Source of the DNA: Bdellovibrionales bacterium | GTDB lineage: Bacteria; Bdellovibrionota; Bdellovibrionia; Bdellovibrionales; UBA1609 | Direction: 5' to 3' | DNA length: 64,000 nt | Assembly: GCA_965261545.1 (NCBI GenBank) | Contig: CBDHDF010000011.1 | Location: forward strand, 128,001 to 192,000 | Shown here: piece by piece, positions 1 through 64,000 of the stretch | How positions within the stretch are numbered: the first letter of the stretch is position 1 | Layout of the letters: every line of letters starts with the position of its first letter | The notes under the pieces: model-generated | What the model was told of the DNA's origin: nothing | The model's input: only the letters and a program-made list of their open reading frames with translations | The model's database searches: none | Position numbers and translations under genes: made by a program

Positions 1-6
1 CAAAAG

Positions 7-402
7 TTGGGGGAGCAGCCCTTCAGGACGGTTTCAGAGAAAAAAGAGTTTGTTGACCGTATCCGTAGAAATGTTTTGGCTCGGCTAGAGACCTCTAAGG
101 CTATGGAGGAGTTTACCAAGCAAGATGAGTACAAGTTCTTCAAAGAAAAATTTCAAAAGGGCATGTCTTGTCGCTATGGGGCCGATCGTGATGATATCGT
201 TCATGTTTCTCTCAGCGACGATGGCATTCAAATCGAAATATCGGAGACCGCAAAGGAAACCAAGAACCAAAATGAACTGGATCTCATCGGCCAACTTATC
301 AAGAGTATGAGCAATAGTCTCGTCATTTCATATTTTGAAGCTATGGGTTATCTTCCCAGAGATCCTTTATATTCTGATGCTCACTCAGACATTTCCACCT
401 AG
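7..402 (+). CDS. Hypothetical protein, probably 5'-truncated by the window edge
   Basis: Frame is open from the window start to TAG at 400-402; no recognisable motif. Confidence 0.5.
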   Translation: MGEQPFRTVSEKKEFVDRIRRNVLARLETSKAMEEFTKQDEYKFFKEKFQKGMSCRYGADRDDIVHVSLSDDGIQIEISETAKETKNQNELDLIGQLIKSMSNSLVISYFEAMGYLPRDPLYSDAHSDIST

Positions 403-718
403 CTTAGACGGTCTACAGAGTGCCGCATCACATTTCCTAAGTTACATATTCATTGAATAAAATTTCCTCATTTATTTCTCAAAAAAAATCAAAGAAATAT
501 TTTTTTTTAAAAAAATAAAAAAAATTATGAAAAAATATTTTTAAATCATTCAAACAGAACTAAAGCATGTTCTTCAGCGAAAACAAACAGTTAAAAGGTC
601 ATATTCAGAAAATATTAAGAATTTATGAAAATTTTTTTTAATTATTTTTATAGAAAATTCACTTTTTCAACCCGTTGAAGAGGTTGAAAAATTCACTATA
701 AGTAGGGAGGTAGTAAAA

Positions 719-1294
719 ATGAAGCTCAAAAAAACCTGGTTGACTCCAAGTGGAGCATCGAAATCAGAAGTGAAAAAGTGCTATCCCATCAAGGATGAGG
801 TCGCAACAAGAAGGCAAAGATTTAGTGAACACCTAGCATGTGCCCCCCATGTTGCAGGGCTGATAAAGCTGGCCCTGGTGGCAATCTTCCCCTTCCTGAT
901 TTTCTTTGTCGTGGCTGGAAAGTGGAAGGTTCTTGTTTATTGGTTTGTCCTTTACCTTTCAGTTCTTCTTTGGACTCCCCTGTGGGTTTTGTTCTACCAC
1001 ATTATGACCAGCATGGCTCAATCCGTGGAAGTGATGGAGGAATTGGGCCGCTTTTCTGATGGAATCTCACTCTATGGAGCCAAGCTTGTGAGTTCAAGGA
1101 TGTACTATTTTTACTCCATCTATTCTTGGGTTCAACTATTGGTGGCCAGTCTCACAACGGGAAGTGTCTTCTTCTTTTTAAGGCCGATGCTGATGGAAAA
1201 CAAACAAGAATCTGCTCCAGAATTTATTGGTGGAGCCAGCAACACTGCGAACAAAACGAGCCTTGCTGTGAAGGCTGCGGGAGCTGCGTTATGA
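719..1294 (+). CDS. Multi-pass membrane protein; possible C-terminal fragment of a TraG_N-like conjugation protein
   Basis: Three hydrophobic helices (LALVAIFPFLIFF, YLSVLLWTPLW, SWVQLLVASL); lies just upstream of the oriT-like region, mobC and relaxase. The basic N-terminal 40 aa look unrelated. Confidence 0.4.
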   Translation: MKLKKTWLTPSGASKSEVKKCYPIKDEVATRRQRFSEHLACAPHVAGLIKLALVAIFPFLIFFVVAGKWKVLVYWFVLYLSVLLWTPLWVLFYHIMTSMAQSVEVMEELGRFSDGISLYGAKLVSSRMYYFYSIYSWVQLLVASLTTGSVFFFLRPMLMENKQESAPEFIGGASNTANKTSLAVKAAGAAL

Positions 1295-1299
1295 ACCAA

Positions 1300-1480
1300 A
1301 GAGGGACGAAAGTACATCGGGAAAAGGCGAGCGAAGCGAGCACCTTGGGACTGCGAAGCAGTCATCAAGGGGGTTTGGGGGCTTGCCCTCAACAAGCAAA
1401 AAAGGGGCGAAGTCCCCCTGCTCCGCAGGAGCTTTTTTGGGAGAGGGGTACCCATCTCCATACTTGCATGTAAAACCGAA
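1300..1480 (+). promoter_or_regulatory. Candidate oriT
   Basis: GC-rich patch with short inverted repeats upstream of mobC/relaxase; CATACTTGCA at 1459-1468 resembles MOBP nic sites. Confidence 0.45.
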
Positions 1481-1527
1481 CCCCAACGATAAAAAAATAC
1501 CCCAAATTAGAACATCAAAAAATATGC

Positions 1528-1625
1528 AACAAACAAAGAAAATAAAAGAAACAAACTAAGAAAACAAAAAAGACAAACAAAGAAAATAAAAAAGACAAAC
1601 AAAGAAAATAAAAGCAAACAAAGCT
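1528..1625 (+). repeat. A-rich imperfect tandem repeats (AAACAAAGAAAATAAAA-type)
   Basis: About 3-4 copies seen directly between the oriT-like region and mobC. Confidence 0.6.
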
Positions 1626-1679
1626 AACTTAGAAAAAGATAAAAACACAACCCTCAAACTAACAAACAAAGGAGATCAA

Positions 1680-2033
1680 ATGAGTCAAAATAACATAATA
1701 AAACTAACCAAAGGAGGGGCAAGCCATGTGCGAATGTCTCCATCTGAGTATGACAGAATCAAAAAAGATAGTGAAACATCTGGGAAATCCATTCCTGACC
1801 TTTTGAGAGAATCTTATTTCAGTCAACCTCCAAGAAAAGTGCTTGTCGGCAGATCTGATTTAGCTATTTTGAGAAAAGATTTAAATAGAATTGGAAATAA
1901 TCTCAATCAAATTGCCAGAAGGCTCAATGTTGGTCTTATGCATGGATGGAGTGACAAACTGGATTCCGTCTTGGAACAATTTGAAACCCTAACGAATCAA
2001 ATTTACTACGGCTATGGCGTACATAAAAGTTAA
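1680..2033 (+). CDS. mobC: Relaxosome accessory protein MobC
   Basis: LNRIGNNLNQIARRLN signature; AAGGAG RBS; overlaps the relaxase start. Confidence 0.9.
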   Translation: MSQNNIIKLTKGGASHVRMSPSEYDRIKKDSETSGKSIPDLLRESYFSQPPRKVLVGRSDLAILRKDLNRIGNNLNQIARRLNVGLMHGWSDKLDSVLEQFETLTNQIYYGYGVHKS

Positions 2034-3915
2034 ATGGAGGAAGGAGACTCCCAAGGGGAGAGAACTTTCAGCGAAAGACTATGAGAAATATTTACTTAAA
2101 GAAAGAGGAGCTGAGACTGTGACCCATTGCTATCACTGCCTTGAGGGAAGGTCTATTCAACAATTTGAACGTATTCAAGCCCTCTATGGGAAAAACAAAG
2201 CCCGCAGAGGTCAAAGTGTCAATGTGGCTTTTGAGGTGATTCACAGTTTCAGTCCTGAAGAAAGTAGGATTGTGCCTGCGGGGAAGGTCAATCTCATGGG
2301 GGTGACATTGGCAAAACGCTACTTCCCAGACCATGAGTTTGTTGTGGTCACTCATACGGATACCAACAAGACTCATAATCACATCTTGGTCAATCCAGTG
2401 AATGAAAAGACAGGGAAAAGAGATATAACCGACCAAAAAAAACATCTCTACAACCTTCGAACCATTGCTAATGACATTTCAAGAGAAAATGAGCTTTCTA
2501 TCATAAGGCCCACGGGAAAAGAGAAGGCTAGAAATATCCCACAAAAGGTTAAAGAGATTCAACGTAGGGGTGGCCAGTCTTATCGTTTGGACCTTTTCCA
2601 AAAAGCCGATTTTGCCAGAAGCTATGCGACAAGTTTTGATGAATATGTGAGCCTTTTAAACGAACTCTCTGTCAAGGTGGCCATCACTGAAAAGACCATT
2701 ACCTATCATTATGAAGGACATGAAAAGGGAATCAGAGGCAAGAAACTAGGTGCCAACTATGATAAATCGGGCTTGATGGAGAAGTTCAAATCCAATGATG
2801 AGTTGTTTCTAAAACAGCCTCAAGTAAGGAGCAAAATTAGAGATGGAATCAGCAATTTCAAAGATGGAAAAAGAGATTCTTTGGGAGCTTCAAGCCTATT
2901 ATCAATGTTTGGAGGAAATGCACAAAAACTCAATGAAAAAGATTACAAATCTTATACGAAAAGTGATCGTCGTGCTCATAGGACTCCTCTTCCTTCAAAC
3001 GATACTCTTAGTAATTCTATTATACCTATGAGTGAGATAAAAAGAGCCTCAAACAGTGACATTCTGGATTACTGCAAGAAACACAATATAGCCTGCATAG
3101 AAAACAAAAAGGGGGAAACGACTTTAAAGGGACGAGAACACGTTGTCATCCATGGAAATAGATGGACGAACACAAAGAACAAAACCACGGGTTCACTGAT
3201 TGAGCTTGTAAGCCTCCATGAAGACATAAGTTTTTTGGGAGCTATTGCAAAGATCACTGGCAACCAAAATCTTTCCCTTCTTGAACAGCACTTTGGGGAG
3301 GTCAAAAAACCCTACAAGTCCTTTCATATCCCCAAAATAAAAACAGAGTCGCCACACGTTGCAGAAGCCAAAATTAAGCAATTCTTTAGGCACCACAAAA
3401 TCAACGAGGGGCTGGCCGATGATCTTTTCAAACAAAAAAGAGTGCAGATCGATCAAAAAGGCGGCATCTGGTTCTATTCTGATGAGGATCAAAAAGAGGC
3501 TGTCCAGTACACACTGGCCTCGGATAACAGTTACAAGGCTCAATACCACGGGCGACAAAATACTCCATTGATGGAGCCCTCCGCCCATGGGAGTCGTGTC
3601 ACTGTTTATACGGATTTTCTTCACTTTCTGAAGGCTCATGGGAAAAAGGCATTGAGTGGAAAGTCAAAATCCTCTCTTGTCTTGAGAGGCTTGGATGAAC
3701 AAGCTTTTCACATTTTTCTAGCGACAAGGCCACAAATCAAAAGCCTTGAGTTTGTTGACCCTGAAAATAAGGGGCAACAAACCAGTAAGAAAAACCTTTC
3801 TGACAGGAAGGATTTTATGGATCGCCAGAAAAAGCAGCTTGAACCCTTTGATATCTCTGTCTCAACTATTTCCATGGAAAAGGCAATGGCAAGGGATCGT
3901 GGTTTAAGCATATAG
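2014..3915 (+). CDS. MOBP-type relaxase with C-terminal primase-like (DUF3991/Toprim-like) extension
   Basis: Motif II (EVIHSFSPEE) and 3H motif THTDTNKTHNH; C-terminal DILDYC...GSLIELV...SFLGAI region resembles primase-associated domains. Confidence 0.85.
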   Translation: MAYIKVKWRKETPKGRELSAKDYEKYLLKERGAETVTHCYHCLEGRSIQQFERIQALYGKNKARRGQSVNVAFEVIHSFSPEESRIVPAGKVNLMGVTLAKRYFPDHEFVVVTHTDTNKTHNHILVNPVNEKTGKRDITDQKKHLYNLRTIANDISRENELSIIRPTGKEKARNIPQKVKEIQRRGGQSYRLDLFQKADFARSYATSFDEYVSLLNELSVKVAITEKTITYHYEGHEKGIRGKKLGANYDKSGLMEKFKSNDELFLKQPQVRSKIRDGISNFKDGKRDSLGASSLLSMFGGNAQKLNEKDYKSYTKSDRRAHRTPLPSNDTLSNSIIPMSEIKRASNSDILDYCKKHNIACIENKKGETTLKGREHVVIHGNRWTNTKNKTTGSLIELVSLHEDISFLGAIAKITGNQNLSLLEQHFGEVKKPYKSFHIPKIKTESPHVAEAKIKQFFRHHKINEGLADDLFKQKRVQIDQKGGIWFYSDEDQKEAVQYTLASDNSYKAQYHGRQNTPLMEPSAHGSRVTVYTDFLHFLKAHGKKALSGKSKSSLVLRGLDEQAFHIFLATRPQIKSLEFVDPENKGQQTSKKNLSDRKDFMDRQKKQLEPFDISVSTISMEKAMARDRGLSI

Positions 3916-4058
3916 GTTTAGATACAGATTGAGGCGTACAGACTTAAGAGTACAAACATACAGATTTAAGTAACAGATTTAAACAAATAGAACCCTATAC
4001 CCAGGAGGTCATATGGAAGAAAGTAACATGAAAAAAAAATCATATAGAAGGAGGCAGC

Positions 4059-4418
4059 ATGGAACAAGACAATATTTTAAAGCCAGCCAGAAAGGCCAGC
4101 AAAAAGAGTGACTCCTCTGCGATTCGCTTTCACAGGGACTTTATGAGAAAAGTCTCAAAACTTGTGGATAGGGCCAATAAGAAGTCCTTTGGGAAAACGA
4201 TGAGGCCCGGAGCCATCCTTGAGAATCTTCTTCATCTCGCTGACGACAAACTCTTGGAGGAGGTTGTCAAAAAGACGCAGGAGGATTCACTCTCACACAA
4301 TGACAAAAGAGAGGTTTTTCTAAGGGAAAAGCTCACCAAGTTCAATGGGTCTAAGGAGCAGCTAGAACTCAAGATGATGGAGGTTTTCGACCAGTATTTG
4401 TCACAAAATCAATCTTAA
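4059..4418 (+). CDS. Hypothetical basic protein
   Basis: 119 aa with AAGGAGG RBS; its 3' end recurs as a remnant at 18583 and 23731. Confidence 0.7.
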   Translation: MEQDNILKPARKASKKSDSSAIRFHRDFMRKVSKLVDRANKKSFGKTMRPGAILENLLHLADDKLLEEVVKKTQEDSLSHNDKREVFLREKLTKFNGSKEQLELKMMEVFDQYLSQNQS

Positions 4419-4502
4419 TTTTGTAGCAAAATGGACTCCTCATGGAGCCAATCTTTTCGATTTTGCTTAACTTATAACTTGTCTAACAAAGGAGTGATTG
4501 AT

Positions 4503-4775
4503 ATGATTATACGCAACTATCAAGAAAAAGATGGCAGGGATCAGAGTGTAAGTGACAAAATAAGTGATGGAACTTGCGACTCTGGTACGCTCTTTGACAA
4601 TTTAGCTTGGTTAACAACTAAAGAAACTGCACGCTACCTTCGCAAAAGCGTCAATGCCATCAGAATTTTGGTATATCGCAAAATTCTGAGAGCAAGAAAG
4701 TTTAGGCGAAGGCTGTATTTCAAAAGAGAAGAGTTGGATATGCTCATTGAAACCTCACAATTTATAGGAGGTTGA
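4503..4775 (+). CDS. Excisionase-like HTH_17 protein, copy 1 (long form)
   Basis: WLTTKETARYLRKSVNAIRILVYRK...LYFKREELD; AAGGAG RBS before ATG 4503; directly upstream of the integrase. Confidence 0.8.
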   Translation: MIIRNYQEKDGRDQSVSDKISDGTCDSGTLFDNLAWLTTKETARYLRKSVNAIRILVYRKILRARKFRRRLYFKREELDMLIETSQFIGG

Positions 4776-5519
4776 AAATGGCAATTTTAACTTATGAAAA
4801 AAATGGAAAACAGCTTTTTCGAGTCTATGTTCAGGGGCGAGGAAAAGTAGATACTTCTTTAAGGGTTCAAAAGAATAAATTCAATATAGAGACCTTTAAG
4901 GATGCGTGCAAAGAAGAGAAAAGGCTTATTAAATCTGTTTCAGATGAGATCAATAGGATCGAAGGACGAGGGTTGAAATGGAGGGATATCATTTATCGCT
5001 GGGAAACCTATGCTTTGCAAGGACTCCTCGGAGATAAACAAAAAGACCCCCATTACATCAAGGACCATGTCAACCGACTGATCCACTATACAAAGCCTTG
5101 GCTTGATTGTGTGGCTTCCGAACTCACTAAGGGGGATGGAAGACTTGTCTTGAGTCAGGCGAAAGAAAGTGGAAGCAAGGAAAGTCTACTGAAAAAAATC
5201 AAATCCTCTGTGAATGTAGTCTTCAAATGGGCGATTGAGGAAAAACTGGTTGTTGGTGTTCACTCAAGCCCTACTGAGGGGGTCAATGTTTCAGATAAGG
5301 TGGAGAAGGTTCCTAAGATTCTGACCTTAGAAGAGATTAAAACCCTTCTCAAAGGGGCTAAAGAAGAGCAGCATCCCTGGTATCATATTTGGTCTTTTGC
5401 ATTTCTTACTGGAATGAGAAGTGGCGAGTTGAAGGCACTACAGTGGAGGGATATTGATTTTGACCGACAAACAATATTGGTATCCAAGTCCTACAATCAT
5501 CGTAAGCAAGTGATAAAAT

Positions 5520-7240
5520 GGGTATATCCGAGTTTCTCAACAGAAAATGGGCCTAATTTCGACGTTGCAGAATTACCGCATTAAAAACCAAGAAAATAAT
5601 TCAATTTCCATGATTTATCCCCCTCATTACTTTACCCATAACAAAACCATGGTTTAATCTCTTAATTTACTTATTGGAAAATAATACAGGAGATGCCATG
5701 GTCTTGAATAAGTTTATTATAAAGATGTTGAAATTATCATTCTTAAAAGTGACTTGGGTTAAATTTAAAAATCGAAATCAAGAACTTCACTTAGGGGTTA
5801 AACCCCATAAGAATGGCTGCCGCTGTCCTCATTGTGGACGCCGCTGTAAGATACTTAGATGCTTAGAAGAAAGAGTGTGGCGAGATATCGTCGTGTGCGG
5901 TACCCCCATTTATTTCCATTATTCTCCGAAGGAAGTTCTGTGTCCCACTCATGGTCGTATTATGGAGAGAATTCCTTGGGCCGACCACTTCAGTCGAGTC
6001 ACCTATCGTCTGGAACTAACAATTCTGACCCTGACCAAGCAGATGACCCAAAAAGCCGTTTCAGAGCTTGTCAAGATACCCACATCCACCTTATCTGATC
6101 TTATTCATCGAATCATCCACAGGGAACGAGATGGTCACAAAATTCGTGGTTTGGAGGTCATTGGAGTCGATGAAATTTCTTATGCTAAGGGAAGGAAGTT
6201 TATTACCTTGATTTACGACATGAAGAAAGGCTGTGTCGTTTGGATTGGAAAAGGTAAGGGTAAGGAGACAATAGACTCCTTTTTTACAAAGGAACTCAGC
6301 CAATATCAGCGAGACAAAATTAGAGTGGCTTGTTGTGATATGGCTCAAGGCTACATCTCCTCTATCAAGGAGCATTGTAAGAATGCTACTCTCGTTTTGG
6401 ACAAATTTCACATTATTCAATCCCTCAACAGGGCTGTGGATGAGGTGAGAAAAGAAATTTGGAGAGATGCCTGCAAGAAGGACAGAAAGGCTATTAAGGG
6501 AACTCGCTGGTTGATAGCCTACAGTTCATCCTCTCGTAGTAAGGCCCAAACTCGTAAAATTAACCTCATGGAGAAATCTAACAATAAAATATTCAGAGCA
6601 TGGCTGCTTAAAGATAATTTTGAGCATTTCTGGGATTATGTGAGTCCAGGTCATGCTGCGAATTTTCTGAATGCCTGGATCACTCGTGCCTTAAGATCAC
6701 GCATTGATTCTATGAAAAAGTTTGCCTTGATGCTCAGGAAGCACCAAGAAAATATTCTTTCCTTCATTAAAGATCCTGTCACAAATGCCAAGGCTGAGGG
6801 AATCAATCGCCTTCTAAAGATCATAAAAAATCGGGCTTCAGGATTTAAGAACCTACAGGGTTTTGAGAATATGATTTACTTGTGTGCTGGGGATTTGGAT
6901 ATTGTTGGAAGTTTCCCCAAGCGTTTTTGTACATTATAGTTTTTATTGTCGATCAACATTTCTTTTTCCAATTCACCTCCCCATACTAACTCCGCCAAGA
7001 TGAGTCAGTTATCCACAGACTCATCCATGGCGACGCTGCGGCTATGGCCCTCGGAGCCACAATAAAGCAGCGCTGCTGTGGGTGAGTCTTGTGGATAACG
7101 GCGGCTCTCCACACAAGTGATTTGGTAGCCCTGTCCTCCGTGTTTTTATGTACAAATCTTAGGAATAACCTGTACATCCAGTTTTTAGCTATTTCCCTAG
7201 GGAATTTGGACTTTAGGCTCCGAGAAACTCGGATATAGCC
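5520..7240 (+). mobile_element. ISL3-family IS
   Basis: TIRs GGGTATATCCGAGTTTCTC / GAGAAACTCGGATATAGCC; 8-bp TSD GATAAAAT (5512-5519, 7241-7248). Confidence 0.93.
5698..6939 (+). CDS. ISL3 transposase
   Basis: CPHCG zinc finger, IGVDEIS, CCDM, LDKFH, TNAKAEGIN motifs. Confidence 0.93.
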   Translation: MVLNKFIIKMLKLSFLKVTWVKFKNRNQELHLGVKPHKNGCRCPHCGRRCKILRCLEERVWRDIVVCGTPIYFHYSPKEVLCPTHGRIMERIPWADHFSRVTYRLELTILTLTKQMTQKAVSELVKIPTSTLSDLIHRIIHRERDGHKIRGLEVIGVDEISYAKGRKFITLIYDMKKGCVVWIGKGKGKETIDSFFTKELSQYQRDKIRVACCDMAQGYISSIKEHCKNATLVLDKFHIIQSLNRAVDEVRKEIWRDACKKDRKAIKGTRWLIAYSSSSRSKAQTRKINLMEKSNNKIFRAWLLKDNFEHFWDYVSPGHAANFLNAWITRALRSRIDSMKKFALMLRKHQENILSFIKDPVTNAKAEGINRLLKIIKNRASGFKNLQGFENMIYLCAGDLDIVGSFPKRFCTL

Positions 7241-8170
7241 GATAAAATGCACTAAGGCTGGTTACTGGCGAAATGTTCCCATTTCCAATGACCTTCTGAG
7301 GATTATCACTGAGCTTCAAAAAGATGGTCACTCTGACCCTGAAGGCTTTGTGCTTCCAAGGCATGGGACGTGGACCAATGGTGAAGCTGGAAAGGTTTTG
7401 AGGACATTTTTAAAGAAGTATAGCATAAATCAGCATGTTGTATTTCATACGCTCAGGGCTTGCTTTGCGACTCACATGTTAGCTCAGGGGGTGAATCAAG
7501 CCACCGTTATGAAAATCGGTGGATGGAGAGACATTAAGACTTTCCAGATTTACGTTCGGCTCGCTGGGGTTGAGGTCAAAGGTGCAACAGATGTTTTGCA
7601 AGTGATTCCAGCACTTGATTCTCTTGTTTCTAAAGATAATGTGATCGGCTTTCCTTGGCACAAGGCTAAGGGCTCTCGGATATGAAATAGTAAAATAATT
7701 ATACACGATAAATCAATTTGTGGGGCCTTGAAAACAGTTCTTGGGTTGACCTAAGTAGGTTAGTTTAGAGTTCCGTTTACAGGCGCAAAGTCCTAACAAC
7801 AAGTGTTGTGGCATGATTTCTCCTTTGCCGATAAAATTAAGACTTGACAAAAAAAATGGAGGTGACTGTGCGCACATAAAATCTGTAGGAAAAGCCGTAG
7901 CAAGGAGTGTCATGTCAACACAATTCTAAACTATTGCAGTCAAATGTATTCCAAGTGTTATGATGTGCCCTCACCTCAGGCTTCTGGGACATTCTAAGGG
8001 ACTGGCGATTGCTCACAGTGGCCCTGGAGCCGACAAAACTCCGATAGATTCATTAATATGACCCATTTTGAAACATTTTACTTGGAATGTGCTTGAAAAT
8101 AGGCTAAAGTATGTCTTTAAAATGTCCGAAATATGGTTTATAATAGGTTTATGGAGGATAGAGGATATTC

Positions 8171-8572
8171 ATGGTTGATCCACAAACTATTTTTAACAAC
8201 CTGCCCCCAGAGTCTTCTCCCTTTTGGAATGAGCAATCTCGGAGTCTGGATTACCAACGAATTGCTAAAGACTTTTTTGATGTGGCAGATAGGAAAGAGA
8301 AGATAAGCCAAATCCTTGGTGTAAGTAAAAGCTCTGTACGGTATGACCGTAAGATGCCAAGGGAGGTAAAGGAGTTGTTGCAAGATACTGTAACCATTTT
8401 TCACTTGGTCTATACTCATTTTGGCGAGGATTTTGATAAAACAAAACTTTGGTTTGAACTACCTAACCCTATGATCGGAGAAAACATCACCCCACAACAG
8501 ATGATTTATATTGGGCGACAGCAAAAACTCCTTCAAATTGTTTTTGCAGCGACTCAAGGTGACCGACCCTAG
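8171..8572 (+). CDS. Xre/MbcA/ParS-type antitoxin
   Basis: HTH-like ISQILGVSKSSV plus C-terminal WFELPNPMIG..ITP motif; coupled to the RES gene. Confidence 0.8.
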   Translation: MVDPQTIFNNLPPESSPFWNEQSRSLDYQRIAKDFFDVADRKEKISQILGVSKSSVRYDRKMPREVKELLQDTVTIFHLVYTHFGEDFDKTKLWFELPNPMIGENITPQQMIYIGRQQKLLQIVFAATQGDRP

Positions 8573-9462
8573 TGAGAAGAAAAACGCTACCAATAGGAAG
8601 TTCCGATCCAGAAGTTATGAACCTAGTTCAATCTTCCGATTCAACAAAACAGATTAAAGAAAAGATTGCATTTAAGTACAAGTTTTATTCCGAACTTGTT
8701 CAAAAGAGGTCTGTACTTCAGAAAGAAATCAAAGCATCTCTTGTGTCAAAAATACAAGTGTTTCCTTTTAATGACTGGTGGAGGTTAACTACAACGAAGT
8801 ACTCCATGGACCCTATAAATGCTAGTGGGAGTTACAAAAATCCAATTGGAGGACGCTTCAATGTTGGGCAGATTGATACGACGAATACTGATAAATTCGT
8901 TACATTTCCAGCCCTTTACTTGGCAAAAACAAAGCAAACAGCTATAAAAGAAGTATATCCTCCAATAAAAAAGAAATGCTCACTTTCATCAATGGAGTTG
9001 ATGTTATCTAGCAAAGAGGCAAATGCTTTCTTTAAGGTGAGAGGAGAGGTCCGTGTCTTGGATATTGATAGCCCCAACAATCTAACTGCTTTTGTAAAGG
9101 TCATTAAAAAAATAACGATTGACGCTGACACTGAAAAGGAGGCTCTTAGGCTATCAGAACCTAACCCTCAGACAGTACAAACAGTGAAGGAGCTTAAAAG
9201 GGCTCTATATTCTACTAATTGGAAAAACTTCATAAGTATTTATGATGACCCTCCTCCTTCGCAAATTTTTGGGCAAATTGTAAGGTCTTCTGGAATTGAG
9301 GGGTTATTATACTCATCAATTCATTCTCAAAATAAGCATGATTGTAAGTGCTTAGCTTTATTCTTAGAAAACTTTGAAGACTCGGCTTCTTTTGTAGAAG
9401 TGATTGATTCTGACATTAGCAAAAAAAGAATAGATCAGAACACGTTTAAAGAATTCTTCTAA
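8572..9462 (+). CDS. RES-domain toxin
   Basis: GGRFN, PALYLA...TAIKEV, SQIFG and IEGLLYSS motifs. Confidence 0.82.
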   Translation: MRRKTLPIGSSDPEVMNLVQSSDSTKQIKEKIAFKYKFYSELVQKRSVLQKEIKASLVSKIQVFPFNDWWRLTTTKYSMDPINASGSYKNPIGGRFNVGQIDTTNTDKFVTFPALYLAKTKQTAIKEVYPPIKKKCSLSSMELMLSSKEANAFFKVRGEVRVLDIDSPNNLTAFVKVIKKITIDADTEKEALRLSEPNPQTVQTVKELKRALYSTNWKNFISIYDDPPPSQIFGQIVRSSGIEGLLYSSIHSQNKHDCKCLALFLENFEDSASFVEVIDSDISKKRIDQNTFKEFF

Positions 9463-9749
9463 AAAGTAGAATGGCAAAGACTCTGGGTGAGTTACTAGAA
9501 ATCCTGCATATGCAGGTTGGAACTGGCTAAATCATTGAGATCACTATGAAAATATTGGATTAAAAGGAAGACTTTGGATTTAGAACGCAATCGAATGGCC
9601 GTCTACCAAGTTTGGGTATGATTGACTCCATGGAGCCAATTACTTCGATCTTTCTTAACTTGTCGCTGTCGCGAAATTAAAAAGGGCCGTTTATGTGCCC
9701 TCATTTGGACTTGGGCTCTGAAGTAGCCTCTTTTTAACTTTCCCTTGTT

Positions 9750-11147
9750 CTACCCACCCTTGAAGCTTGGAGTTGGCATCGTCACCGCTAAATTTCTCAT
9801 AATTTGGTGCAGATTGAACCCCATGGTCGAGCGATACCCCGAAGCCAGTGTGGCCCCATCCCCTTTCATCTTGCTTCTTGCTAATCCAAAGTTTTTGACA
9901 TGCCCTATGAGAGGTTCGACCCCCGACCTGCGATTGTATAATTCTTCTTTCTGGGGGGCTTCGACCTGTTCTTTTACGTTGGCAGGTCTTTGAATTCCAT
10001 CTGCATTTCCCACAACATCTTTGACGAGATTGACGTTGGCTTGTGAATAATACCCCTTGTCTGTTGTAACTGACTCTAAAATATCTTCGCCAAATATTTT
10101 TTGATGTTCTTCCAATATAGCTGGCAATGACTCCTTGTCGTCCATTCTCACAGAAGTGCAAGTATAGGGAACAATAAAATTTCCACCAATCCGCCCGACT
10201 TGGAAGACCCTCCCAAACTCCTTGTCTTTGCCTAACTTCCCCTTTTTGATACAGGCGACCGCACACAATTTGAAGGCAAGGATTTTGCCAGGCTTGATGG
10301 TGTGAGTTCTTACAAAATGGGCCACGTCCAAAAGGTATCTCCAAGCCTTGTCTCTCACTTCTGTGACGGCTTCTCGGTGGTTCCAAGGAAGACTCGCTAG
10401 AGCCTGTGGAGAAAGATTTTCTGCAAACCTTATAAAGGCTTTTAACTCTGACTTTACAAGACTGTGAAGGTCTGAAAATACCTCCCTCTTCTTCTCTAAT
10501 ACACAATTTTTGGCTAGAAAAAAATACTTTCGAGCGGCCTTGATGATGGCTTTGATATCTATGGTTATACCCGATGGTAAGTAGGTCTTCTGCTTTTCTT
10601 GAAGATACGAAAGAATTTTGTAACACTTCTGAGCCAACTTTTTCAAAAGACTGGCATCGGAGGGATAAGCCATATTGGCTTCCTGAACGGTCGAATCGAC
10701 ATCCAAATGAGAGGCGTCTGCAAACCCCAGGGATTGAGCCAAGCGAAGAATATAATCTCCTATTTCTTTGTGAGTCTCTTCCGTCAGTCGATTGCGAAAT
10801 TTTTCTATTTTCGTATGATCGGGACAACACCATTTTTTGAGGATATTTAGACCACAAAAAAGCTGATAACTGGCCGTTTCTTTTATCCGTTGCTCCACCC
10901 CTCGATCCGTGAGTTTGAATAGAACCTGAAGCAGCAGCACGGCTAGATGAACTCTTAAAAAGAGCTTTCTTCCTAGCCACCAAAAACCCTTTGCAGTCGT
11001 GGCTTTTAAGTCGGGCATGACCAGACACGACAGATAGCTCCAATCGACGTGGTTGGCCAGTTGAATCAGAGGATCGGATTCTGTGACGATAATAGATACC
11101 TTGGCAGGGTGGACCTTGGTTTCGAGGCCTTCTGGGCATAAACTCAT
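9750..11147 (-). CDS. DDE transposase (ISNCY/IS5-like)
   Basis: PDHTKI, DVDSTVQE, EFG, TDKGY, RSGVEPLIGH motifs. Confidence 0.88.
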   Translation of the reverse strand: MSLCPEGLETKVHPAKVSIIVTESDPLIQLANHVDWSYLSCLVMPDLKATTAKGFWWLGRKLFLRVHLAVLLLQVLFKLTDRGVEQRIKETASYQLFCGLNILKKWCCPDHTKIEKFRNRLTEETHKEIGDYILRLAQSLGFADASHLDVDSTVQEANMAYPSDASLLKKLAQKCYKILSYLQEKQKTYLPSGITIDIKAIIKAARKYFFLAKNCVLEKKREVFSDLHSLVKSELKAFIRFAENLSPQALASLPWNHREAVTEVRDKAWRYLLDVAHFVRTHTIKPGKILAFKLCAVACIKKGKLGKDKEFGRVFQVGRIGGNFIVPYTCTSVRMDDKESLPAILEEHQKIFGEDILESVTTDKGYYSQANVNLVKDVVGNADGIQRPANVKEQVEAPQKEELYNRRSGVEPLIGHVKNFGLARSKMKGDGATLASGYRSTMGFNLHQIMRNLAVTMPTPSFKGG

Positions 11148-11203
11148 AGCGATAATCCTTTATCATGAGGTGAAACATGGTAATAAGGTTAACAGGAGGC
11201 CCA

Positions 11204-11644
11204 ATGAAAAAGAAGCAAATCATTCAACCAAGAAGGAAAGAACTTGAAAAGGCTATTAGTGATTTTTGTGACCAATATATAAACGATGAGTATAAAAACC
11301 TCTGTCACGGTGTAGTAGCAAGAATGTCTCGAAAAAGACAAGTCCCTTACATGACAGGAAGAGTAGAAATTTGGGCTGCGGGGATTATTCATGCCATTGG
11401 GAGAATTAACTTTCTTTATGATAGCAAGACGTCACCATATGTTTCCATGGATGAGATTGTTGAGCACTTCAACACATCAAAAAGGACAGTGGGGCCAAAA
11501 GCAAAAATCATCATGGATATGTGTAAAATGAACCATTTTGACCCAGAATTCTCTACTCGCTATCTTCAGGAGAGGAGTCCATTTAAAAATCTTATGCAAA
11601 TTGAAAATTATATTTATCAAAAAGACCACCTTGAAGCTGAATGA
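11204..11644 (+). CDS. IS passenger protein (DUF6398-like)
   Basis: WAAGIIHAIGRINFLYD...PY motif; AGGAGG RBS; inside the TIRs of both copies. Confidence 0.7.
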   Translation: MKKKQIIQPRRKELEKAISDFCDQYINDEYKNLCHGVVARMSRKRQVPYMTGRVEIWAAGIIHAIGRINFLYDSKTSPYVSMDEIVEHFNTSKRTVGPKAKIIMDMCKMNHFDPEFSTRYLQERSPFKNLMQIENYIYQKDHLEAE

Positions 11645-11808
11645 TGGATTTCTTAAGTCTATTTCGCGACAGCGACTAACTTATAACTTGTCTAACAAAA
11701 GAGTGATTGATATGGTTATACGCAACTGTCAAGAAGGAAGGTGGCAGGGGTCAGAGTGTAAGTTACAAAATAAGTCACGAAACAAGTGACGGAACTTGCA
11801 ACCCTGGT

Positions 11809-12012
11809 ATGCTCTTTGAAAATTTAGCTTGGTTAACAACTGAAGAAACTGCACGCTATCTTCGCAAAAGCGTCAATGCCATCAGAATTTTGGTATATCG
11901 CAGAATTTTGAGAGCAAGAAAGTTTAGGCGAAGGCTGTATTTTAAAAGAGAAGAGTTGGAGATGCTCATTGAAACCTCACAACATATGGGAGGTTACAAA
12001 TGGCAATTTTAA
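11809..12012 (+). CDS. Excisionase-like HTH protein, copy 2 (short form)
   Basis: Near-identical core to copy 1; overlaps the integrase start. Confidence 0.75.
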   Translation: MLFENLAWLTTEETARYLRKSVNAIRILVYRRILRARKFRRRLYFKREELEMLIETSQHMGGYKWQF

Positions 12013-13166
12013 CTTATGAAAAAAATGGAAAACAGCTTTTCCGAGTCTATGTTCAGGGGCGAGGAAAGGTAGACACTTCTATAAGGGTCCAAAAGAATAA
12101 ATTTAATATAGAGACTCTTAAGGATGCGTGCAAAGAAGAGAAAAGGCTTATTAGAGCTGTTTCAGATGAGATCAATAAGATCGAAGGACGAGGGCTGAAA
12201 TGGAGGGATATCATTTATCGCTGGGAAACCTATGCTTTGCAAGGACTTCTCGGAGATAAACAAAAAGACCCCCATTACATCAAGGACCATGTAAACCGAC
12301 TGCTCCATTATACAAAGCTTTGGCTTGACTGCGTGGCTTCCGAACTCACTAAGGGGGATGGAAGACTTGTCTTGAGTCAGGCGAAAGAAAGTGGAGGCAA
12401 GGAAGGTTCACTAAAAAAAATCAAATCCTCTGTAAATGTAGTCTTCAAGTGGGCTATTGAGGAAAAGCTGGTCGTTGGTGTTCACTCAAGCCCTACTGAG
12501 GGAGTTAATGTTTCAGACAAGGCGGAGAAGGTTCCTAAGATTCTCACCTTAGAAGAGATTAAAACTCTTCTCAAAGGAGCTAAAGAAGAGCAGCATCCTT
12601 GGTATCATATTTGGTCTTTTGCATTTCTTACTGGAATGAGAAGTGGCGAATTGAAGGCATTGCAGTGGAAGGATATTGATTTTGACCGACAAACAATATT
12701 GGTCTCCAAGTCCTACAGCCATCGCAAGCGAGTGATAAAGTGCACCAAAGCTGGTCACTGGCGAAATGTACCCATTTCCAATGACCTTCTGAAGATCATC
12801 ACTGAACTTCAGAGAGATAGTCATTGTGACCCTGAAGGCTTTGTCCTTCCAAGACATGGGACATGGACCAATGGTGAAGCCGGAAAGGTTTTGAGGACAT
12901 TCCTAAAGAAATATAACATAAATCAGCATGTTGTATTTCATACACTCAGAGCCTGTTTTGCGACCCATATGTTGGCTCAAGGGGTCAATCAGGCCACCGT
13001 TATGAAAATTGGTGGATGGAGAGATATTAAGACTTTCCAAATCTACGTTCGGCTCGGTGGGATTGAGGTCAAAGGTGCAACAGAGGTTTTGCAAGTGATT
13101 CCAACCCTTGACTCTCTCGCTCCTAAAGACAATGTAATCGGCTTTCCTTGGCACAAGGGCATATGA
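12000..13166 (+). CDS. Tyrosine integrase copy 2 (intact)
   Basis: R (TGMRSGE), K (CTKAG), HTLR, W (GGW) and Y (FQIY) catalytic residues present. Confidence 0.93.
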   Translation: MAILTYEKNGKQLFRVYVQGRGKVDTSIRVQKNKFNIETLKDACKEEKRLIRAVSDEINKIEGRGLKWRDIIYRWETYALQGLLGDKQKDPHYIKDHVNRLLHYTKLWLDCVASELTKGDGRLVLSQAKESGGKEGSLKKIKSSVNVVFKWAIEEKLVVGVHSSPTEGVNVSDKAEKVPKILTLEEIKTLLKGAKEEQHPWYHIWSFAFLTGMRSGELKALQWKDIDFDRQTILVSKSYSHRKRVIKCTKAGHWRNVPISNDLLKIITELQRDSHCDPEGFVLPRHGTWTNGEAGKVLRTFLKKYNINQHVVFHTLRACFATHMLAQGVNQATVMKIGGWRDIKTFQIYVRLGGIEVKGATEVLQVIPTLDSLAPKDNVIGFPWHKGI

Positions 13167-13887
13167 AACAGTAAAATAATTCTTCAGTTGAGAGATGCCT
13201 TTGGCATTTCTCAACATTTCTTAATGTTTGCTAACCATTGCTAAGTAGGTTAACTTAAACTACTGAAATTAATGGAAACTTTGACTAATTTATTCGACGC
13301 AATGCGTTTCGGTGTCTCTTATGGGCACCAATAGGCCGTATGTATGTAAAATAAATGGATTAAGGAGATCATCCATCATTTTTCTAGACCCTTTTTGAAA
13401 AACCGTTTTGCCAAAGGTTTAACTTTATTTGTGTCCCCTAGGCCGACAGATAATACTTTGAGTAACTTCTGAAATAATTTATTCATCGTATCGTTAGGAA
13501 AGGTAGAGTTACTAATAGAAAACATACAAAGCCGCTAAGATGGCCCTGCGCATTATGAAATCTTTGCGAAATTGGATGCATCCTTTCTTCAATATGTGTT
13601 GTGTGGAATATTAGGATATAACAATTTTCTGGCTTGATATATGGAGAACCTATACAAACTGCTAAATGGCGCTGTGAGTTATGAAGTTTCTGAAATATTT
13701 ACATGAGCTTTCTCTTAATCTTTTGTCCGGAATTAGGTTAATGAACTGCGTATCTAAAAGAAACTTGGAATAGCAGCCCCACCATGTATTGATTAAAGTC
13801 ACCAAAAACTAACAAGTAATTGAGCAATCATAAAAAATCTAGCTGTAGATTAAATTCTACCTGAATTTGAATACTAAGGAAAAGAAT

Positions 13888-14115
13888 ATGGAAAATATCG
13901 ATATCACTTTAATTTCTAGAATATGTACAATCTTATCTTTTCCGATAGCTCTCTTATCTTTTCTGATAGCCCTCTTATCCCACTGTACTTCAAGAAAAAA
14001 TAAAAGAGATATTGTAAACATAAAAAGCTCTATAAAGAACATAGACAGCTCAGCAACTAATATCTCAGTTCGTGGAAATAAGAATACTACAGCAGGAAGA
14101 AATATTGATGAATAA
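13888..14115 (+). CDS. Small single-TM protein with N/G/T-rich C-terminal tail; first gene of the ABC-3C operon
   Basis: TAAGGA RBS before ATG 13888; hydrophobic ICTILSFPIALLSFLIALLS; stop overlaps next ATG by 8 nt. Confidence 0.7.
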   Translation: MENIDITLISRICTILSFPIALLSFLIALLSHCTSRKNKRDIVNIKSSIKNIDSSATNISVRGNKNTTAGRNIDE

Positions 14116-14668
14116 TAATACGATAAATATAAATGGCAACAATAATATTGTTGCCGGTGGAGATATAATAGTAAAGAACATCCAAAGATTACCTTCTCTA
14201 CTAGGTTCAATACTACCATCCTTAATTGAAGCCATAGATACTTTTGATGAGTCTAAACAGCCTCCATCTAAGCCATATGAAATTGATAACAAGATAAATT
14301 TTAATAATTTATACGTTTATAAAAATTCGATAGAAAAATATGGTCTATTTGGAAATATTATAGATTCAATAATGGAAAATTTAGATACGTCAAAGCCAAT
14401 GTCGAAGAAGAAAATTTTTAGATATCTTGAAAAAAAATATGTAGATACAATAGCTAATTTAAACCTGAATAACCAATCTAAAATTGAAATTATAAAAATC
14501 AAGTCCGACGATATATTCAAAAAAACCATGTCGCAAATTAACGATGACCTGAAGGGAGCTGATACCGGAGATGTATCAATGGAAGACCTGGAAATTTGTA
14601 TTTTAGTTATTACATGTTATGGATTCATAAATTGTAAAATAATGGAGAATGTACCTGATGATTATTGA
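14108..14668 (+). CDS. ABC-three-component CTD protein (LmuA-like) with no enzymatic effector domain
   Basis: PYEIDNKINFNNL and C-terminal F..CKIME motifs resemble ABC-3C CTDs; precedes the middle component and ATPase. Confidence 0.7.
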   Translation: MNNNTININGNNNIVAGGDIIVKNIQRLPSLLGSILPSLIEAIDTFDESKQPPSKPYEIDNKINFNNLYVYKNSIEKYGLFGNIIDSIMENLDTSKPMSKKKIFRYLEKKYVDTIANLNLNNQSKIEIIKIKSDDIFKKTMSQINDDLKGADTGDVSMEDLEICILVITCYGFINCKIMENVPDDY

Positions 14669-14897
14669 TAGAGATGTTCATCCAGATAGAAATCTTTTCC
14701 ATATAGGGGCAAGAGTACTTCAATTAATTAAAGAACATCAATTTGGTGTTATACCAATGATGGATTTGTTTGAAAGAACTAAAAATGTATTAGAGTGCTC
14801 TATTTCATTTGATGATTTCATACTTTCTCTCGATTGGCTCTTTATATTAGGGACAATAGATTCTAATGAAACAGGGGATATTATACGATGTTTTTAA
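14658..14897 (+). CDS. ABC-three-component middle component (MC6/LmuC-like)
   Basis: HPDRNLFHIGARVL...FILSLDWLFILGTI pattern; ~79 aa, overlapping both neighbours. Confidence 0.75.
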   Translation: MIIDRDVHPDRNLFHIGARVLQLIKEHQFGVIPMMDLFERTKNVLECSISFDDFILSLDWLFILGTIDSNETGDIIRCF

Positions 14898-16570
14898 GCA
14901 GACTCATTGTTCAAAAAGGTGAAAGAATAATTCAAGATATTCCCTTCAAGAGAGGGTTAAACCTAATCATAGATGAAACTCCAACTGCTAATAAAAAATC
15001 TGGAAATAATGTTGGAAAAACTACTATGGTTAGAGTCATTGATTACTGTTTAGGTGGGAAATGTGAAAAAATATATAAAGATCGAGAAACTAACACAGAA
15101 AACAAAGAGGTTAAGAAATTTCTACAATCTTCTCAAGTTCGAATTAAGTTGTTTTTAGAAGAAGCAAAGGATGGTCAATTACACGAAATTATTCGTTCAT
15201 ATGGAGAAAAATCAATCATAAATGGAGAGGAAAAAACAGAAAATGAATTTAAACAAGATCTGAATCAAATATTATTTCGATTAGATGTAAGTAAACCTTC
15301 ATCAAGAGAATTACTTGGTAAATTTATTCGAACTGAGAATTACCAGTTAGATAATATCTATAAATTCTTATATCCTCAAACTAAAAGACCAAAAGATGTT
15401 TACGAATACATCTATCTGTACCTATTTGGATTTCAAAATCATAAGGCTACTATAAGAAAAAATGATCTTAATGAAAATATAAAAAAAATAATTGATCGTG
15501 TTAAAGCTCTATCTCCTTACAAAGAAGGTGCTTTGACTCAGATTATTCGGGCTCTTGACACAGATATTAATATATTTGAGAAAAAATTAAAAAATTTTGA
15601 GATATCAAACTCACATAAAGAAAATCTTGAATCTTTAAAAGAAATAAGGGGAGAAATTTCTCAGCTATCTGTAAATATAAGCAATATAGATATCCAAATT
15701 AAATTAAATAATCAAACACTTAAGAATCTTGAAAAGACAAGATCATCTATTGATCCAAAACTTCTTCACAATATATATGATCAAGCAAATGCTTATGTCG
15801 AAACTCTTCAGAAAAGCTTTGAGGAGGCTCTGGATTTTCATAATTCAATGATTAGAAATAAAATGAATTTTGTTAATAAACATTTGTCATCTTTGATTCA
15901 AAATCGAAACAAAATGAAAGAAAGAATGGATATATTTTTTGAAGAGGAAAGAAAATTTCTAAGGGAATTATCTAGCAAAGGTGCTTTGGATGATTTAATT
16001 AAATGCAACCAAGAACTCTCATCACTAAAAGAGAAGAGGGGAGAAAAAAATGGCATTTTAAAAGAAAAAAAAGAATTAGAAGAAGAGCTAAACCAATACA
16101 ATGAAGAACTAAAAAACATAAATAATAAAATGTTGGAGTTTAAAGGCCGATTAGACAAAGAACTTGAAGATTTTAATACCCTATATAGAAAAATAACAAA
16201 GGAACTATATGACGAAGAATATATTTTTTCTTGTGAAATTGATAGAAATAGTAGGTATGATTTCTCATTATCAACCATGCATGGAACTGTTGGATCAGGG
16301 AAGAAAAAAGGACAGATATTAGCCTTTGATTTAGCGTATTTAAACTTTTTAGAGAAAAAAGAAGCAAATATATGTAGATTTCAAATCAATGATCGCCTTG
16401 AAGAGGTTCATTTAAACCAATTAAAGAGAGCTTTTGAGATTGCAAATAATATTGATGGGCAATTCATTGTTCCGATTCTTAGAGATAGAATTGAAGCCTT
16501 GGGTAAAGACTATATTCAAGAAAATAAGATCATTACTCTTTCACAAGAACAAAAGTTTTTTAAATTATAA
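14888..16570 (+). CDS. SMC/SbcC-like ABC ATPase (DUF2326, LmuB-like)
   Basis: Walker A GNNVGKTT, long coiled coil, GSGKKKGQILAFDLAY signature, INDRLE Walker B-like segment. Confidence 0.85.
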   Translation: MFLSRLIVQKGERIIQDIPFKRGLNLIIDETPTANKKSGNNVGKTTMVRVIDYCLGGKCEKIYKDRETNTENKEVKKFLQSSQVRIKLFLEEAKDGQLHEIIRSYGEKSIINGEEKTENEFKQDLNQILFRLDVSKPSSRELLGKFIRTENYQLDNIYKFLYPQTKRPKDVYEYIYLYLFGFQNHKATIRKNDLNENIKKIIDRVKALSPYKEGALTQIIRALDTDINIFEKKLKNFEISNSHKENLESLKEIRGEISQLSVNISNIDIQIKLNNQTLKNLEKTRSSIDPKLLHNIYDQANAYVETLQKSFEEALDFHNSMIRNKMNFVNKHLSSLIQNRNKMKERMDIFFEEERKFLRELSSKGALDDLIKCNQELSSLKEKRGEKNGILKEKKELEEELNQYNEELKNINNKMLEFKGRLDKELEDFNTLYRKITKELYDEEYIFSCEIDRNSRYDFSLSTMHGTVGSGKKKGQILAFDLAYLNFLEKKEANICRFQINDRLEEVHLNQLKRAFEIANNIDGQFIVPILRDRIEALGKDYIQENKIITLSQEQKFFKL

Positions 16571-16613
16571 CTTGATAAGGATGTGTGAAAGAATAACTTG
16601 AACGATTAAATCA

Positions 16614-18430
16614 GGGACTGTAAAAATAATTGTGTAACTGCAATTTTTTTCTTAAATCTTAAAGCCACTTATGTGGCTCCACTCCTGGTAAAAAGCACAG
16701 CCCCATATTATTCGTCAATGTATAATTGACATTTTTTCCTTCAAGCGATTTTGTCAGTCACAATGCATTATAATTTAATGGGGAGATGGAGCCGTAATGG
16801 GATCATATCAGAACTGGAAAGAACTCAAATAAATAATTATCATCTTGGTTGGAAAAAAATCAGCAATAGCTCTCTCAAAAAAATGGAAATTCCAATCTCA
16901 TCAAAGGGTTCATGTGTTTAGGTTCCCATACTATATTACCCCCTTTTTTTTATTTTTTTTAACTTGTGATATTCGAGAAATACCAGCATTGGGATGAAAT
17001 ATGAAAAAAAATGGAAACCCAAGTCTGCACCAAGAGGGCATGTATTTAGGTTCCCATACTATATTACCCTAACCATAGTCTCGTATTCCAGCATTTCTCA
17101 ACGCCTTAGAGGGCTTTTAAGCCCTCTTATAAGGGGACCTTATTTATTAAAAAACTTAGTTGTCAAAACGGTCACCGTATTCAATGGCAAACCTGTTCAT
17201 GGCTGGCTTCCAGTTGTGTAATGGTCGTGTCCATCGCTTAGAGGCCATTTTTATCGCTAAATATACAACTTTTAAAGCCGACCGATCACTGGGAAATATC
17301 TTACGATTTCTGATCGCCTTGCGGATCACGCTATTTAACGACTCTATGGCGTTTGTGGTATAAAAAATCTTTCTGATTTCATCCGGATAATCGAAAATAG
17401 TGATGAGATTGTCCCAATTCCTACGCCAAGACTTTTCAATATTCGGATACTTTGAAGACCACTTGGTACAAAATTCCTCAAGGGCCTTTTCAGCTTCTGT
17501 CAGAGTCGTAGAGCCATAAATGGACTTGAGGTCTTGGGCGACAGCTTTCATATCCTTGGAAGGAACATAGCGAAGGGAATTGCGGACCATATGGACAATG
17601 CACAGTTGCCTTTAGACTTGGGAAAAGCCGCTGAAATGGCTTGAGGAAAACCTGTAAGACCATCTACAGAAAATATAAATACGTCTTTCAACCCTCGATT
17701 TTGCAGCTCAGTCAAAACACTCAACCAAAACTTTGAACCCTCATTTTCAGAAATCCATAGGCCCAACAAGTCTTTCTGACCCTCCTCTGTAATACCAAGA
17801 GCTAGGTAAATCGCCTTATTAATAACTCTCTTGTCTTGATGGACCTTCACCACGATACAGTCCAAAAATACGATAGGGTAAGTGCTATCCAAGGGGCGGT
17901 TCTGCCAAGCCGTAACTTCATCAATAACAGCATCCGTCACGTTGGCTATCACTGAGTGGGATATCTCTGCACCATGGTAGAGGTCTTTGATAGCTCCTTG
18001 AATATCCCTGGTCGTCATTCCCCTCGCATAGAGGGTCAGAATACTGTCTTCAAAGCCCTCAAGACGAGTCTTGCCTTTGGGAATGACTTGGGGCTCAAAG
18101 GAGGCACTTCGGTCACGGGGGACCTGAAGCTCCACCTCGCCTTTCTCTCCCTTTATGGTCTTTCTACTGTAACCATTGCGAGTGTTGGATTTGCGGGTCT
18201 CAGACTTCTCATGCCTCTCATAACCTAGGTGATCGTCCATTTCCGCATTAAGAGCTGTCTCTAAAACAACCTTCATCAGTTGACCCGTTATGTCGGATAA
18301 ATCTTTTTGGGTCTTGACGTTCTTCGCTAGTTCCTTGCCTATTGTCTTGATATCCATTTTGCCTTCTCCTTTCAGGATGATAGTTCATCCTAATATGATT
18401 CGGCAGTTACACAAAATAGTTTACAGGCTC
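16614..18430 (-). mobile_element. IS256-family IS (defective)
   Basis: TIRs GGGACTGTAAAAATAATTGTGTAACTGC / GCAGTTACACAAAATAGTTTACAGGCTC; flanks do not form a TSD. Confidence 0.88.
17156..18357 (-). pseudogene. IS256 transposase, frameshifted near 17610
   Basis: RNGY, VPRDR and DGLTGF in one frame; QLCIVHMVRN and YTTNAIES in the next. Confidence 0.88.
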
Positions 18431-18795
18431 CATATTGAATCCACCCACGGACAGAGAATGAACATCTCTGTCAACTTTGCAGATATGGAGTTTTGGGGTA
18501 CACTCAAAACCCGAGATTCGTAATCCCATGATGAACTATAGTTTACCTGTCCATAGCTGGGCCGTTTTTAGTTCCACATCGCTTCAATCAGTATTTGTCA
18601 CAAAATCAGTCTTAATTTTGTGGAAATTGGCCTCTCTCATGGAGTCAATTTTTTAGATCTTTCTTAACTTATGACTTGTCTAACAAAGGAGTGATTGATA
18701 TGGTTATACGCAACTGTCAAGAAGGAAGATGGCAGGGATCAGGGTGTAAGTTAAAAATTAAGTCACGAGATAAGTAACGAACTTGCGACTCTGAT

Positions 18796-18999
18796 ATGCT
18801 CTTTGACAATTTAGCTTGGTTAACAACTGAAGAAACTGCACGCTATCTTCGCAAAAGCGTCAATGCCATCAGGATTTTGGTATATCGCAAAATTCTGAGA
18901 GCAAGGAAGTTTAGGCGAAGGCTGTATTTCAAAAGAGAAGAGTTGGAGATGCTCATTGAAACCTCACAACATATGGGAGGTTACAAATGGCAATTTTAA
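18796..18999 (+). CDS. Excisionase-like HTH protein, copy 3
   Basis: Near-identical to copies 2 and 4. Confidence 0.75.
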   Translation: MLFDNLAWLTTEETARYLRKSVNAIRILVYRKILRARKFRRRLYFKREELEMLIETSQHMGGYKWQF

Positions 19000-20150
19000 C
19001 TTATGAAAAAAATGGAAAACAGCTTTTCCGAGTCTATGTTCAGGGGCGAGGAAAGGTAGACACTTCTATAAGGGTCCAAAAGAATAAATTTAATATAGAG
19101 ACTCTTAAGGATGCGTGCAAAGAAGAGAAAAGGCTTATTAGAGCTGTTTCAGATGAGATCAATAAGATCGAAGGACGAGGGCTGAAATGGAGGGATATCA
19201 TTTATCGCTGGGAAACCTATGCTTTGCAAGGACTTCTCGGAGATAAACAAAAAGACCCCCATTACATCAAGGACCATGTAAACCGACTGCTCCATTATAC
19301 AAAGCTTTGGCTTGACTGCGTGGCTTCCGAACTCACTAAGGGGGATGGAAGACTTGTCTTGAGTCAGGCGAAAGAAAGTGGAGGCAAGGAAGGTTCACTA
19401 AAAAAAATCAAATCCTCTGTAAATGTAGTCTTCAAGTGGGCTATTGAGGAAAAGCTGGTCGTTGGTGTTCACTCAAGCCCTACTGAGGGAGTTAATGTTT
19501 CAGACAAGGCGGAGAAGGTTCCTAAGATTCTCACCTTAGAAGAGATTAAAACTCTTCTCAAAGGAGCTAAAGAAGAGCAGCATCCTTGGTATCATATTTG
19601 GTCTTTTGCATTTCTTACTGGAATGAGAAGTGGCGAATTGAAGGCATTGCAGTGGAAGGATATTGATTTTGATCGACAAACAATATTGGTCTCCAAGTCC
19701 TACAGCCATCGTAAGCGAGTGATAAAATGCACTAAAGCTGGTTACTGGCGAAACGTACCCATTTCCAGTGACCTTTTGAAGATTATCACCGAGCTTCAGA
19801 AAGATGGTCACTGTGACCCTGAAGGCTTTGTCCTTCCAAGGCATGGGACATGGACCAATGGTGAAGCTGGAAAGGTTTTGAGAGCATTTCTAAAGAAATA
19901 TAACATAAATCAACATGTTGTATTTCACACACTCAGGGCTTGCTTTGCGACTCACATGTTAGCTCATGGGGTAAATCAAGCCACCGTTATGAAAATCGGT
20001 GGCTGGAGAGACATTAAGACTTTCCAGATCTACCTTCGGCTTGCTGGGGTTGAGGTCAAAGGCGCAACAGAGGTGTTGCAAGTGATTCCAACTATTGACT
20101 CTCTCGTTCCTAAAAACAATGTGATCGACTTTCCTTTGGCGCAAGGTTAA
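18987..20150 (+). CDS. Tyrosine integrase copy 3 (intact)
   Basis: All catalytic motifs present; one amino-acid difference seen versus copy 4. Confidence 0.93.
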   Translation: MAILTYEKNGKQLFRVYVQGRGKVDTSIRVQKNKFNIETLKDACKEEKRLIRAVSDEINKIEGRGLKWRDIIYRWETYALQGLLGDKQKDPHYIKDHVNRLLHYTKLWLDCVASELTKGDGRLVLSQAKESGGKEGSLKKIKSSVNVVFKWAIEEKLVVGVHSSPTEGVNVSDKAEKVPKILTLEEIKTLLKGAKEEQHPWYHIWSFAFLTGMRSGELKALQWKDIDFDRQTILVSKSYSHRKRVIKCTKAGYWRNVPISSDLLKIITELQKDGHCDPEGFVLPRHGTWTNGEAGKVLRAFLKKYNINQHVVFHTLRACFATHMLAHGVNQATVMKIGGWRDIKTFQIYLRLAGVEVKGATEVLQVIPTIDSLVPKNNVIDFPLAQG

Positions 20151-20572
20151 GAACATCTATGAAACAGTAAAATAATTCTTCAGTTGAGAGGTGCCTTTGG
20201 CATTTCTCAACATTTCTTAAATTTGCTAATCATTGCTAAATAGGTTTGTATAACCTATTGAAATTATTGGATATTCGGAGATTTTTATTCTCCGCTCCAA
20301 TAACAATGGGCAGGAACTTGAACCTCACCCATACTATCCTGTTCTCTACGAAAATCCATAAAGCTCTCCTCCATTTTTTCAGTCAGAATAATCACCGGGC
20401 AATACTTAAGTACAAAAACTAAATACGGAGAGAGGGGTGGCTTTCGCCACGCTCCGCGGGCTCAGCCTTTCCCTCTCCTTCCTTCTTGCCTTGTGCCCAG
20501 CCTGACGGCTGGCATGCTGAGGCTCGCTTCGCTTCGCCTGGAAAAGGGTAAAAGTGTAAAAGGGCAAAGGGG

Positions 20573-22438
20573 TTACATAGGCGTCCTCACAAGGCGGAAA
20601 CCGACACCGTACCAGCGAAAATCAGGCCGATCGAAGGAACGATAGGAAGAGCGCAGGAAGCGAGCGCCGTCGTCCCAACCGCCACCACGCATAACACGGG
20701 TAGAGCCATTTTTCGGACCTCTAGGGTCTGTGACAGGACCAAAATCATACCAAGGTTTAGAATACTCCTCCTCCTCATACCAATCTTCGACCCACTCCCA
20801 CACATTTCCATGAACATCATAAAGCCCTAGGGGATTGGAGCTCAACAATGCCACGGACCTTGATTGTCGGCTTTGTTTGCCAGATCCAGAGTTCCCCCTA
20901 TACCAACCATAGTTTTTAAGTTCTGAAGGATTGTCACCAAAGGAATAGGCTGTTTTTGTGCCTGCTTTTGCACCACCCCTGGCTGCAAATTCCCACTCCG
21001 CTTCCGTAGGCAAACGGTATTCATATTTGTCACCGTGGGACTCTCTCGCCCTGCGATTGTACTCATTTATAAATTCTTGGACGTCCTCCCAAGACACTCT
21101 CTCCACAGGATGATCGGCGCACATTGAAACTCCATCTTGTTCCATATAACTTTCTGGGCAATGCTCTTTTTCTTGGAATTTTGAAGGATTTGTCCCCATC
21201 ACAACAAACCACTGCCATTGAGTCACCTCTGTGGTGCTTATTTCAAAGGGCTTAGAAATTGTTACTTTATGAGGGGTCTCATCTGAATCTCGACCTTTTT
21301 CAGTCTTAGGGCTCCCCATGGTGAAAGAACCTGCGGACACGGGGACAAAACCATATTGAGACAAGCTTCGTCTCACATAGGCTCTCAACACACTGTATTC
21401 AATACCTGTTTTGTCTTTTGAATAAAGACGTGTATTCATCCGAGGGCTTCCTATCACTTCATCCACCAAGCTTTCAATGACTCCGTTAAGAACTCTCACG
21501 GCAGAAGCAAACTCCTGCTTGCTGTCAATTTTTGAGTCAAGTTCTTCAAGGTTTTTTCTTAAGGCAGCTAATTGTTTTATAAGAGATCCTGCATTTTCTT
21601 CTCCATAGGCGTCTATGAACTTTTCTATGCCTGAGACCTTTTCCTTGGCCTCATCTCTTTGTCGAACGAGGTCATGGACACTGGGAGCTTCCATGCCCTC
21701 TTTATAGGCTTTGACCTGCCGAGCCTCTTTGGGACTTAGGGTAGGAAGCTCATTAACTCTTAGCACGGATTGAAGGCGACGCTTAAAGTCACTCACGGGG
21801 ACTTTTTTTATAAGTGCACCATCGGGCCGCTGGCAATCACTCACCTCATTTATAACAGAACCCACTTCACACTCTTGGATCACAATCTTATCTTCTCCTT
21901 GGTGGCTTTTTTCTTTATAAAATAAAATCACATCACCATCGGGGCCTACAAGATTCACAGAAGAGGGCCTTCTTTTGTCACCCCTCTTATCACTATCACC
22001 TCTTTTCGTACCATGAGGACGAGATCCACGAGGTCCGCTGTGGGAACCATGGCCACCATGGGAACTATAATGACCTTGGAAGCCAGATCCATGGGGTAAC
22101 TGGAGTCGGCCTCCTGATTTTAGGGTGATTCGCCTCATCTTTTCTTCATGCTTACGAACCACAGCCTTGTAGGAGGCGGTACGGTCTTCTGGTGTAGATG
22201 ATGTAGATAGAGGTAGAGGTGCAGGTAGAGGTGCAGAAGAGTCCCTTGATGGATTTGTATGATTCTGATTCTGGTTCTGATTCAGACCTTTGTCTTGACT
22301 CTCTCGGCTCTCTTTGCCCTCTTGGCTCACTCGGCCCTCTTTGCTCAAAAAGGCACATGAAGGCAGAACCATCAACAGTGACAATAACCACAAAAGCAAT
22401 AAAGGTCTCATGGACCTTATGGGTTTCATTCCTTTCAT
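20573..22438 (-). CDS. Lipoprotein with C-terminal FGE-sulfatase (CLec-fold) domain; candidate DGR target
   Basis: Signal peptide ending LMVLPSC; FTMGSP, EVTQ, HPVERVSW, RLPTEAEWEFAARGG, GLYDVHGNVWEW, RGGGW, GFRLV; AAAGGAG RBS before ATG 22438. Confidence 0.88.
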   Translation of the reverse strand: MKGMKPIRSMRPLLLLWLLSLLMVLPSCAFLSKEGRVSQEGKESRESQDKGLNQNQNQNHTNPSRDSSAPLPAPLPLSTSSTPEDRTASYKAVVRKHEEKMRRITLKSGGRLQLPHGSGFQGHYSSHGGHGSHSGPRGSRPHGTKRGDSDKRGDKRRPSSVNLVGPDGDVILFYKEKSHQGEDKIVIQECEVGSVINEVSDCQRPDGALIKKVPVSDFKRRLQSVLRVNELPTLSPKEARQVKAYKEGMEAPSVHDLVRQRDEAKEKVSGIEKFIDAYGEENAGSLIKQLAALRKNLEELDSKIDSKQEFASAVRVLNGVIESLVDEVIGSPRMNTRLYSKDKTGIEYSVLRAYVRRSLSQYGFVPVSAGSFTMGSPKTEKGRDSDETPHKVTISKPFEISTTEVTQWQWFVVMGTNPSKFQEKEHCPESYMEQDGVSMCADHPVERVSWEDVQEFINEYNRRARESHGDKYEYRLPTEAEWEFAARGGAKAGTKTAYSFGDNPSELKNYGWYRGNSGSGKQSRQSRSVALLSSNPLGLYDVHGNVWEWVEDWYEEEEYSKPWYDFGPVTDPRGPKNGSTRVMRGGGWDDGARFLRSSYRSFDRPDFRWYGVGFRLVRTPM

Positions 22439-22655
22439 TTTTTGATCTCCTTTCATTTTTTGCTTTGGCGGCACTTTACTTAACTCTTGCCCTCTTTAGC
22501 CATTGACTTGAAGCCATAAACTCACCCACTATCTGAACAACCTTAGCCTCATTGACTCAAGCCTACCTACTTGACTTTACTTATGTCACTGAGTGATTGT
22601 CGATACAAAATAGTACAAACTTGAATTCCTAGACTTTGCGAGGACTCCACTGACA

Positions 22656-23634
22656 TTGCCACCAAAGAAAACCTCAGAAAAAAGAAAACAACAGTCTCAG
22701 TCCCATAATGCTCTATTCAATGAAACTTTCCTGAATGAGAGATATTGCCTAGACATTTTCCGTCTTGTCTTGACGACACAGGAGTTTAAGCTCTTTAACT
22801 GGAAAACTCTCAAACCAGAAATAACTGTCTTTACAGATGAAGAGGGCAATGAGCGGCGCATTGACCTTTTATTCTCAGTTCAAGTCAAGGGGTCCCAAAA
22901 ACGGGTACGTCTTTTTTTTCTGCTCGAACACAAAAGTCATCAGGATTCTCAAGTTCTCCAACAAATTCTGAGGTACCAGACCCTTGTTTACAATCGCTGG
23001 AATTATCCGGTCATTCCCATACTGGTCTATCACGGACGACAAAAACACTGGAGTAAAATCACGAAATGGTCCCCTGAATTTTCAAGACTCTCTGGATGGA
23101 CTCACTCCCGTTTTAAGACAAAAATTTGGGAAAAATATCCTCAATTTTCGTTGTAAGTTGTTGAATATCCATGATATAAACCTTTACCGTGGAGTTGGCA
23201 GAAATTTGCTTTCTAGGCCGATTTTGCTTATAATGAGTAGTATCTGGAAGCTTCGCCATGAGACCATTGTGGAGCTGTTTCAGATGGGTACAAACTTGGG
23301 TGAGAAGGATCAAAAGTTCCTTATTCAAAAGGCGGTGGATTATATCCACCGAAACGATTCAAATTTCACGCTAAGTGTGCTCAGTAAGATTGAAAAAGAA
23401 AGTATCGAGGAGGAGCAAAGAGTTATGTCAGCATTGCAATGTTCTTTGGATGAAGCTGAGGAAAAGGGAATGAGAAAGGGCCTTAAGAAGGGCCGTGAAG
23501 AGGGTATTAAGGGCATTAAAAAGAGCCGCGAAGAAACAGCGTTACGAATGATTCAAAATGGCTTTGAGGCAAAAACGATTTGTCTATGTACTGGGCTTAC
23601 TTCCAAAGAAGTGAAGGAACTCTCAGAAAAATGA
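22656..23634 (+). pseudogene. Rpn-family PD-(D/E)XK nuclease (YhgA-like), frameshifted near 23050-23070
   Basis: HNALF, RIDLLFSV, LLEHKS, PVIPILVYHG in frame 1; EKGMRKG..EEG..CTGL C-terminus in frame 2. Confidence 0.82.
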
Positions 23635-23957
23635 CAAAAACTCCTTAAATGCTCTAAAAACACTATTTCAGAATTTCCCTTGTTCATAACTCAAAAGGAA
23701 ATCCCTTCTGTTGCTGGCTTCTTCAAATGAAGGTTTTCGATCAGTATTTGTCACAAAATCCATTTTATATTTTGTGGCAAATCGGCTTCCCATGTGCTCT
23801 TCATGGAGCTAATTCTTTCGATTTTTCTTAACTTATAACTTGTCTAGTAAAGAAGTGATTGATATTATTGCAAACAACTGCCAGGAAGAAGATGGCAGGG
23901 ATCAGAGTGTAAGTTAAAAATAAGTCACGAGATAAGTAACGGACTTGCGACTTTGAT

Positions 23958-24161
23958 ATGCTCTTTGACAATTTAGCTTGGTTAACAACTGAAGAAACTG
24001 CACGCTATCTTCGCAAAAGCGTTAATGCCATCAGGATTCTGGTATATCGCAGAATTTTGAGGGCAAGAAAGTTTAGGCGAAGGCTGTATTTCAAAAGAGA
24101 AGAGTTGGATATGCTCATTGAAACCTCACAACATATGGGAGGTTACAAATGGCAATTTTAA
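23958..24161 (+). CDS. Excisionase-like HTH protein, copy 4
   Basis: Near-identical to copies 2 and 3. Confidence 0.75.
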   Translation: MLFDNLAWLTTEETARYLRKSVNAIRILVYRRILRARKFRRRLYFKREELDMLIETSQHMGGYKWQF

Positions 24162-25312
24162 CTTATGAAAAAAATGGAAAACAGCTTTTCCGAGTCTATG
24201 TTCAGGGGCGAGGAAAGGTAGACACTTCTATAAGGGTCCAAAAGAATAAATTTAATATAGAGACTCTTAAGGATGCGTGCAAAGAAGAGAAAAGGCTTAT
24301 TAGAGCTGTTTCAGATGAGATCAATAAGATCGAAGGACGAGGGCTGAAATGGAGGGATGTCATTTATCGCTGGGAAACCTATGCTTTGCAAGGACTTCTC
24401 GGAGATAAACAAAAAGACCCCCATTACATCAAGGACCATGTAAACCGACTGCTCCATTATACAAAGCTTTGGCTTGACTGCGTGGCTTCCGAACTCACTA
24501 AGGGGGATGGAAGACTTGTCTTGAGTCAGGCGAAAGAAAGTGGAGGCAAGGAAGGTTCACTAAAAAAAATCAAATCCTCTGTAAATGTAGTCTTCAAGTG
24601 GGCTATTGAGGAAAAGCTGGTCGTTGGTGTTCACTCAAGCCCTACTGAGGGAGTTAATGTTTCAGACAAGGCGGAGAAGGTTCCTAAGATTCTCACCTTA
24701 GAAGAGATTAAAACTCTTCTCAAAGGAGCTAAAGAAGAGCAGCATCCTTGGTATCATATTTGGTCTTTTGCATTTCTTACTGGAATGAGAAGTGGCGAAT
24801 TGAAGGCATTGCAGTGGAAGGATATTGATTTTGATCGACAAACAATATTGGTCTCCAAGTCCTACAGCCATCGTAAGCGAGTGATAAAATGCACTAAAGC
24901 TGGTTACTGGCGAAACGTACCCATTTCCAGTGACCTTTTGAAGATTATCACCGAGCTTCAGAAAGATGGTCACTGTGACCCTGAAGGCTTTGTCCTTCCA
25001 AGGCATGGGACATGGACCAATGGTGAAGCTGGAAAGGTTTTGAGAGCATTTCTAAAGAAATATAACATAAATCAACATGTTGTATTTCACACACTCAGGG
25101 CTTGCTTTGCGACTCACATGTTAGCTCATGGGGTAAATCAAGCCACCGTTATGAAAATCGGTGGCTGGAGAGACATTAAGACTTTCCAGATCTACCTTCG
25201 GCTTGCTGGGGTTGAGGTCAAAGGCGCAACAGAGGTGTTGCAAGTGATTCCAACTATTGACTCTCTCGTTCCTAAAAACAATGTGATCGACTTTCCTTTG
25301 GCGCAAGGTTAA
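24149..25312 (+). CDS. Tyrosine integrase copy 4 (intact)
   Basis: All catalytic motifs present; nearly identical to copy 3. Confidence 0.93.
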   Translation: MAILTYEKNGKQLFRVYVQGRGKVDTSIRVQKNKFNIETLKDACKEEKRLIRAVSDEINKIEGRGLKWRDVIYRWETYALQGLLGDKQKDPHYIKDHVNRLLHYTKLWLDCVASELTKGDGRLVLSQAKESGGKEGSLKKIKSSVNVVFKWAIEEKLVVGVHSSPTEGVNVSDKAEKVPKILTLEEIKTLLKGAKEEQHPWYHIWSFAFLTGMRSGELKALQWKDIDFDRQTILVSKSYSHRKRVIKCTKAGYWRNVPISSDLLKIITELQKDGHCDPEGFVLPRHGTWTNGEAGKVLRAFLKKYNINQHVVFHTLRACFATHMLAHGVNQATVMKIGGWRDIKTFQIYLRLAGVEVKGATEVLQVIPTIDSLVPKNNVIDFPLAQG

Positions 25313-25470
25313 GAACATCTATGAAACAGTAAAATAATTCTTCAGTTGAGAGGTGCCTTTGGCATTTCTCAACATTTCTTAAATTTGCTAATCATTGCTA
25401 AATAGGTTTGTATAACCTATTGAAATTATTGGATATTCGGAGATTTTTATTCTCCACCTCCATAACAATG

Positions 25471-26369
25471 AGAGAAAGGCTGCACAAACTCATTTCAAAA
25501 AATTGTTTGAAAACGATGTTGTGGTTTATGATCGTGGCTATTATTCCTACGAAATGCTTCATGAGCATAAGGTGCGAAGTCTGCATGCGGTGTTTAGGAT
25601 AAGGAGAAATGCCAACACTGTTTTTGATGAATTTATTAATAATGATCAAAAAGACTCAGTGATCCAAGTCATTCCTAGCAAGCAAATTCTGAAAGAACTA
25701 CATAAAAAAAAGCCACAAGACGACTTCAAAGCCTACGCTTTGCGTTTGGTCAAATATAAAATTGGACAAACTACTTTTGTTCTAGGAACAACCTTAATGG
25801 ATCAAAAAAAATATTCCATTGATGATCTGGCCAATCTCTATCATGGACGCTGGAGTATAGAGGAACTGTACAAAATATCCAAAGAACTGATGACCATTGA
25901 AGAGTTTCATTCTCAAAGTGAAAGGGGAGTCAAACAAGAATTGTTTGCACACTTCACACTTATCACTCTGACAAGATTATTTTCCAACTACACGGAAGAC
26001 CGTCTTAATACATCTCAATCCCATAGTAAAAAACAAACCATGCAGACAAACTTTAAAAACAATTTACTGACAATTGCAAGAAATATTGAAGGTCTTTTTC
26101 TTCAACAAAAGGTAGTGCTTAGTAAAACCCTCAATTGCATCATTACAAATATGAAGACCTGCCGACAAAGGCTACGTCCGAATAGGCATTACGACCGAGT
26201 TTCTAGAAAACCCATCGGAGTATGGAGACCCAGTAAAGAGGTTAGGGGGGCTATGGCCAACGGATAATCACATGGATCAAAGAAAAAAACTTGGGGTTAG
26301 CCCACCCCCGAGGAGTTAGAGGTTCAAATCCTTAACCGAATGGGATCTCTCACTAAACGAATGCCATTG
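25471..26369 (+). pseudogene. 5'-truncated IS4-family element (transposase C-terminal half plus right end)
   Basis: YDRGY and YHGRWSIEELYK in ORF 25503-26267; IS4-like end CTAAACGAATGCCATTG at 26353-26369. Confidence 0.8.
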
Positions 26370-26455
26370 CCCGATGGGCGGGTTAAACCAGGCCATTTGT
26401 GGGCGGGCAAACCAGGCCATTTAGGGTGATCTGACAAGATGGGCTCACCCTACCT

Positions 26456-27226
26456 TTAATTTTTTATCTTGACAAGTCGGTTTGAAGCTTCCTTCAATCG
26501 GTAGCTTTTTCCCTCAAATTTTAATAGTTGGCTGCAGTGGAGAAGGCGATCCAGGATGGCAGAGGCCACGGTATTATCGCCCAAACACTTTCCCCAGCCC
26601 TCAATAATGCGATTGGAGGTAATAAGAGTGCTTTTTCTCGCTGAGTATCGATCCAGAATGATTTCCTGGAAGTCATCGCAAGCCTCTGGCGGAATGCGCT
26701 TTCTAAGAAAAAGATCATCAATGATCAACAGGTCCACATGGATGAGTTGGGTGTAGAACCTCTTTCTGCGCCCCAGCTGCCTGGCCTCAAAGAGATTTTC
26801 AAAGAGCTTGTGAGCTTCTTGATACAAAACCTTGTAATTTGATATGGAACAGACCTTGGTGGCTATAGCTTTTGCAATGTGGCTTTTTCCAGTTCCAGGG
26901 GAGCCAATAAGCAAGGCTCCCTCCCCCTGCTTGATGAACTTCAAGTTCATTAATTCCAAGATCATTGGCTTGGGTATTTTTGGGTTAAAATTCCAATCAA
27001 AGCCGGTGAGGGTGGACTCTTCCGTGAGCTTGGATGCTTTGAGGAGTCTCTCACATTTTTTGCTTTTCTTGAAATCCTTTTCATCCTGTAAGAGCAATGA
27101 GAAGGTCTCTTGGAAGTTTTGTTGGTTCTGTGTGTGTTGGTAACTTCGAGCCTCAAATGTTTCAAACATGCCTATAAGCTTAAGGCTTTTGAGAGTCTCT
27201 TGTATTTCTGTAGGTGACATTGGCAT
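26456..27226 (-). CDS. istB: IstB AAA+ ATPase
   Basis: GSPGTGKSH, LLIIDD, ITSNR, AILDRLLH motifs. Confidence 0.92.
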   Translation of the reverse strand: MPMSPTEIQETLKSLKLIGMFETFEARSYQHTQNQQNFQETFSLLLQDEKDFKKSKKCERLLKASKLTEESTLTGFDWNFNPKIPKPMILELMNLKFIKQGEGALLIGSPGTGKSHIAKAIATKVCSISNYKVLYQEAHKLFENLFEARQLGRRKRFYTQLIHVDLLIIDDLFLRKRIPPEACDDFQEIILDRYSARKSTLITSNRIIEGWGKCLGDNTVASAILDRLLHCSQLLKFEGKSYRLKEASNRLVKIKN

Positions 27227-27269
27227 TGTGATTGCTCCTTTCCTCTAGAAGAGGGGTTGGGGGGGTGGA

Positions 27270-29201
27270 TTAAGTAAGGTTGGTGCTAGGCTGAGGGTGT
27301 AAGGGTGAGTGGTAGATTTCGTTGTTGGCATGTAAATCCCAGTAGATGGCATACTCGGATGGTGGTCGAATGATGTCGTGGTCTTGGGTGAGGTGGGATT
27401 CCATCTTTTTCTCATCCACAGGGGGCTGTAGTTCCTCAACAAGCCTTTTAAAGACCCTAAGAGATAAGACCCCTCTGCTCACAGCCTGAATGGCTGCTTT
27501 TTCAATAAGATCAGAGTGATATTTTTTAGCCAAGGACACCACCCCACGCATCTGCCTGTTTCCAACTCTCTCATCCACCCTGAGTAATGACTGACAAAAA
27601 GCTTTTGTTTGAGGGCCAATCTGACCCGCATCAGCTAAAATATTTTCTACATGGCGAGATGGATTATAAACACGATCTTTGTCTAGCAAAGAGAGACTCC
27701 CCGGGAGAGTGGCTTTTTGGTGGCGGCGGATAACACTCATCGTGGCAGGGTCCATAATCTCTATGTCTTTATCATAAATACGCACAATGACTTGGCTCTT
27801 TAGATCAGAAGGGTAGGCGCAATAGTAACTGTTTCCCACTTGAATGAGCCCATCGTCTGCAACTGTTCGTATCTCTTGTTTAAAAAAATCAAATTTCTTT
27901 TGGGGGAGCTTTTTGAGAAAGGGGCTCTCTTCTTCAAACATCTCAGAAACGACTCGCTTGGTGCGACCATGGACCCGAGGGCGAGCCCAAGTGTGCTCCC
28001 AGTGCATGAGCCACTCATTTTGCTCCTCAATGGTTTTAAATGTACGACCCTTCAGTGCTGTGTCCTGGGTGTGTTGAATGGCGTGCTCAACGGTTCCTTT
28101 CCTATCGGGGTCACGAACTCTTGCCGGGTCAGCAACGACCCCGTAGTGAGTCAGTACAGCGCTATAAACGGCGTTCAGCGTTGGCTCATAGATATCTGGC
28201 TTAATAACACCTTCCTTGAGATTGTCTAAGACGACATATTGAGGGCAGCCCAAAAAATAATGAAAAGCCTCCTCATGGAGTCTGCTCCACGTCTCTTGGC
28301 TGGACTTCCAAACAACCTTGCGAAAAGAGGCACGAGAGTACTTGAGGGTCATCACAAAAAGGCGAGGCCGCCTATATTTGCCTGTCCGGGGGTGAACAGT
28401 CAGAGCCCCTTGGCCATAATCCACTTGGGCTTCCTCTCCGGGGGGAAAATCCAAGCGATCATAGCGTTTGGGAGTACTCTTCTTCAGCTTCCTTACAAAT
28501 TTTTTCACGCTGTCGTAGGAGTGAGAAAAACCAAATTTCTCCACTAAATCTTGGTAGATGGCCATTCGATTGCGCTCTAAGTTCAAAGCCTGATTTTCAA
28601 TCCAAGCCCTGTGGGGCTCACAAGCCGACTGATGACATAAGGGGCGTTGAGAGGTTTTATCTTTAAGAGATTTTTTCAATCCAGGTGGTTCTATACAGTC
28701 CGTGGATCCAGTTTCTGTGGGAGCAGCCATCGGTTCCACCATGGTTGTGGATGGGCGCATGAGGCAGGCGGAGGAGTGCATGGAAGCCCCATCAGACACG
28801 ACAAGACACGCTGAGCCTGATCCTATAGGGGAAGATGGAGGCGTTTCTAAGGGGGGTGTGGCTTCCCCTAGAAGAACCTGCTGATTGAATTCTGTGGAGG
28901 AGGCCGAAACTTCCTTGGGCTTTTCGAACTGGGCCACAGGAAGGCTTGGAGGCTCCGCAGAGCAAATTTCAGGAGAACATGAAGATGAACATGACTCTGC
29001 TTCTGAGCACACCGAAAAGGCTGGAGATTTTGGCTCTATACCTCCTGTACGCCCCTTTTTGGCAATGACCCTATGGGCTTTCGCATACTCTGAAACCGTA
29101 GATCGACCTACATGTAGCCTTTTCGCTATTTTACGAAATGAGTGACCTGCTATAATTAATGTTAATATCTCTTCTTGTTTTTGTTTATTCAAGACGTTCA
29201 T
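27270..29201 (-). CDS. istA: IstA transposase with long low-complexity linker
   Basis: N-terminal HTH, PGEEAQVDYG, DNLKEGV, KGTVE motifs. Confidence 0.9.
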   Translation of the reverse strand: MNVLNKQKQEEILTLIIAGHSFRKIAKRLHVGRSTVSEYAKAHRVIAKKGRTGGIEPKSPAFSVCSEAESCSSSCSPEICSAEPPSLPVAQFEKPKEVSASSTEFNQQVLLGEATPPLETPPSSPIGSGSACLVVSDGASMHSSACLMRPSTTMVEPMAAPTETGSTDCIEPPGLKKSLKDKTSQRPLCHQSACEPHRAWIENQALNLERNRMAIYQDLVEKFGFSHSYDSVKKFVRKLKKSTPKRYDRLDFPPGEEAQVDYGQGALTVHPRTGKYRRPRLFVMTLKYSRASFRKVVWKSSQETWSRLHEEAFHYFLGCPQYVVLDNLKEGVIKPDIYEPTLNAVYSAVLTHYGVVADPARVRDPDRKGTVEHAIQHTQDTALKGRTFKTIEEQNEWLMHWEHTWARPRVHGRTKRVVSEMFEEESPFLKKLPQKKFDFFKQEIRTVADDGLIQVGNSYYCAYPSDLKSQVIVRIYDKDIEIMDPATMSVIRRHQKATLPGSLSLLDKDRVYNPSRHVENILADAGQIGPQTKAFCQSLLRVDERVGNRQMRGVVSLAKKYHSDLIEKAAIQAVSRGVLSLRVFKRLVEELQPPVDEKKMESHLTQDHDIIRPPSEYAIYWDLHANNEIYHSPLHPQPSTNLT

Positions 29202-29367
29202 CCTTCCCTCCCAGGTTGTTTTCTAGAAGGTATTTTACAATACGCCTTGTCAGATATTAAATTTTAAATGGCCTGGTTTGCCCGCCCACAAATGGCCTGG
29301 TTTGCCCTCCCCTCCGGGCCTCGATGCGATAACTAGTCGCTGTCGCGAAATAGACTTAAGAAATCCA

Positions 29368-29808
29368 TCATTCAGCTTCAAGGTGGTCTTTTTGATAAAT
29401 ATAATTTTCAATTTGCATAAGATTTTTAAATGGACTCCTCTCCTGAAGATAGCGAGTAGAGAATTCTGGGTCAAAATGGTTCATTTTACACATATCCATG
29501 ATGATTTTTGCTTTTGGCCCCACTGTCCTTTTTGATGTGTTGAAGTGCTCAACAATCTCATCCATGGAAACATATGGTGACGTCTTGCTATCATAAAGAA
29601 AGTTAATTCTCCCAATGGCATGAATAATCCCCGCAGCCCAAATTTCTACTCTTCCTGTCATGTAAGGGACTTGTCTTTTTCGAGACATTCTTGCTACTAC
29701 ACCGTGACAGAGGTTTTTATACTCATCGTTTATATATTGGTCACAAAAATCACTAATAGCCTTTTCAAGTTCTTTCCTTCTTGGTTGAATGATTTGCTTC
29801 TTTTTCAT
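29368..29808 (-). CDS. IS passenger protein (DUF6398-like), copy 2
   Basis: Identical protein to 11204-11644. Confidence 0.7.
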   Translation of the reverse strand: MKKKQIIQPRRKELEKAISDFCDQYINDEYKNLCHGVVARMSRKRQVPYMTGRVEIWAAGIIHAIGRINFLYDSKTSPYVSMDEIVEHFNTSKRTVGPKAKIIMDMCKMNHFDPEFSTRYLQERSPFKNLMQIENYIYQKDHLEAE

Positions 29809-31321
29809 TGGGCCTCCTGTTAACCTTATTACCATGTTTCACCTCATGATAAAGGATTATCGCTATGAGTTTATGCCCAGAAGGCCTCGAAACCAAGGTC
29901 CACCCTGCCAAGGTATCTATTATCGTCACAGAATCCGATCCTCTGATTCAACTGGCCAACCACGTCGATTGGAGCTATCTGTCGTGTCTGGTCATGCCCG
30001 ACTTAAAAGCCACGACTGCAAAGGGTTTTTGGTGGCTAGGAAGAAAGCTCTTTTTAAGAGTTCATCTAGCCGTGCTGCTGCTTCAGGTTCTATTCAAACT
30101 CACGGATCGAGGGGTGGAGCAACGGATAAAAGAGACGGCCAGTTATCAGCTTTTTTGTGGTCTAAATATCCTCAAAAAATGGTGTTGTCCCGATCATACG
30201 AAAATAGAAAAATTTCGCAATCGACTGACGGAAGAGACTCACAAAGAAATAGGAGATTATATTCTTCGCTTGGCTCAATCCCTGGGGTTTGCAGACGCCT
30301 CTCATTTGGATGTCGATTCGACCGTTCAGGAAGCCAATATGGCTTATCCCTCCGATGCCAGTCTTTTGAAAAAGTTGGCTCAGAAGTGTTACAAAATTCT
30401 TTCGTATCTTCAAGAAAAGCAGAAGACCTACTTACCATCGGGTATAACCATAGATATCAAAGCCATCATCAAGGCCGCTCGAAAGTATTTTTTTCTAGCC
30501 AAAAATTGTGTATTAGAGAAGAAGAGGGAGGTATTTTCAGACCTTCACAGTCTTGTAAAGTCAGAGTTAAAAGCCTTTATAAGGTTTGCAGAAAATCTTT
30601 CTCCACAGGCTCTAGCGAGTCTTCCTTGGAACCACCGAGAAGCCGTCACAGAAGTGAGAGACAAGGCTTGGAGATACCTTTTGGACGTGGCCCATTTTGT
30701 AAGAACTCACACCATCAAGCCTGGCAAAATCCTTGCCTTCAAATTGTGTGCGGTCGCCTGTATCAAAAAGGGGAAGTTAGGCAAAGACAAGGAGTTTGGG
30801 AGGGTCTTCCAAGTCGGGCGGATTGGTGGAAATTTTATTGTTCCCTATACTTGCACTTCTGTGAGAATGGACGACAAGGAGTCATTGCCAGCTATATTGG
30901 AAGAACATCAAAAAATATTTGGCGAAGATATTTTAGAGTCAGTTACAACAGACAAGGGGTATTATTCACAAGCCAACGTCAATCTCGTCAAAGATGTTGT
31001 GGGAAATGCAGATGGAATTCAAAGACCTGCCAACGTAAAAGAACAGGTCGAAGCCCCCCAGAAAGAAGAATTATACAATCGCAGGTCGGGGGTCGAACCT
31101 CTCATAGGGCATGTCAAAAACTTTGGATTAGCAAGAAGCAAGATGAAAGGGGATGGGGCCACACTGGCTTCGGGGTATCGCTCGACCATGGGGTTCAATC
31201 TGCACCAAATTATGAGAAATTTAGCGGTGACGATGCCAACTCCAAGCTTCAAGGGTGGGTAGAACAAGGGAAAGTTAAAAAGAGGCTACTTCAGAGCCCA
31301 AGTCCAAATGAGGGCACATAA
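29789..31321 (+). other. Overprinted stop-free reading frame across the type-A transposase (also at 9691-11223, minus strand)
   Basis: 510 codons without a stop in the -1 frame on the same strand; transposase codons avoid T before AA/AG/GA-initial codons. Confidence 0.55.
29865..31262 (+). CDS. DDE transposase (ISNCY/IS5-like), copy 2
   Basis: Identical protein to 9750-11147. Confidence 0.88.
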   Translation: MSLCPEGLETKVHPAKVSIIVTESDPLIQLANHVDWSYLSCLVMPDLKATTAKGFWWLGRKLFLRVHLAVLLLQVLFKLTDRGVEQRIKETASYQLFCGLNILKKWCCPDHTKIEKFRNRLTEETHKEIGDYILRLAQSLGFADASHLDVDSTVQEANMAYPSDASLLKKLAQKCYKILSYLQEKQKTYLPSGITIDIKAIIKAARKYFFLAKNCVLEKKREVFSDLHSLVKSELKAFIRFAENLSPQALASLPWNHREAVTEVRDKAWRYLLDVAHFVRTHTIKPGKILAFKLCAVACIKKGKLGKDKEFGRVFQVGRIGGNFIVPYTCTSVRMDDKESLPAILEEHQKIFGEDILESVTTDKGYYSQANVNLVKDVVGNADGIQRPANVKEQVEAPQKEELYNRRSGVEPLIGHVKNFGLARSKMKGDGATLASGYRSTMGFNLHQIMRNLAVTMPTPSFKGG

Positions 31322-31902
31322 ACGGCCCTTTTTAATTTCGCGACAGCGACTAACTAGTTCCTGTCCAGGGAAGAAAGTTAAGTAGTTTTAAGTATTTACA
31401 TGCCTTCCCTTTAGATTTTATGCTTTAAAATGGAGTCCATCAAACATAATCCGTGTAAATTCAGTTACTTACATAAAACGGAAAAATAAAATAAGTTCCC
31501 CCCCCTCTCTTGACGAACCTTTCACAGCCCCTCCCTTTCAGTGACTTATGTGGCTATCAACTGGTTACTTGATATGAGAGGAAGAGTTGGATCAACCTGT
31601 GTTTCCACCGTGGTGATTTCAAACCTCCTTCAGGGAAATAACATTACGTTGCGCATCAACTTCAAAAAATACTTGACGTGTTTTTTCAGAGAAATAATTT
31701 TTGATATTTTATTCTTCATTTATTTTTTATGTAGGTTTTAGGAGGCGTGGGAACCTCTCTATGAGGTAGAATTCTTATCCATGTTCTCCGAGAACCTCTC
31801 TGATTTTTTTCTTCTTAAAAGACATCCTTGCTCACTTTTTTCCCTCAAAAAAACGTATGTTAATATAAAAATTAAAGAGAAACTTTCACCAAAGGGGGGA
31901 CT

Positions 31903-33267
31903 ATGCGCCATTTGAAGAAGACACAGTTGGGACTCTTTTCCCAATATCCTAACCACCAACTCAGTACAGAATTGCAGCAAATTAATAACATCATTGATCG
32001 CCATCCAGAGTTTGCCCATATGGTTCATGAAGACCTTGTTAAAGAAAAGAAAGATTCTGGTGATATTGGTATGACATCGGAGCAAGTTCTCAAGGTGGCT
32101 ATTCTTAAATCCATAAGAGGTCTTTCCTATCGTGCGTTAGCCTTTAATCTTGTCGATTCAGTATCCACCAGAGCTTTTCTGGGCCTTGAATTGGAAGAAA
32201 ATTACGCTCACTCCACCTTACAGGACTTGATTGTTCAAATAAGTGAAGAAACTTGGGGAATTATTAGCGCCTCTTTAGTTTCAGATGCAAGAGATCAAAA
32301 GATTGAGCCGTGTAAGAAAATGAGATTGGACAGTACAGTGACGAAATCAAATATTCATCATCCAACGGATGCATCGCTTTTATATGACTGCATAAGAGTT
32401 ACAGAAAGAGAATTTAAAAAAGTTCGTAAAAATGTCATGAAAGATTTTTGGCGACTTATTTCAAGAGAAGATCTTAAGAGAGCAAAAACCTTGCTTTACA
32501 AAATTAATAATTCCAAAAATGATGCGGAAAGACTACCTTGCTATAAGGAGCTTTTAAAAATCGCTACCAAATTGAACAAAGGATTACCTGATACCATCAG
32601 AAAGATAAAAAAAGAACAAAAATGTGTGAAGATGAATGCTTTGAAAAAGAGTCTAAAACAGTTAGAAAATGTTGCCTTCTACCTGGAAAAAATCATCTTT
32701 CAAACTCAAAAAAGAGTTATTGAGGGGAAAAAAGTATCTTCTGAAAAAAAGGTCCTATCCATCTTTGAACCGCATACAGACATTATTGTAAAGGGGCAAA
32801 GAGAAGTCGAGTTTGGGCATAAAATCTTTCTGACCTCAGGGCAAAGCAACATGATTTTAGATTGTCAGATCCCTGATGGCAACCCCGCAGACTCTGATAT
32901 GTTTTTAAAAGTTATGAATTCAGTGACACAAACCTATGGGGCTTGCCCTGTAAAAGTAAGTGCAGATGGTGGGTTTGCTTCAAAAGAAAATCTTGAAGAG
33001 GCCAAAGAGATGGGGGCTAAAGATGTTTGCTTCCCAGAAAAAAAAGGAATGAAAATATTAAAGATGGTTAAAAGTGCTTGGGTCTTTAAAAATCTTCTCA
33101 ATTGGAGAGCCGGAATAGAGGCTGTTATTTCATTCCTTAAGAGATGTTTTGGTATGAGAGTTGCTTACTGGAAAGGGCATGATGGTTTTAAGAGGTATGT
33201 AAAGAATGCCGTTTGTGCCTATAATTTTGTTGTCTTGGCAAGACATGAATTATCAACTGTCACCTAA
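31903..33267 (+). CDS. ISNCY-like DDE transposase
   Basis: RLDSTV, HHPTDASLL, EFGHK, ADGGF, WRAGIEAVIS motifs. Confidence 0.88.
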   Translation: MRHLKKTQLGLFSQYPNHQLSTELQQINNIIDRHPEFAHMVHEDLVKEKKDSGDIGMTSEQVLKVAILKSIRGLSYRALAFNLVDSVSTRAFLGLELEENYAHSTLQDLIVQISEETWGIISASLVSDARDQKIEPCKKMRLDSTVTKSNIHHPTDASLLYDCIRVTEREFKKVRKNVMKDFWRLISREDLKRAKTLLYKINNSKNDAERLPCYKELLKIATKLNKGLPDTIRKIKKEQKCVKMNALKKSLKQLENVAFYLEKIIFQTQKRVIEGKKVSSEKKVLSIFEPHTDIIVKGQREVEFGHKIFLTSGQSNMILDCQIPDGNPADSDMFLKVMNSVTQTYGACPVKVSADGGFASKENLEEAKEMGAKDVCFPEKKGMKILKMVKSAWVFKNLLNWRAGIEAVISFLKRCFGMRVAYWKGHDGFKRYVKNAVCAYNFVVLARHELSTVT

Positions 33268-33421
33268 ATTTATCCATTAGGAATAACAGCAATGGACCAG
33301 GTCGAAGGTGCTAAAATCTTCCAAAGGTAGGGGTGCGTCTTCAAATCGAAAAAACTAGGGCGCAAGTCGCTTAAAGACCTTTTTCCCCTTAATCTGTAGA
33401 GTTTGTGTGGCAAATCTCCAA

Positions 33422-33471
33422 CTCTCACTCCCCCATTGAGGCATTGGGAGGCTCAATGGGGAGTGTCAGAG
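33422..33471. terminator. Long subterminal hairpin in the type-B IS (also near 52210-52260)
   Basis: CACTCCCCCATTGAG ... CTCAATGGGGAGTG inverted repeat downstream of the transposase. Confidence 0.45.
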
Positions 33472-33690
33472 AACAAAAAATGGGCCTTTCTGGACAGAAA
33501 CTAACTAGATCAGGTTACAAAATAACAAGTGAATGTATCATTTTATAACATGATAAAAAAAGTGAATAATTGTTCATTTTCTGTCACTTCTCTTGACACC
33601 TTAAGTGCTCTAACATTGAGATGGAGTGGCATAGTTATTGAAGCATTTATTTGTATAAGAAATTTTTGATAAAAACGAAAGGGGTTTTTT

Positions 33691-34362
33691 ATGAATAAGA
33701 AGGGTTTACTTTATACCTATATATGCACGCTAATATTTAGCTTTTTGTCTCTTATATTAATAGTGGGTTGTGGAGGTAGAGAAAGGTCGGCCACAGGGGA
33801 TCGCAACATCCCCAAAGGCTGCGATGGGTCTGGTTGCGAAGAAACAGAAGCAGCCTCCTATCCCTATGTGAGAGGCTGGAGTCATGAACTTTACTTATCT
33901 AATTCTCAGGCTTATCGTAGTCTCTTGCAAGACTATCGCATATGTGATCCTCCGGGATGGATTCAGATTGGATTTCGCTGTAAAAATTGGGATAACCAAG
34001 GAACTTTTATTCTAGAGGTGGCGGAAGTGTCCTTTCCCACCAGTGGAGCTAGAGAAATTCGTGGGAAAGTGATTTTTAATGTGTTTCACGATTCGTTGGT
34101 ACAAAATCGATCCATTTCTATTGAGGGGAAAATCAGGCCATGGAATAGTGGTCAAGGTTTTGCCATGTGGTCAGAAAATGGTGCTTTAGATACAAATGAT
34201 TCTCATAGGGCCGGTCGCTTGAAAATTCAAGTGAAACAAGGTCTCCTGGATGATGATCAAATACATGTTCATATTTATTATAGAAACAAGAAGCTAGCTT
34301 CTTCTTGGGTCTATCTCGATTATGACCGTCGTGACGAGAATTCCACTGAATCATCTGAATAA
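33691..34362 (+). CDS. Hypothetical lipoprotein
   Basis: Basic N-terminus, hydrophobic core and LIVGC lipobox; paired cysteines. Confidence 0.75.
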   Translation: MNKKGLLYTYICTLIFSFLSLILIVGCGGRERSATGDRNIPKGCDGSGCEETEAASYPYVRGWSHELYLSNSQAYRSLLQDYRICDPPGWIQIGFRCKNWDNQGTFILEVAEVSFPTSGAREIRGKVIFNVFHDSLVQNRSISIEGKIRPWNSGQGFAMWSENGALDTNDSHRAGRLKIQVKQGLLDDDQIHVHIYYRNKKLASSWVYLDYDRRDENSTESSE

Positions 34363-34659
34363 TTTGAATCATTTGAATCCTGCATCTCTATTGGTCCTGT
34401 TTTAGGCCACCCATGCCGGAAGCTTGCTTCTACCTTGCCCTTAGACCTACCAAGAGTCTAGAAATTGAAGCGACAGCCTATATTTCTCATAAAATCATTG
34501 GATAATCCCTAGAGTGTGTCGATATCTCCTAAAGGTGAGATATTTGGACATATGTCAAGAATATTTTATAAGAAATTTGGTCTATAATTTAAGAAATTAA
34601 GTTAATTACTAGGCTTCTTGGTCCGCTAGGATATTTTTTGGAGCTACGGAGGGTGCAGG

Positions 34660-36042
34660 TTGTTACGGAATAAGCTTATGGTATCTAATAGAATGAGATT
34701 TACAAAACGATTGAAAAGAAAATTTACAAATAGTTTTAAGTGGATTGAGGGATTTTTAATTGTATTTTTAATGGGGGCCATGGGTTGTGGGGACAATGTT
34801 TTTGAATCTATAGGTGATAGCGAGACATCACCCTTGTCCAAGGGGCAATTTGATCCCACACGATTTGCATTTATAGGAGAGGTTTCTAATTGTTTGCATG
34901 TCTCCGATGGTTGGACCAATGCTTGTATATTCAGAAAAAACCCTATAGCCGATCAGGGAGGTCGTCTTCCCTCCCCCCCCCCTCTTGTGAACGCAGGAAG
35001 TGTTTTGGAGGGTGAGACCAATGAGTTGATTGGTATTACAGATGTATCGCATCTACAAACAACAGCTGTTTATTTGCCTGGAAGTCAACTGGGAAACATG
35101 GACTTTGTTATCGATTACAGTGAAGTATTCGACCCTGTCCCTCTCATTGAACCTAATAGTGATGGAAATTGGAAGTATTCCTTTTACAACGAGGAGCATT
35201 TCAATGCTCTCAATGTTCATATATTTTTTTGGGCGAACTATCTTAAGCAAAGGGTTAAGGATATTACGGGGCACTTTTATCCAGAGGGCCAGGGTTTAAT
35301 TCTTATTCCCATATTTCCTTTTTATAAAAAGAAAGTTCTCATCAATGCCCTTTGGATTTATCATCTTAACTCTCTTGTCTTTGGTCTTTCTCCATCTGTA
35401 GGAGTGGACTCCGCAGGAAAGAGTACCCATGTTCCTTTGGGTTTTGATTCGGGAATTGTGGCCCATGAAATAGGTCATGCTATTCTTGACTATGCATCTG
35501 TGGCGAAGATTCAATTCAATAAAAGTTTAGAGATGAGGGACTGCGGTAGGAGAAGGAAAGCCGTGTGTTCTAAAGATTTTCATGGAAGCCCGCGTGCTAT
35601 TCATGAGGGAGTTGGAGATATCTTGGCTCTTTTTTTGTTTCCCAAGTCCACACCTTTTGCTGAGTTGCTTGAGTATAGCCCTGAGGGCTTGGACCACTGT
35701 GGAGTTTCGAGAAATGTACAAGAAATCAAGAGTCAGAAGATCACTGCTCGCCACCTTTTTGAAGCCTGTGGAGGTCGTGTAGAGGCACCAGGAGAAATTC
35801 ACGCCATGGGTTCCATTTATAGTACTATATGGTATGGATTATTTGAAAGTGCCTTTCAGAGAGGGGGAAAGGATGAACGAGATAGGGCTTATCATTTATT
35901 TTTTGAGCATTTAAAAAATATTACAAGCAATGACACCTTCCTGACGATGAAAAAGACAATTCAAATCATTGATCAGAATCTATTTGACGGACAATTTTCA
36001 GAAGATCTGGATAGAGAATATAGTTTGATGGGTTACCAATAA
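34660..36042 (+). CDS. Lipoprotein gluzincin metallopeptidase (M4/M36-like), paralogue 1
   Basis: AMGC lipobox; NALW, AHEIGH, AIHEGVGD, GEIHAMG. True start may be a later ATG. Confidence 0.78.
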   Translation: MLRNKLMVSNRMRFTKRLKRKFTNSFKWIEGFLIVFLMGAMGCGDNVFESIGDSETSPLSKGQFDPTRFAFIGEVSNCLHVSDGWTNACIFRKNPIADQGGRLPSPPPLVNAGSVLEGETNELIGITDVSHLQTTAVYLPGSQLGNMDFVIDYSEVFDPVPLIEPNSDGNWKYSFYNEEHFNALNVHIFFWANYLKQRVKDITGHFYPEGQGLILIPIFPFYKKKVLINALWIYHLNSLVFGLSPSVGVDSAGKSTHVPLGFDSGIVAHEIGHAILDYASVAKIQFNKSLEMRDCGRRRKAVCSKDFHGSPRAIHEGVGDILALFLFPKSTPFAELLEYSPEGLDHCGVSRNVQEIKSQKITARHLFEACGGRVEAPGEIHAMGSIYSTIWYGLFESAFQRGGKDERDRAYHLFFEHLKNITSNDTFLTMKKTIQIIDQNLFDGQFSEDLDREYSLMGYQ

Positions 36043-36044
36043 GT

Positions 36045-37397
36045 ATGTCTATAGAAGACAGGAAGGTTCTTTGGTACAAGTTTCGTTCTATAGGTATTGT
36101 TGGTATTTTTAGTATTGTCATAGGTATATGTGTTGTATCTCTTCTTATCGCCTGTGGAAGAACTCCATTTGAAACACAATCGTCTTCATCCCAAGGAAGG
36201 ATCACTCAATTTAAGAGCTTAGGGAAGGTGCCCAACTGTTTGTATACATCAAATTCCCTCGTCAATGCTTGCATATTTGGTAAAAACCCTGTGGTTGATC
36301 AAGGAACTGTCCTTTCCAACCCACCTCTTGTCAATGCCGGTAGTGTTGCTTTGGGAAGAACCACTGAATTGATTGGAATCACAGATGTGTCATCTCTTCA
36401 AACTCATGGTGTTTATATTCCTGGAACAAAATTAAGCAACACTGATTTTAGTGTCAACTATGAAGGTATTTTCTCTCCTCTTCCTCTTATGGTTCCCAAT
36501 AGTGATGGCAATTGGAAATATACCTTTTACAATGAAGAAAACTTGAATGCTCTCAATGTTCATACGTTTTTTTGGGCGAATTATCTCAAAAAAAAGATTA
36601 AAGACCTCACAGGTAGTTTTTATCCAGAGAACCAAGGCTTGAATCTTGCCCCCATTCTTCCTTTTGATCGAAATGGGGTTATATCCAATGCATTTTGGAT
36701 TTCCAGCGTCAAATTGCTTGCTTTTGGCCTTTCTGCGCCTATAAGAAAGGACTCTATGGGTGGGGCCACTTATATCCCCCTAGGGTTTGATTCGGGAATT
36801 GTGTCCCATGAGATAGGGCATGCCATTCTCGATTATGCATCTTTTTCTGAACTTGGATTCAACTCAGACTTGGAGAACCACTGTGGTGAGAGCCAAAAAC
36901 AGGTTTGCTCTAAAACCATCCATGGAAGTCCTAGAGCTATTCACGAAGGAGTGGGAGATATCGTCAGTCTTTTTTTGTTCCCTGAATCTACGCCCATAGG
37001 CGAATTATTCTACAATGACCTTGAAGGTCTGTCCCATTGTACCGTTGGTGGAAGTGGAATTTCTAGGGATGTGAAGGTCATCAGAAGCCAAGGGTTGGTA
37101 GCCCAAGACTTTTTTGATGCTTGTGGAAAACACAGTCTTGAGGCATCTGGAGAGATCCATGCCATGGGCTCCATTTATAGTACGATATGGTATGGGGTTT
37201 TTCAAAAGGCTCTTGAGAGAGGAGGAGAGGGTGAGTGGGGAAGGGCGTATCAACTTTTCTTTGAGCATTTAAAAAATATTACAAGCATGGATACTTTTGA
37301 TACACTACAAACAACGATCAAAAATATTGATAACCAGCTTTTTGAAGGGGGTTTTTCAAGCGATTTAGATAGCGAGTATAAGCGTATGTATGAGTGA
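36045..37397 (+). CDS. Lipoprotein gluzincin metallopeptidase (M4/M36-like), paralogue 2
   Basis: LIAC lipobox; NAFW, SHEIGH, AIHEGVGD, GEIHAMG; colinear with paralogue 1. Confidence 0.78.
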   Translation: MSIEDRKVLWYKFRSIGIVGIFSIVIGICVVSLLIACGRTPFETQSSSSQGRITQFKSLGKVPNCLYTSNSLVNACIFGKNPVVDQGTVLSNPPLVNAGSVALGRTTELIGITDVSSLQTHGVYIPGTKLSNTDFSVNYEGIFSPLPLMVPNSDGNWKYTFYNEENLNALNVHTFFWANYLKKKIKDLTGSFYPENQGLNLAPILPFDRNGVISNAFWISSVKLLAFGLSAPIRKDSMGGATYIPLGFDSGIVSHEIGHAILDYASFSELGFNSDLENHCGESQKQVCSKTIHGSPRAIHEGVGDIVSLFLFPESTPIGELFYNDLEGLSHCTVGGSGISRDVKVIRSQGLVAQDFFDACGKHSLEASGEIHAMGSIYSTIWYGVFQKALERGGEGEWGRAYQLFFEHLKNITSMDTFDTLQTTIKNIDNQLFEGGFSSDLDSEYKRMYE

Positions 37398-38891
37398 CAG
37401 CATATAATATATAAAAGCGTAGTCCCAATGGATGGATCAAAACTGGCCATTTGTGGGAGGAAATAATTCTTATTTAGTTCCTGTCCAGGGAAGAAAGTTA
37501 AGTAGTTTTAAGTATTTACATGCCTTCCCTTTAGATTTTATGCTTTAAAATGGAGTCCATCAAACATAATCCGTGTAAATTCAGTTACTTACATAAAACG
37601 GAAAAATAAAATAAGTTCCCCCCCCCCTCTCTTGACGAACCTTTCACAGCCCCTCCCTTTCAGTGACTTATGTGGCTATCAACTGGTTACTTGATATGAG
37701 AGGAAGAGTTGGATCAACCTGTGTTTCCACCGTGGTGATTTCAAACCTCCTTCAGGGAAATAACATTACGTTGCGCATCAACTTCAAAAAATACTTGACG
37801 TGTTTTTTCAGAGAAATAATTTTTGATATTTTATTCTTCATTTATTTTTTATGTAGGTTTTAGGAGGCGTGGGAACCTCTCTATGAGGTAGAATTCTTAT
37901 CCATGTTCTCCGAGAACCTCTCTGATTTTTTTCTTCTTAAAAGACATCCTTGCTCACTTTTTTCCCTCAAAAAAACGTATGTTAATATAAAAATTAAAGA
38001 GAAACTTTCACCAAAGGGGGGACTATGCGCCATTTGAAGAAGACACAGTTGGGACTCTTTTCCCAATATCCTAACCACCAACTCAGTACAGAATTGCAGC
38101 AAATTAATAACATCATTGATCGCCATCCAGAGTTTGCCCATATGGTTCATGAAGCAATGCCGTTTCCTTAAGCCACCACACCCCTCTGCCTCTGCGTTAA
38201 GCTATTTCTTTTAAAAGAACTCCCAGCCCTTTTGATAGACCTTTCATAGCTTCTTTTGAAGTGCCTCCTCTTCTCCATTGAAATCTTCATCAGCAACTTT
38301 ATCTGCTTCCTAAATTTCTGATAGTGTTAGCTGACAATTAAAATGCCCCACCGTCGCCAATGAAAAGTGGCCACTTTTCAGAGGAGGACCTATGGTGATT
38401 TTTGGCATTGTCAACCGAGACGCATATAATCAATTGATATTACTCATAAAAAGGCTCCGAGCTGATAAGAACTCCTTTTGGGTTCTTGTCGACCTGGAAA
38501 GGGGCTCCGTGTTGGAGAGTCCTTCCATGACAGCCTATTCAGGTTCCATATTTGTCATTTGTAGACTGTTTCTGGATTTCAATGAGGTTAAATATATAGT
38601 CAAGAAAAGCCTGTTTAGGCTGTGCCCATTTTCTAAAGTATTTAAATTCCACAAGATTCCAACATTTGCCTCAATTTTCATGGAATTTCTTTCTGAAGAC
38701 AGGCTTCCCTTAAAGCCGTCGCCAATTAAAATGTCCCACTTTCAATATGGAGGTTGTCGCCAATGAAAAGTGACCAATCTTCAGGGAGTGTTCAAATACT
38801 AGACAATGAAGTCTCTTCTTCTGATATAGATACTAAGCTCACAGAGTCCCTCCCTTTTGCAACTCAAAAGGTTAGCAATGAGGAGGATCTT

Positions 38892-40358
38892 ATGATTAGT
38901 CAATACACTTTCGGCCGCATTCGTGACCTGAGTCACAGTGGTAAAAATAAGACAGAAATATCTCGTGAATTAGGGATCAATCGTAAGACGGTGCGCAAGT
39001 ACTGTGAGTCCAACACCCCACCGAAGTACAAGGCGAGGTCCAAAAGAACTCGCCCAGATCCCCTTAATGGATATATGGATCGGGTGAAGTACTTTTTGAA
39101 GTTGAACCCAAGTAACACCGCCCGTGAAATATATGAGCTATTAGTTGAGGAGGGTTATCGTGGGAGTGAGAGAACGGTTCAGAGAAGAGTTTGTGAGATT
39201 CTTGGTTCTCGCCCCAAGGAGCGTTTTTTCAGCCAAAGATATGATCCTGGAGAACAGGCTCAGTTTGATTTTAAGGAGAAGGTTGCTTTACCATTTGCCG
39301 ATGGTGTTCAGATCGTTCATCTCCATTTTGGAACATTGCCTTGTAGTGGCACCTGTTGGGTTCGTGCCTACCCCTTTCTTGTCTATGAGTGTTTCATCGA
39401 TGGGGTGCATGCTTTTTTTGAAAAGATAGGTGGGATGAGTGCGAACATCCGTATTGATAATTTATCTCCCTGTGTGAAGAAAGTTCTTAAAGGAAATCAG
39501 CGAATTTACACCCAATCTTTTGATCGAGCCATCCAATACTATGGATTTAAGGTTCTTCCCTGCCGCGCAGGGAAGGGCTCTGACAAGGGAGATGTGGAGC
39601 GTGATATTCGAACCTTCAGTTCTCGGATAAAAAATATTGTTAGAAACAAAGGAATTGTTTTTAAAGACTGGGATCATTTGAATCAGTTTTTAGAGTCTTA
39701 TATGGATCAGCATCAGAGTGACTCCACCAAATCTCGCTTTGAGGAGGAGGCCAAAGTTCTTAAGCCTTTGCCTCCACGAGATGAAGATATTCTCTGTAAG
39801 GTGAATATTTGTCAAAGTAATGGTTATGGGACTTTGAGAATAGGTAAAACCACATATTCCATACCTGATGAGGTGATCCAAGCTCCCTGTAAAACCGTAC
39901 AGGGTCCCTATCATGTCACGATCTATCGTGCAGGAGGGAAGCAAGAAATTGTCGCTCGCCATCAAAGAAAACCTGATGGGGAGCATAGTCTTCTTCTTGA
40001 ACATATCCTTCCCTCTTTAGTTCGTAAGCCGCAAGCCATGGTAAGATGGGCTCACCGATCCATTCTTTTTCCAACAAATGTGTTTGAAAATTTTTATCAA
40101 TACCTCAAGCAACAAGATTCAAGCCGTGCCGAGCATGAATATTTAAGAGTTATCAACTTGATTCAGCATGTGAGTTGGCAGGACTTATCTACAGCCATGG
40201 AGCTTCAATTAGAAAGTCGTGAGATTTTCGACTTTAAATCCATAAAAGATTTGCTCTTAGGCAATCCCACCAAAATTAATTTGAATGACCAACAAAAACC
40301 ACTTCAACCTAGATTGTCTCAATATGACAGTCTTGTTCCAAACATAGGAGGTTCTTAA
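38892..40358 (+). CDS. istA: IstA transposase
   Basis: HTH (ISRELGINRKTVRKY), PGEQAQFDF, IDNL, DKGDVE; AGGAGG RBS before ATG 38892. Confidence 0.92.
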   Translation: MISQYTFGRIRDLSHSGKNKTEISRELGINRKTVRKYCESNTPPKYKARSKRTRPDPLNGYMDRVKYFLKLNPSNTAREIYELLVEEGYRGSERTVQRRVCEILGSRPKERFFSQRYDPGEQAQFDFKEKVALPFADGVQIVHLHFGTLPCSGTCWVRAYPFLVYECFIDGVHAFFEKIGGMSANIRIDNLSPCVKKVLKGNQRIYTQSFDRAIQYYGFKVLPCRAGKGSDKGDVERDIRTFSSRIKNIVRNKGIVFKDWDHLNQFLESYMDQHQSDSTKSRFEEEAKVLKPLPPRDEDILCKVNICQSNGYGTLRIGKTTYSIPDEVIQAPCKTVQGPYHVTIYRAGGKQEIVARHQRKPDGEHSLLLEHILPSLVRKPQAMVRWAHRSILFPTNVFENFYQYLKQQDSSRAEHEYLRVINLIQHVSWQDLSTAMELQLESREIFDFKSIKDLLLGNPTKINLNDQQKPLQPRLSQYDSLVPNIGGS

Positions 40359-41140
40359 TGAATCACGAAGAACTTATAGGTTCTCTTAAAAAACTCCGAC
40401 TTCCAGCGATGGCGGATGAATATGTTGCAACGGCTAGAGTTGCCGAAAAAACAAAAAAGACGTATGAACAGTATTTAGGTATACTCGTTCAAAATGAGCT
40501 TGCTGACAAGCATTCCCAGAGAGTGAAAAGATTGCTTAAGGGGGCCAAGCTTCCTCAACTTAAATCACTCCAAACTTATAACTTCCAGAAAAGAACGGGA
40601 GTGACAGCTCAGCAAATTAATTGGATGGCAGAGGGAGAGTGGGTCAGAAAAGCCTGTAATGTTGTGTTTTACGGAAGCTTTGGAATGGGGAAAAGTCATT
40701 TGGCCATGTCCCTAGTTCGTTCACTCTGTGAACAAGGCTATCGATGTTTATGGGTCACCACTCATGAACTTATTGAAACAATGCGTGAAAGCAAGAAAGA
40801 ACTCTCATTGAATGCTCTTTTTAAGAAATTAGACCGTTTTGATCTTATTGCTTGTGATGAACTTGGCTATACAGCTTCCTGCACAGAGGGTGCTGATCTT
40901 TTCTTTCAATTCATATCTCAGCGATATGAAAGGAAAAGTCTCATGATCACTACAAACTTAACTTACTCTGAATGGGATAAGGTGTTTCTTAACCCTATTA
41001 CCACCGCTGCTGCTGTTGATCGAATTATTCACAACTGTGAAACCCTCAACATTGAAGGAAAAGAAAGTTGGAGAACCGAATCGGCAAAAGCCAAGTCTAA
41101 ACAGAGCAAAGAGGAAAGTTCAACCAAAGAAGTTCATTAG
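40358..41140 (+). CDS. istB: IstB ATPase
   Basis: GSFGMGKSH, DELGY, ITTNL, AAVDRIIH. Confidence 0.92.
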   Translation: MNHEELIGSLKKLRLPAMADEYVATARVAEKTKKTYEQYLGILVQNELADKHSQRVKRLLKGAKLPQLKSLQTYNFQKRTGVTAQQINWMAEGEWVRKACNVVFYGSFGMGKSHLAMSLVRSLCEQGYRCLWVTTHELIETMRESKKELSLNALFKKLDRFDLIACDELGYTASCTEGADLFFQFISQRYERKSLMITTNLTYSEWDKVFLNPITTAAAVDRIIHNCETLNIEGKESWRTESAKAKSKQSKEESSTKEVH

Positions 41141-41643
41141 AGATCCCCACTTTTGGGGAAGGAACTCGCCAGTTATCCACAAAATTTATCCACAGCAGCA
41201 CTGCGTTGCTAGACATCGGGGTCACAGCCGCAGTGTCGCCATGGATAAATTTATGGATAACTGGCTTTTACCGTACTATTTGCTCGTCACTCTCGCGGAG
41301 CTTTAGACATTAGCTGCGCCAAGGAATCCTGAAAAATACTCCATTTACCTCTGCCATAGGGCTGAAGGATGCATTTGGGGTCATGCCAAAAGTGGTGGGC
41401 AGAAAATCATTCCTCAGAATCTTGTGGCATAGTCCGAGTTAAATGATGAGCAAAATAAAGACACTTGACTAAACTCTGAACGAAGAATAACTAAATCAGT
41501 ACATCATCAACTGGCCGTTTTTCATTGGCGACGGCTTCTAAAAATGGCCAATTTTAATTGGCGCCTAACAGATAGAGCCCCGCAACAAAAAGGGGGATGC
41601 TATCCATTATGAAATCAAGAATCAGTTTAAAGTTAGGTTTTTT

Positions 41644-41888
41644 GGGTGTGCTAACGATATACTGTAGATTATATACCCACAGCGTCAATTTGTGCCCTCT
41701 TCAATCAGCATTTAGTCATAGGTTGAGCTCGACACTGTCGGTTTAAGGCCTTAAAATTTTCATCAATCCCTTAAAAGTTCAATACAAAGCACTTGCAGAG
41801 TCAATCTTGTGGGTAGATTCTTCTTAAACTGATAGTATTAAGTTAGACTAAAGGACGGTAATTTCTACAGTATATTATTAGCACACCC
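41644..41888. mobile_element. 245-bp non-autonomous MITE
   Basis: 25-bp TIRs GGGTGTGCTAA(CG/TA)ATATACTGTAGA; 8-bp TSD GGTTTTTT; absent from the other IS4-A copies. Confidence 0.88.
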
Positions 41889-44002
41889 GGTTTTTTGTAG
41901 TCATTTTTTACCAACTGATTCACACTGTCTTCATCCTCATTTATGCTCATTTGATTCTTTGTATAATTGAAGAGCCAAAAATAAGAATACAGCTCTTGCA
42001 ATATTCCATTAAGGCTTGTTGAGTGCCACTGCTCCATTTTCATTGTCGATGTAAAATCACGAAATGTCGTTTCTATTTCCCAACGACGAGAGTAAAGAGC
42101 AACCATATCCTTCTTGTCCAAGGAGCCATGCGGAAGATTAGTGGCCAAAACAGAGAACTCCCCAGTCTTTGGGTTTTTATACTTATAGAGATGAATGACC
42201 ACCCCCTCAATAACCATTTGTGAATACCAACCTGGGCCATTAAATAAATTTACGATGGGGATAAAAGTAGAGCCTCGCTTACAACGCGCAATAAAGAAGT
42301 TACTGGCTTGAGCATGGGCCTTAATAATCTCTGTAGATAAATAAAGCCTATCGTAGAGAGTTATGCTATTACTCTCAAAACTACCTATCATTTGAATAGC
42401 ATTGGCGATTTCGTTGAGAGCGGGAGAAAAGCAAAGATTCTTTGTCACACCCGATAAAACGTCATAAGCATGAGATAGATACATACGTAAGAAATGAGTT
42501 TCCATCTCATTTGGGCAAGGGTACCCACAATAACCCTCCTTTAAAAGATCTTTAGAGCGAGGAAGTGCTAATTGGTCGCCATCTATGGCATAGATATAAA
42601 AGCCATGAAACGTTTTTCTCAATGGTTCGTAGTCTGTAATCAGAGATTCAAAGATATTTTTAAAAAATAGGTAAGAAATACTTTGACGTATCTTGCTGAG
42701 ACTGCTTTTGACTGGCATGAGAAGCAGGTCACCAAAATGAGTCCATACCGTCTTAAGAGCGATTTGGTAGCCTTCGTAATTTGTTCCGGAAATAAGATAG
42801 ATAATAGTAAAAAAGAAAATTTGAGGATTAAATTTTCGATTCCTTTTTTGTTTTTCTGGATCGACAAGGTGCTCTGGCTTGAAGGAAGAATCAAGTTTTG
42901 GTAGAATAAAATGGTCATCTGTGACGCGAACTCGTCATTTGGGGGCTTTCGAGATCAATATTGGATTGCATGTGACTTACTCCTTGGTTGAGGGTTGGGT
43001 GTAAAATAAAACAAGTCTTATTCTTGTCGATTTATCTAATAATTTCAAGAGATTTTTCTTAAGGAAACGGCATTGGTTCATGAAGACCTTGTTAAAGAAA
43101 AGAAAGATTCTGGTGATATTGGTATGACATCGGAGCAAGTTCTCAAGGTGGCTATTCTTAAATCCATAAGAGGTCTTTCCTATCGTGTTAGCTGACAATT
43201 AAAATGCCCCACCGTCGCCAATGAAAAGTGGCCACTTTTCAGAGGAGGACCTATGGTGATTTTTGGCATTGTCAACCGAGACGCATATAATCAATTGATA
43301 TTACTCATAAAAAGGCTCCGAGCTGATAAGAACTCCTTTTGGGTTCTTGTCGACCTGGAAAGGGGCTCCGTGTTGGAGAGTCCTTCCATGACAGCCTATT
43401 CAGGTTCCATATTTGTCATTTGTAGACTGTTTCTGGATTTCAATGAGGTTAAATATATAGTCAAGAAAAGCCTGTTTAGGCTGTGCCCATTTTCTAAAGT
43501 ATTTAAATTCCACAAGATTCCAACATTTGCCTCAATTTTCATGGAATTTCTTTTTGAAGACAGGCTTCCCTTAAAGCCGTCGCCAATTAAAATGTCCCAC
43601 TTTCAATATGGAGGTTGTCGCCAATGAAAAGTGACCAATCTTCAGGGAGTGTTCAAATACTAGACAATGAAGTCTCTTCTTCTGATATAGATACTAAGCT
43701 CACAGAGTCCCTCCCTTTTGCAACTCAAAAGGTTAGCAATGAGGAGGATCTTATGATTAGTCAATACACTTTCGGCCGCATTCGTGACCTGAGTCACAGT
43801 GGTAAAAATAAGACAGAAATATCTCGTGAATTAGGGATCAATCGTAAGACGGTGCGCAAGTACTGTGAGTCCAACACCCCACCGAAGTACAAGGCGAGGT
43901 CCAAAAGAACTCGCCCAGATCCCCTTAATGGATATATGGATCGGGTGCATAGGTGTTCGTGGTTTTTTTCTAATTTTAATTCCGAATTAATGGAAATACT
44001 TT

Positions 44003-44233
44003 TCAAGCCTCCTTTTTTACATAGAGGGAAGTGGGCGATTTATAAATATTTATAGATGGTATTTTGAGAAATGGACGCAGATTGACATTTGATATCCACG
44101 ACAAGCCATGTGTTTTAAGAGACTTAATTGTGTAACGAAAGAACTGTGGACTTTTGGGAACAACAGAATTTAAATTTCTTTCCACTTCCGCATGGACAGG
44201 ATTGATTTCTTTCAATTTTTTCGCTTTGGTCAT
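44003..44233 (-). CDS. Small hypothetical passenger ORF
   Basis: 76-aa ORF inside the IS4-B TIRs; no motif recognised. Confidence 0.35.
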   Translation of the reverse strand: MTKAKKLKEINPVHAEVERNLNSVVPKSPQFFRYTIKSLKTHGLSWISNVNLRPFLKIPSINIYKSPTSLYVKKEA

Positions 44234-44263
44234 TTTTCTGCTGTGATGCCGACATATCTTCAG

Positions 44264-44587
44264 TTACAATTTTTTTTTCTTTTCATCTTCCAAATCCTCA
44301 TCCAAATTATCAAAAAGAATATCTCCTAGATTCTGGTGAAAGTAACGATTTTTAAATTGAGATATGAGCATCATAAAAATACATGTAAGAACCAAAAGTG
44401 TGAGTGAAGCAAAAAACAAATAAGATGCTTGCATCTGAGTTAATGGGAGGATGAGTGCCAGTAAATAACCAAATCCAAATACCAATAAGGAAATAAAAAG
44501 AGATATAAAGGATCCCAAAGAAAGTAATATTAAAAGTCCAAAAATCATTGCTATTTTTTGCTCCTGTCGAATACAATGAATCCGCAT
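44264..44587 (-). CDS. Two-TM hypothetical passenger ORF
   Basis: Two hydrophobic helices and an acidic tail; inside the IS4-B TIRs. Confidence 0.45.
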   Translation of the reverse strand: MRIHCIRQEQKIAMIFGLLILLSLGSFISLFISLLVFGFGYLLALILPLTQMQASYLFFASLTLLVLTCIFMMLISQFKNRYFHQNLGDILFDNLDEDLEDEKKKKL

Positions 44588-44692
44588 AGATACAAGTGAG
44601 TTATCTACAGACTTAATGATTCTCGCGTTAGTATCTTAATAGGTCAAGATTAATTGGAGGAAATTTTTATTTTTTAAACGCAGGGGGCAAAT

Positions 44693-45937
44693 ATGAGCAC
44701 GGAAGCTCAAACACTTAAAACGATCAAAAAATGTTTCAAGAAAGTTATTCCTGAAAAGGACTCTCGGGCAACCATTCCACCTCTTGAGTTTATTGTGGCT
44801 CTTGTCTTGTCATTCCAGGGAGACTCTAAGACATATTCAATAGAGGGGATTAGGAGGTTTATGATAAGTCATTTAGGGTTAAGAATTGAAAGACACAGCT
44901 TCTGGGAAAGACTCTCTAGAAAAAGATTAAAAAAGCTTCTGAGTAAACTGGTTGAAATGCTCATGATAAAGCTATCTCATGGAGCTTTTCATGGAAGCAA
45001 AGCCATATTATTACAACTGGGAGTCTCAGACGTTCTTCTTGTTGACTCAAGCACAATAAGCCTTTGGGATGGAGCATCTGAGAATTTTCCAGGGACAAGA
45101 ACAAACGCAGGAATTAAATGGCACGCTTGTTTCAGTTTATTCAGTGGTATAATGACTTGGTTCGAATTAACTCCGTCTTCCACTAACGATAGGAAGTGCT
45201 TTCCTGATATAAAGGAACTCGTTGGAAAATTAGTCATCTTTGATTTGGGATATTGGGACTATGGCTTATTGTCATCTATTCATGAAGCTAAAGGATTTTT
45301 CTTGTCTAGAGTGAAGTCAAATGCCTCTATTCTTATTGATGCTGTTGTTGAAGGTTTGCCAGATTACTATGTTGGAAAAGAGTTCTCTGATATTAAACTC
45401 AAGAAAAAAAACGATGTTGTTGAATTTATAGGCAGTGTCTTGTCCAATGGTAAATGGGTAAGTTTGAGAATTGTAGGCTTCTGGAATTCCTCCGAAAAAC
45501 GCTATCATTGGTATTGCACGAATTTAGATGTGGCAGCGGAGTCCATATATCCAATTTATCGTTTACGTTGGCAATGTGAACTTATTTTCAAATCTTGTAA
45601 GAATTCTTTGAATGCAAATCAGATCACCTCAAACGATCAAAATATCATAGAGAGTCTTCTTCTTGCTTCATTAGCGGCTCACCTCACATCAAGTGTTGTT
45701 TTGAGGATAGGAAGAACTAAACTCAATAAGGAACAAAATGACTCCACATCGTTTCAAAGAGTTGCTAAGGTTACCGTCTTATTAGCCTCTGATTTTATCA
45801 AATATCTCCTAAGCTCATCTCAAAAGTATTTAAATATTTTGATAGAGAAGATCAAGATATTCTCCCATGAAATTTATGACACAAACTACCGACGGCGAAA
45901 AACATCAATGAATATGGCTAAAAAGGTCTTGCTATGA
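44693..45937 (+). CDS. IS4-family transposase
   Basis: LVDSSTI, FDLGY, YRLRWQCELIFK (YREK-type). Confidence 0.9.
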   Translation: MSTEAQTLKTIKKCFKKVIPEKDSRATIPPLEFIVALVLSFQGDSKTYSIEGIRRFMISHLGLRIERHSFWERLSRKRLKKLLSKLVEMLMIKLSHGAFHGSKAILLQLGVSDVLLVDSSTISLWDGASENFPGTRTNAGIKWHACFSLFSGIMTWFELTPSSTNDRKCFPDIKELVGKLVIFDLGYWDYGLLSSIHEAKGFFLSRVKSNASILIDAVVEGLPDYYVGKEFSDIKLKKKNDVVEFIGSVLSNGKWVSLRIVGFWNSSEKRYHWYCTNLDVAAESIYPIYRLRWQCELIFKSCKNSLNANQITSNDQNIIESLLLASLAAHLTSSVVLRIGRTKLNKEQNDSTSFQRVAKVTVLLASDFIKYLLSSSQKYLNILIEKIKIFSHEIYDTNYRRRKTSMNMAKKVLL

Positions 45938-47245
45938 AAGAATAAAAAACCACGAACACCTATGGGATCGGGTGAAGTACTTTTTGAAGTTGAACCCAAG
46001 TAACACCGCCCGTGAAATATATGAGCTATTAGTTGAGGAGGGTTATCGTGGGAGTGAGAGAACGGTTCAGAGAAGAGTTTGTGAGATTCTTGGTTCTCGC
46101 CCCAAGGAGCGTTTTTTCAGCCAAAGATATGATCCTGGAGAACAGGCTCAGTTTGATTTTAAGGAGAAGGTTGCTTTACCATTTGCCGATGGTGTTCAGA
46201 TCGTTCATCTCCATTTTGGAACATTGCCTTGTAGTGGCACCTGTTGGGTTCGTGCCTACCCCTTTCTTGTCTATGAGTGTTTCATCGATGGGGTGCATGC
46301 TTTTTTTGAAAAGATAGGTGGGATGAGTGCGAACATCCGTATTGATAATTTATCTCCCTGTGTGAAGAAAGTTCTTAAAGGAAATCAGCGAATTTACACC
46401 CAATCTTTTGATCGAGCCATCCAATACTATGGATTTAAGGTTCTTCCCTGCCGCGCAGGGAAGGGCTCTGACAAGGGAGATGTGGAGCGTGATATTCGAA
46501 CCTTCAGTTCTCGGATAAAAAATATTGTTAGAAACAAAGGAATTGTTTTTAAAGACTGGGATCATTTGAATCAGTTTTTAGAGTCTTATATGGATCAGCA
46601 TCAGAGTGACTCCACCAAATCTCGCTTTGAGGAGGAGGCCAAAGTTCTTAAGCCTTTGCCTCCACGAGATGAAGATATTCTCTGTAAGGTGAATATTTGT
46701 CAAAGTAATGGTTATGGGACTTTGAGAATAGGTAAAACCACATATTCCATACCTGATGAGGTGATCCAAGCTCCCTGTAAAACCGTACAGGGTCCCTATC
46801 ATGTCACGATCTATCGTGCAGGAGGGAAGCAAGAAATTGTCGCTCGCCATCAAAGAAAACCTGATGGGGAGCATAGTCTTCTTCTTGAACATATCCTTCC
46901 TTCTTTAGTTCGTAAGCCGCAAGCCATGGTAAGATGGGCTCACCGATCCATTCTTTTTCCAACAAATGTGTTTGAAAATTTTTATCAATACCTCAAGCAA
47001 CAAGATTCAAGCCGTGCCGAGCATGAATATTTAAGAGTTATCAACTTGATTCAGCATGTGAGTTGGCAGGACTTATCTACAGCCATGGAGCTTCAATTAG
47101 AAAGTCGTGAGATTTTCGACTTTAAATCCATAAAAGATTTGCTCTTAGGCAATCCCACCAAAATTAATTTGAATGACCAACAAAAACCACTTCAACCTAG
47201 ATTGTCTCAATATGACAGTCTTGTTCCAAACATAGGAGGTTCTTA

Positions 47246-48028
47246 ATGAATCACGAAGAACTTATAGGTTCTCTTAAAAAACTCCGACTTCCAGCGATGG
47301 CGGATGAATATGTTGCAACGGCTAGAGTTGCCGAAAAAACAAAAAAGACGTATGAACAGTATTTAGGTATACTCGTTCAAAATGAGCTTGCTGACAAGCA
47401 TTCCCAGAGAGTGAAAAGATTGCTTAAGGGGGCCAAGCTTCCTCAACTTAAATCACTCCAAACTTATAACTTCCAGAAAAGAACGGGAGTGACAGCTCAG
47501 CAAATTAATTGGATGGCAGAGGGAGAGTGGGTCAGAAAAGCCTGTAATGTTGTGTTTTACGGAAGCTTTGGAATGGGGAAAAGTCATTTGGCCATGTCCC
47601 TAGTTCGTTCACTCTGTGAACAAGGCTATCGATGTTTATGGGTCACCACTCATGAACTTATTGAAACAATGCGTGAAAGCAAGAAAGAACTCTCATTGAA
47701 TGCTCTTTTTAAGAAATTAGACCGTTTTGATCTTATTGCTTGTGATGAACTTGGCTATACAGCTTCCTGCACAGAGGGGGCAGATCTTTTCTTTCAATTC
47801 ATATCTCAGCGATATGAAAGGAAAAGTCTCATGATCACTACAAACTTAACATACTCTGAATGGGATAAGGTGTTTCTTAACCCTATTACCACCGCTGCTG
47901 CTGTTGATCGAATCATTCACAACTGTGAAACCCTCAACATTGAAGGAAAAGAAAGTTGGAGAACCGAATCGGCAAAAGCCAAGTCTAAACAGAGCAAAGA
48001 GGAAAGTTCAACCAAAGAAGTTCATTAG
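47246..48028 (+). CDS. istB: IstB ATPase
   Basis: Identical protein to 40358-41140. Confidence 0.92.
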   Translation: MNHEELIGSLKKLRLPAMADEYVATARVAEKTKKTYEQYLGILVQNELADKHSQRVKRLLKGAKLPQLKSLQTYNFQKRTGVTAQQINWMAEGEWVRKACNVVFYGSFGMGKSHLAMSLVRSLCEQGYRCLWVTTHELIETMRESKKELSLNALFKKLDRFDLIACDELGYTASCTEGADLFFQFISQRYERKSLMITTNLTYSEWDKVFLNPITTAAAVDRIIHNCETLNIEGKESWRTESAKAKSKQSKEESSTKEVH

Positions 48029-48682
48029 AGATCCCCACTTTTGGGGAAGGAACTCGCCAGTTATCCACAAAATTTATCCACAGCAGCACTGCGTTGCTAG
48101 ACATCGGGGTCACAGCCGCAGTGTCGCCATGGATAAATTTATGGATAACTGGCTTTTACCGTACTATTTGCTCGTCACTCTCGCGGAGCTTTAGACATTA
48201 GCTGCGCCAAGGAATCCTGAAAAATACTCCATTTACCTCTGCCATAGGGCTGAAGGATGCATTTGGGGTCATGCCAAAAGTGGTGGGCAGAAAATCATTC
48301 CTCAGAATCTTGTGGCATAGTCCGAGTTAAATGATGAGCAAAATAAAGACACTTGACTAAACTCTGAACGAAGAATAACTAAATCAGTACATCATCAACT
48401 GGCCGTTTTTCATTGGCGACGGCTTCTAAAAATGGCCAATTTTAATTGGCGCCTAACATATCGTGCGTTAGCCTTTAATCTTGTCGATTCAGTATCCACC
48501 AGAGCTTTTCTGGGCCTTGAATTGGAAGAAAATTACGCTCACTCCACCTTACAGGACTTGATTGTTCAAATAAGTGAAGAAACTTGGGGAATTATTAGCG
48601 CCTCTTTAGTTTCAGATGCAAGAGATCAAAAGATTGAGCCGTGTAAGAAAATGAGAGTGGACAGTACAGTGACGAAATCAAA

Positions 48683-51133
48683 CGAGTCCATTACTTAATA
48701 CCCCCGTCAACGACAGAGGTTTTAGAGAGCTAAGGGTCACGGACCCCTCCCATCCCCTTTATAGGAAGTCATTCAAGGTGATTTCCATACCTAAAAATCA
48801 GAAAAAATCTACTTTTGCTTTTGTTCAATACAAGAACCACATGACGCTACGCATACCATTGGCTTCTACCAATCTGAACCCCAATCTCTACGATAGGCAG
48901 GCCCCAAGCAAACTTGGTATAGTTGCAATTCAGGAGCTAATTTCACTGACTCAACAACTGGAAGAGCAACTATGTCAATTACACCAAAAGATGTCTGGCC
49001 AAGACTGCCAAAAGAAATTCAAAAGCAAGTCATCAAAGACTTAACTTTAGCCATTGAGGAGATTATATATGAAAACATCGGAATTGATTACACCTATTCA
49101 CTTAAAGAGAAAAGCCATAATATACATCAGACAGTCGACCCCTCAGCAAGCCATCAAAAACAAAGAAAGTCTCGACCTTCAATACTCACTCAGGCAAAGA
49201 GCTACTGAATTAGGTTGGCAAGAAGATAGTATTGAAATTGTCGATGATGATTTGGGGATCACAGGAAGTAGTATACAGTTTAGAGAAGGCTTCAAGAATA
49301 TCCTTGCAGAAGTGACCTTGGAAAAAATTGGTATTATTCTATCGTACGATGTCACTCGTCTATCTAGAAACTGTACGGACTGGTACCAATTACTTGATCT
49401 GTGTGCTTTTAAGAATTGCCTCATTGCTGATAGAGAGTCTATTTATAACCCTTCTAATGTTAATGGAAGAATGTTACTCGGGTTTAAAGGTCAACTCTCA
49501 GAAATGGAATTATTTACGATACGCAATAGATTAACAGCAGGTCTTCTCAACAAAGCCAAGCGAGGAGATTTAGCTCTTAAATTACCAGTTGGTTTTATTC
49601 GAACAGAACAAGGTAAAGTGCTAAAAGATCCAAATAAAGATTTACAAGATCGCATAAATTTAGTATTTACTATATTCTTAAAACTGAAATCAGCCGGTAA
49701 GGTGTCGCGATTTTTTAACGATAACAACCTCTTACTTCCAAGAGTTGATTTTGTAAAAAGTATTCATTGGAAAAAAACATCCAAGGCAGCCATACTTTCT
49801 ATTTTGAAGAATCCAGCTTATAGCGGAACTTTTGTATATGGCAAAGCTGAATACCGTAGAAAAGACTTAGCTGGAAAACTTAAGCGTACAAAGCTTCCAC
49901 TTAATGAATGGAAAATTGTTGTGAAAGATAAATATCCTAAATATATCGATTGGAATACATTCTTAAAAATACAAGAAATTCTAAAAGACAACTACACTGA
50001 ATATACTCGTAATAAAACAAGAGGCATACCTCGCCCTGGTAAGGCCCTCTTACATGGGATAGTCTATTGTGGAGAATGTGGCCACAAAATGTCAGTGCAG
50101 TATAAAACAGCAACTCGATACTTATGCAACTATCTACGCCAACAACATCGGGAACCTACTTGCCAATTCATTCCTACAGATCCAATCGATGATTATGTAG
50201 TAAACACTTTTTTTAAGGTTCTTTCCCCTGTCGAGCTAGACTTGTATGCCAAGGCTTTAGAAAATAAGTCAAAAATTGACCAAGAGGTTTACAAATCACA
50301 CATTCAGCAAATTCAGCGTTTAAGGTATGAAGCTCAACTGGTAGAAAAGAGGTATCGCAAAGTAGACCCTGAGAATAGACTTGTTGCAGATGAATTAGAA
50401 ACACAATGGGAAGAGGCTTTAGTAATACTTAAAAAAGCCGAAGATCACCTAGAGAGGGTTAAGAATGAACAGCGTATTCCAACTGTGATCTCTCAAAAAA
50501 TGAAAAGAGAATTTTCAGATTTGAATCAAAAACTACCTTCGCTATGGGAGGATAAGATATTGACCAAAGACATGAAAAAGAAAATTCTTAGAACATTGGT
50601 TGAAAAGGTTGTCATTCACAGAAAGAAAAGAGATATGGTTGCACTGAGAATTGTTTGGATTGGAGGAGATACAACAGAAGCTAGCATTCCAATCAAAGTT
50701 GGATCTTTTGATGAACTGTCATCTTCTGAAACGATAAAGAAAATAATTGCGCAGCAGGTCAAGCTTGGGGTGTCTGATGAAGATATTGCCAAACTATTGA
50801 CCCAAAAAGGATTCAGATCACCAATGGATACCACTTTTCTCAGAAATACTGTGAAGTCCTATAGACTAAACAATAAAATCTATCGGAATCGAAAGCACTC
50901 TTTTCCGACCAAAGTCGAGGGAAGCCTCACAACATCTCAAATTGCAGCACTTATTGATGTTAAAGTTCATTGGATTTATCACCATATTAAACAAGGGAGG
51001 ATCATTGTCAAAAAACACGAGAAAACAAAGGCTTATCTCTTTCCAGATAAGAAAAAAACCATATCTGACTTTAAAAAACTTAAGTCCGGATCAATTAAAA
51101 AGCTACGTTACTAAGGGGGTATCAACATGAGTG
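48683..51133 (+). mobile_element. Large serine recombinase element, copy 1
   Basis: 2451-bp insert relative to the intact ISNCY-B; ATCAAA on both sides; second copy from 63233. Confidence 0.88.
49069..51114 (+). CDS. Large serine recombinase
   Basis: YIRQST catalytic Ser, TRLSR, ILKNPAY.G, LLHGIVYCGECG zinc ribbon, coiled coil; GAGGAG RBS. Confidence 0.92.
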   Translation: MKTSELITPIHLKRKAIIYIRQSTPQQAIKNKESLDLQYSLRQRATELGWQEDSIEIVDDDLGITGSSIQFREGFKNILAEVTLEKIGIILSYDVTRLSRNCTDWYQLLDLCAFKNCLIADRESIYNPSNVNGRMLLGFKGQLSEMELFTIRNRLTAGLLNKAKRGDLALKLPVGFIRTEQGKVLKDPNKDLQDRINLVFTIFLKLKSAGKVSRFFNDNNLLLPRVDFVKSIHWKKTSKAAILSILKNPAYSGTFVYGKAEYRRKDLAGKLKRTKLPLNEWKIVVKDKYPKYIDWNTFLKIQEILKDNYTEYTRNKTRGIPRPGKALLHGIVYCGECGHKMSVQYKTATRYLCNYLRQQHREPTCQFIPTDPIDDYVVNTFFKVLSPVELDLYAKALENKSKIDQEVYKSHIQQIQRLRYEAQLVEKRYRKVDPENRLVADELETQWEEALVILKKAEDHLERVKNEQRIPTVISQKMKREFSDLNQKLPSLWEDKILTKDMKKKILRTLVEKVVIHRKKRDMVALRIVWIGGDTTEASIPIKVGSFDELSSSETIKKIIAQQVKLGVSDEDIAKLLTQKGFRSPMDTTFLRNTVKSYRLNNKIYRNRKHSFPTKVEGSLTTSQIAALIDVKVHWIYHHIKQGRIIVKKHEKTKAYLFPDKKKTISDFKKLKSGSIKKLRY

Positions 51134-52341
51134 ATCAAATATTCATCATCCAACGGATGCATCGCTTTTATATGACTGCATAAGAGTTACAGAAAGAGAA
51201 TTTAAAAAAGTTCGTAAAAATGTCATGAAAGATTTTTGGCGACTTATTTCAAGAGAAGATCTTAAGAGAGCAAAAACCTTGCTTTACAAAATTAATAATT
51301 CCAAAAATGATGCGGAAAGACTACCTTGCTATAAGGAGCTTTTAAAAATCGCTACCAAATTGAACAAAGGATTACCTGATACCATCAGAAAGATAAAAAA
51401 AGAACAAAAATGTGTGAAGATGAATGCTTTGAAAAAGAGTCTAAAACAGTTAGAAAATGTTGCCTTCTACCTGGAAAAAATCATCTTTCAAACTCAAAAA
51501 AGAGTTATTGAGGGGAAAAAAGTATCTTCTGAAAAAAAGGTCCTATCCATCTTTGAACCGCATACAGACATTATTGTAAAGGGGCAAAGAGAAGTCGAGT
51601 TTGGGCATAAAATCTTTCTGACCTCAGGGCAAAGCAACATGATTTTAGATTGTCAGATCCCTGATGGCAACCCCGCAGACTCTGATATGTTTTTAAAAGT
51701 TATGAATTCAGTGACACAAACCTATGGGGCTTGCCCTGTAAAAGTAAGTGCAGATGGTGGGTTTGCTTCAAAAGAAAATCTTGAAGAGGCCAAAGAGATG
51801 GGGGCTAAAGATGTTTGCTTCCCAGAAAAAAAAGGAATGAAAATATTAAAGATGGTTAAAAGTGCTTGGGTCTTTAAAAATCTTCTCAATTGGAGAGCCG
51901 GAATAGAGGCTGTTATTTCATTCCTTAAGAGATGTTTTGGTATGAGAGTTGCTTACTGGAAAGGGCATGATGGTTTTAAGAGGTATGTAAAGAATGCCGT
52001 TTGTGCCTATAATTTTGTTGTCTTGGCAAGACATGAATTATCAACTGTCACCTAAATTTATCCATTAGGAATAACAGCAATGGACCAGGTCGAAGGTGCT
52101 AAAATCTTCCAAAGGTAGGGGTGCGTCTTCAAATCGAAAAAACTAGGGCGCAAGTCGCTTAAAGACCTTTTTCCCCTTAATCTGTAGAGTTTGTGTGGCA
52201 AATCTCCAACTCTCACTCCCCCATTGAGGCATTGGGAGGCTCAATGGGGAGTGTCAGAGAACAAAAAATGGGCCTTTCTGGACAGAAACTACTTAAAATT
52301 GCGACAAATCATGTAATATTAGTAGGACTTGATAGTATTAT

Positions 52342-53334
52342 ATGATACTATCAAACATGTCCAATTCACCGTTCACATACACAGGTAAAATCGTTGATTT
52401 ACTCTCTGAAATCACCTTTTTGTTAGGTAACGCCGAAACGAGAGGGCTAGAAGTTCCAGGCCCGCAATTAAGGAAATCAAATACGATTAAAACGATTCAG
52501 GCCACGCTCGCAATTGAGGGGAACACTCTATCTGAGAAACAAATTACAGCAATCCTTGAAGGTAAAAAGGTCCGAGGACGAGCGAATGAAATTCTTGAGG
52601 TCGAAAATGCGATTTCCTTATATGAGCAGATGGATTCTTTTGATTATACAAAAACTAAGGACTTTCTAAAGGCACATAGTTTTTTGATGAAGGGGCTAGT
52701 CAAAAGACCTGGAAAGTTTCGTGATCAAAATGTGGGGATATTAAAAGGAAAGAAAGTTGTTCACGCTGCACCTCAGCCTAAGATGGTTCCTCAATTGATG
52801 AAAAAGCACCTTGAGTGGTTGAAAAAAGACGATGAAGTTCATTTGATTATTAAGTCTTGCATCTCTCATTATGAAATTGAATTTATTCATCCCTTTATGG
52901 ATGGAAATGGAAGGATGGGAAGATTTTGGCAGACTCTTATTTTAAGCCAGATAAGTTTAGTATTCCGTTATTTACCAATAGAATCGATCATTAAAGAAAA
53001 ACAAAATGATTACTATAAATCTCTAGAGATGTCGGACAAAAAGGGGGAGCCGATCCCTTTTGTCGAATTTAGCCTTGGCGTATTAAAAGCTGGATTAGAA
53101 GAGCTCATTGAAAAAGCGCCCACTATAAACAGCACTCAAGAAAAAAGGCTAGAGCTTGCAAAATCAAAATTTAAAGACAAACCATTTTCAAGAAAAGAGT
53201 ACATGAACGCCGTTCTCGAAGTTTCAACAGCTACGGCCAGTAGAGACCTTGCTCAATGGTATGAGCAAGGGGAACTTAAGAAAGAGGGAAAGAATAATCA
53301 AACAAAATATTATTTTCACAAATTGGTCAAATAA
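52342..53334 (+). CDS. Fic-domain protein with C-terminal HTH
   Basis: Canonical HPFMDGNGRMGR; TLAIEGN; C-terminal STATASRDL. Confidence 0.9.
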   Translation: MILSNMSNSPFTYTGKIVDLLSEITFLLGNAETRGLEVPGPQLRKSNTIKTIQATLAIEGNTLSEKQITAILEGKKVRGRANEILEVENAISLYEQMDSFDYTKTKDFLKAHSFLMKGLVKRPGKFRDQNVGILKGKKVVHAAPQPKMVPQLMKKHLEWLKKDDEVHLIIKSCISHYEIEFIHPFMDGNGRMGRFWQTLILSQISLVFRYLPIESIIKEKQNDYYKSLEMSDKKGEPIPFVEFSLGVLKAGLEELIEKAPTINSTQEKRLELAKSKFKDKPFSRKEYMNAVLEVSTATASRDLAQWYEQGELKKEGKNNQTKYYFHKLVK

Positions 53335-53912
53335 AAAATGCCTGTGCTGGATACAAATTATAACCAATGCCGTTCGGTTAATTGGTGTGATCCAATACTT
53401 TATTTTGACGGACTTTTCATGGGTTCCTTTGACCTCGAAGCAATTTTTATGATTTTATCCTGACTGAGTTTAAGTTGTTGAGAGTGATATTTTGATTAGC
53501 AAGGTGTGTCGAGGTGAAGTGAGTGAAAAAAGGATGACTGATTCTCTCTGTTTGGTTTGCTCTCCCGCCTGGTGGCTCAAGAAATTAAGAGCACTTGAGA
53601 TTTCCAAGTTCTCTTGGGAGGATAATTTCGCTGTATTTGATTTGATGGATTATTTTTGGAAGCCTAGTTCCTGGCATTTAAAGCAGGAGATCCTCCCACA
53701 GGTGGTGGCTACTTGCTTGAATCGAACGCAACATCCTGTTGCGGATCTTTCAGTCTCGGGCTCCTGCCCTCGCCCCTCAGCCCCAGGGGGCTTTCGGGTA
53801 CGACTGAAAGATTCTTAGTCTCGATTCCACATTGAGAGGAGATTGAGAGGAGCCTCCTATCCAGTGGGACTTTATTTGGCCCCTCAGGGAGAATAACTAC
53901 CGACCATGTAGT

Positions 53913-54159
53913 TTAAATAAGTTCTGTGGCGGCTTGGCGAACATGTTCTTCTGTAATTTGTTCTTCAGAAGCTTTCATACATGCAATCAATGAACCTCTG
54001 GCAATCAAATTGGCTTTTCTTAGCAAGCCTCCAGAGCCCTGCCAAATGGCTGTGACAGCATTATCTGTCATGAGTTTATTCTTGATTCCAGAGATTTTAA
54101 GGTGATGATCTAGATAATTTCTCATATTTTCTTCATTAAGAGCTGGTAGGTGAGCGTGG
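53913..54159 (-). pseudogene. C-terminal fragment of ExeA/GspA-like AAA ATPase
   Basis: YLDHHLKISG...AIWQGSGGLLRKAN...EHVRQAATE; 5' part lost at an IS junction. Confidence 0.65.
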
Positions 54160-54166
54160 TGTTAGG

Positions 54167-54915
54167 CGCCAATGCTATTCAAATGATAGGTAGTTTTGAG
54201 AGTAATAGCATAACTCTCTACGATAGGCTTTATTTATCTACAGAGATTATTAAGGCCCATGCTCAAGCCAGTAACTTCTTTATTGCGCGTTGTAAGCGAG
54301 GCTCTACTTTTATCCCCATTGTAAATTTATTTAATGGTCCAGGTTGGTATTCACGAATGGTTATTGAGGGGGTGGTCATTCATCTCTATAAGTATAAAAA
54401 CCCAAAGACTGGGGAGTTCTCTGTTTTGGCCACTAATCTTCCGCATGGCTCCTTGGACAAGAAGGATATGGTTGCTCTTTACTCTCGTCGTTGGGAAATA
54501 GAAACGACATTCCGTGATTTTACATCGACAATGAAAATGGAGCAGTGGCACTCAACAAGCCTTAATGGAATATTGCAAGAGCTGTATTCTTATTTTTGGC
54601 TCTTCAATTATACAAAGATTCAAATGAGCATAAATGAGGATGAAGACAGTGTGAATCAGTTGGTAAAAAATGACTACAAAAAACCTAACTTTAAACTGAT
54701 TCTTGATTTCATAATGGATAGCATCCCTCTTTTTGTTGCGGGGCTCTATCAGAAATTTAGGAAGCAGATAAAGTTGCTGATGAAGATTTCAATGGAGAAG
54801 AGGAGGCACTTCAAAAGAAGCTATGAAAGGTCTATCAAAAGGGATGGGAGTTCTTTTAAAAGAAATAGCTTAACGCAGAGGCAGAGGGGTGTGGTGGCTT
54901 AAGGAAACGGCATTG
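54167..54915 (+). pseudogene. IS4 type A, 5'-truncated copy
   Basis: Near-identical to ~62077-62825 including the right TIR. Confidence 0.88.
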
Positions 54916-55993
54916 CCCTTTGGATAGTTCAGATAGTTCAATAAGGAACAACAATTTAAAAATGAAGCACAACTATTTACATAAGATAGACTGGCTGGAT
55001 GGGGAGAAAGTTCGGCCTTATGTATTTTTTCGTCAAGGAAACGAAGTGAAAGACCCTGGAAGTCGCTTTCATTGTGACTGGTTTCCCTTTGAACCCATGG
55101 GTTTGGATTCTCTAAAGATAAGTAGCCTTGATTTCTCCGAACATATTCTCAATATGGAGCATAGAGCCTTTCGTAGCTCTCAAATGCCCATACCCCGGTG
55201 GGCCTTTTATGATTGTGCATTGATGCCGGGTTTTGTTTCGGGCTTTGCCCATAGAACCTCTATGTTATCCAAGGAATGGATAGAAGCCTTGGGAAATCGT
55301 TCTCAGATTGAGTGGACTCCCATTTCTCTTTTTATCATTATCCCCACCATGGGTGAGGGAGAGTGGATGGCTCATAATCTTTGCTCTATGAATACTTTGA
55401 TAAAGAAAGAAAGCCGTTACTATGGGTTGGGATTTTTAACCAAGGCTTTTGGTCTTTGGTATGCCAATGTTGAAACCTGTTGTGGTGTGACTCAGTGGAC
55501 TAGCCCCGCTCTTCGTCTCCATGCCCACTATGGAGATGGAAATTTTATCATCTTACACTCTAGTTCACGATTACGCTCATACCTTGTTAGGCGCCAATTA
55601 AAATTGGCCATTTTTAGAAGCCGTCGCCAATGAAAAACGGCCAGTTGATGATGTACTGATTTAGTTATTCTTCGTTCAGAGTTTAGTCAAGTGTCTTTAT
55701 TTTGCTCATCATTTAACTCGGACTATGCCACAAGATTCTGAGGAATGATTTTCTGCCCACCACTTTTGGCATGACCCCAAATGCATCCTTCAGCCCTATG
55801 GCAGAGGTAAATGGAGTATTTTTCAGGATTCCTTGGCGCAGCTAATGTCTAAAGCTCCGCGAGAGTGACGAGCAAATAGTACGGTAAAAGCCAGTTATCC
55901 ATAAATTTATCCATGGCGACACTGCGGCTGTGACCCCGATGTCTAGCAACGCAGTGCTGCTGTGGATAAATTTTGTGGATAACTGGCGAGTTC

Positions 55994-57892
55994 CCTGAAA
56001 TCCCTAAAAGTTGTAACTAGGTGTAGGACTTAAGTCCTGATTATTGTCTGAGAAGGCCTTCACTTTGATTAAGAGATTGTCATCTCTTCAAAAGCATAGT
56101 TACAATATTAACGATGTCATACACTTTTGAGCAAAAAAATAAGGGAAAAACCTATGTCTATAAAGTTGAAAGCTTTTGGGACAAGGAAAAAAAGCAGGCC
56201 AGGCAAAAACGCATCTACCTTGGAAGAAAGGATGAGTTTACAGGTCAAATTAAGACCAAAAGAAAAAAGATTCCCATAGGCTCCTATAATGTGGGAGCCT
56301 TATTTTTCTTAGAGAAAATATGCGAACAACTAAATCTTCTAAAAACATTGTCTAAAATTTATCCAGATAATTACGAACATTATTTGCATTTAGCTTTTTT
56401 TAAAATAATCAAAAGAGAGCCCTTTTATCTTTACGATATGTGGTGTCAAGAAGCTTATGTTTCAAAGAAAAATTTTATGTCGTCACAAAAAATAAGCAAT
56501 CTCTTATGTGATCTTGGGAGAGATCAAAAAAAGATAGAATCTTTCTTTAGCGAATGGATAAATCAAGTGAAGGGTTCTGGTACGGTAATGTTTGACATCA
56601 CATCCTTTTCTTCCTACTCTATGAATAATGAATTTTTAGAGAAAGGTTACAACAGAGATGGAGAGAATCTCGAACAAATAAACTTAGGTCTGATAAGTAG
56701 GAAATCTGAAGACAATAAAACTCATACGCCTATAGCGTACAGAATCTATCCTGGAAGTATACCGGATGTCAAAACTTTATCGAATATTATTGAGATCATA
56801 ACAAGTTATAAATTAGATTTAGATTGTTTAGTTATGGATAAGGGTTTTTCTAGTGTAGAAAATATTAAGGGACTGCATCGTAAGGAATTGAAGTATTTGA
56901 TACCCATGAGTTTTAGAACAAAACTCTCAAGAGAGCTTGCTGTGGCTTTAAATGAGAAAATAAAATCTCCATCATGCTCTTTTACTTTTAATGAGGAAAT
57001 TTATTCGCATTGCAAAGAATCAATAAAAATCGGAGGATTTGATTGTACGGCTCATATTTTCTTAGACAAAGAAAGAAGGGTTTATGAGGAATCTGTGTTA
57101 ATGAAAGAGTTGCTTGATTTTATGAAACTCTTTCTTGAGAAAGATTTGAAATCAGAAGAACAAGCTAGTTCCTATATGAAAGAAACTTTAGGAAATAAAA
57201 AAAGGTTTCTCAATATCTCTGATTGCACTCCATTTAAGATTTCTTTAAATGAAGAAAATATTAATGAAGAATCTTCTACGCTGGGTATTATGATATTAAT
57301 TACAAATAGTCATGATTTAAAGAAAACAAATATATTGAGTTTATATCGAAACAAAGATATCATTGAGAAAGTATTTTTCTCATTCAAGCATGATATTAAT
57401 GGAAGGAGAAGTCGAGTTCATTCTCTCATGAATATGAGGGGAAGCATCTTTATTAATTTTCTCTCTTTAATTTTAATTTCACATATTGATACTGTTATGA
57501 AAGATAAGAAGTTATATAAAAAAATGTCTAAAATAGAAATTTACAAAATGATGGACCGATTAAAATTTTATGAATTAGCTACAGGTGATCTGATGCTTGG
57601 AGAGCTGTCTAAAAAACAAAAGGATATTTTTTCAGCCTTCCAAATAGATGGGCTTCCCAAGACAAAATGATGTTTTTTATCTGTTTCAAATGTGACGGTG
57701 GCTGTGGCTACCACTATGCCTCATCTATCCAATGGGGACGAAGAGGACCTTTCGCAGCAAATTCTTATGAATCATATTAAATATATTAATACTATTAAAC
57801 CTCTCAAACCGTTGACAGCAGCCAATTCCATAGGAAGAGAGGAAAGTTAACGCAATACATTAAACCTAGTTACAACTTTTAGGGATTTCAGG
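55994..57892 (+). mobile_element. IS1634-family IS
   Basis: 29-bp TIRs CCTGAAATCCCTAAAAGTTGTAACTAGGT; 6-bp TSD GAGTTC. Confidence 0.9.
56114..57670 (+). CDS. IS1634 transposase
   Basis: FDITSFSSYS, GYNRD, YPGSIPD, MDKGF, YRNKDIIEKVF. Confidence 0.9.
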   Translation: MSYTFEQKNKGKTYVYKVESFWDKEKKQARQKRIYLGRKDEFTGQIKTKRKKIPIGSYNVGALFFLEKICEQLNLLKTLSKIYPDNYEHYLHLAFFKIIKREPFYLYDMWCQEAYVSKKNFMSSQKISNLLCDLGRDQKKIESFFSEWINQVKGSGTVMFDITSFSSYSMNNEFLEKGYNRDGENLEQINLGLISRKSEDNKTHTPIAYRIYPGSIPDVKTLSNIIEIITSYKLDLDCLVMDKGFSSVENIKGLHRKELKYLIPMSFRTKLSRELAVALNEKIKSPSCSFTFNEEIYSHCKESIKIGGFDCTAHIFLDKERRVYEESVLMKELLDFMKLFLEKDLKSEEQASSYMKETLGNKKRFLNISDCTPFKISLNEENINEESSTLGIMILITNSHDLKKTNILSLYRNKDIIEKVFFSFKHDINGRRSRVHSLMNMRGSIFINFLSLILISHIDTVMKDKKLYKKMSKIEIYKMMDRLKFYELATGDLMLGELSKKQKDIFSAFQIDGLPKTK

Positions 57893-57919
57893 GAGTTCCT
57901 TCCCCAAAAGTGGGGATCT

Positions 57920-58702
57920 CTAATGAACTTCTTTGGTTGAACTTTCCTCTTTGCTCTGTTTAGACTTGGCTTTTGCCGATTCGGTTCTCCAACTTTCTTT
58001 TCCTTCAATGTTGAGGGTTTCACAGTTGTGAATGATTCGATCAACAGCAGCAGCGGTGGTAATAGGGTTAAGAAACACCTTATCCCATTCAGAGTATGTT
58101 AAGTTTGTAGTGATCATGAGACTTTTCCTTTCATATCGCTGAGATATGAATTGAAAGAAAAGATCTGCCCCCTCTGTGCAGGAAGCTGTATAGCCAAGTT
58201 CATCACAAGCAATAAGATCAAAACGGTCTAATTTCTTAAAAAGAGCATTCAATGAGAGTTCTTTCTTGCTTTCACGCATTGTTTCAATAAGTTCATGAGT
58301 GGTGACCCATAAACATCGATAGCCTTGTTCACAGAGTGAACGAACTAGGGACATGGCCAAATGACTTTTCCCCATTCCAAAGCTTCCGTAAAACACAACA
58401 TTACAGGCTTTTCTGACCCACTCTCCCTCTGCCATCCAATTAATTTGCTGAGCTGTCACTCCCGTTCTTTTCTGGAAGTTATAAGTTTGGAGTGATTTAA
58501 GTTGAGGAAGCTTGGCCCCCTTAAGCAATCTTTTCACTCTCTGGGAATGCTTGTCAGCAAGCTCATTTTGAACGAGTATACCTAAATACTGTTCATACGT
58601 CTTTTTTGTTTTTTCGGCAACTCTAGCCGTTGCAACATATTCATCCGCCATCGCTGGAAGTCGGAGTTTTTTAAGAGAACCTATAAGTTCTTCGTGATTC
58701 AT
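57920..58702 (-). CDS. istB: IstB ATPase
   Basis: Identical protein to 40358-41140. Confidence 0.92.
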   Translation of the reverse strand: MNHEELIGSLKKLRLPAMADEYVATARVAEKTKKTYEQYLGILVQNELADKHSQRVKRLLKGAKLPQLKSLQTYNFQKRTGVTAQQINWMAEGEWVRKACNVVFYGSFGMGKSHLAMSLVRSLCEQGYRCLWVTTHELIETMRESKKELSLNALFKKLDRFDLIACDELGYTASCTEGADLFFQFISQRYERKSLMITTNLTYSEWDKVFLNPITTAAAVDRIIHNCETLNIEGKESWRTESAKAKSKQSKEESSTKEVH

Positions 58703-60168
58703 TAAGAACCTCCTATGTTTGGAACAAGACTGTCATATTGAGACAATCTAGGTTGAAGTGGTTTTTGTTGGTCATTCAAATTAATTTTGGTGGGATTTCC
58801 TAAGAGCAAATCTTTTATGGATTTAAAGTCGAAAATCTCACGACTTTCTAATTGAAGCTCCATGGCTGTAGATAAGTCCTGCCAACTCACATGCTGAATC
58901 AAGTTGATAACTCTTAAATATTCATGCTCGGCACGGCTTGAATCTTGTTGCTTGAGGTATTGATAAAAATTTTCAAACACATTTGTTGGAAAAAGAATGG
59001 ATCGGTGAGCCCATCTTACCATGGCTTGCGGCTTACGAACTAAAGAGGGAAGGATATGTTCAAGAAGAAGACTATGCTCCCCATCAGGTTTTCTTTGATG
59101 GCGAGCGACAATTTCTTGCTTCCCTCCTGCACGATAGATCGTGACATGATAGGGACCCTGTACGGTTTTACAGGGAGCTTGGATCACCTCATCAGGTATG
59201 GAATATGTGGTTTTACCTATTCTCAAAGTCCCATAACCATTACTTTGACAAATATTCACCTTACAGAGAATATCTTCATCTCGTGGAGGCAAAGGCTTAA
59301 GAACTTTGGCCTCCTCCTCAAAGCGAGATTTGGTGGAGTCACTCTGATGCTGATCCATATAAGACTCTAAAAACTGATTCAAATGATCCCAGTCTTTAAA
59401 AACAATTCCTTTGTTTCTAACAATATTTTTTATCCGAGAACTGAAGGTTCGAATATCACGCTCCACATCTCCCTTGTCAGAGCCCTTCCCTGCGCGGCAG
59501 GGAAGAACCTTAAATCCATAGTATTGGATGGCTCGATCAAAAGATTGGGTGTAAATTCGCTGATTTCCTTTAAGAACTTTCTTCACACAGGGAGATAAAT
59601 TATCAATACGGATGTTCGCACTCATCCCACCTATCTTTTCAAAAAAAGCATGCACCCCATCGATGAAACACTCATAGACAAGAAAGGGGTAGGCACGAAC
59701 CCAACAGGTGCCACTACAAGGCAATGTTCCAAAATGGAGATGAACGATCTGAACACCATCGGCAAATGGTAAAGCAACCTTCTCCTTAAAATCAAACTGA
59801 GCCTGTTCTCCAGGATCATATCTTTGGCTGAAAAAACGCTCCTTGGGGCGAGAACCAAGAATCTCACAAACTCTTCTCTGAACCGTTCTCTCACTCCCAC
59901 GATAACCCTCCTCAACTAATAGCTCATATATTTCACGGGCGGTGTTACTTGGGTTCAACTTCAAAAAGTACTTCACCCGATCCATATATCCATTAAGGGG
60001 ATCTGGGCGAGTTCTTTTGGACCTCGCCTTGTACTTCGGTGGGGTGTTGGACTCACAGTACTTGCGCACCGTCTTACGATTGATCCCTAATTCACGAGAT
60101 ATTTCTGTCTTATTTTTACCACTGTGACTCAGGTCACGAATGCGGCCGAAAGTGTATTGACTAATCAT
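58702..60168 (-). CDS. istA: IstA transposase
   Basis: Same protein as 38892-40358. Confidence 0.92.
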   Translation of the reverse strand: MISQYTFGRIRDLSHSGKNKTEISRELGINRKTVRKYCESNTPPKYKARSKRTRPDPLNGYMDRVKYFLKLNPSNTAREIYELLVEEGYRGSERTVQRRVCEILGSRPKERFFSQRYDPGEQAQFDFKEKVALPFADGVQIVHLHFGTLPCSGTCWVRAYPFLVYECFIDGVHAFFEKIGGMSANIRIDNLSPCVKKVLKGNQRIYTQSFDRAIQYYGFKVLPCRAGKGSDKGDVERDIRTFSSRIKNIVRNKGIVFKDWDHLNQFLESYMDQHQSDSTKSRFEEEAKVLKPLPPRDEDILCKVNICQSNGYGTLRIGKTTYSIPDEVIQAPCKTVQGPYHVTIYRAGGKQEIVARHQRKPDGEHSLLLEHILPSLVRKPQAMVRWAHRSILFPTNVFENFYQYLKQQDSSRAEHEYLRVINLIQHVSWQDLSTAMELQLESREIFDFKSIKDLLLGNPTKINLNDQQKPLQPRLSQYDSLVPNIGGS

Positions 60169-60987
60169 AAGATCCTCCTCATTGCTAACCTTTTGAGTTG
60201 CAAGAGGGAGGGACTCTGTGAGCTTAGTATCTATATCAGAAGAAGAGACTTCATTGTCTAGTATTTGAACACTCCCTGAAGATTGGTCACTTTTCATTGG
60301 CGACAACCTCCATATTGAAAGTGGGACATTTTAATTGGCGACGGCTTTAAGGGAAGCCTGTCTTTAGAAAGAAATTCCATGAAAATTGAGGCAAATGTTG
60401 GAATCTTGTGGAATTTAAATACTTTAGAAAATGGGCACACCTAAACAGGCTTTTCTTGACTATATATTTAACCTCATTGAAATCCAGAAACAGTCTACAA
60501 ATGACAAATATGGAACCTGAATAGGCTGTCATGGAAGGACTCTCCAACACGGAGCCCCTTTCCAGGTCGACAAGAACCCAAAAGGAGTTCTTATCAGCTC
60601 GGAGCCTTTTTATGAGTAATATCAATTGATTATATGCGTCTCGGTTGACAATGCCAAAAATCACCATAGGTCCTCCTCTGAAAAGTGGCCACTTTTCATT
60701 GGCGACGGTGGGGCATTTTAATTGTCAGCTAACATACCTTGACTTATCGCTTGAAGGTGAATGCAAACTATTGGGAGTCTTTTTTTACTGGCCAATTTCA
60801 TTCAGGTTTTACCAGAAAGTATCATAAACAGAATTTTGATCTAAACCATCAATCAGCGTCGAGTTTGATGAATCTTCAAGAAAAGATTGAGATGGGTGAG
60901 GGGCCTTTTTATCTCCATGCTTCAGACATGAGTCGCCATAAATTGGAGGGAGCACTCCCCCTTTATCAAATGGCATGAAAAAAAGCC

Positions 60988-63226
60988 CTATTGTGATTGT
61001 TCAGGTTGTAATTTCTTCTTAGAAGTGGAATCGAATTTTTTGTGGAAAAGAAATTTGGAAGGTACAGCCTTCCAATTACCAGTGTTTAGAGAAATTCTAT
61101 AGTCAGTAGGACATCCACCACGGCCTGTTCCTGCCACACGGTACAGCAAAGCCATCGCAAGATGAAATCTAGGACCCTGAAAATAATGAATTTCAATACT
61201 TTTATTTTCAGAAGGTGCAAATACATAAGGCTGAGAGGTACAGCGCCACCTCGGAGAATGAAGAGAGTCATCTTGGAGAATAGTCTTTCCGTCGAGAATA
61301 ACTCTCATTCCATCGTCAGAGACCATGGCAAACTCATAGGACTTTGATTTTGATCCATTGTTGGGCATAATAAATCCTGAAATACGCAATGAGAACCACT
61401 CATAGAGTCAATGCCGTTTCCTTAAGAAAAATCTCTTGAAATTATTAGATAAATCGACAAGAATAAGACTTGTTTTATTTTACACCCAACCCTCAACCAA
61501 GGAGTAAGTCACATGCAATCCAATATTGATCTCGAAAGCCCCCAAATGACGAGTTCGCGTCACAGATGACCATTTTATTCTACCAAAACTTGATTCTTCC
61601 TTCAAGCCAGAGCACCTTGTCGATCCAGAAAAACAAAAAAGGAATCGAAAATTTAATCCTCAAATTTTCTTTTTTACTATTATCTATCTTATTTCCGGAA
61701 CAAATTACGAAGGCTACCAAATCGCTCTTAAGACGGTATGGACTCATTTTGGTGACCTGCTTCTCATGCCAGTCAAAAGCAGTCTCAGCAAGATACGTCA
61801 AAGTATTTCTTACCTATTTTTTAAAAATATCTTTGAATCTCTGATTACAGACTACGAACCATTGAGAAAAACGTTTCATGGCTTTTATATCTATGCCATA
61901 GATGGCGACCAATTAGCACTTCCTCGCTCTAAAGATCTTTTAAAGGAGGGTTATTGTGGGTACCCTTGCCCAAATGAGATGGAAACTCATTTCTTACGTA
62001 TGTATCTATCTCATGCTTATGACGTTTTATCGGGTGTGACAAAGAATCTTTGCTTTTCTCCCGCTCTCAACGAAATCGCCAATGCTATTCAAATGATAGG
62101 TAGTTTTGAGAGTAATAGCATAACTCTCTACGATAGGCTTTATTTATCTACAGAGATTATTAAGGCCCATGCTCAAGCCAGTAACTTCTTTATTGCGCGT
62201 TGTAAGCGAGGCTCTACTTTTATCCCCATCGTAAATTTATTTAATGGCCCAGGTTGGTATTCACAAATGGTTATTGAGGGGGTGGTCATTCATCTCTATA
62301 AGTATAAAAACCCAAAGACTGGGGAGTTCTCTGTTTTGGCCACTAATCTTCCGCATGGCTCCTTGGACAAGAAGGATATGGTTGCTCTTTACTCTCGTCG
62401 TTGGGAAATAGAAACGACATTTCGTGATTTTACATCGACAATGAAAATGGAGCAGTGGCACTCAACAAGCCTTAATGGAATATTGCAAGAGCTGTATTCT
62501 TATTTTTGGCTCTTCAATTATACAAAGATTCAAATGAGCATAAATGAGGATGAAGACAGTGTGAATCAGTTGGTAAAAAATGACTACAAAAAACCTAACT
62601 TTAAACTGATTCTTGATTTCATAATGGATAGCATCCCCCTTTTTGTTGCGGGGCTCTATCAGAAATTTAGGAAGCAGATAAAGTTGCTGATGAAGATTTC
62701 AATGGAGAAGAGGAGGCACTTCAAAAGAAGCTATGAAAGGTCTATCAAAAGGGCTGGGAGTTCTTTTAAAAGAAATAGCTTAACGCAGAGGCAGAGGGGT
62801 GTGGTGGCTTAAGGAAACGGCATTGACTCATAGAGTGTATCACCATTTAGGTCTTTAATAAGGGTTCCATCATTGGTTTGAAATCCGTCTTCAAAATATA
62901 GAAAAGGGGTATTGACTTGATTCAAATGGATAAGAGTTGGAATTCTCGTGCCATGTTTCAAATAGCCATCGAGTTTCTTATTATATTTGGTTTGAGAAGA
63001 ATTCAGGTAATATATATATCCAGCAAGTCCGTTGGATGAAGTGGAGCATTGTGAATTTTTAAATGGATTACAGATAATTTCCACGGTGTTTACGTTCCAA
63101 GAATGACTTTTTTTGCTGGTATCGCCATTGTTATCAACAGCTACGACATGAAAACTATGTGTTCCAACACGAAGATTTGTTAGAGTTTCTGAGTGGGATG
63201 CTTGGCAGCTCCTAGGCTCTTCGTCA
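60988..63226 (-). pseudogene. PA14-domain (plus Ig-like) surface protein broken by IS4 and by the LSR element
   Basis: WFSLRISGFI...YEFAMVSDDGMRV...IEIHYFQGP; frame rejoins across the 11-bp TSD; upstream GTHSFHVVAVD runs up to the LSR junction. Confidence 0.78.
61409..62825 (+). mobile_element. IS4 type A, uninterrupted copy
   Basis: 18-bp TIRs; 11-bp TSD ACTCATAGAGT; transposase with AIDGD, YDRLY, YSRRWEIET (ORF 61766-62812, frame open from 61550). Confidence 0.92.
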
Positions 63227-63232
63227 TTTGAT

Positions 63233-64000
63233 CACTCATGTTGATACCCCCTTAGTAACGTAGCTTTTTAATTGATCCGGACTTAAGTTTTTTAAAGTCA
63301 GATATGGTTTTTTTCTTATCTGGAAAGAGATAAGCCTTTGTTTTCTCGTGTTTTTTGACAATGATCCTCCCTTGTTTAATATGGTGATAAATCCAATGAA
63401 CTTTAACATCAATAAGTGCTGCAATTTGAGATGTTGTGAGGCTTCCCTCGACTTTGGTCGGAAAAGAGTGCTTTCGATTCCGATAGATTTTATTGTTTAG
63501 TCTATAGGACTTCACAGTATTTCTGAGAAAAGTGGTATCCATTGGTGATCTGAATCCTTTTTGGGTCAATAGTTTGGCAATATCTTCATCAGACACCCCA
63601 AGCTTGACCTGCTGCGCAATTATTTTCTTTATCGTTTCAGAAGATGACAGTTCATCAAAAGATCCAACTTTGATTGGAATGCTAGCTTCTGTTGTATCTC
63701 CTCCAATCCAAACAATTCTCAGTGCAACCATATCTCTTTTCTTTCTGTGAATGACAACCTTTTCAACCAATGTTCTAAGAATTTTCTTTTTCATGTCTTT
63801 GGTCAATATCTTATCCTCCCATAGCGAAGGTAGTTTTTGATTCAAATCTGAAAATTCTCTTTTCATTTTTTGAGAGATCACAGTTGGAATACGCTGTTCA
63901 TTCTTAACCCTCTCTAGGTGATCTTCGGCTTTTTTAAGTATTACTAAAGCCTCTTCCCATTGTGTTTCTAATTCATCTGCAACAAGTCTATTCTCAGGGT
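63233..64000 (-). mobile_element. Large serine recombinase element, copy 2 (runs off the window)
   Basis: Reverse complement of the 3' part of copy 1; same ATCAAA core at 63227-63232. Confidence 0.9.

Follow-up and report, generated by a model that had tools for sequence, protein, structure and literature searches.

Stacked xis-int right ends in a decayed ICE of a Bdellovibrionales bacterium

There are four xis-int modules on the plus strand of the window analysed here (the whole 64-kb stretch of DNA from a Bdellovibrionales bacterium), with different cargo genes between them. This architecture raises the question of whether each cargo and its xis-int genes form a cassette of their own, as proposed in the initial annotation, or whether the modules belong to a single larger element. 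Our analysis indicates that the modules are not four free cassettes but form the right arm of a single decayed ICE of 33 kb.

The modules, whose approximate starts are given in Table 1, are 87-97% identical in pairwise comparison (E-values 1e-161 to 0). Thus, their annotation as direct repeats is upheld, although the 1.7-kb unit described occurs in this form only in modules 3 and 4, insertion sequences having split modules 1 and 2. As had been observed, modules 3 and 4 begin with a remnant of g4059's 3' end, and the motif CAGTATTTGTCACAAAAT is found at window positions 4392, 18589 and 23742. Three integrases are intact and retain their catalytic motifs, and the only full xis is kept by module 1, whose int is broken. 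A PDB search returned only distant XerD/XerA/IntI-type integrases (7 sequences).

Each module also has its own defects. The tail of module 1 is shortened and lacks the tRNA-like core, and the ISL3 in its int is one of a family with 16 near-full copies in the genome. In module 2, an IS21 remnant is fused to the leader, a 2017-bp insertion sequence (9662-11678) interrupts that leader, and the right end is uncertain, lying at about 13301 or 13330. The IS256-family element lacks a target duplication and is followed by some 150 bp of unique DNA, and therefore a deletion is likely to have occurred there. The attR core of module 3, TCCGCTCCA at 20291-20299, corresponds to a tRNA-Gly 3' end, and the xis of module 4 is without its start codon.

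Table 1. Features of the window, in window coordinates
Feature	Position	Strand	Remarks
Last gene of the conjugation cluster, remnant (C-terminal 165 aa)	719..1294	+	no Pfam match
mobC, NikA-like relaxosome accessory gene	1680..2033	+	PF21983, PF05713
MOB-P type relaxase, full length	2014..3915	+	PF03432; NF041450 below cut-off
g4059, conserved 119-aa gene	4059..4418	+	precedes xis in the ICEs of the family
Module 1, ICE-proximal	4377..7765	+	xis 4503-4775 intact; int 4778-7685 split by ISL3
ISL3 in the int of module 1, 1720 bp	5521..7240	+	duplicated target GATAAAATG
Cargo 1: Xre-like antitoxin and RES toxin	8171..9462	+	RES Pfam match
Module 2	9626..13330	+	int 12000-13166 intact; xis frameshifted in N-terminal part
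Cargo 2: ABC-3C/Lamassu-like operon (CTD10-only first gene, MC6, ABC ATPase)	14072..16570	+	
IS256-family element	16614..18431	-	no target duplication; between ABC-3C and module 3
Module 3	18583..20299	+	g4059 3' remnant; int 18987-20150 intact; stop in xis N-terminal part
fumC, first 21 codons	20297..20359	-	cut by module 3 right end at CCA
Cargo 3: FGE-sulfatase-domain gene (-) and frameshifted Rpn (+)	20573..23634		Pfam FGE-sulfatase, Transposase_31
Module 4, terminal	23727..25462	+	g4059 3' remnant; int 24149-25312 intact; attR core 25454-25462
IS4-type element, 3' half	25463..26370	+	cut at TTTGCCCA

Ends and targets of the element

The only left end, with its HTH gene, sits directly after tRNA-Cys at C11:120443, which is 7.56 kb upstream of the window. 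The core of module 4, CCACCTCCA, equals the 3' end of this tRNA-Cys over 9 nt; when 3000 random 241-bp windows were compared with 35 tRNA ends, 3.4% of them held a match of at least 9 nt to one of these ends. The mobile unit is thus bounded by the tRNA-Cys left end outside the window and by the right end of module 4. Between the modules, and in the window as a whole, there is neither a left end nor an HTH gene, including at all three internal junctions, and no internal attI (right end-core-left end) separating partners occurs within the window. A tRNA or att target inside the 64 kb was also considered and rejected, because no tRNA gene is found there and the anchor lies upstream. One contig of run X3 represents the tRNA-Cys site without the element, as it joins tRNA-Cys straight to the left end that follows module 4 on contig C5.

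The element has an integrase (PF00589), att direct repeats CCACCTCCA at tRNA-Cys and after module 4, and a full-length PF03432 relaxase accompanied by mobC. However, no VirB4/TraC or coupling-protein match lies between its ends, whereas sister ICEs in the same genome carry both, and so this copy is a decayed, IME-like ICE. The remnant at the start of the region, which we take to be TraG-like, is 96% identical to residues 407-571 of a 571-aa gene in an intact ICE at C11:961-962 kb; the remainder of the transfer region has been deleted. There are five copies of g4059 in the genome, every one of them after a relaxase, and in the Atlas the gene clusters with hypothetical proteins of Bdellovibrionota. 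A Pfam scan of the 51 window proteins detects no replication or helper-interference genes of phage satellites (P4, PICI or PLE). A promoter scan gave chance-level results, and terminator-like matches near mobC are in excess (12 found, several overlapping, versus 3.8 expected).

The right end of this family stops at a tRNA-like NCCA some 110-200 bp past int. It is joined to the 3' ends of tRNA genes, at least seven different ones being used as targets, and to secondary sites that include the IS4-type element, another insertion sequence and fumC. At the two split insertion sequences and fumC, the junctions have only CA or CCA in common with the target, and where the unit that runs from the left end to module 4 has inserted into insertion sequences, in two cases, the target halves rebuild exactly. 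On contig C8, an identical left end adjoins the 5' half of the IS4-type element in Table 1. The left end at tRNA-Cys and the right end at the IS4-type element are thus paired in the assembly, and this pairing requires either recombination between copies or a mis-join.

Three other candidate sites were discarded. An inverted repeat, GGAGA-N7-TCTCC, is not the recombination core, as it is absent from other members of the family and the crossovers are located some 7 nt beyond it. The sequence TTCTCGCTCCA was superseded as the right end of the Asp-ICE modules by an Asp-matching core at +112. The boundaries of several modules (modules 3 and 4, B949 and G061b) fall together at the g4059 3' end, and a cryptic attL was considered there. 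A profile built from 15 distinct left ends gives scores of 0-2.6 at these sites, versus mostly 6-10 at true ends, and random 26-nt windows equal the g4059-site score in 34-76% of cases (P 0.34-0.76).

Cargo, recurrence and decay of the modules

The cargo families named in the initial annotation are found again by Pfam (RES; a weak CTD10, MC6 and DUF2326/AAA_23; FGE-sulfatase; Transposase_31), and cargo differs between loci, as had been suggested. The Xre ORF of cargo 1 has no Pfam match of its own, and a 26%-identical homologue in genome G061 does have one. The Xre-RES pair is 94% identical in nucleotides to a copy on contig C10, located behind an ICE backbone that is only 78-79% identical in mobC and relaxase. 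Both the ATPase and the middle component of an ABC-3C system are present in cargo 2, as indicated by MC6 and DUF2326/AAA_23 in Pfam and by PDC-M68B and LmuB in PADLOC. Its first gene has a CTD10 match only, weak and under the Pfam cut-off. Pfam detects no effector domain, the HNH effector of G061 has no tblastn match, and there is no long ORF upstream of the operon in the three plus-strand frames.

Cargo 3 is contiguous with the fragment that we assume to be fumC, judging from its sequence, and has the host gene order of the locus on contig C7, where intact fumC and an empty site are found (94.8% identity over 2909 bp). The right end of module 3 lies inside this gene, and therefore FGE-Rpn is captured host-type DNA and not dedicated defence; the genome has 21 Rpn and about 7 FGE paralogues. 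The 85 bp that separate Rpn from module 4 differ from the flank at C7. Rpn is frameshifted in the window (ORFs of 166 and 216 aa) and intact, with 321 aa, in the C2 and C5 copies. The anti-phage toxin-antitoxin systems described in PMC10327210 have a full-length Rpn ORF with an internal start for the antitoxin, and the window copy lacks such a full-length ORF. Given the host-type FGE-Rpn, the broken Rpn and the ABC-3C operon without a detected effector domain, calling the cargo mostly defence overstates the case for this locus.

Two further ICEs of this genome, and one element in another genome, follow the same plan, with one left end, modules of one subfamily and a last core that matches the tRNA used as anchor. 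The match spans 7 nt in the Gly ICE, 8 nt in the Asp ICE and 8 nt in the Pro element of G061; one proximal tail, that of the Gly ICE, is ambiguous. Integrases are 78-100% identical within subfamilies and 57-64% between them, and three subfamilies coexist in the genome, but no array mixes them. In the independent G061 array, the modules are 99.4-99.6% identical and the second begins at the 3' end of that element's own g4059.

Family integrases (1e-40) occur in 28 of 60 relatives, with 0-4 matches each versus 18 here, and none of those relatives has a close same-strand integrase pair. A class-wide scan, which scored up to five candidates per genome and listed all but 6 of its matches, gave a family match in at least 102 of 332 genomes. 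Sixty of the 102, picked for a match and better contiguity, were fully rescored; in 4 of these, two integrases on one strand lie no more than 16 kb apart, but the most similar pair reaches 72% and none is near-identical. Among five genomes reached through their loci, close pairs are found in G061, G062 and G063 and are near-identical only in G061. Among the genomes covered, near-identical stacks were found in one other only, and the pattern was seen in two genomes, both IS-rich.

The supposition that homologous recombination has acted within the repeats is borne out by mosaic differences. Between modules 3 and 4, leader and xis show 36 differences in 404 sites and int and tail show 1 in 1307, and the int genes of modules 2 and 3 are identical over 596 sites and then differ at 51 of 568. 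The modules are recombinant mosaics that have recombined with one another.

The two genes have decayed unequally. All 13 proximal copies have an in-frame xis start linked to an RBS. Among copies without g4059, xis is damaged in 10 of 12 and int is full length in 8 of the 11 checked. The proximal module retains xis and is prone to loss of its right end, and distal modules retain int and right end and are prone to loss of full-length xis, a loss that would stabilise cargo. However, xis is kept in 4 of 5 further stand-alone modules without g4059 from other genomes, and so distal loss may reflect redundancy and not selection. In addition, the HTH core of xis is open behind an internal ATG in modules 2 to 4, and therefore a putative short Xis may be made.

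Proposed growth of the stack

That the modules stem from the mobilisable element, as initially proposed, is supported, and their source is its own right end. The explanation that we favour, with a probability of roughly 0.55, is that of a decayed ICE with a single tRNA-Cys left end and four stacked modules that grew by rounds of capture, each adding a copy of the right end. From the observed position of the right end, its joins and the recombination between modules, we infer four steps. First, Int would insert the element at a secondary CCA beside future cargo, as at fumC. Second, an illegitimate joint would connect the leader, immediately before xis, with the cargo's far side, so that the order becomes xis-int-attR, cargo and again xis-int-attR. 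A cryptic att site at this joint is unsupported by the sequence profile. Third, RecA-type recombination in the 1.7-kb repeats would move units between copies of the same subfamily and stack them. Fourth, the whole composite would excise through its one left end and the right end at its terminus. Homologous recombination, and not Int, would be responsible for loss or exchange of cargo that lies between two right ends.

A broader proposal for Bdellovibrionota ICEs joins this capture ratchet to swapping and selection, and as a combination it is offered only tentatively. Perhaps an integrase that targets CCA ends and tolerates mismatches inserts at a secondary site, and a joint at the g4059 3'-end hot spot then adds cargo and a new xis-int-attR. 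The repeats might serve as homology adaptors through which ICEs of one subfamily swap defence cassettes. Selection might maintain xis where the mob operon controls the module, and might maintain the recombination end on distal modules without xis.

It is rather unlikely, by our estimate, that Int instead nested or placed in tandem complete mini-elements (left end, HTH, cargo, xis-int and right end), and that recombination between left-end repeats, or deletion mediated by insertion sequences, subsequently eliminated the internal right-end/left-end/HTH junctions. Mini-elements of this kind do exist, as had been supposed, in the C2 copy, a tRNA-His element and tRNA-Ala elements in genomes G043, G054 and G232, and they have moved. 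Junctions of a right end with a left end are present elsewhere in this genome, in three places, and G061 and G232 contain five more, and subfamily A distal leaders resemble each other more than they resemble proximal ones. Accretion followed by deletion is, moreover, an established process in the cases described in PMC5704250. However, left-end or HTH remnants occur at none of the three internal junctions. Promiscuous CCA targeting should also mix subfamilies, yet the stacks are homogeneous, and this course requires that fumC-FGE-Rpn was captured first and then struck exactly by a second element.

We consider it improbable that the segment order is partly an assembly artefact in which real units of different loci or strains were joined via repeats. 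The genome is IS-rich and metagenome-derived, module 4 is identical over its whole length to copies on C2 and C5, and left and right ends are cross-paired among C11, C8 and C5. The run data consist of contigs assembled from four runs (X1-X4) of one sample, which is possibly the source of the assembly, and the contigs are to that extent not independent. Among the contigs listed, none spans the stretch, bridges module 4 and the IS4-type element or contains the C8 junction, and none holds circle junctions or in-array deletions. Nevertheless, modules 1 to 3 diverge in sequence and have unique flanks, the junction of module 3 with the fumC fragment is bridged in X3 and X4, and that of Rpn with module 4 is found in difference-free contigs of X1, X2 and X3. 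C10 holds a second instance of module 1, cargo and module 2 in this arrangement, and G061 has the same architecture.

Hardly credible is an integron-like array of autonomous cassettes excised and shuffled by their own integrases, for which the three intact integrases, the boundaries clustered at g4059 and the relocation of the FGE-Rpn-module 4 unit to new sites might speak, but the relocated unit carried a canonical left end and HTH, the left-end profile does not pick out the g4059 site, distal xis genes are damaged and the integron-integrase model TIGR02249 scores 73 bits versus a cut-off of 265. As the modules have no left end or HTH gene between them, the proposal that every cassette is an integrative unit of its own is not supported.

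Relation to known systems

The proposed capture of right ends finds partial parallels among known elements. The ICESt1/ICESt3 and IME_Sag2603_tRNAlys composites, as described in PMC5704250 and PMC5812530, are likewise tRNA-anchored and hold decayed partners in cis, and they can excise through alternative ends; in the same accounts, an internal attL' of ICESt1 gives a shorter element. However, the ICE, IME and CIME partners treated there keep their own att pairs and meet at attI, of which none is internal here, and their integrase is usually lost or unrelated (<30% identity in the S. agalactiae case), whereas here the same subfamily occurs four times. SXT/R391 elements, in the account of PMC5812530, also form hybrids and deletions by RecA-type recombination of related ICEs, but as whole-ICE tandems at prfC, whereas only a 1.7-kb right end is repeated here. 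Pipolins, as presented in PMC11551731, are reservoirs of defence genes that are likewise anchored at tRNAs and have more than one tyrosine recombinase, but they carry piPolB and two unrelated integrase families, neither of which is seen here.

The integrases IntDOT of CTnDOT and Int of Tn916, as described in PMC2817482 and PMC5812530, tolerate mismatched overlaps, a shared dinucleotide being enough, and their coupling sequences vary. In the present family, tRNA CCA ends supply the shared dinucleotide, CA, at least seven different tRNA genes are the preferred targets, and the likeness is one of junction pattern. A putative integrase that accepts many tRNA CCA ends with about 2 bp of identity would be a target for biochemical study.

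In the IS26 arrays described in PMC4196232, unique cargo also lies between direct copies of one recombinase module, and the translocatable unit is cargo plus one module copy. IS26 is an IS6-family DDE enzyme with a targeted conservative reaction, whereas the modules here are tyrosine-integrase xis-int-attR units for which homologous recombination is the presumed route. By analogy, the stack would work like an IS26-type array without being a member of that class.

Integrons are defined by IntI, attI/attC sites and a promoter-cassette design. The locus resembles them in its array of variable, often defence-type cargo, but it has no IntI and no evident attI/attC sites or promoter-cassette design, and a recombinase gene lies at every junction. 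Right-end cores and leaders account for the junctions of its cargo, and the integrase is present in four copies. A search of listings of openly available papers found no account of this family of ICEs or of right ends stacked in this way, and the ingredients (accretion, hybrid ICEs and relaxed integrases) are already known. Former insertion sites are preserved at the junctions as Cys, Gly, Asp and Pro cores, which allows the history of such elements to be read. If our reading is correct, right-end capture would permit ICEs to add defence genes and to swap them by repeat recombination, using neither an integron nor IS26, with the element's own right end as the repeat. The array is a composite ICE variant and not an integron.

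The modules and their setting

Self-BLAST of the window recovers the four direct xis-int repeats that had been proposed, all on the + strand and 87-97% identical among themselves, with a PF00589 integrase and a xis-like HTH_17 region in every copy. The integrases of M2, M3 and M4 are full length with catalytic motifs; ISL3 interrupts the int of M1, and a 2-kb IS the leader of M2. An IS256 lacking target duplication is located upstream of M3. Between the two (window 18431-18520), about 29 codons, probably left over from the 3' part of a further gene, occur nowhere else in the genome and suggest a deleted cargo. M1, M3 and M4 retain an inverted repeat rich in AT (ACAAAAT, 8-9 nt, ATTTTGT; window 4402-4423, 18599-18620 and 23752-23774) that overlaps the stop codon of g4059, the 119-aa gene preceding xis. 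The repeat may serve as an operator, perhaps limiting the possible module start positions.

Positions of the xis-int modules in the window
Module	Position	Strand	Basis
M1	4377-5520 plus 7241-7700	+	self-BLAST direct repeat
M2	about 9626-9661 plus 11677-13276	+	self-BLAST direct repeat
M3	18583-20308	+	self-BLAST direct repeat
M4	23727-25470	+	self-BLAST direct repeat

The cargo families named initially were all recovered, but the Rpn gene is frameshifted and broken, and no effector domain was detected in the first gene of the ABC-3C operon. Some Rpn proteins are described as anti-phage (PMC10327210). The third cargo (FGE and Rpn) is captured host-type DNA, judging from an identical order of fumC', FGE and Rpn on contig C7 (94.8% over 2909 bp) and from the 21 Rpn matches and eight FGE matches, the latter at about seven loci, that this genome holds. 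FGE-Rpn pairs also occur on C2, C4 and C7, about 17 Rpn paralogues whose C-termini vary lie within 100 kb at C2:279-381 kb, several of them arranged in close tandem, and Rpn genes are also found inside ICEs of another genome, G061. A GC-rich palindromic, REP-like sequence separates fumC' from the FGE gene (window 20420-20540).

The source genome, in which the window occupies C11:128001-192000, is 4.3 Mb in size, rich in IS, and has 18 integrase matches versus 0-4 in each of 60 relatives. The nearest named integrase records come from Bdellovibrionales, Bdellovibrionaceae, Bacteriovoracaceae and Oligoflexia genomes, which points to a probable Bdellovibrionota host. Three sister elements in this genome retain a transfer region, after which come mobC, relaxase, g4059, xis and int, and therefore the window contains the right arm of an ICE of this kind that has lost its transfer genes by deletion. 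The sister element on C11 has TraC/VirB4 and a coupling protein (Pfam). Downstream (window 25463-64000), IS elements are densely nested (IS21, IS4/IS5-like DDE), and the nest includes a large serine recombinase (49054-51114) and a Fic gene (52342-53334). A paralogue pair at 34660-37397 is 68% identical and has no Pfam matches.

Ends and integration targets

A conserved left end and an HTH gene follow tRNA-Cys, -His, -Gly and -Asp in the source genome, where the left end is also found after tRNA-Gln, and the same arrangement follows tRNA-Pro, -Ala and -His in relatives. The left end of this element precedes the window by 7.56 kb (C11:120444). On the right, M4 terminates in CCACCTCCA, which corresponds to the final 9 nt of the anchor tRNA-Cys, and M3 in TCCGCTCCA, the tRNA-Gly end. 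Of four proximal modules of stacks in this genome, three show no tRNA-like core that convinces, and the fourth is ambiguous. CCA is encoded in 35 of the 36 tRNA genes, which fits an integrase family using CCA ends.

Identical copies of M4 are carried on C2 and C5, and divergence begins at the same base. The C2 copy sits inside an IS, both halves of which flank it. An IS4 3' half adjoins M4, its matching 5' half directly abutting an identical left end on C8, and the M3 right end cuts fumC at codon 21. These three targets (two ISs and fumC) have only CA or CCA in common with the element; bases of the target are kept at the left junction and those of the element at the right. For IntDOT, a shared dinucleotide is reported to suffice and coupling sequences are variable (PMC2817482), and the pattern also matches Tn916 (PMC5812530). 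To judge from the junctions, the integrase here would likewise tolerate mismatch and need little overlap identity.

The C5 contig as a whole has an ICE arm 98.5% identical to that of C10, 6.6 kb of host genes duplicated from C10:658-665 kb, a truncated FGE-Rpn-M4, and then the left end of a second element. This contig may represent either a strain variant or a further composite that has captured host DNA.

Formation of the array

We favour, with a probability of about 0.55, a history in which right ends were stacked by recombination. The insertion of an element at a secondary site beside future cargo is read from the sequence, and an illegitimate joint would presumably connect that cargo to a xis leader. 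Modules would be stacked and exchanged by homologous recombination, and the composite would presumably leave as one unit. Exchange is legible in the repeats themselves: between M3 and M4, 36 of 404 sites differ in leader and xis versus one of 1307 in int and tail, and the integrase genes of M2 and M3 agree fully along 596 bp, after which 51 of 568 sites differ. Xre-RES and the M2 leader recur downstream of the C10 ICE at 94% identity, whereas mobC and relaxase are just 78-79% identical. Three integrase subfamilies coexist (57-64% identity between them), with one per stack (A in the window and at C10:54 kb, B in the tRNA-Gly- and tRNA-Asp-anchored ICEs), a uniformity given without a P value since the copies are kin. 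An AbiE pair is followed, at C2:695809-696555, by a fusion between the N-terminal 117 aa of an integrase of the family and a region that matches window ORF 7-402 with 32% identity.

Four modules (M3, M4, and B949 and G061b outside the window) have their starts close to the g4059 stop codon, in a stretch of about 11 bp. The presence of a cryptic att site, considered as the cause of this clustering, was not supported.

Modules that adjoin g4059 have an RBS-linked xis start in frame (13 of 13, some near-duplicates), and xis is damaged in 10 of 12 without g4059. In M2, M3, M4 and a C10 module, xis has lost its start or is frameshifted in its N-terminal part; in the six others, the HTH region carries a nonsense mutation or a frameshift. 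Integrases of the modules without g4059 are full length in 8 of 11 checked. Independent lesions, counted by eye, fall in xis in five of six cases (P 0.002 by length), or in five of ten with IS insertions counted (P 0.04), figures for which int gene conversion is a confounder. A strong claim of a division of parts is weighed against by the 66-codon xis core still open behind an internal ATG in M2-M4, and by the retention of xis in four of five further stand-alone modules in other genomes.

It is possible, if doubtful, that mini-elements instead accreted, nested or in tandem, and later lost their internal ends; mini-elements and right-end/left-end junctions of this kind do exist. Partial mis-assembly is improbable. 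The locus is present as assembled contigs in four runs of one sample (X1-X4), the M3-fumC' junction being bridged in X3 and X4 and the Rpn-M4 junction in X1-X3. An X2 contig has M4 followed by the C5 left end, and one X3 contig joins tRNA-Cys straight to that left end, a site that lacks this element, either through excision or because it was never occupied. Reconstructed targets pair ends differently from the assembly (the tRNA-Cys left end with the C5 right end, and the window right end with the C8 left end). The assembled pairing would thus stem from a mis-join or from recombination between copies, which touches the location of the array, not its inner junctions. Least probable is the integron-like array of autonomous cassettes initially envisaged, as no left end or anything like it was found between M1 and M4.

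Recurrence and relation to known systems

In the tRNA-Gly and tRNA-Asp ICEs, defence cargo follows the proximal int (a Septu-like PtuAB, a methylase-Z1-ATPase set and, further on, a dCTP deaminase), with more xis-int modules downstream, the last of which carries the anchor tRNA 3' end (7 and 8 nt). In the tRNA-Gly ICE, the position expected for a right end, some 140 bp beyond the proximal int (C11:956.2 kb), is occupied by a 5' end that we take, from its motif, to be group II intron-like. In G061 the order is tRNA-Pro, left end and HTH, Rpn, an IS21-truncated int ending GAGCCA, an HNH-ABC pair and a second module. The latter is 99.4-99.6% identical, has its start within the final codons of its own g4059 and terminates with the Pro core. 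Elsewhere in the genomes searched, the only tandems found were of divergent integrases, and therefore near-identical stacks are uncommon among these genomes. Two such tandems (L098, G062:C7:133-145 kb; L096, G063:C51), with TIR (ThsB) and AbiE cargo, are ordinary accretion without near-identical repeats.

The four-module array is real, and its architecture is a variant of composite ICEs; our literature search found no description of this ICE family or of stacked right ends. By the defining features of integrons, the array is not one. Neither is it a pipolin, as pipolins are presented in PMC11551731. A survey of att-delimited islands gives 82% with one intact recombinase (bioRxiv 10.64898/2026.01.13.699239). 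The array works like the IS26 translocatable-unit array as outlined in PMC4196232. It belongs with the composite ICEs reported to arise by accretion, deletion and hybrid formation (PMC5704250; PMC5812530), but differs from those described there in having one integrase repeated and no internal attI sites, that is, no right-end/left-end junctions within it.

Follow-up and report, generated by a model that had tools for sequence, protein, structure and literature searches.

The analysed stretch of Bdellovibrionales DNA, 64,000 nucleotides in length and referred to here as the window, contains a four-gene operon with the layout of a short Lamassu/ABC-3C system, comprising a small membrane protein, an effector-less LmuA, LmuC, and LmuB (Table 1). 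An earlier annotation made from the letters alone (the sequence-only reading) had delimited these genes, and its coordinates and sequences were identical on re-check. The lmuA start lies within the membrane-protein gene, giving an 8-nt overlap in the +1 frame. The GC content is 28% in the operon versus 40% in the window, and the operon looks like cargo of the HTH_17/tyrosine integrase element directly upstream. A promoter scan returned 16 sites versus 21.5 expected, with none 5' of the operon.

Table 1 Features of the operon and its upstream neighbors, in window positions.
Feature	Position	Strand	Basis
Shine-Dalgarno-like TAAGGA of the membrane-protein gene	13875..13880	+	Sequence; AAGGA 7 nt 5' of ATG
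Putative effector, 75 aa: one hydrophobic helix, basic linker, C-terminal motif	13888..14115	+	Hydropathy scan, AF2
Predicted transmembrane helix, about residues 12-31, then K/R-rich stretch	13921..13980	+	Hydropathy scan
Effector-side motif ISVRGNKNTTAGRNI, residues 59-73	14062..14106	+	Local alignment
Shine-Dalgarno-like AGGAAG of lmuA, within the effector gene, 8 nt 5' of ATG	14094..14099	+	Sequence
Effector-less LmuA, 186 aa: N-terminal motif and CTD10 domain, ATG 14108	14108..14668	+	Pfam, AF2, structure matches
LmuA-side motif ININGNNNIVAGGDI, residues 6-20	14123..14167	+	Local alignment
LmuC, ABC-3C middle component 6; alternative start ATG 14649	14658..14897	+	Pfam MC6 E=1.2e-17
LmuB, short SMC-like ABC ATPase, 560 aa, no CxxC hook	14888..16570	+	Pfam, PADLOC, sequence motifs
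HTH_17 protein and tyrosine integrase, directly upstream of the operon	11809..13166	+	Context

The window LmuA consists of a 20-residue head rich in Asn, Gly, and Ile followed by the CTD10 domain. It carries no fused effector domain at its N-terminus and, as the sequence-only reading had it, no N-terminal enzyme, with only about 27 residues preceding the CTD. The CTD match to Pfam CTD10 (E=1.3e-4) falls short of the curated cut-off, and 112 of 128 aligned CTD relatives match it at E<=0.01. The AF2 model of LmuA has a pLDDT of 92, and its top two structural matches among 48,161 chains are both LmuA structures (9nxx_A, Z 7.3, rmsd 4.3, 137 residues aligned; 9hqx_A, Z 6.9, rmsd 4.2, 122 aligned), a Z of about 7 lying in the range common for helical folds. 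Foldseek gave no match at E<=0.001, the best being a B. subtilis YydB model (E=0.014), and sequence searches of solved structures returned nothing relevant.

The MC6 match and a DUF2326 match (E=2.4e-14) are both above the Pfam cut-offs, and LmuB also matches AAA_23. The size of LmuB fits the short type II class of about 600 aa. PADLOC assigned the ATPase to PDC-M68B (1.5e-41) and LmuB (1.6e-16) and gave no match for the other three operon proteins. PDC-M68 is a two-model PADLOC candidate; its other model, PDC-M68A, weakly matches 14 of 128 CTD relatives (best E=2e-5), and the PDC source preprint nowhere uses the term "M68" in its main text (bioRxiv 2024.01.29.577857). LmuB contains a Walker A variant (SGNNVGKT, residues 38-45), a signature-like GSGKKK at residue 469, and a Walker B variant (FQINDR, residues 498-503), which do not match the strict Walker patterns given for Lamassu LmuB (Walker A Gx4GK[S/T], Walker B hhhhD[Q/S/T/E]; PMC12663957). 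Variants of this sort (TGNNIGKT, FILNDK) also occur in the enzyme-fused relative L001, so the window ATPase is not obviously degenerate. No NLR domain (NACHT or NB-ARC) was found in the operon, where the motif sits on the CTD10 protein.

The 75-aa membrane protein is modeled by AF2 as a helix from residue 4 to 54 with a tail of pLDDT<50. It matches no Pfam, NCBIfam, or PADLOC family at cut-off, and an ESM Atlas search recovered solely unnamed clusters of 73-79 aa with low recognition. Across the family these proteins span 56-108 aa and have one or two hydrophobic helices, leaving no room for a helical bundle. They lack a Bell- or HeLo-like sheath domain, and their first helix may be distantly related to a Bell/HeLo-like helix. 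The C-terminus is probably cytoplasmic, because the K/R-rich stretch comes after the helix (on average 3.6 K/R after it versus 0.7 before, in 30 pairs).

The sequence-only reading had also aligned the C-terminus of this protein with the N-terminus of LmuA, and the two motifs are present as described. Their best local alignment, ISVRGNKNTTAGRNI against ININGNNNIVAGGDI, has 7 of 15 residues identical and a BLOSUM62 score of 38, which 128 of 10,000 shuffled LmuA heads also reached (p about 0.013). When the window tail was scored against 30 heads, its own head ranked 2nd, placing the pair among the weaker ones. For both reasons the window match on its own is modest and no more than suggestive. Both motifs are without secondary structure in the AF2 monomers, and a 3+3-copy complex of the motif segments, predicted without controls, scored 0.02, which weighs neither for nor against binding.

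We therefore turn to the family, in which the motif match is far above chance. Loci were gathered from genomes and metagenomes with degenerate DNA patterns for the CTD C-terminus; full flanks (1.5-2.5 kb per locus) were taken for 80 loci from each scan, so that the counts are samples among the matches listed. The sequence-only reading had proposed looking for upstream transmembrane ORFs at effector-less loci, and an adjacent upstream membrane-protein gene is found at 58 of 63 effector-less CTD matches among those listed, the other five being broken or cut records. The enzyme-fused LmuA control yielded 4 short look-alikes, without the N/G tail, among 89 distinct loci listed. The partner was present at 10/10 short-CTD loci fetched later, four of which came from a profile search independent of the DNA pattern. 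An LmuC-sized ORF was seen in 28 of 30 pairs, and the remaining two are cut by contig ends. No other upstream gene is conserved within the 1.5-2.5 kb flanks (one cross-locus homologue pair among 44 ORFs); a distant partner gene may lie beyond them.

Host records include Pseudomonadota, Bacillota, Bacteroidota, and Actinomycetota, and the motif-type systems do not form one group in an unrooted LmuB tree. One subtype occurs in 17 of 5,426 complete E. coli genomes, within a lambdoid prophage, which makes the model directly testable in a laboratory strain. A four-gene operon of this E. coli prophage type is found in NZ_CP147046.1 under locus tags WAZ55_RS08175 to RS08165. Several other searches came back empty: a word-indexed protein search with the window CTD retrieved only itself, a locus scan with LmuB as single protein gave nothing, as did tblastn searches of plasmids with the CTD and of phages with LmuB, and LmuB was not found in the 40 related genomes searched.

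Membrane-protein tails match their own LmuA heads and the two change together, in line with the claim that the motifs are conserved in pairs. In 30 non-redundant pairs (<60% CTD identity) the mean tail score was 53.8 against the own head and 26.3 against other heads, and the own head ranked top in 20/30 pairs, or in 16/22 at <50% identity. None of 100,000 permutations matched this own-partner effect. It persists within individual LmuB clades, with own versus other scores of 63.9 versus 45.8 (n=11; 0/20,000 permutations), 42.3 versus 23.5 (n=9; 0/20,000), and 55.6 versus 39.7 (n=5; 193/20,000). Five of the 30 pairs fail to beat shuffles at p<0.01. Identical residues share the same codon in 134 of 307 cases versus 147.7 expected; there is no excess of shared codons, and the motif match is therefore kept at the protein level. 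Pooled dN/dS over 12 close pairs was 0.17 for the effector, 0.18 for its motif, 0.36 for the LmuA motif, and 0.14 for the CTD body, and by these ratios both motifs are under purifying selection.

The same data bear on whether the pair is an artefact or a product of decay, whether a frameshift-broken gene, the remnant of a tandem duplication, or a chance likeness of Asn-rich low-complexity sequence. Such an origin would fit the modest p value of the window pair alone, the Asn-rich character of both segments, and the AT-rich operon. Across the 30 lineages, however, the offset between the membrane gene and lmuA varies between -23 and +13 nt, with frames +1, +2, and 0 all represented, and no helix-CTD fusion was present in 150 representatives or 162 complete CTD matches, in which three flagged rows were inspected. 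A search with the effector alignment for longer proteins, a weak search in which 8,000 candidates were scored, gave one 158-aa match without a CTD. No indel is listed at the junction of the E. coli-type locus in contigs that cross it from four public runs, which belong to four studies; the locus is also covered by contigs assembled from RNA runs, such coverage being in itself no sign of transcription. Own-partner specificity moreover exceeds that for other N/G-rich heads. We conclude that this is not a frameshift, because synonymous codons carry no duplication signal, both motifs are under purifying selection, the gene spacing differs between loci, and the searches turned up no fused form. An artefact is thus very improbable, being largely refuted by offsets, codons, selection, and partner specificity. 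A single fused ORF in homologues would have undercut the sequence-only reading, and none turned up; its phrase "split effector" holds for a separate effector gene but is figurative as to a split from a fused ancestor, of which none was seen.

Amyloid-type templating switches on some fungal and animal cell-death pathways. In other Lamassu systems, LmuB2-LmuC holds monomeric LmuA via the CTD and acts as a sensor of phage DNA ends or replication intermediates, and by homology the complex here would do likewise. Once released, LmuA would oligomerize through its CTD and so cluster several N-terminal motifs, assuming that CTD10 resembles CTD7, through which LmuA tetramerizes (PMC12663957; bioRxiv 2025.03.14.643221). 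A cross-beta stack could nucleate on the clustered heads and draw in the membrane protein through its matching C-terminal motif, after which the hydrophobic helices would cluster or insert, breaking the inner membrane and aborting infection. At a probability of roughly 0.6, we favor this reading of short (type II) Lamassu, in which the LmuA enzyme domain has been replaced by an amyloid-type motif addressing a separate small membrane protein. Its parts differ in strength. Coupling of the LmuA head to the membrane-protein tail, already suggested by the sequence-only reading, is strongly supported by the paired co-variation. The amyloid nature of the motif pair is argued by analogy, from layout and composition, and amyloid formation, cell killing, and phage defense by the operon are predictions. 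The motifs contain about 18% N, 15% G, 17-18% I+V, under 1% P, and 0.5-3% L, the same bias as in BASS motifs, which are described as about 20-25 aa, rich in N, Q, G, V, and I and poor in P and L (bioRxiv 2020.01.06.895854). The Pfam RHIM, PP/Ses_B, and HET-s models matched none of 128 CTDs (E<=0.01) or 30 effectors (E<=0.05).

The same wiring could instead end in a finite, non-propagating beta-zipper or beta-solenoid, with an LmuA oligomer assembling a pore from a few membrane proteins and no amyloid amplification taking place. All co-variation results fit this equally, and at 15-25 aa the motifs are short and recognized by no curated amyloid-motif model; but their length, composition, terminal position, and gene layout are as in experimentally proven amyloid pairs, and the lack of structure in the AF2 monomers is what segments folding only on assembly should show, so that we regard a finite complex as unlikely. 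Less likely again is a reversed logic in which the LmuA head is an antitoxin or guard of a toxic membrane protein, released on sensing, or in which the membrane protein merely tethers Lamassu and the output lies elsewhere. Matching motifs imply contact rather than direction, the effectors have no auto-inhibitory domain, and 4 of 31 have weak matches to Hol_Tox, a holin-like toxin family (E 0.014-0.1, below cut-off). Against this, the LmuA N-terminus in known Lamassu is the output switched on by oligomerization, the motifs are similar rather than complementary, which points to stacking of like on like, and the flanks hold no other conserved candidate effector gene.

Under the favored amyloid-type reading, it seems on the whole probable that these loci represent a widespread, undescribed Lamassu branch, in which an SMC-type DNA sensor frees an adaptor. 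Oligomers of the adaptor CTD would seed a prion-like fold and thereby recruit minimal, interchangeable membrane killers, which come in at least three types that look unrelated. On this view the motif would act as a plug-in effector slot, exchanged with HNH nucleases in evolution, and the membrane effectors would be the smallest known in amyloid signaling pairs. The naturally co-varying pairs would provide a ready specificity series for heterotypic amyloid recognition. We found no published description of a motif-coupled Lamassu in the main texts consulted. Clade O short Lamassu (Haudiquet et al. 2025), with more than 100 sequences from more than 40 species, has a short LmuB, an intact LmuC, and an LmuA that has "seemingly lost the effector domain" (PMC12663957). 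The window system has the same three properties, and the motif-type family probably explains Clade O, judging by architecture. It is thus a candidate answer to the published puzzle of how a clade that lacks the effector but keeps LmuB and LmuC intact might function; the main text of that study contains neither "transmembrane" nor "amyloid" and mentions no upstream gene (PMC12663957).

Compared with type II Lamassu/ABC-3C systems carrying a fused SMEK, HNH, or other nuclease, the window system has the same CTD10, MC6, DUF2326, and gene order, but has no fused enzyme and instead an extra front gene sharing a motif with LmuA. Its pair layout, effector C-terminus and sensor-side N-terminus in adjacent collinear genes, is that of the BASS and Bab/Agp pairs. 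Bell/NLR pairs (BASS1-10) have terminal motif pairs rich in N, G, V, and I in overlapping collinear genes, and fungal HET-S/NWD2 and RHIM are likewise described as motif-paired amyloid signaling (bioRxiv 2020.01.06.895854). Unlike Bell/NLR pairs, the Lamassu family has no NACHT or NB-ARC receptor and its hosts extend beyond filamentous bacteria; unlike Bell/HeLo effectors, no helical bundle sheathes the hydrophobic helix. In the E. coli Bab/Agp system (BASS11), an abortive infection system found in prophage defense hotspots, a small protein that targets membranes and ends in a motif of ~20 aa adjoins a larger defense protein with a matching N-terminal motif; the sensor there is TPR-GreA/B-PIN and the effector includes a Bell-like helical domain (bioRxiv 2024.11.07.622273). 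Here, by contrast, an SMC-like ATPase complex is the sensor, an adaptor carries the motif, and the putative effectors are bare one- or two-helix proteins. If the reading is correct, this would be the first amyloid signaling driven by an ABC/SMC ATPase sensor, and SMC-type DNA sensors would join NLR and TPR-GreA-PIN receptors as starting points of such signaling.

The Lamassu/ABC-3C operon of the window has a GC content of 28%, compared with 40% for the window, and lies downstream of an HTH-integrase module in a region rich in insertion sequences. The first gene encodes a 75-aa protein with a single hydrophobic helix and the second a 186-aa protein; an MC6 protein of 79 aa and a DUF2326 ATPase of 560 aa follow, the ATPase being labelled both PDC-M68B and LmuB by PADLOC. 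The 186-aa protein matches CTD10 below the cut-off, and 112 of its 128 aligned relatives match CTD10. When its AF2 model (pLDDT 92) was compared with 48,161 chains, two LmuA structures ranked at the top, with modest Z scores of 7.3 and 6.9. Only ~27 residues precede the CTD, and this LmuA is therefore without an enzyme. Both the operon type and the missing N-terminal enzyme, as proposed in the sequence-only reading, are borne out by the MC6, DUF2326, and LmuB assignments, the CTD10 relatives, and the short N-terminus. Foldseek placed Bacillus subtilis YydB, from a YydD-YydB model (PDB 9a6c chain B, E=0.014), at the top for the CTD, a hint that the YydD-YydB operon may be an ABC-3C relative.

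The integrase modules are ~95% alike with different cargo behind each; further copies occur on contigs C2, C5, and C10, and a second family is 60% identical. The array has the appearance of a family of integrative elements or transposons undergoing expansion. The window is also dense in IS elements of ISL3, IS256, IS21, and IS4/5 types. The 133-aa gene before the RES gene is presumably Xre-type, giving the layout of a Xre/RES-type toxin-antitoxin pair.

Coordinates of the operon and of other features in the window
Feature	Position	Strand	Remark
Four-gene overlapping operon	13888-16570	+	ORF reading and domain searches
HTH_17 + tyrosine-integrase modules, tandem array	11809-13166, 18796-20150, 23958-25312		Broken copies near 4772 and 7240
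Small 133-aa protein, then RES-domain protein	8171-9462		RES match by domain search
633-aa lipoprotein-like protein, C-terminal FGE-sulfatase domain	20573-22474	-	Cargo behind second integrase
510-aa open frame overlapping 465-aa transposase	9691-11223	-	Same strand, both element copies
510-aa open frame overlapping 465-aa transposase	29789-31321	+	Same strand, both element copies
Relaxase gene	2014-3915		
Large serine recombinase gene	49054-51114		
Fic-domain gene	52342-53334		

With phmmer, 244 of 1.84 billion representatives matched at E<=0.001, and 144 of the best 150 are <=225 aa. Among the matches listed, 113 of 140 relatives of 165-225 aa carry an N/G/beta-branched head, by an ad hoc composition rule that 146 of 2,120 long ORFs in the window's own genome also pass. 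Gene context was scanned in viral, genome, and metagenome collections using DNA patterns built on the C-terminal end of the CTD and independent of both the head and the upstream gene; the metagenome pattern was tuned in favour of short CTDs. This yielded 258 loci and, among the matches listed, 255 CTD matches (63 short, 100 long, 92 truncated). The upstream membrane ORF anticipated beside effector-less loci was present in 58 of the 63 short CTDs listed, ending -45 to +40 nt from the start; manual reading of the others found broken frames (L002, L058, L149, L193) or a contig end (L208). Short hydrophobic ORFs, all lacking an N/G tail, accompanied only 4 of 89 distinct long LmuA loci (assigned to SMEK or HNH type, with spot checks), and no other conserved upstream gene was seen in the loci compared. 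The pairing of effector-less LmuA with the membrane gene is obligate. In one relative (L003:1183-1788) the database start of LmuA is 51 codons too late and drops the motif; the system may have gone unnoticed through start errors of this kind.

In the window, the alignment pairs LmuA residues 6-20 with membrane-protein residues 59-73, 7/15 being identical. Taken alone this match is modest, its score being reached by 128 of 10,000 shuffles, and the proposed tail/head likeness gains its strength from co-variation in the family. Before statistics, two partners were reassigned to a longer ORF, and L158 (partner cut) and L256 (a copy of the window) were dropped, leaving 56 pairs. For 30 pairs at <60% CTD identity, the last 35 membrane-protein residues were scored against LmuA heads. 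The mean score was 53.8 for the own head and 26.3 for other heads, a level reached by 0 of 100,000 permutations. The own head was the top-ranked one in 20 of the 30 pairs and among the best three in 25; at <50% identity it came first in 16 of 22. Composition shuffles were beaten at p<0.01 by 25 of 30 pairs, with the window pair among the five failing. Own-head preference persists inside LmuB clades. Since shared locus ancestry cannot favour the own head over a sister's head, tail and head evolve together, as the paired-motif proposal had it. Loci fetched later agree: the partner was present in 10/10 short-CTD loci (9 distinct; four found by searching 400 Bacteroidota genomes with a profile), with own-head ranks against the earlier 30 heads of 1, 3, 1, 1, 1, 1, 3, 3, 7, and 3. 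The rest of that fetch comprised two long loci without a partner, one spurious match, and one locus without a CTD.

The membrane gene and lmuA overlap by 8 nt in the window, each preceded by a ribosome-binding-like site. A single frameshifted gene is largely ruled out by offsets that vary from -23 to +13 nt across pairs, in frames +1 (17), +2 (12), and 0 (1), and by the lack of fused homologues: hydropathy flagged one candidate among 150 representatives and two among 162 CTD matches, and on inspection none was a helix-CTD fusion. DNA duplication as the source of the motif likeness is likewise largely ruled out, as identical motif residues show no excess of shared codons (134 of 307, with 147.7 expected from local codon use). 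The membrane gene had a pooled dN/dS of 0.17, and its motif 0.18, over 12 close pairs that share members and so are not independent; on the LmuA side the motif stood at 0.36 and the CTD at 0.14. On a 49-row LmuB tree, midpoint-drawn so that no direction of change is readable, the motif label needs two changes, and two Bacteroidota motif systems fall inside the HNH group (99/98), which fits exchange of a motif-plus-partner module with nuclease effectors.

By eye, the partners form at least three types: one helix (56-84 aa, the window type), two close helices (~80 aa, the E. coli type), and two spaced helices (98-108 aa). None matched Pfam or NCBIfam at curated cut-off, and the PHROGs families matched are of unknown function, apart from one unnamed membrane protein. 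No auto-inhibitory domain is visible. Under the positive-inside rule, the basic flank of a membrane helix marks its cytoplasmic side. Partners average 3.6 K/R after the helix and 0.7 before, so the tail is predicted to be cytoplasmic, on the same side as LmuA. One effector linker (L016:1699-1947) has a poly-Asn run of >20 residues, much shorter in its close relative L164, a variable repeat beside the motif.

Named motif-type records come from Pseudomonadota, Bacillota, Bacteroidota, and Actinomycetota, and also from prophages and plasmids. Profile searches with a loose first-look filter found such systems in at least 1, 0, 0, and 4 of 400 genomes per phylum sample (centres excluded). One subtype occurs in 17 of 5,426 E. 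coli genomes; the case examined lies in a lambdoid prophage between replication genes and hokD. Clostridium botulinum plasmids NZ_CP013844.1, NZ_CP102910.1, and NZ_CP102914.1 carry a short CTD that matches 95% of a motif-type query and adjoins MC6 and DUF2326; they probably encode the same system.

The anatomy of the operon, the co-variation of the paired motifs, and the selection on them are shown. It is very likely that the two motifs couple directly and that the membrane protein is the output. We give the full amyloid model a probability of roughly 0.6: CTD10 LmuA would oligomerise on release, its head would pass the signal to the tail through an amyloid structure, and the membrane protein would kill via the membrane, resulting in defence. 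Curated amyloid-motif models gave no match to the LmuA CTD proteins or effectors. We found no description linking amyloid to Lamassu, ABC-three component, DUF2326, or LmuA in the openly accessible main-text literature searched. By term look-up, neither an amyloid-motif detection paper (PMC12261475) nor, likewise, a 2026 review (PMC13506858) mentions Lamassu, ABC, or SMC. Effector-less Lamassu Clade O is given without explanation in the text available from Haudiquet et al. (PMC12663957).

The observation is real, and the system joins two known kinds. In Lamassu CTD7, according to structural reports, LmuA is a monomer held by LmuB2C and forms a CTD-mediated tetramer once released (PMC12663957; bioRxiv 2025.03.14.643221; 2025.06.23.660979). 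For Bab/Agp and for NLR/Bell pairs, the proposal is that an N-terminal motif takes up its amyloid fold when the receptor oligomerises, and that this fold in turn converts the motif at the C-terminus of an effector targeting the membrane (bioRxiv 2024.11.07.622273; 2020.01.06.895854). The present system has counterparts of both halves, with release and oligomerisation predicted as in Lamassu CTD7 and a motif pair as in Bab/Agp and NLR/Bell.

Follow-up and report, generated by a model that had tools for sequence, protein, structure and literature searches.

The window analysed here is a 64-kb stretch of contig C11 of the genome under study (G000:C11:128001-192000; other contigs are named in the same way). 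It contains an intact DGR target gene on the minus strand, and the features in and around this gene are listed in Table 1. The open reading frame begins with GTG, and the probable start of the gene is the ATG at 22438, which is preceded by GGAG. Promoter and terminator predictions around the gene showed no excess (3 against 3.4 expected and 3 against 2.9 expected, respectively). The encoded protein is composed of a predicted lipoprotein N-end, a low-complexity linker, a beta/helical domain and a C-terminal FGE-type C-type lectin (CLec) domain. At the lipobox position many homologues have LSSC, LPSC or WGC, and some have no lipobox at all. The middle domain consists of a beta-sheet with a conserved cysteine pair, C202 and C214, followed by long helices, as judged from the alignment and from a model with pLDDT values mostly between 62 and 92. 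A Pfam search of residues 1-374 found no domain, and thus no NTPase, TIR or protease effector, and a protein atlas search with residues 168-372 gave no match. As the Foldseek matches listed were FGE-fold proteins only, the middle domain is left without a structural assignment. It was detected in 11 of 251 genomes of the order. One genome that consists of a single contig (G027:C1; L032 and others) has seven middle-domain matches, some of them in tandem, and no Avd match listed.

Table 1. Coordinates of the target gene, its repeat and the surrounding element features (window positions)
Feature	Position	Strand	Remarks
MobC and relaxase genes of the same composite island	1680..3915	+	
Inner xis-like HTH gene (18796-18999), tyrosine integrase (18987-20150) and att end	18796..20299	+	
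First 21 codons of fumC, cut at element junction	20297..20359	-	whole fumC behind sister target on C7
32-nt relic of core HRDC gene	20394..20425	-	joined via 11-nt microhomology TATTTAGTTTT
Predicted compound stem-loop, inner CGC-GNA-GCG (20458-20450)	20430..20477	-	overlaps GAAA hairpin 20450-20437
Hairpin CCAGCC-GTCA-GGCTGG	20497..20512	-	real, specific to this genome
Pyrimidine tract after stop	20540..20572	-	T-rich or pyrimidine tract also behind repeats of G034 and G124
DGR target gene, intact	20573..22474	-	633 codons from GTG; ORF list, Pfam, model
IMH-like unmutated 3' end, last 22 nt	20583..20604	-	fixed T-to-G difference from template at 20585
Variable repeat, 128 nt	20583..20710	-	ungapped alignment to template C4:60446-60573
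FGE-sulfatase/CLec domain, residues 375-630	20585..21352	-	PF03781, E 3e-48
Middle domain of no known family, ~residues 170-370	21365..21967	-	alignment and model
Predicted lipoprotein signal	22355..22438	-	basic N-end, hydrophobic stretch, L-P-S-C40; read by eye
Rpn/YhgA-like unit, putatively co-captured with target	22649..23641	+	split over two reading frames in window copy
Outer xis-like gene (23958-24161), intact tyrosine integrase (24149-25312) and att end	23958..25462	+	

An earlier reading of the sequence alone had proposed an FGE/CLec domain at the C-terminus, and the Pfam match bears this out. FGE enzymes have a catalytic cysteine pair near the C-terminus. Cysteines of the target protein are found solely at residues 40, 202, 214, 439 and 452, and the pair expected of an FGE enzyme near the C-terminus is not present. 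The best PDB match is TvpA (2y3c), with E values of 6e-26 by sequence and 1.6e-17 by predicted fold. An ordinary FGE-family enzyme in which a codon bias arose by chance would explain the strong family matches; nevertheless, with no cysteine beyond residue 452, where the catalytic pair would be, and with a template match that is adenine-specific, this has practically no probability, and the template repeat described below refutes it.

The 3' end of the target ORF is a stretch of 45 codons with no third-position A (codons 589-633, starting at 20710), one codon longer than the 44 sense codons counted in the sequence-only reading. Third-position A occurs in 173 of the 589 codons upstream in the same ORF, which gives P ~2e-7 for 44 codons in a row without it. 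Genome-wide, only 3 of 1666 ORFs of at least 300 codons end in such a run of at least 30 codons, and all three are copies of this target gene. A BLASTN search of the repeat against the whole genome, the check that had been suggested for this region, located a template copy at C4:60446-60573, directly after an RT gene. Between template and window repeat, 21 of 33 adenines are changed and only 1 of the 95 other bases (P 1e-14). The NNY-type codon pattern arises because 30 of the 31 template adenines that precede the IMH-like end sit at codon position 1 or 2. Nineteen codons of the window repeat are variable, allowing ~2.7e18 possible peptide sequences. Window 20710-20583 is a true DGR variable repeat.

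In a DGR, the RT and Avd copy the template RNA with errors at adenines, and the resulting cDNA then takes the place of the repeat in trans. The core on C4 has the order target (split by an IS), HRDC gene, Avd, RT and template. The RT has an open frame of 346 aa with YMDD at 225, and the template begins 11 nt past its stop; the Avd scores 108 bits with NF033474 (cut-off 80) and has a pI of 9.7, and the HRDC gene matches PF00570 (E 8e-21). The adenine-specific template repeat, the intact YxDD RT beside the template and the Avd identify a DGR. The HRDC gene in the core, FGE-type CLec targets with a C-terminal repeat, and non-adjacent targets would assign it to the Treponema type (Architecture C). 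At its start, C4 also carries a second core, whose frameshifted RT runs off the contig, and another template may therefore exist. Genome-wide there are 30 reverse-transcriptase matches, many of them identical copies, amid very large IS families. The variable region had been called an orphan, which is correct for the 64-kb window and wrong for the genome, since template, Avd and RT are all on C4. A genome with no template or RT, and the same codon bias in non-DGR FGE genes, would have spoken against a DGR; both template and RT are present, and among ORFs of at least 300 codons such a terminal run is found only in target copies.

By SucD, the host groups with Bdellovibrionales: 14 of the best 120 matches carried an organism name, and all 14 were Bdellovibrionales, Bdellovibrionaceae or Bdellovibrio, a placement that comes from one marker and is not a phylogeny. 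The Avd passes the cut-off in 8 of 251 genomes of the order. Two of the genomes, G034 and G124, have the same core layout, with RTs 62% and 73% identical, respectively, and an RT search of named genomes returned one distant locus, 39% identical. For G124, 7 loci were compared, of at least 9 related proteins. This genome has at least 6 remote repeats, and the six examined show 16-24 adenine changes and one non-adenine change each. At the G124 core (L062:9001-9128 and 6626-6760), a TAG in the template corresponds to TGG (Trp) in the six remote repeats; the core repeat shares the TAG and also has frameshifting indels, as if a recent template mutation had been copied into the adjacent target only.

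Six repeats share the C4 template: the window repeat, two on C4, two on C7 and one on C2. Candidates at C10:751967 and C11:624096 are decayed relics with no intact target gene and were left out of the six. At the former site (L014, C10:751850-752010), a piece from the middle of the target gene has been joined to an old, diverged repeat; this relic lies immediately downstream of sucD, on the opposite strand. Each of the five non-window repeats has 12-16 adenine changes relative to the template, and three of the five also have small indels. When the repeats were compared pairwise, with gap columns excluded and counting the 31 adenines before the IMH-like end, all 15 pairs differed at 13-22 of the 31 template adenines and at 0 of the 95 other aligned bases. 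The 1.1 kb of DNA upstream of the repeats is only 91-97% identical among copies. The lack of non-adenine differences despite this upstream divergence indicates that, once the genes had diverged, a single template sequence served to rewrite all six repeats. With regard to the indels, the C2 repeat (L013, C2:788049-788176) has an in-frame 3-nt loss and a 3-nt gain, consistent with a contig of run X2, the C7:51k repeat has a compensated +1/-1 indel, and the C7:142k repeat has a 2-nt loss (L011, L012). P0002 ends in a short duplicated IGF/CGF stretch.

After the stop codon, the pyrimidine tract and two tetraloop hairpins described in the sequence-only reading are all present where it had placed them (20572-20540, 20512-20497 and 20450-20437). 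The proposal that the hairpins act as a homing signal fares less well. In phage DGRs, a GRNA hairpin with a 7-10 bp stem lies 4-34 bp after the repeat (PMC3240598, excerpt), and no hairpin of these dimensions follows the window repeat: the two named hairpins begin 71 and 133 nt past the repeat and have stems of 6 and 5 bp. Furthermore, the GTCA hairpin is disrupted in the C4:6k copy and lacking in G034 and G124, and of the 5 copies that retain the downstream region, 3 have a GAAA stem of just 4 bp. Short, distant and not conserved across copies or genomes, both hairpins were rejected as the probable signal. The compound-stem motif is kept after core targets in three genomes. Its inner helix is 93% paired and shows no covariation above shuffles, and one instance of the CGC-GNA-GCG motif, at C11:532126, lies away from any target. 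Within 400 nt of the diversified remote repeats of G124 the motif was absent at all six, and so the compound stem-loop is probably dispensable for rewriting; G124 therefore suggests that targets in this lineage are rewritten without a downstream stem-loop. Two G124 remote targets share 148 identical downstream bases, yet their repeats differ at 20 positions. Among the six G124 remote targets (L063-L068), three have near-identical downstream DNA and different repeats. The 3' end of the repeat is unmutated, and its T-to-G template-target difference is fixed in 6/6 repeats here and in 6/6 remote repeats of G124, with one non-A difference at the same place in G034. These features point to an IMH/IMH*-type end, which, with the adjacent T-rich tract, would be the better candidate for a cis signal.

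The earlier proposal of a remote DGR target carried as cassette cargo holds up, given the adenine-specific template differences, the RT and Avd beside the template, and the integrase units on both sides of the gene. Four xis-int units of one family are arranged in tandem in the window. The inner unit ends in an altered att end, TCTCCGCTCCA (20289-20299), that abuts fumC, and a public contig (record 1, run X1) bridges this int-fumC junction. The outer att end, TCTCCACCTCCA (25451-25462), has CCACCTCCA in common with the 3' end of tRNA-Cys, and the outer unit adjoins the right half of a DDE-type IS that is present in many copies. No tRNA genes were found inside the 64-kb window; the composite island begins at tRNA-Cys (C11:120370-120443), 7.6 kb before the window, and the left end of the element follows this tRNA gene. 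Integrase with att ends, together with an empty-site equivalent, points to a putative integrative mobilizable element. Relaxase and MobC are present, and no mating-pore family was found among the 35 window proteins scanned, a subset of the ORFs. The related integrase family has 7 matches in G124, and none was found in G034 with this query. Within 6 kb of the G124 remote targets, integrase fragments are present at 1 of 6 and relaxase fragments at 2 of 6; with integrase fragments near just one of them, the element route is not general.

Other cargo was observed between the integrase units. An ABC-three-component system (CTD10, MC6 and DUF2326 ATPase; window 14072-16570) is unique in the genome, and a two-gene unit with a RES-domain protein (window 8171-9462, RES gene 8572-9462) is also found on C10 at 93%. 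Window 54916-63228 repeats three pieces of the C7 sequence downstream of fumC, separated by IS copies, at 99.7-100% identity and in inverted orientation relative to the captured piece. Elsewhere in the genome, ~15 copies of a 1-kb Rpn/YhgA-like unit with sharp ends are clustered in 100 kb (G000:C2:279000-381000), and two tmRNA genes have the same tag peptide (G000:C2:48920-49277 and C11:894679-895034).

The left end of the element was found on C11, C2 and C8, and the right end, composed of target, Rpn, xis and int, was found in the window and on C2 and C5, amounting to three left and three right junctions. The three right-end copies have different neighbours. On C2, both junctions lie inside one IS, and the flanks are adjacent with offset 0 in 9 intact copies of that IS; this element copy contains the left end, IS copies and the module only. 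Likewise, 23 copies of another IS have the C8-left and window-right flanks next to each other. Between window and C2, the junction, xis, int and att sequences are identical (510/510 and 1313/1313 nt), and the flanks of the window gene show 0/297 and 1/150 differences from the C7:142k locus. The left (tRNA-Cys) and right (IS) junctions on C11 are not from one insertion, and recombination or a mis-join is therefore needed to account for them. It is conceivable that the multiple copies stem from strain mixing or mis-assembly of repeats, and that the element never moved the target within one genome. The contamination of 3.66%, the unpaired junctions on C11, C8 and C5, and the near-identical repetition of C7 sequence in the window fit this possibility. 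We nevertheless regard it as very unlikely, given that C2 has both junctions of one insertion on one contig, that public contigs show the int-fumC junction and also a different continuation (X1 record 1 and X2 record 9), and that different junctions in different strains would still imply movement of the element.

The explanation that we favour, with considerable confidence, is that a remote Treponema-type DGR target lies inside an integrase element that likely captured the gene beside fumC and re-inserted at three sites. The HRDC relic indicates that the target locus would descend from a duplicated DGR core, and the join between HRDC relic and fumC also precedes the whole fumC on C7. First, a DGR core would have been duplicated and trimmed, leaving a target upstream of fumC. 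A tRNA-Cys-targeting element may then have entered fumC at codon 21, using a CCA-like secondary site. Subsequently, the outer integrase end would have enclosed Rpn, target and the start of fumC, by way of either a recombined circle or tandem accretion, and the composite would have moved, with at least two further insertions. Finally, the repeat would have been rewritten again. The genome thus appears to keep the steps readable, from duplicated core through microhomology deletion and secondary-att capture in fumC to re-insertion with mapped junctions.

Rewriting probably went on once the gene had been captured. Any two of the donor-like, window and C2 repeats show 16-18 differences among the 31 template adenines and otherwise small indels only, which would mean that at least one of the element-borne copies was rewritten post-capture, unless the repeats came in by gene conversion. 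The alternative is a frozen passenger, in which the repeat was diversified before capture or via gene conversion and is no longer rewritten in the window. The body of the window gene is a mosaic of paralogues, and the repeat could have arrived by gene conversion without local retrohoming. Decay of other copies is in keeping with this: everything from 11 nt past the stop of the C2 target is replaced by an IS, the C5 copy is cut after ~84 codons, the core target itself is IS-split, and the genome is crowded with IS copies. However, the window allele is unlike every other copy (16-22 differences at the 31 template adenines), the window copy retains its open frame and full downstream region, and the non-adenine bases are identical in all copies despite 3-9% upstream divergence. 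We therefore consider a frozen passenger unlikely, and continued rewriting the better account. Contigs from four runs, which represent one sample and possibly the source of the assembly, were compared by reading the table by hand. In runs X1, X2 and X3 the core allele is seen again without change, which does not suggest a high present rewriting rate, and the C2 allele occurs in one run. Record 13 of run X2 (depth 2) has a repeat allele unlike all six assembled ones at template adenines and is not assignable to the window locus; the window allele is not among the run contigs compared, an absence that is uninformative.

With regard to function, the target may be a surface lipoprotein with a variable binding tip, for which recognition of prey or host surfaces would be the most likely role, a reading that we put forward tentatively. 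Bdellovibrio recognizes prey with chimeric fibres, one of which has a C-type lectin tip (PMC10769870, excerpt), and a DGR-diversified family of predicted lipoproteins in the same order would offer a second, testable route to prey recognition. A phage decoy or sensor appears less likely. For a tip diversified for defence and travelling as defence cargo, one can point to the ABC-three-component and RES genes of the same island and to clade 5 DGRs, which are proposed to diversify antigen sensors (PMC10907252, excerpt); the lack of NTPase, TIR or protease effector domains in residues 1-374 by Pfam, the predicted lipoprotein signal and the 4 of 7 target copies outside the element make such a role rather improbable. 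In E. coli, the position and orientation of a target alter DGR efficiency up to 44-fold (PMC12875486, excerpt), and moving a target could therefore tune its mutation rate. More speculatively, an integrative mobilizable element might serve as a shuttle for an RT-less, template-less DGR target, seeding copies of a hypervariable receptor around the chromosome and between cells, each re-diversified by the resident DGR at a rate set by its position, and so building a multi-locus prey-recognition repertoire in predatory Bdellovibrionales; we doubt that this scheme holds in full.

The mutator is of a known kind; what is new is the likely spread of a target by an integrative element, which we did not find in the literature searched. 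Remote targets are known, with 10 of 372 DGRs having 29 targets more than 100 kb away (PMC5758913, excerpt), and a DGR survey states that remote targets would be missed (PMC8144416, excerpt). In the portions of the literature searched we found no account of how remote targets arise, no Bdellovibrionota DGR and no integrase element carrying a target only, although the supplementary tables of PMC5758913 and PMC8144416 may list such cases. The DGR of Treponema denticola (TvpA, Architecture C; PMC4891356 and PMC5758913, both in excerpt) has in common with this one an HRDC accessory gene, FGE-type CLec lipoprotein targets (lipidation being predicted here), a C-terminal variable repeat and several remote targets per template. 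The present DGR departs from it in its Bdellovibrionales-like host, in its target-HRDC-Avd-RT-TR order, in an additional target domain of 200 residues that belongs to no known family, and in the three target copies at the end of an integrase element. In Thiohalocapsa PB-PSB1, DGR loci are likewise duplicated and disrupted by mobile elements, and targets without an RT are diversified in trans, but the movers named there are IS elements and MITE-like repeats, and the targets have been proposed to be sensors of conflict systems (PMC10907252, excerpt), whereas here a predicted lipoprotein gene is carried by a tyrosine-integrase element that targets a tRNA and whose junctions have been mapped. Integrative mobilizable elements (PMC5704250, excerpt) share with the present one a tyrosine integrase, relaxase, MobC, att at a tRNA 3' end, secondary sites, several copies per genome, and tandem composites formed by accretion and gene capture; the putative element described here differs in its run of four xis-int units from a single family and in carrying a DGR target. 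Finally, the LdtA DGR of Legionella also places a variable surface lipoprotein (predicted here) on an integrative element, an ICE (according to the excerpted PMC5758913). There, the whole DGR is on the ICE, whereas here the target alone rides on the element and RT, Avd and template remain on the chromosome.

Follow-up and report, generated by a model that had tools for sequence, protein, structure and literature searches.

Culex narnavirus 1 carries, on the strand opposite to its essential gene, a reverse ORF that has to be intact and for which ribosome protection has been proposed (PMC8316113). Double-synonym tests in a second report indicate that this reverse ORF encodes no functional protein (PMC8155312). 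Insertion sequences (IS) are known for programmed −1 frameshifting, which is described for IS1, IS3, IS5 and IS630 and for the "DUF772" cluster of IS1182 (PMC5009743, PMC3711429); PMC3196728 concerns IS frameshifting of the same kind, with two partial ORFs. In Pseudomonas aeruginosa, olg1 and olg2 are antisense, genus-restricted and, as reported, under purifying selection (PMC8850804).

The locus considered here lies in a 64,000-nucleotide stretch of DNA from a Bdellovibrionales bacterium (the window, in which all positions are counted). It is an IS whose transposase gene is enclosed by a stop-free −1 frame on the same strand. Like the ambigrammatic narnavirus reverse ORF, the frame is stop-free over nearly the whole of an essential gene, without homologues and without detectable protein constraint, and the narnavirus ORF may be regarded as its closest analogue. 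The narnavirus, however, is an RNA virus of eukaryotes with its second ORF on the opposite strand, whereas here a bacterial DNA transposon carries both frames on one strand and mRNA; the −1 start, moreover, is apparently placed over the transposase ribosome-binding site, and the reverse frames contain 22–25 stops. With the frameshifting IS, the element shares two frames on one strand that control transposase output, this control being a proposal in the present case. Those IS fuse two partly overlapping ORFs, whereas here an intact transposase ORF is fully enclosed by an unconserved frame. The orfA/orfB split of the frameshift type is absent, the transposase being a single 465-codon ORF, and the slippery signal is not specific to elements with an open frame. 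As with olg1 and olg2, an annotated gene is overlain by a second ORF of great length. Unlike them, the −1 frame lies in sense orientation, is found over transposases with as little as about 25% identity, and has a protein product in which no constraint is detectable. Among the marks of an overprinted gene, a conserved long frame and initiation signals are present, and purifying selection on residues is not seen.

The open-access literature searched yielded no same-strand, full-length, unconstrained ORF over a transposase, and no description of such a layout in bacteria. Any newness would be that of the layout and not of the element.

The insertion sequence and its surroundings

The features of the element are the following.

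29330..29335, no strand: left target-site duplication TAACTA (family target TANNTA)
29336..31350, plus strand: whole insertion sequence, 2015 bp, IS5/ISNCY-like, with a passenger gene, delimited by inverted repeats and a 6-bp target duplication
29336..29351, plus strand: left terminal inverted repeat, 16 bp
29368..29835, minus strand: divergent passenger ORF, DUF6398 (Pfam PF19935, E 1.5e-38)
29846..31321, plus strand: stop-free −1 "cover" ORF, 491 codons, with an alternative start at 29834 and open from 29789
29851..29856, plus strand: transposase Shine–Dalgarno (SD) sequence AAAGGA, within the first cover codons (from the sequence; pairing −5.4 kcal/mol)
29865..31262, plus strand: DDE transposase, 465 aa, DUF772 and DDE_Tnp_1 (Pfam profiles)
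31335..31350, minus strand: right terminal inverted repeat
31351..31356, no strand: right target-site duplication TAACTA
9662..11676, minus strand: second complete copy of the element, one base different, with the transposase at 9750..11147 and the −1 ORF at 9691..11223

The start entered for the cover ORF was placed by comparison with relatives, and the DUF6398 ORF probably begins at its second Met, near 29808. The family target TANNTA often begins with TAA or TAG, so that a stop codon flanks the ends of the element.

The transposase matches PF01609 and PF05598 over their cut-offs. Its residues D149, D151, D363 and E411 are invariant in 27 sequences and presumably represent the acidic triad residues of DDE enzymes. 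AlphaFold2 predicts a confident fold (pLDDT 79.7), for which Foldseek returned no match at E ≤ 0.001. The nearest NCBIfam models are those of IS5 and ISNCY, and some sources use the label "IS5 family transposase". The element resembles both families in its DUF772 and DDE_Tnp_1 domains, terminal inverted repeats and target duplication, but it scores below the cut-offs of NF033578 (IS5; 174.3 against 275 bits) and NF033593 (ISNCY, ISDol1-like; 141.3 against 325 bits) and differs in its 6-bp TANNTA duplication. A 6-bp duplication is not known from the IS5 subgroups, whose duplications differ in length, and that of ISDol1 is probably 6–7 bp. The element itself is an ordinary-looking DDE IS of a clade without a name.

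The passengers of related elements are DUF6398, GIY-YIG or DUF6788 genes, or none; with such variation, the passenger has no connection with the second frame. One cluster, made up of 22 passenger ORFs, represents a small GIY-YIG nuclease (4/4 members scanned), carried by elements that include L044, L047, L050, L053, L074, L082, L083 and L100; in many of these GIY-YIG elements, a REP-like hairpin lies immediately inward of the right end.

Insertion sequences crowd the window (26456–29201, 31903–33267, 38621–41167 and repeats elsewhere). They include the istA/istB pair of an IS21-like element, an ISNCY transposase that passes its cut-off, and several nested or truncated copies. The element at 29336..31350 sits directly between two other insertion sequences. 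Four diverged repeat copies (89–97%) lie at 4570–4870, 11792–12093, 18779–19080 and 23941–24242, and the repeat leads into 387–388-codon ORFs at 12000, 18987 and 24149. Together they are a paralogous gene array broken by IS insertions.

An open −1 frame over the transposase

The transposase (29865..31262, plus strand, 465 codons) is enclosed by a same-strand −1 ORF from 29789 to 31321, which comprises 510 codons from its first ATG and ends 59 nt beyond the transposase stop codon. The ATGs at 29834, 29846 and 29873 that the preliminary description lists are all present. Over the transposase, the −1 frame contains no stop, compared with 32 in the +1 frame and 22, 23 and 25 in the reverse-strand frames. 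That description also reckoned with dozens of stops by chance, and 20,000 in-gene synonymous shuffles bear it out: 28.0±3.6 stops are expected, the lowest shuffle has 15, and the depletion is confirmed. The proposed use of C for T at junctions where a stop would arise is complete, with T-ending codons at 0 of 132 positions before AA, AG or GA codons and at 124 of 332 elsewhere in the gene.

Of the genome's 1133 ORFs with 400 codons or more, none but the five copies of this transposase has 0–1 stops in the −1 frame, and the next lowest ORF among those listed has 10. The 11 other long window ORFs tested, transposases included, are all closed, in agreement with the claim that no other transposase here has such a frame. 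Ordinary genes have slightly fewer −1 stops than shuffling predicts. The one reported difference between the two window copies was found at position 30134, where G/A leaves Glu unchanged in the transposase and exchanges Asp and Asn in the −1 frame.

Openness among relatives

Many homologues keep the frame open as well. From 240 confirmed metagenome loci, 80 with 45–66% identity were kept; over the matched region, 55 of them have no −1 stop, two have 1–2, and 23 have at least four. After dereplication at 90% and selection for an intact 5' end, 47 open elements (the window element included) and 16 closed ones remain. Across 21,041 codons, the open elements have 3 stops where 975 would be expected; the closed ones have 332, with 401 expected. 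The +1 frame is at expectation throughout. In a distant subclade, whose first two members share 24–26% identity with the window transposase, 7/7 elements have 0–1 stops in the −1 frame. A held-out search, carried out after the pattern had been defined, produced 13 new loci, 11 without a stop and two with one. Named plasmid-borne relatives, including ISGlo4, are closed in 8/8 cases (8 of 41 matching records; 22–38% identity). The closest proteins have 79–80% identity.

At the junctions at risk, C and T stand at 2347:3 in open elements and at 126:257 in AT-rich closed ones. T before AC or AT codons stays at 46% in open elements, so TA as such is not avoided. The pattern spans 33% to 63% GC. The selection for openness that the preliminary description proposed is thus strongly supported, and it is virtually certain that the −1 frame is under selection to stay open. 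The open frame is real, selected and widespread in this IS5/ISNCY-like clade without a name.

In a quick IQ-TREE tree, open and closed states are interleaved with at least five forced changes of state, so some clades can do without the −1 frame. The simplest reading of this tree, whose root is not secured, would be that descendants of an open ancestor lost the frame several times. L117 is classed as closed by the cut-off, with 3 stops against 15 expected. The GC-rich closed elements L036–L041, L046, L056, L061 and L062 retain some preference for C at the junctions at risk (0.86, compared with 0.60–0.75 elsewhere), which may be the trace of a recently lost open frame. A decayed single copy on contig C7, lacking the left end, has three differences: two missense changes and a transposase-silent −1 stop; a lone copy in this state is uninformative. 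On the same contig, the left end of a family member lies at G000:C7:160259 with no transposase match alongside, a possible non-autonomous derivative. No relative was found in viral contigs.

The 6-bp flanks on the left and right differ in 21 of 25 open loci and in 2 of 10 closed loci, kinship being ignored in this count, and open loci lie on shorter contigs than closed ones. Open elements may more often be multi-copy and collapsed in assembly, a comparison uncorrected for kinship or GC.

A start of its own

The openness extends upstream. Within 24 nt upstream of the transposase start, the −1 frame of open elements has no stop in 329 codons; the two other frames have 18 in 376 and 16 in 329. 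The −1 frame offers an ATG, GTG or TTG between −37 and −13 in 42 of 47 open elements, whereas the other frames do so in 11 and 3, and in 20 of the 47 this −1 codon lies exactly at −22, the mode. The same count in the 16 closed elements gives 8, 5 and 7, with no frame bias. An upstream in-frame start at any distance is found in 46 of 47 open elements, the exception being L054. Held-out loci with a matched 5' end have an in-frame start at −16 to −28 in 8/8 cases, and the first two members of the distant subclade have an ATG at −22.

Weak start codons appear to be compensated. The cover starts are GTG or TTG in 23 of 42 elements and ATG in 19; each of the 23 GTG/TTG starts has an SD of −2.7 kcal/mol or better, a strength reached by 37% of background positions, whereas the ATG starts are mostly SD-poor, that of the window element included. 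Leaderless initiation at the SD-poor ATGs was considered and is not supported, the −10 spacing being scattered. In one subclade, a −10-like hexamer lies 27–28 nt ahead of the cover start, which would accordingly come first on the message. Five elements (L043, L048, L089, L094 and L098), all with a divergent DUF6788 passenger, apparently use an in-frame ATG near −82 instead; four of these elements have an operator-like inverted repeat immediately ahead of it. This ATG is possibly a regulated, near-leaderless cover start.

In the window element, the ATG at 29789, from which the preliminary description counts the ORF, is only the first one after the upstream stop and sits within the divergent DUF6398 ORF. 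The true start is likely ATG 29846, 19 nt upstream of the transposase start (491 codons), or 29834. Counted from ATG 29846, the transposase SD spans the second to fourth codons. That the frame is translated had also been claimed. The conserved in-frame start and its SD compensation speak for this indirectly, at the level of sequence, and the −1 frame is very probably translated from a start of its own.

Proposed role of the −1 frame

Two roles had been suggested, a basic regulator or toxin and translation-based control of transposase output. The second survives in outline, with a mechanism of our own inference. The chances are somewhat better than even that the −1 frame is a "cover" (escort) ORF, which would compete with the transposase start and cover the message. 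The cover start would be transcribed first, so that the leading ribosome would tend to enter the −1 frame. With the cover start 16–31 nt upstream of the transposase start, an initiation complex on it would cover the transposase SD, 9–15 nt downstream. The two starts would then be mutually exclusive and share ribosomes, giving less transposase per message. Ribosomes in the cover frame would traverse the whole 1.4 kb and, even with little initiation at the transposase start, shield the message from nucleases and from Rho-dependent termination; a stop anywhere in this frame would bare the remainder of the gene. The element would in this way separate the amount of transposase from the completeness of the message.

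Rho causes polarity on untranslated mRNA, which is also subject to decay. Rho is present in 10/10 host genomes tested with open frames and in 4/5 with closed frames (the miss is a partial genome of 0.8 Mb), a distribution that is compatible with the cover model and does not discriminate. Closed elements have a stronger transposase SD (−7.4, against −5.1 in open elements) and a start region predicted to be less unpaired (0.35 against 0.49), as if they followed the ordinary solution, kinship and GC confounding both comparisons. Many cover starts look weak on paper, and it does not follow that they win against the transposase ATG. Since open elements are apparently more often multi-copy, simple repression is not suggested.

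How far the frame is kept

Over the final 30 transposase codons, counted in 41 elements, the −1 frame has 2 stops where 46.9 are expected. With L095 and L099 left out, in which the transposase frame itself is apparently shifted, the frame ends between 19 nt before and 332 nt after the transposase stop; only two ends are early, both within 19 nt of that stop. Because the frame is kept to the last transposase codons, the passage of ribosomes over every one of these codons appears to be what is preserved. Rho needs 60–100 nt for loading, and Rho alone predicts a tolerance of late stops that is not seen, so message decay or read-through must be added to the model.

Ribosomes in the cover frame might also carry the transcript to or past the right end, so that downstream genes stay expressed and insertions are better tolerated. 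Beyond the transposase stop, the −1 frame has 29 stops in 1100 codons, compared with 53 in 1088 and 50 in 1077 in the other frames, and it outruns them (median 23.5 codons, against 13.5 and 7; n=38). In several elements it ends exactly at the TAA or TAG of the terminal target. The plus strand of the element has no terminator-like site that could be found, which also suits such an anti-polar role, as does the apparently higher copy number of open elements. The depletion past the stop is mild, however (29/1100 against about 50/1080), and the terminal target stop is in phase with the −1 frame no more often than by chance (12/11/11). The left 110–570 nt, often with a passenger on the opposite strand, are not covered at all, and this role is rather unlikely.

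The −1 product

A functional −1 protein, basic, disordered and loosely constrained, acting as a regulator, nucleic-acid binder or toxin, would need full-length openness and a conserved start just as much as a cover frame. Selection on its residues was assessed in 18 independent open pairs, and transposase-silent changes that alter the −1 product occur as often as doubly silent ones: 485/1581 against 53/164 for C/T changes and 161/891 against 45/285 for A/C changes. The omega of the −1 frame, computed by hand from these counts, is about 0.9 with a rough range of 0.6–1.4. The dual-frame test thus gives the preliminary description no support for a selected protein; it rules out strong selection on −1 residues and is compatible with weak selection.

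At matched transposase identity, fourfold-site identity is equal in open and closed pairs. The identity of the −1 products is 0.459 in open and 0.452 in closed pairs in the 75–80% bin, and 0.709 and 0.636 in the 85–90% bin, which holds three pairs each. Identity slightly exceeds the stop-free shuffle null in open elements (0.246 against 0.228), which would favour a protein, but the closed group has a similar excess (0.215 against 0.201), and the best-conserved −1 columns are forced by transposase codon pairs. Net charge is +46.9 against +47.4 in the stop-free shuffle null, and hydropathy is likewise equal; this match makes the richness in Arg, Ser and Gln a by-product. A proline deficit was rejected as a trait of the −1 product, being a generic junction bias present in closed genes too.

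None of 39 −1 products matches Pfam, the C-terminal tails have nothing in common, and AlphaFold2 finds no fold (pLDDT 36, pTM 0.16). A protein search gave one match among 5126 candidates, a frameshift chimera that also matches the transposase. A profile of the 39 products has 126 matches in 1.84 billion representatives; of the 125 new ones, 44 match the transposase profile as well, and a small number are −1 calls of full length. In the ESM Atlas, the −1 product matches only transposase-labelled clusters (0.94–0.95), a result that wrong frames can give, and nothing above 0.80 among clusters without a name; neither outcome counts as evidence. A product valued for its bulk properties should, moreover, tolerate late stops, which are not tolerated. 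The suggested basic regulator or toxin is accordingly unlikely. With openness and start kept and no constraint detectable on the protein, selection probably acts on uninterrupted translation as such and not on its product, a conclusion held with good confidence.

Further alternatives

Frameshifting offers another reason for an open frame: ribosomes that slip into −1 would make long, junk-tailed products instead of short inhibitory DNA-binding fragments. PMC5009743 reports −1 frameshifting in IS1, IS3, IS5 and IS630 elements, and slippery heptamers occur about 2.9 times per gene. These heptamers are equally frequent in closed genes, however, and synonymous conservation does not peak at any one place to mark a site; a sink should be indifferent to stops close to the C-terminus, and the upstream open stretch and the start codon are left unexplained. 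The frame is therefore improbable as a sink for slipped ribosomes.

Ribosomes entering at −22 could instead unfold the transposase start region, with openness avoiding re-initiation at internal starts. The conserved spacing of the start would agree with such an activation, and the predicted fold of the window element pairs part of the start region, but open elements are predicted to be less paired there than closed ones (unpaired 0.49 against 0.35) and openness would be needed in the first codons only, which makes activation very unlikely.

Chance, a by-product of codon bias or avoidance of the element's own TANNTA target can practically be dismissed, for although ordinary genes are mildly below the −1 shuffle expectation, there are 0 stops against a minimum of 15 in 20,000 shuffles and 3 against 975 across elements, the +1 frame is at expectation, T before AC or AT is not depleted, and the pattern holds from 33% to 63% GC.

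Meaning for the insertion sequence family

Stop depletion and a good start codon, even together, do not prove a protein-coding overlapping gene, and the present frame is a warning in this respect. On balance, it is fairly probable that an escort ORF, full-length and on the same strand, has arisen in this widespread IS clade with no other job than to be translated; it would take up the leading ribosome, ration the transposase start and shield the message as far as the final codon. If so, the integrity of the mRNA would be uncoupled from the output of protein, and the layout may join frameshifting, antisense RNA and start-site sequestration as a way of controlling transposase. Whether translation of a junk frame can have a function apart from its product would become testable here by single silent mutations. 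The element would then show, in nature and in a bacterium, some 490 codons kept open for the sake of translation itself, with conservation across transposases as little as about 25% identical.
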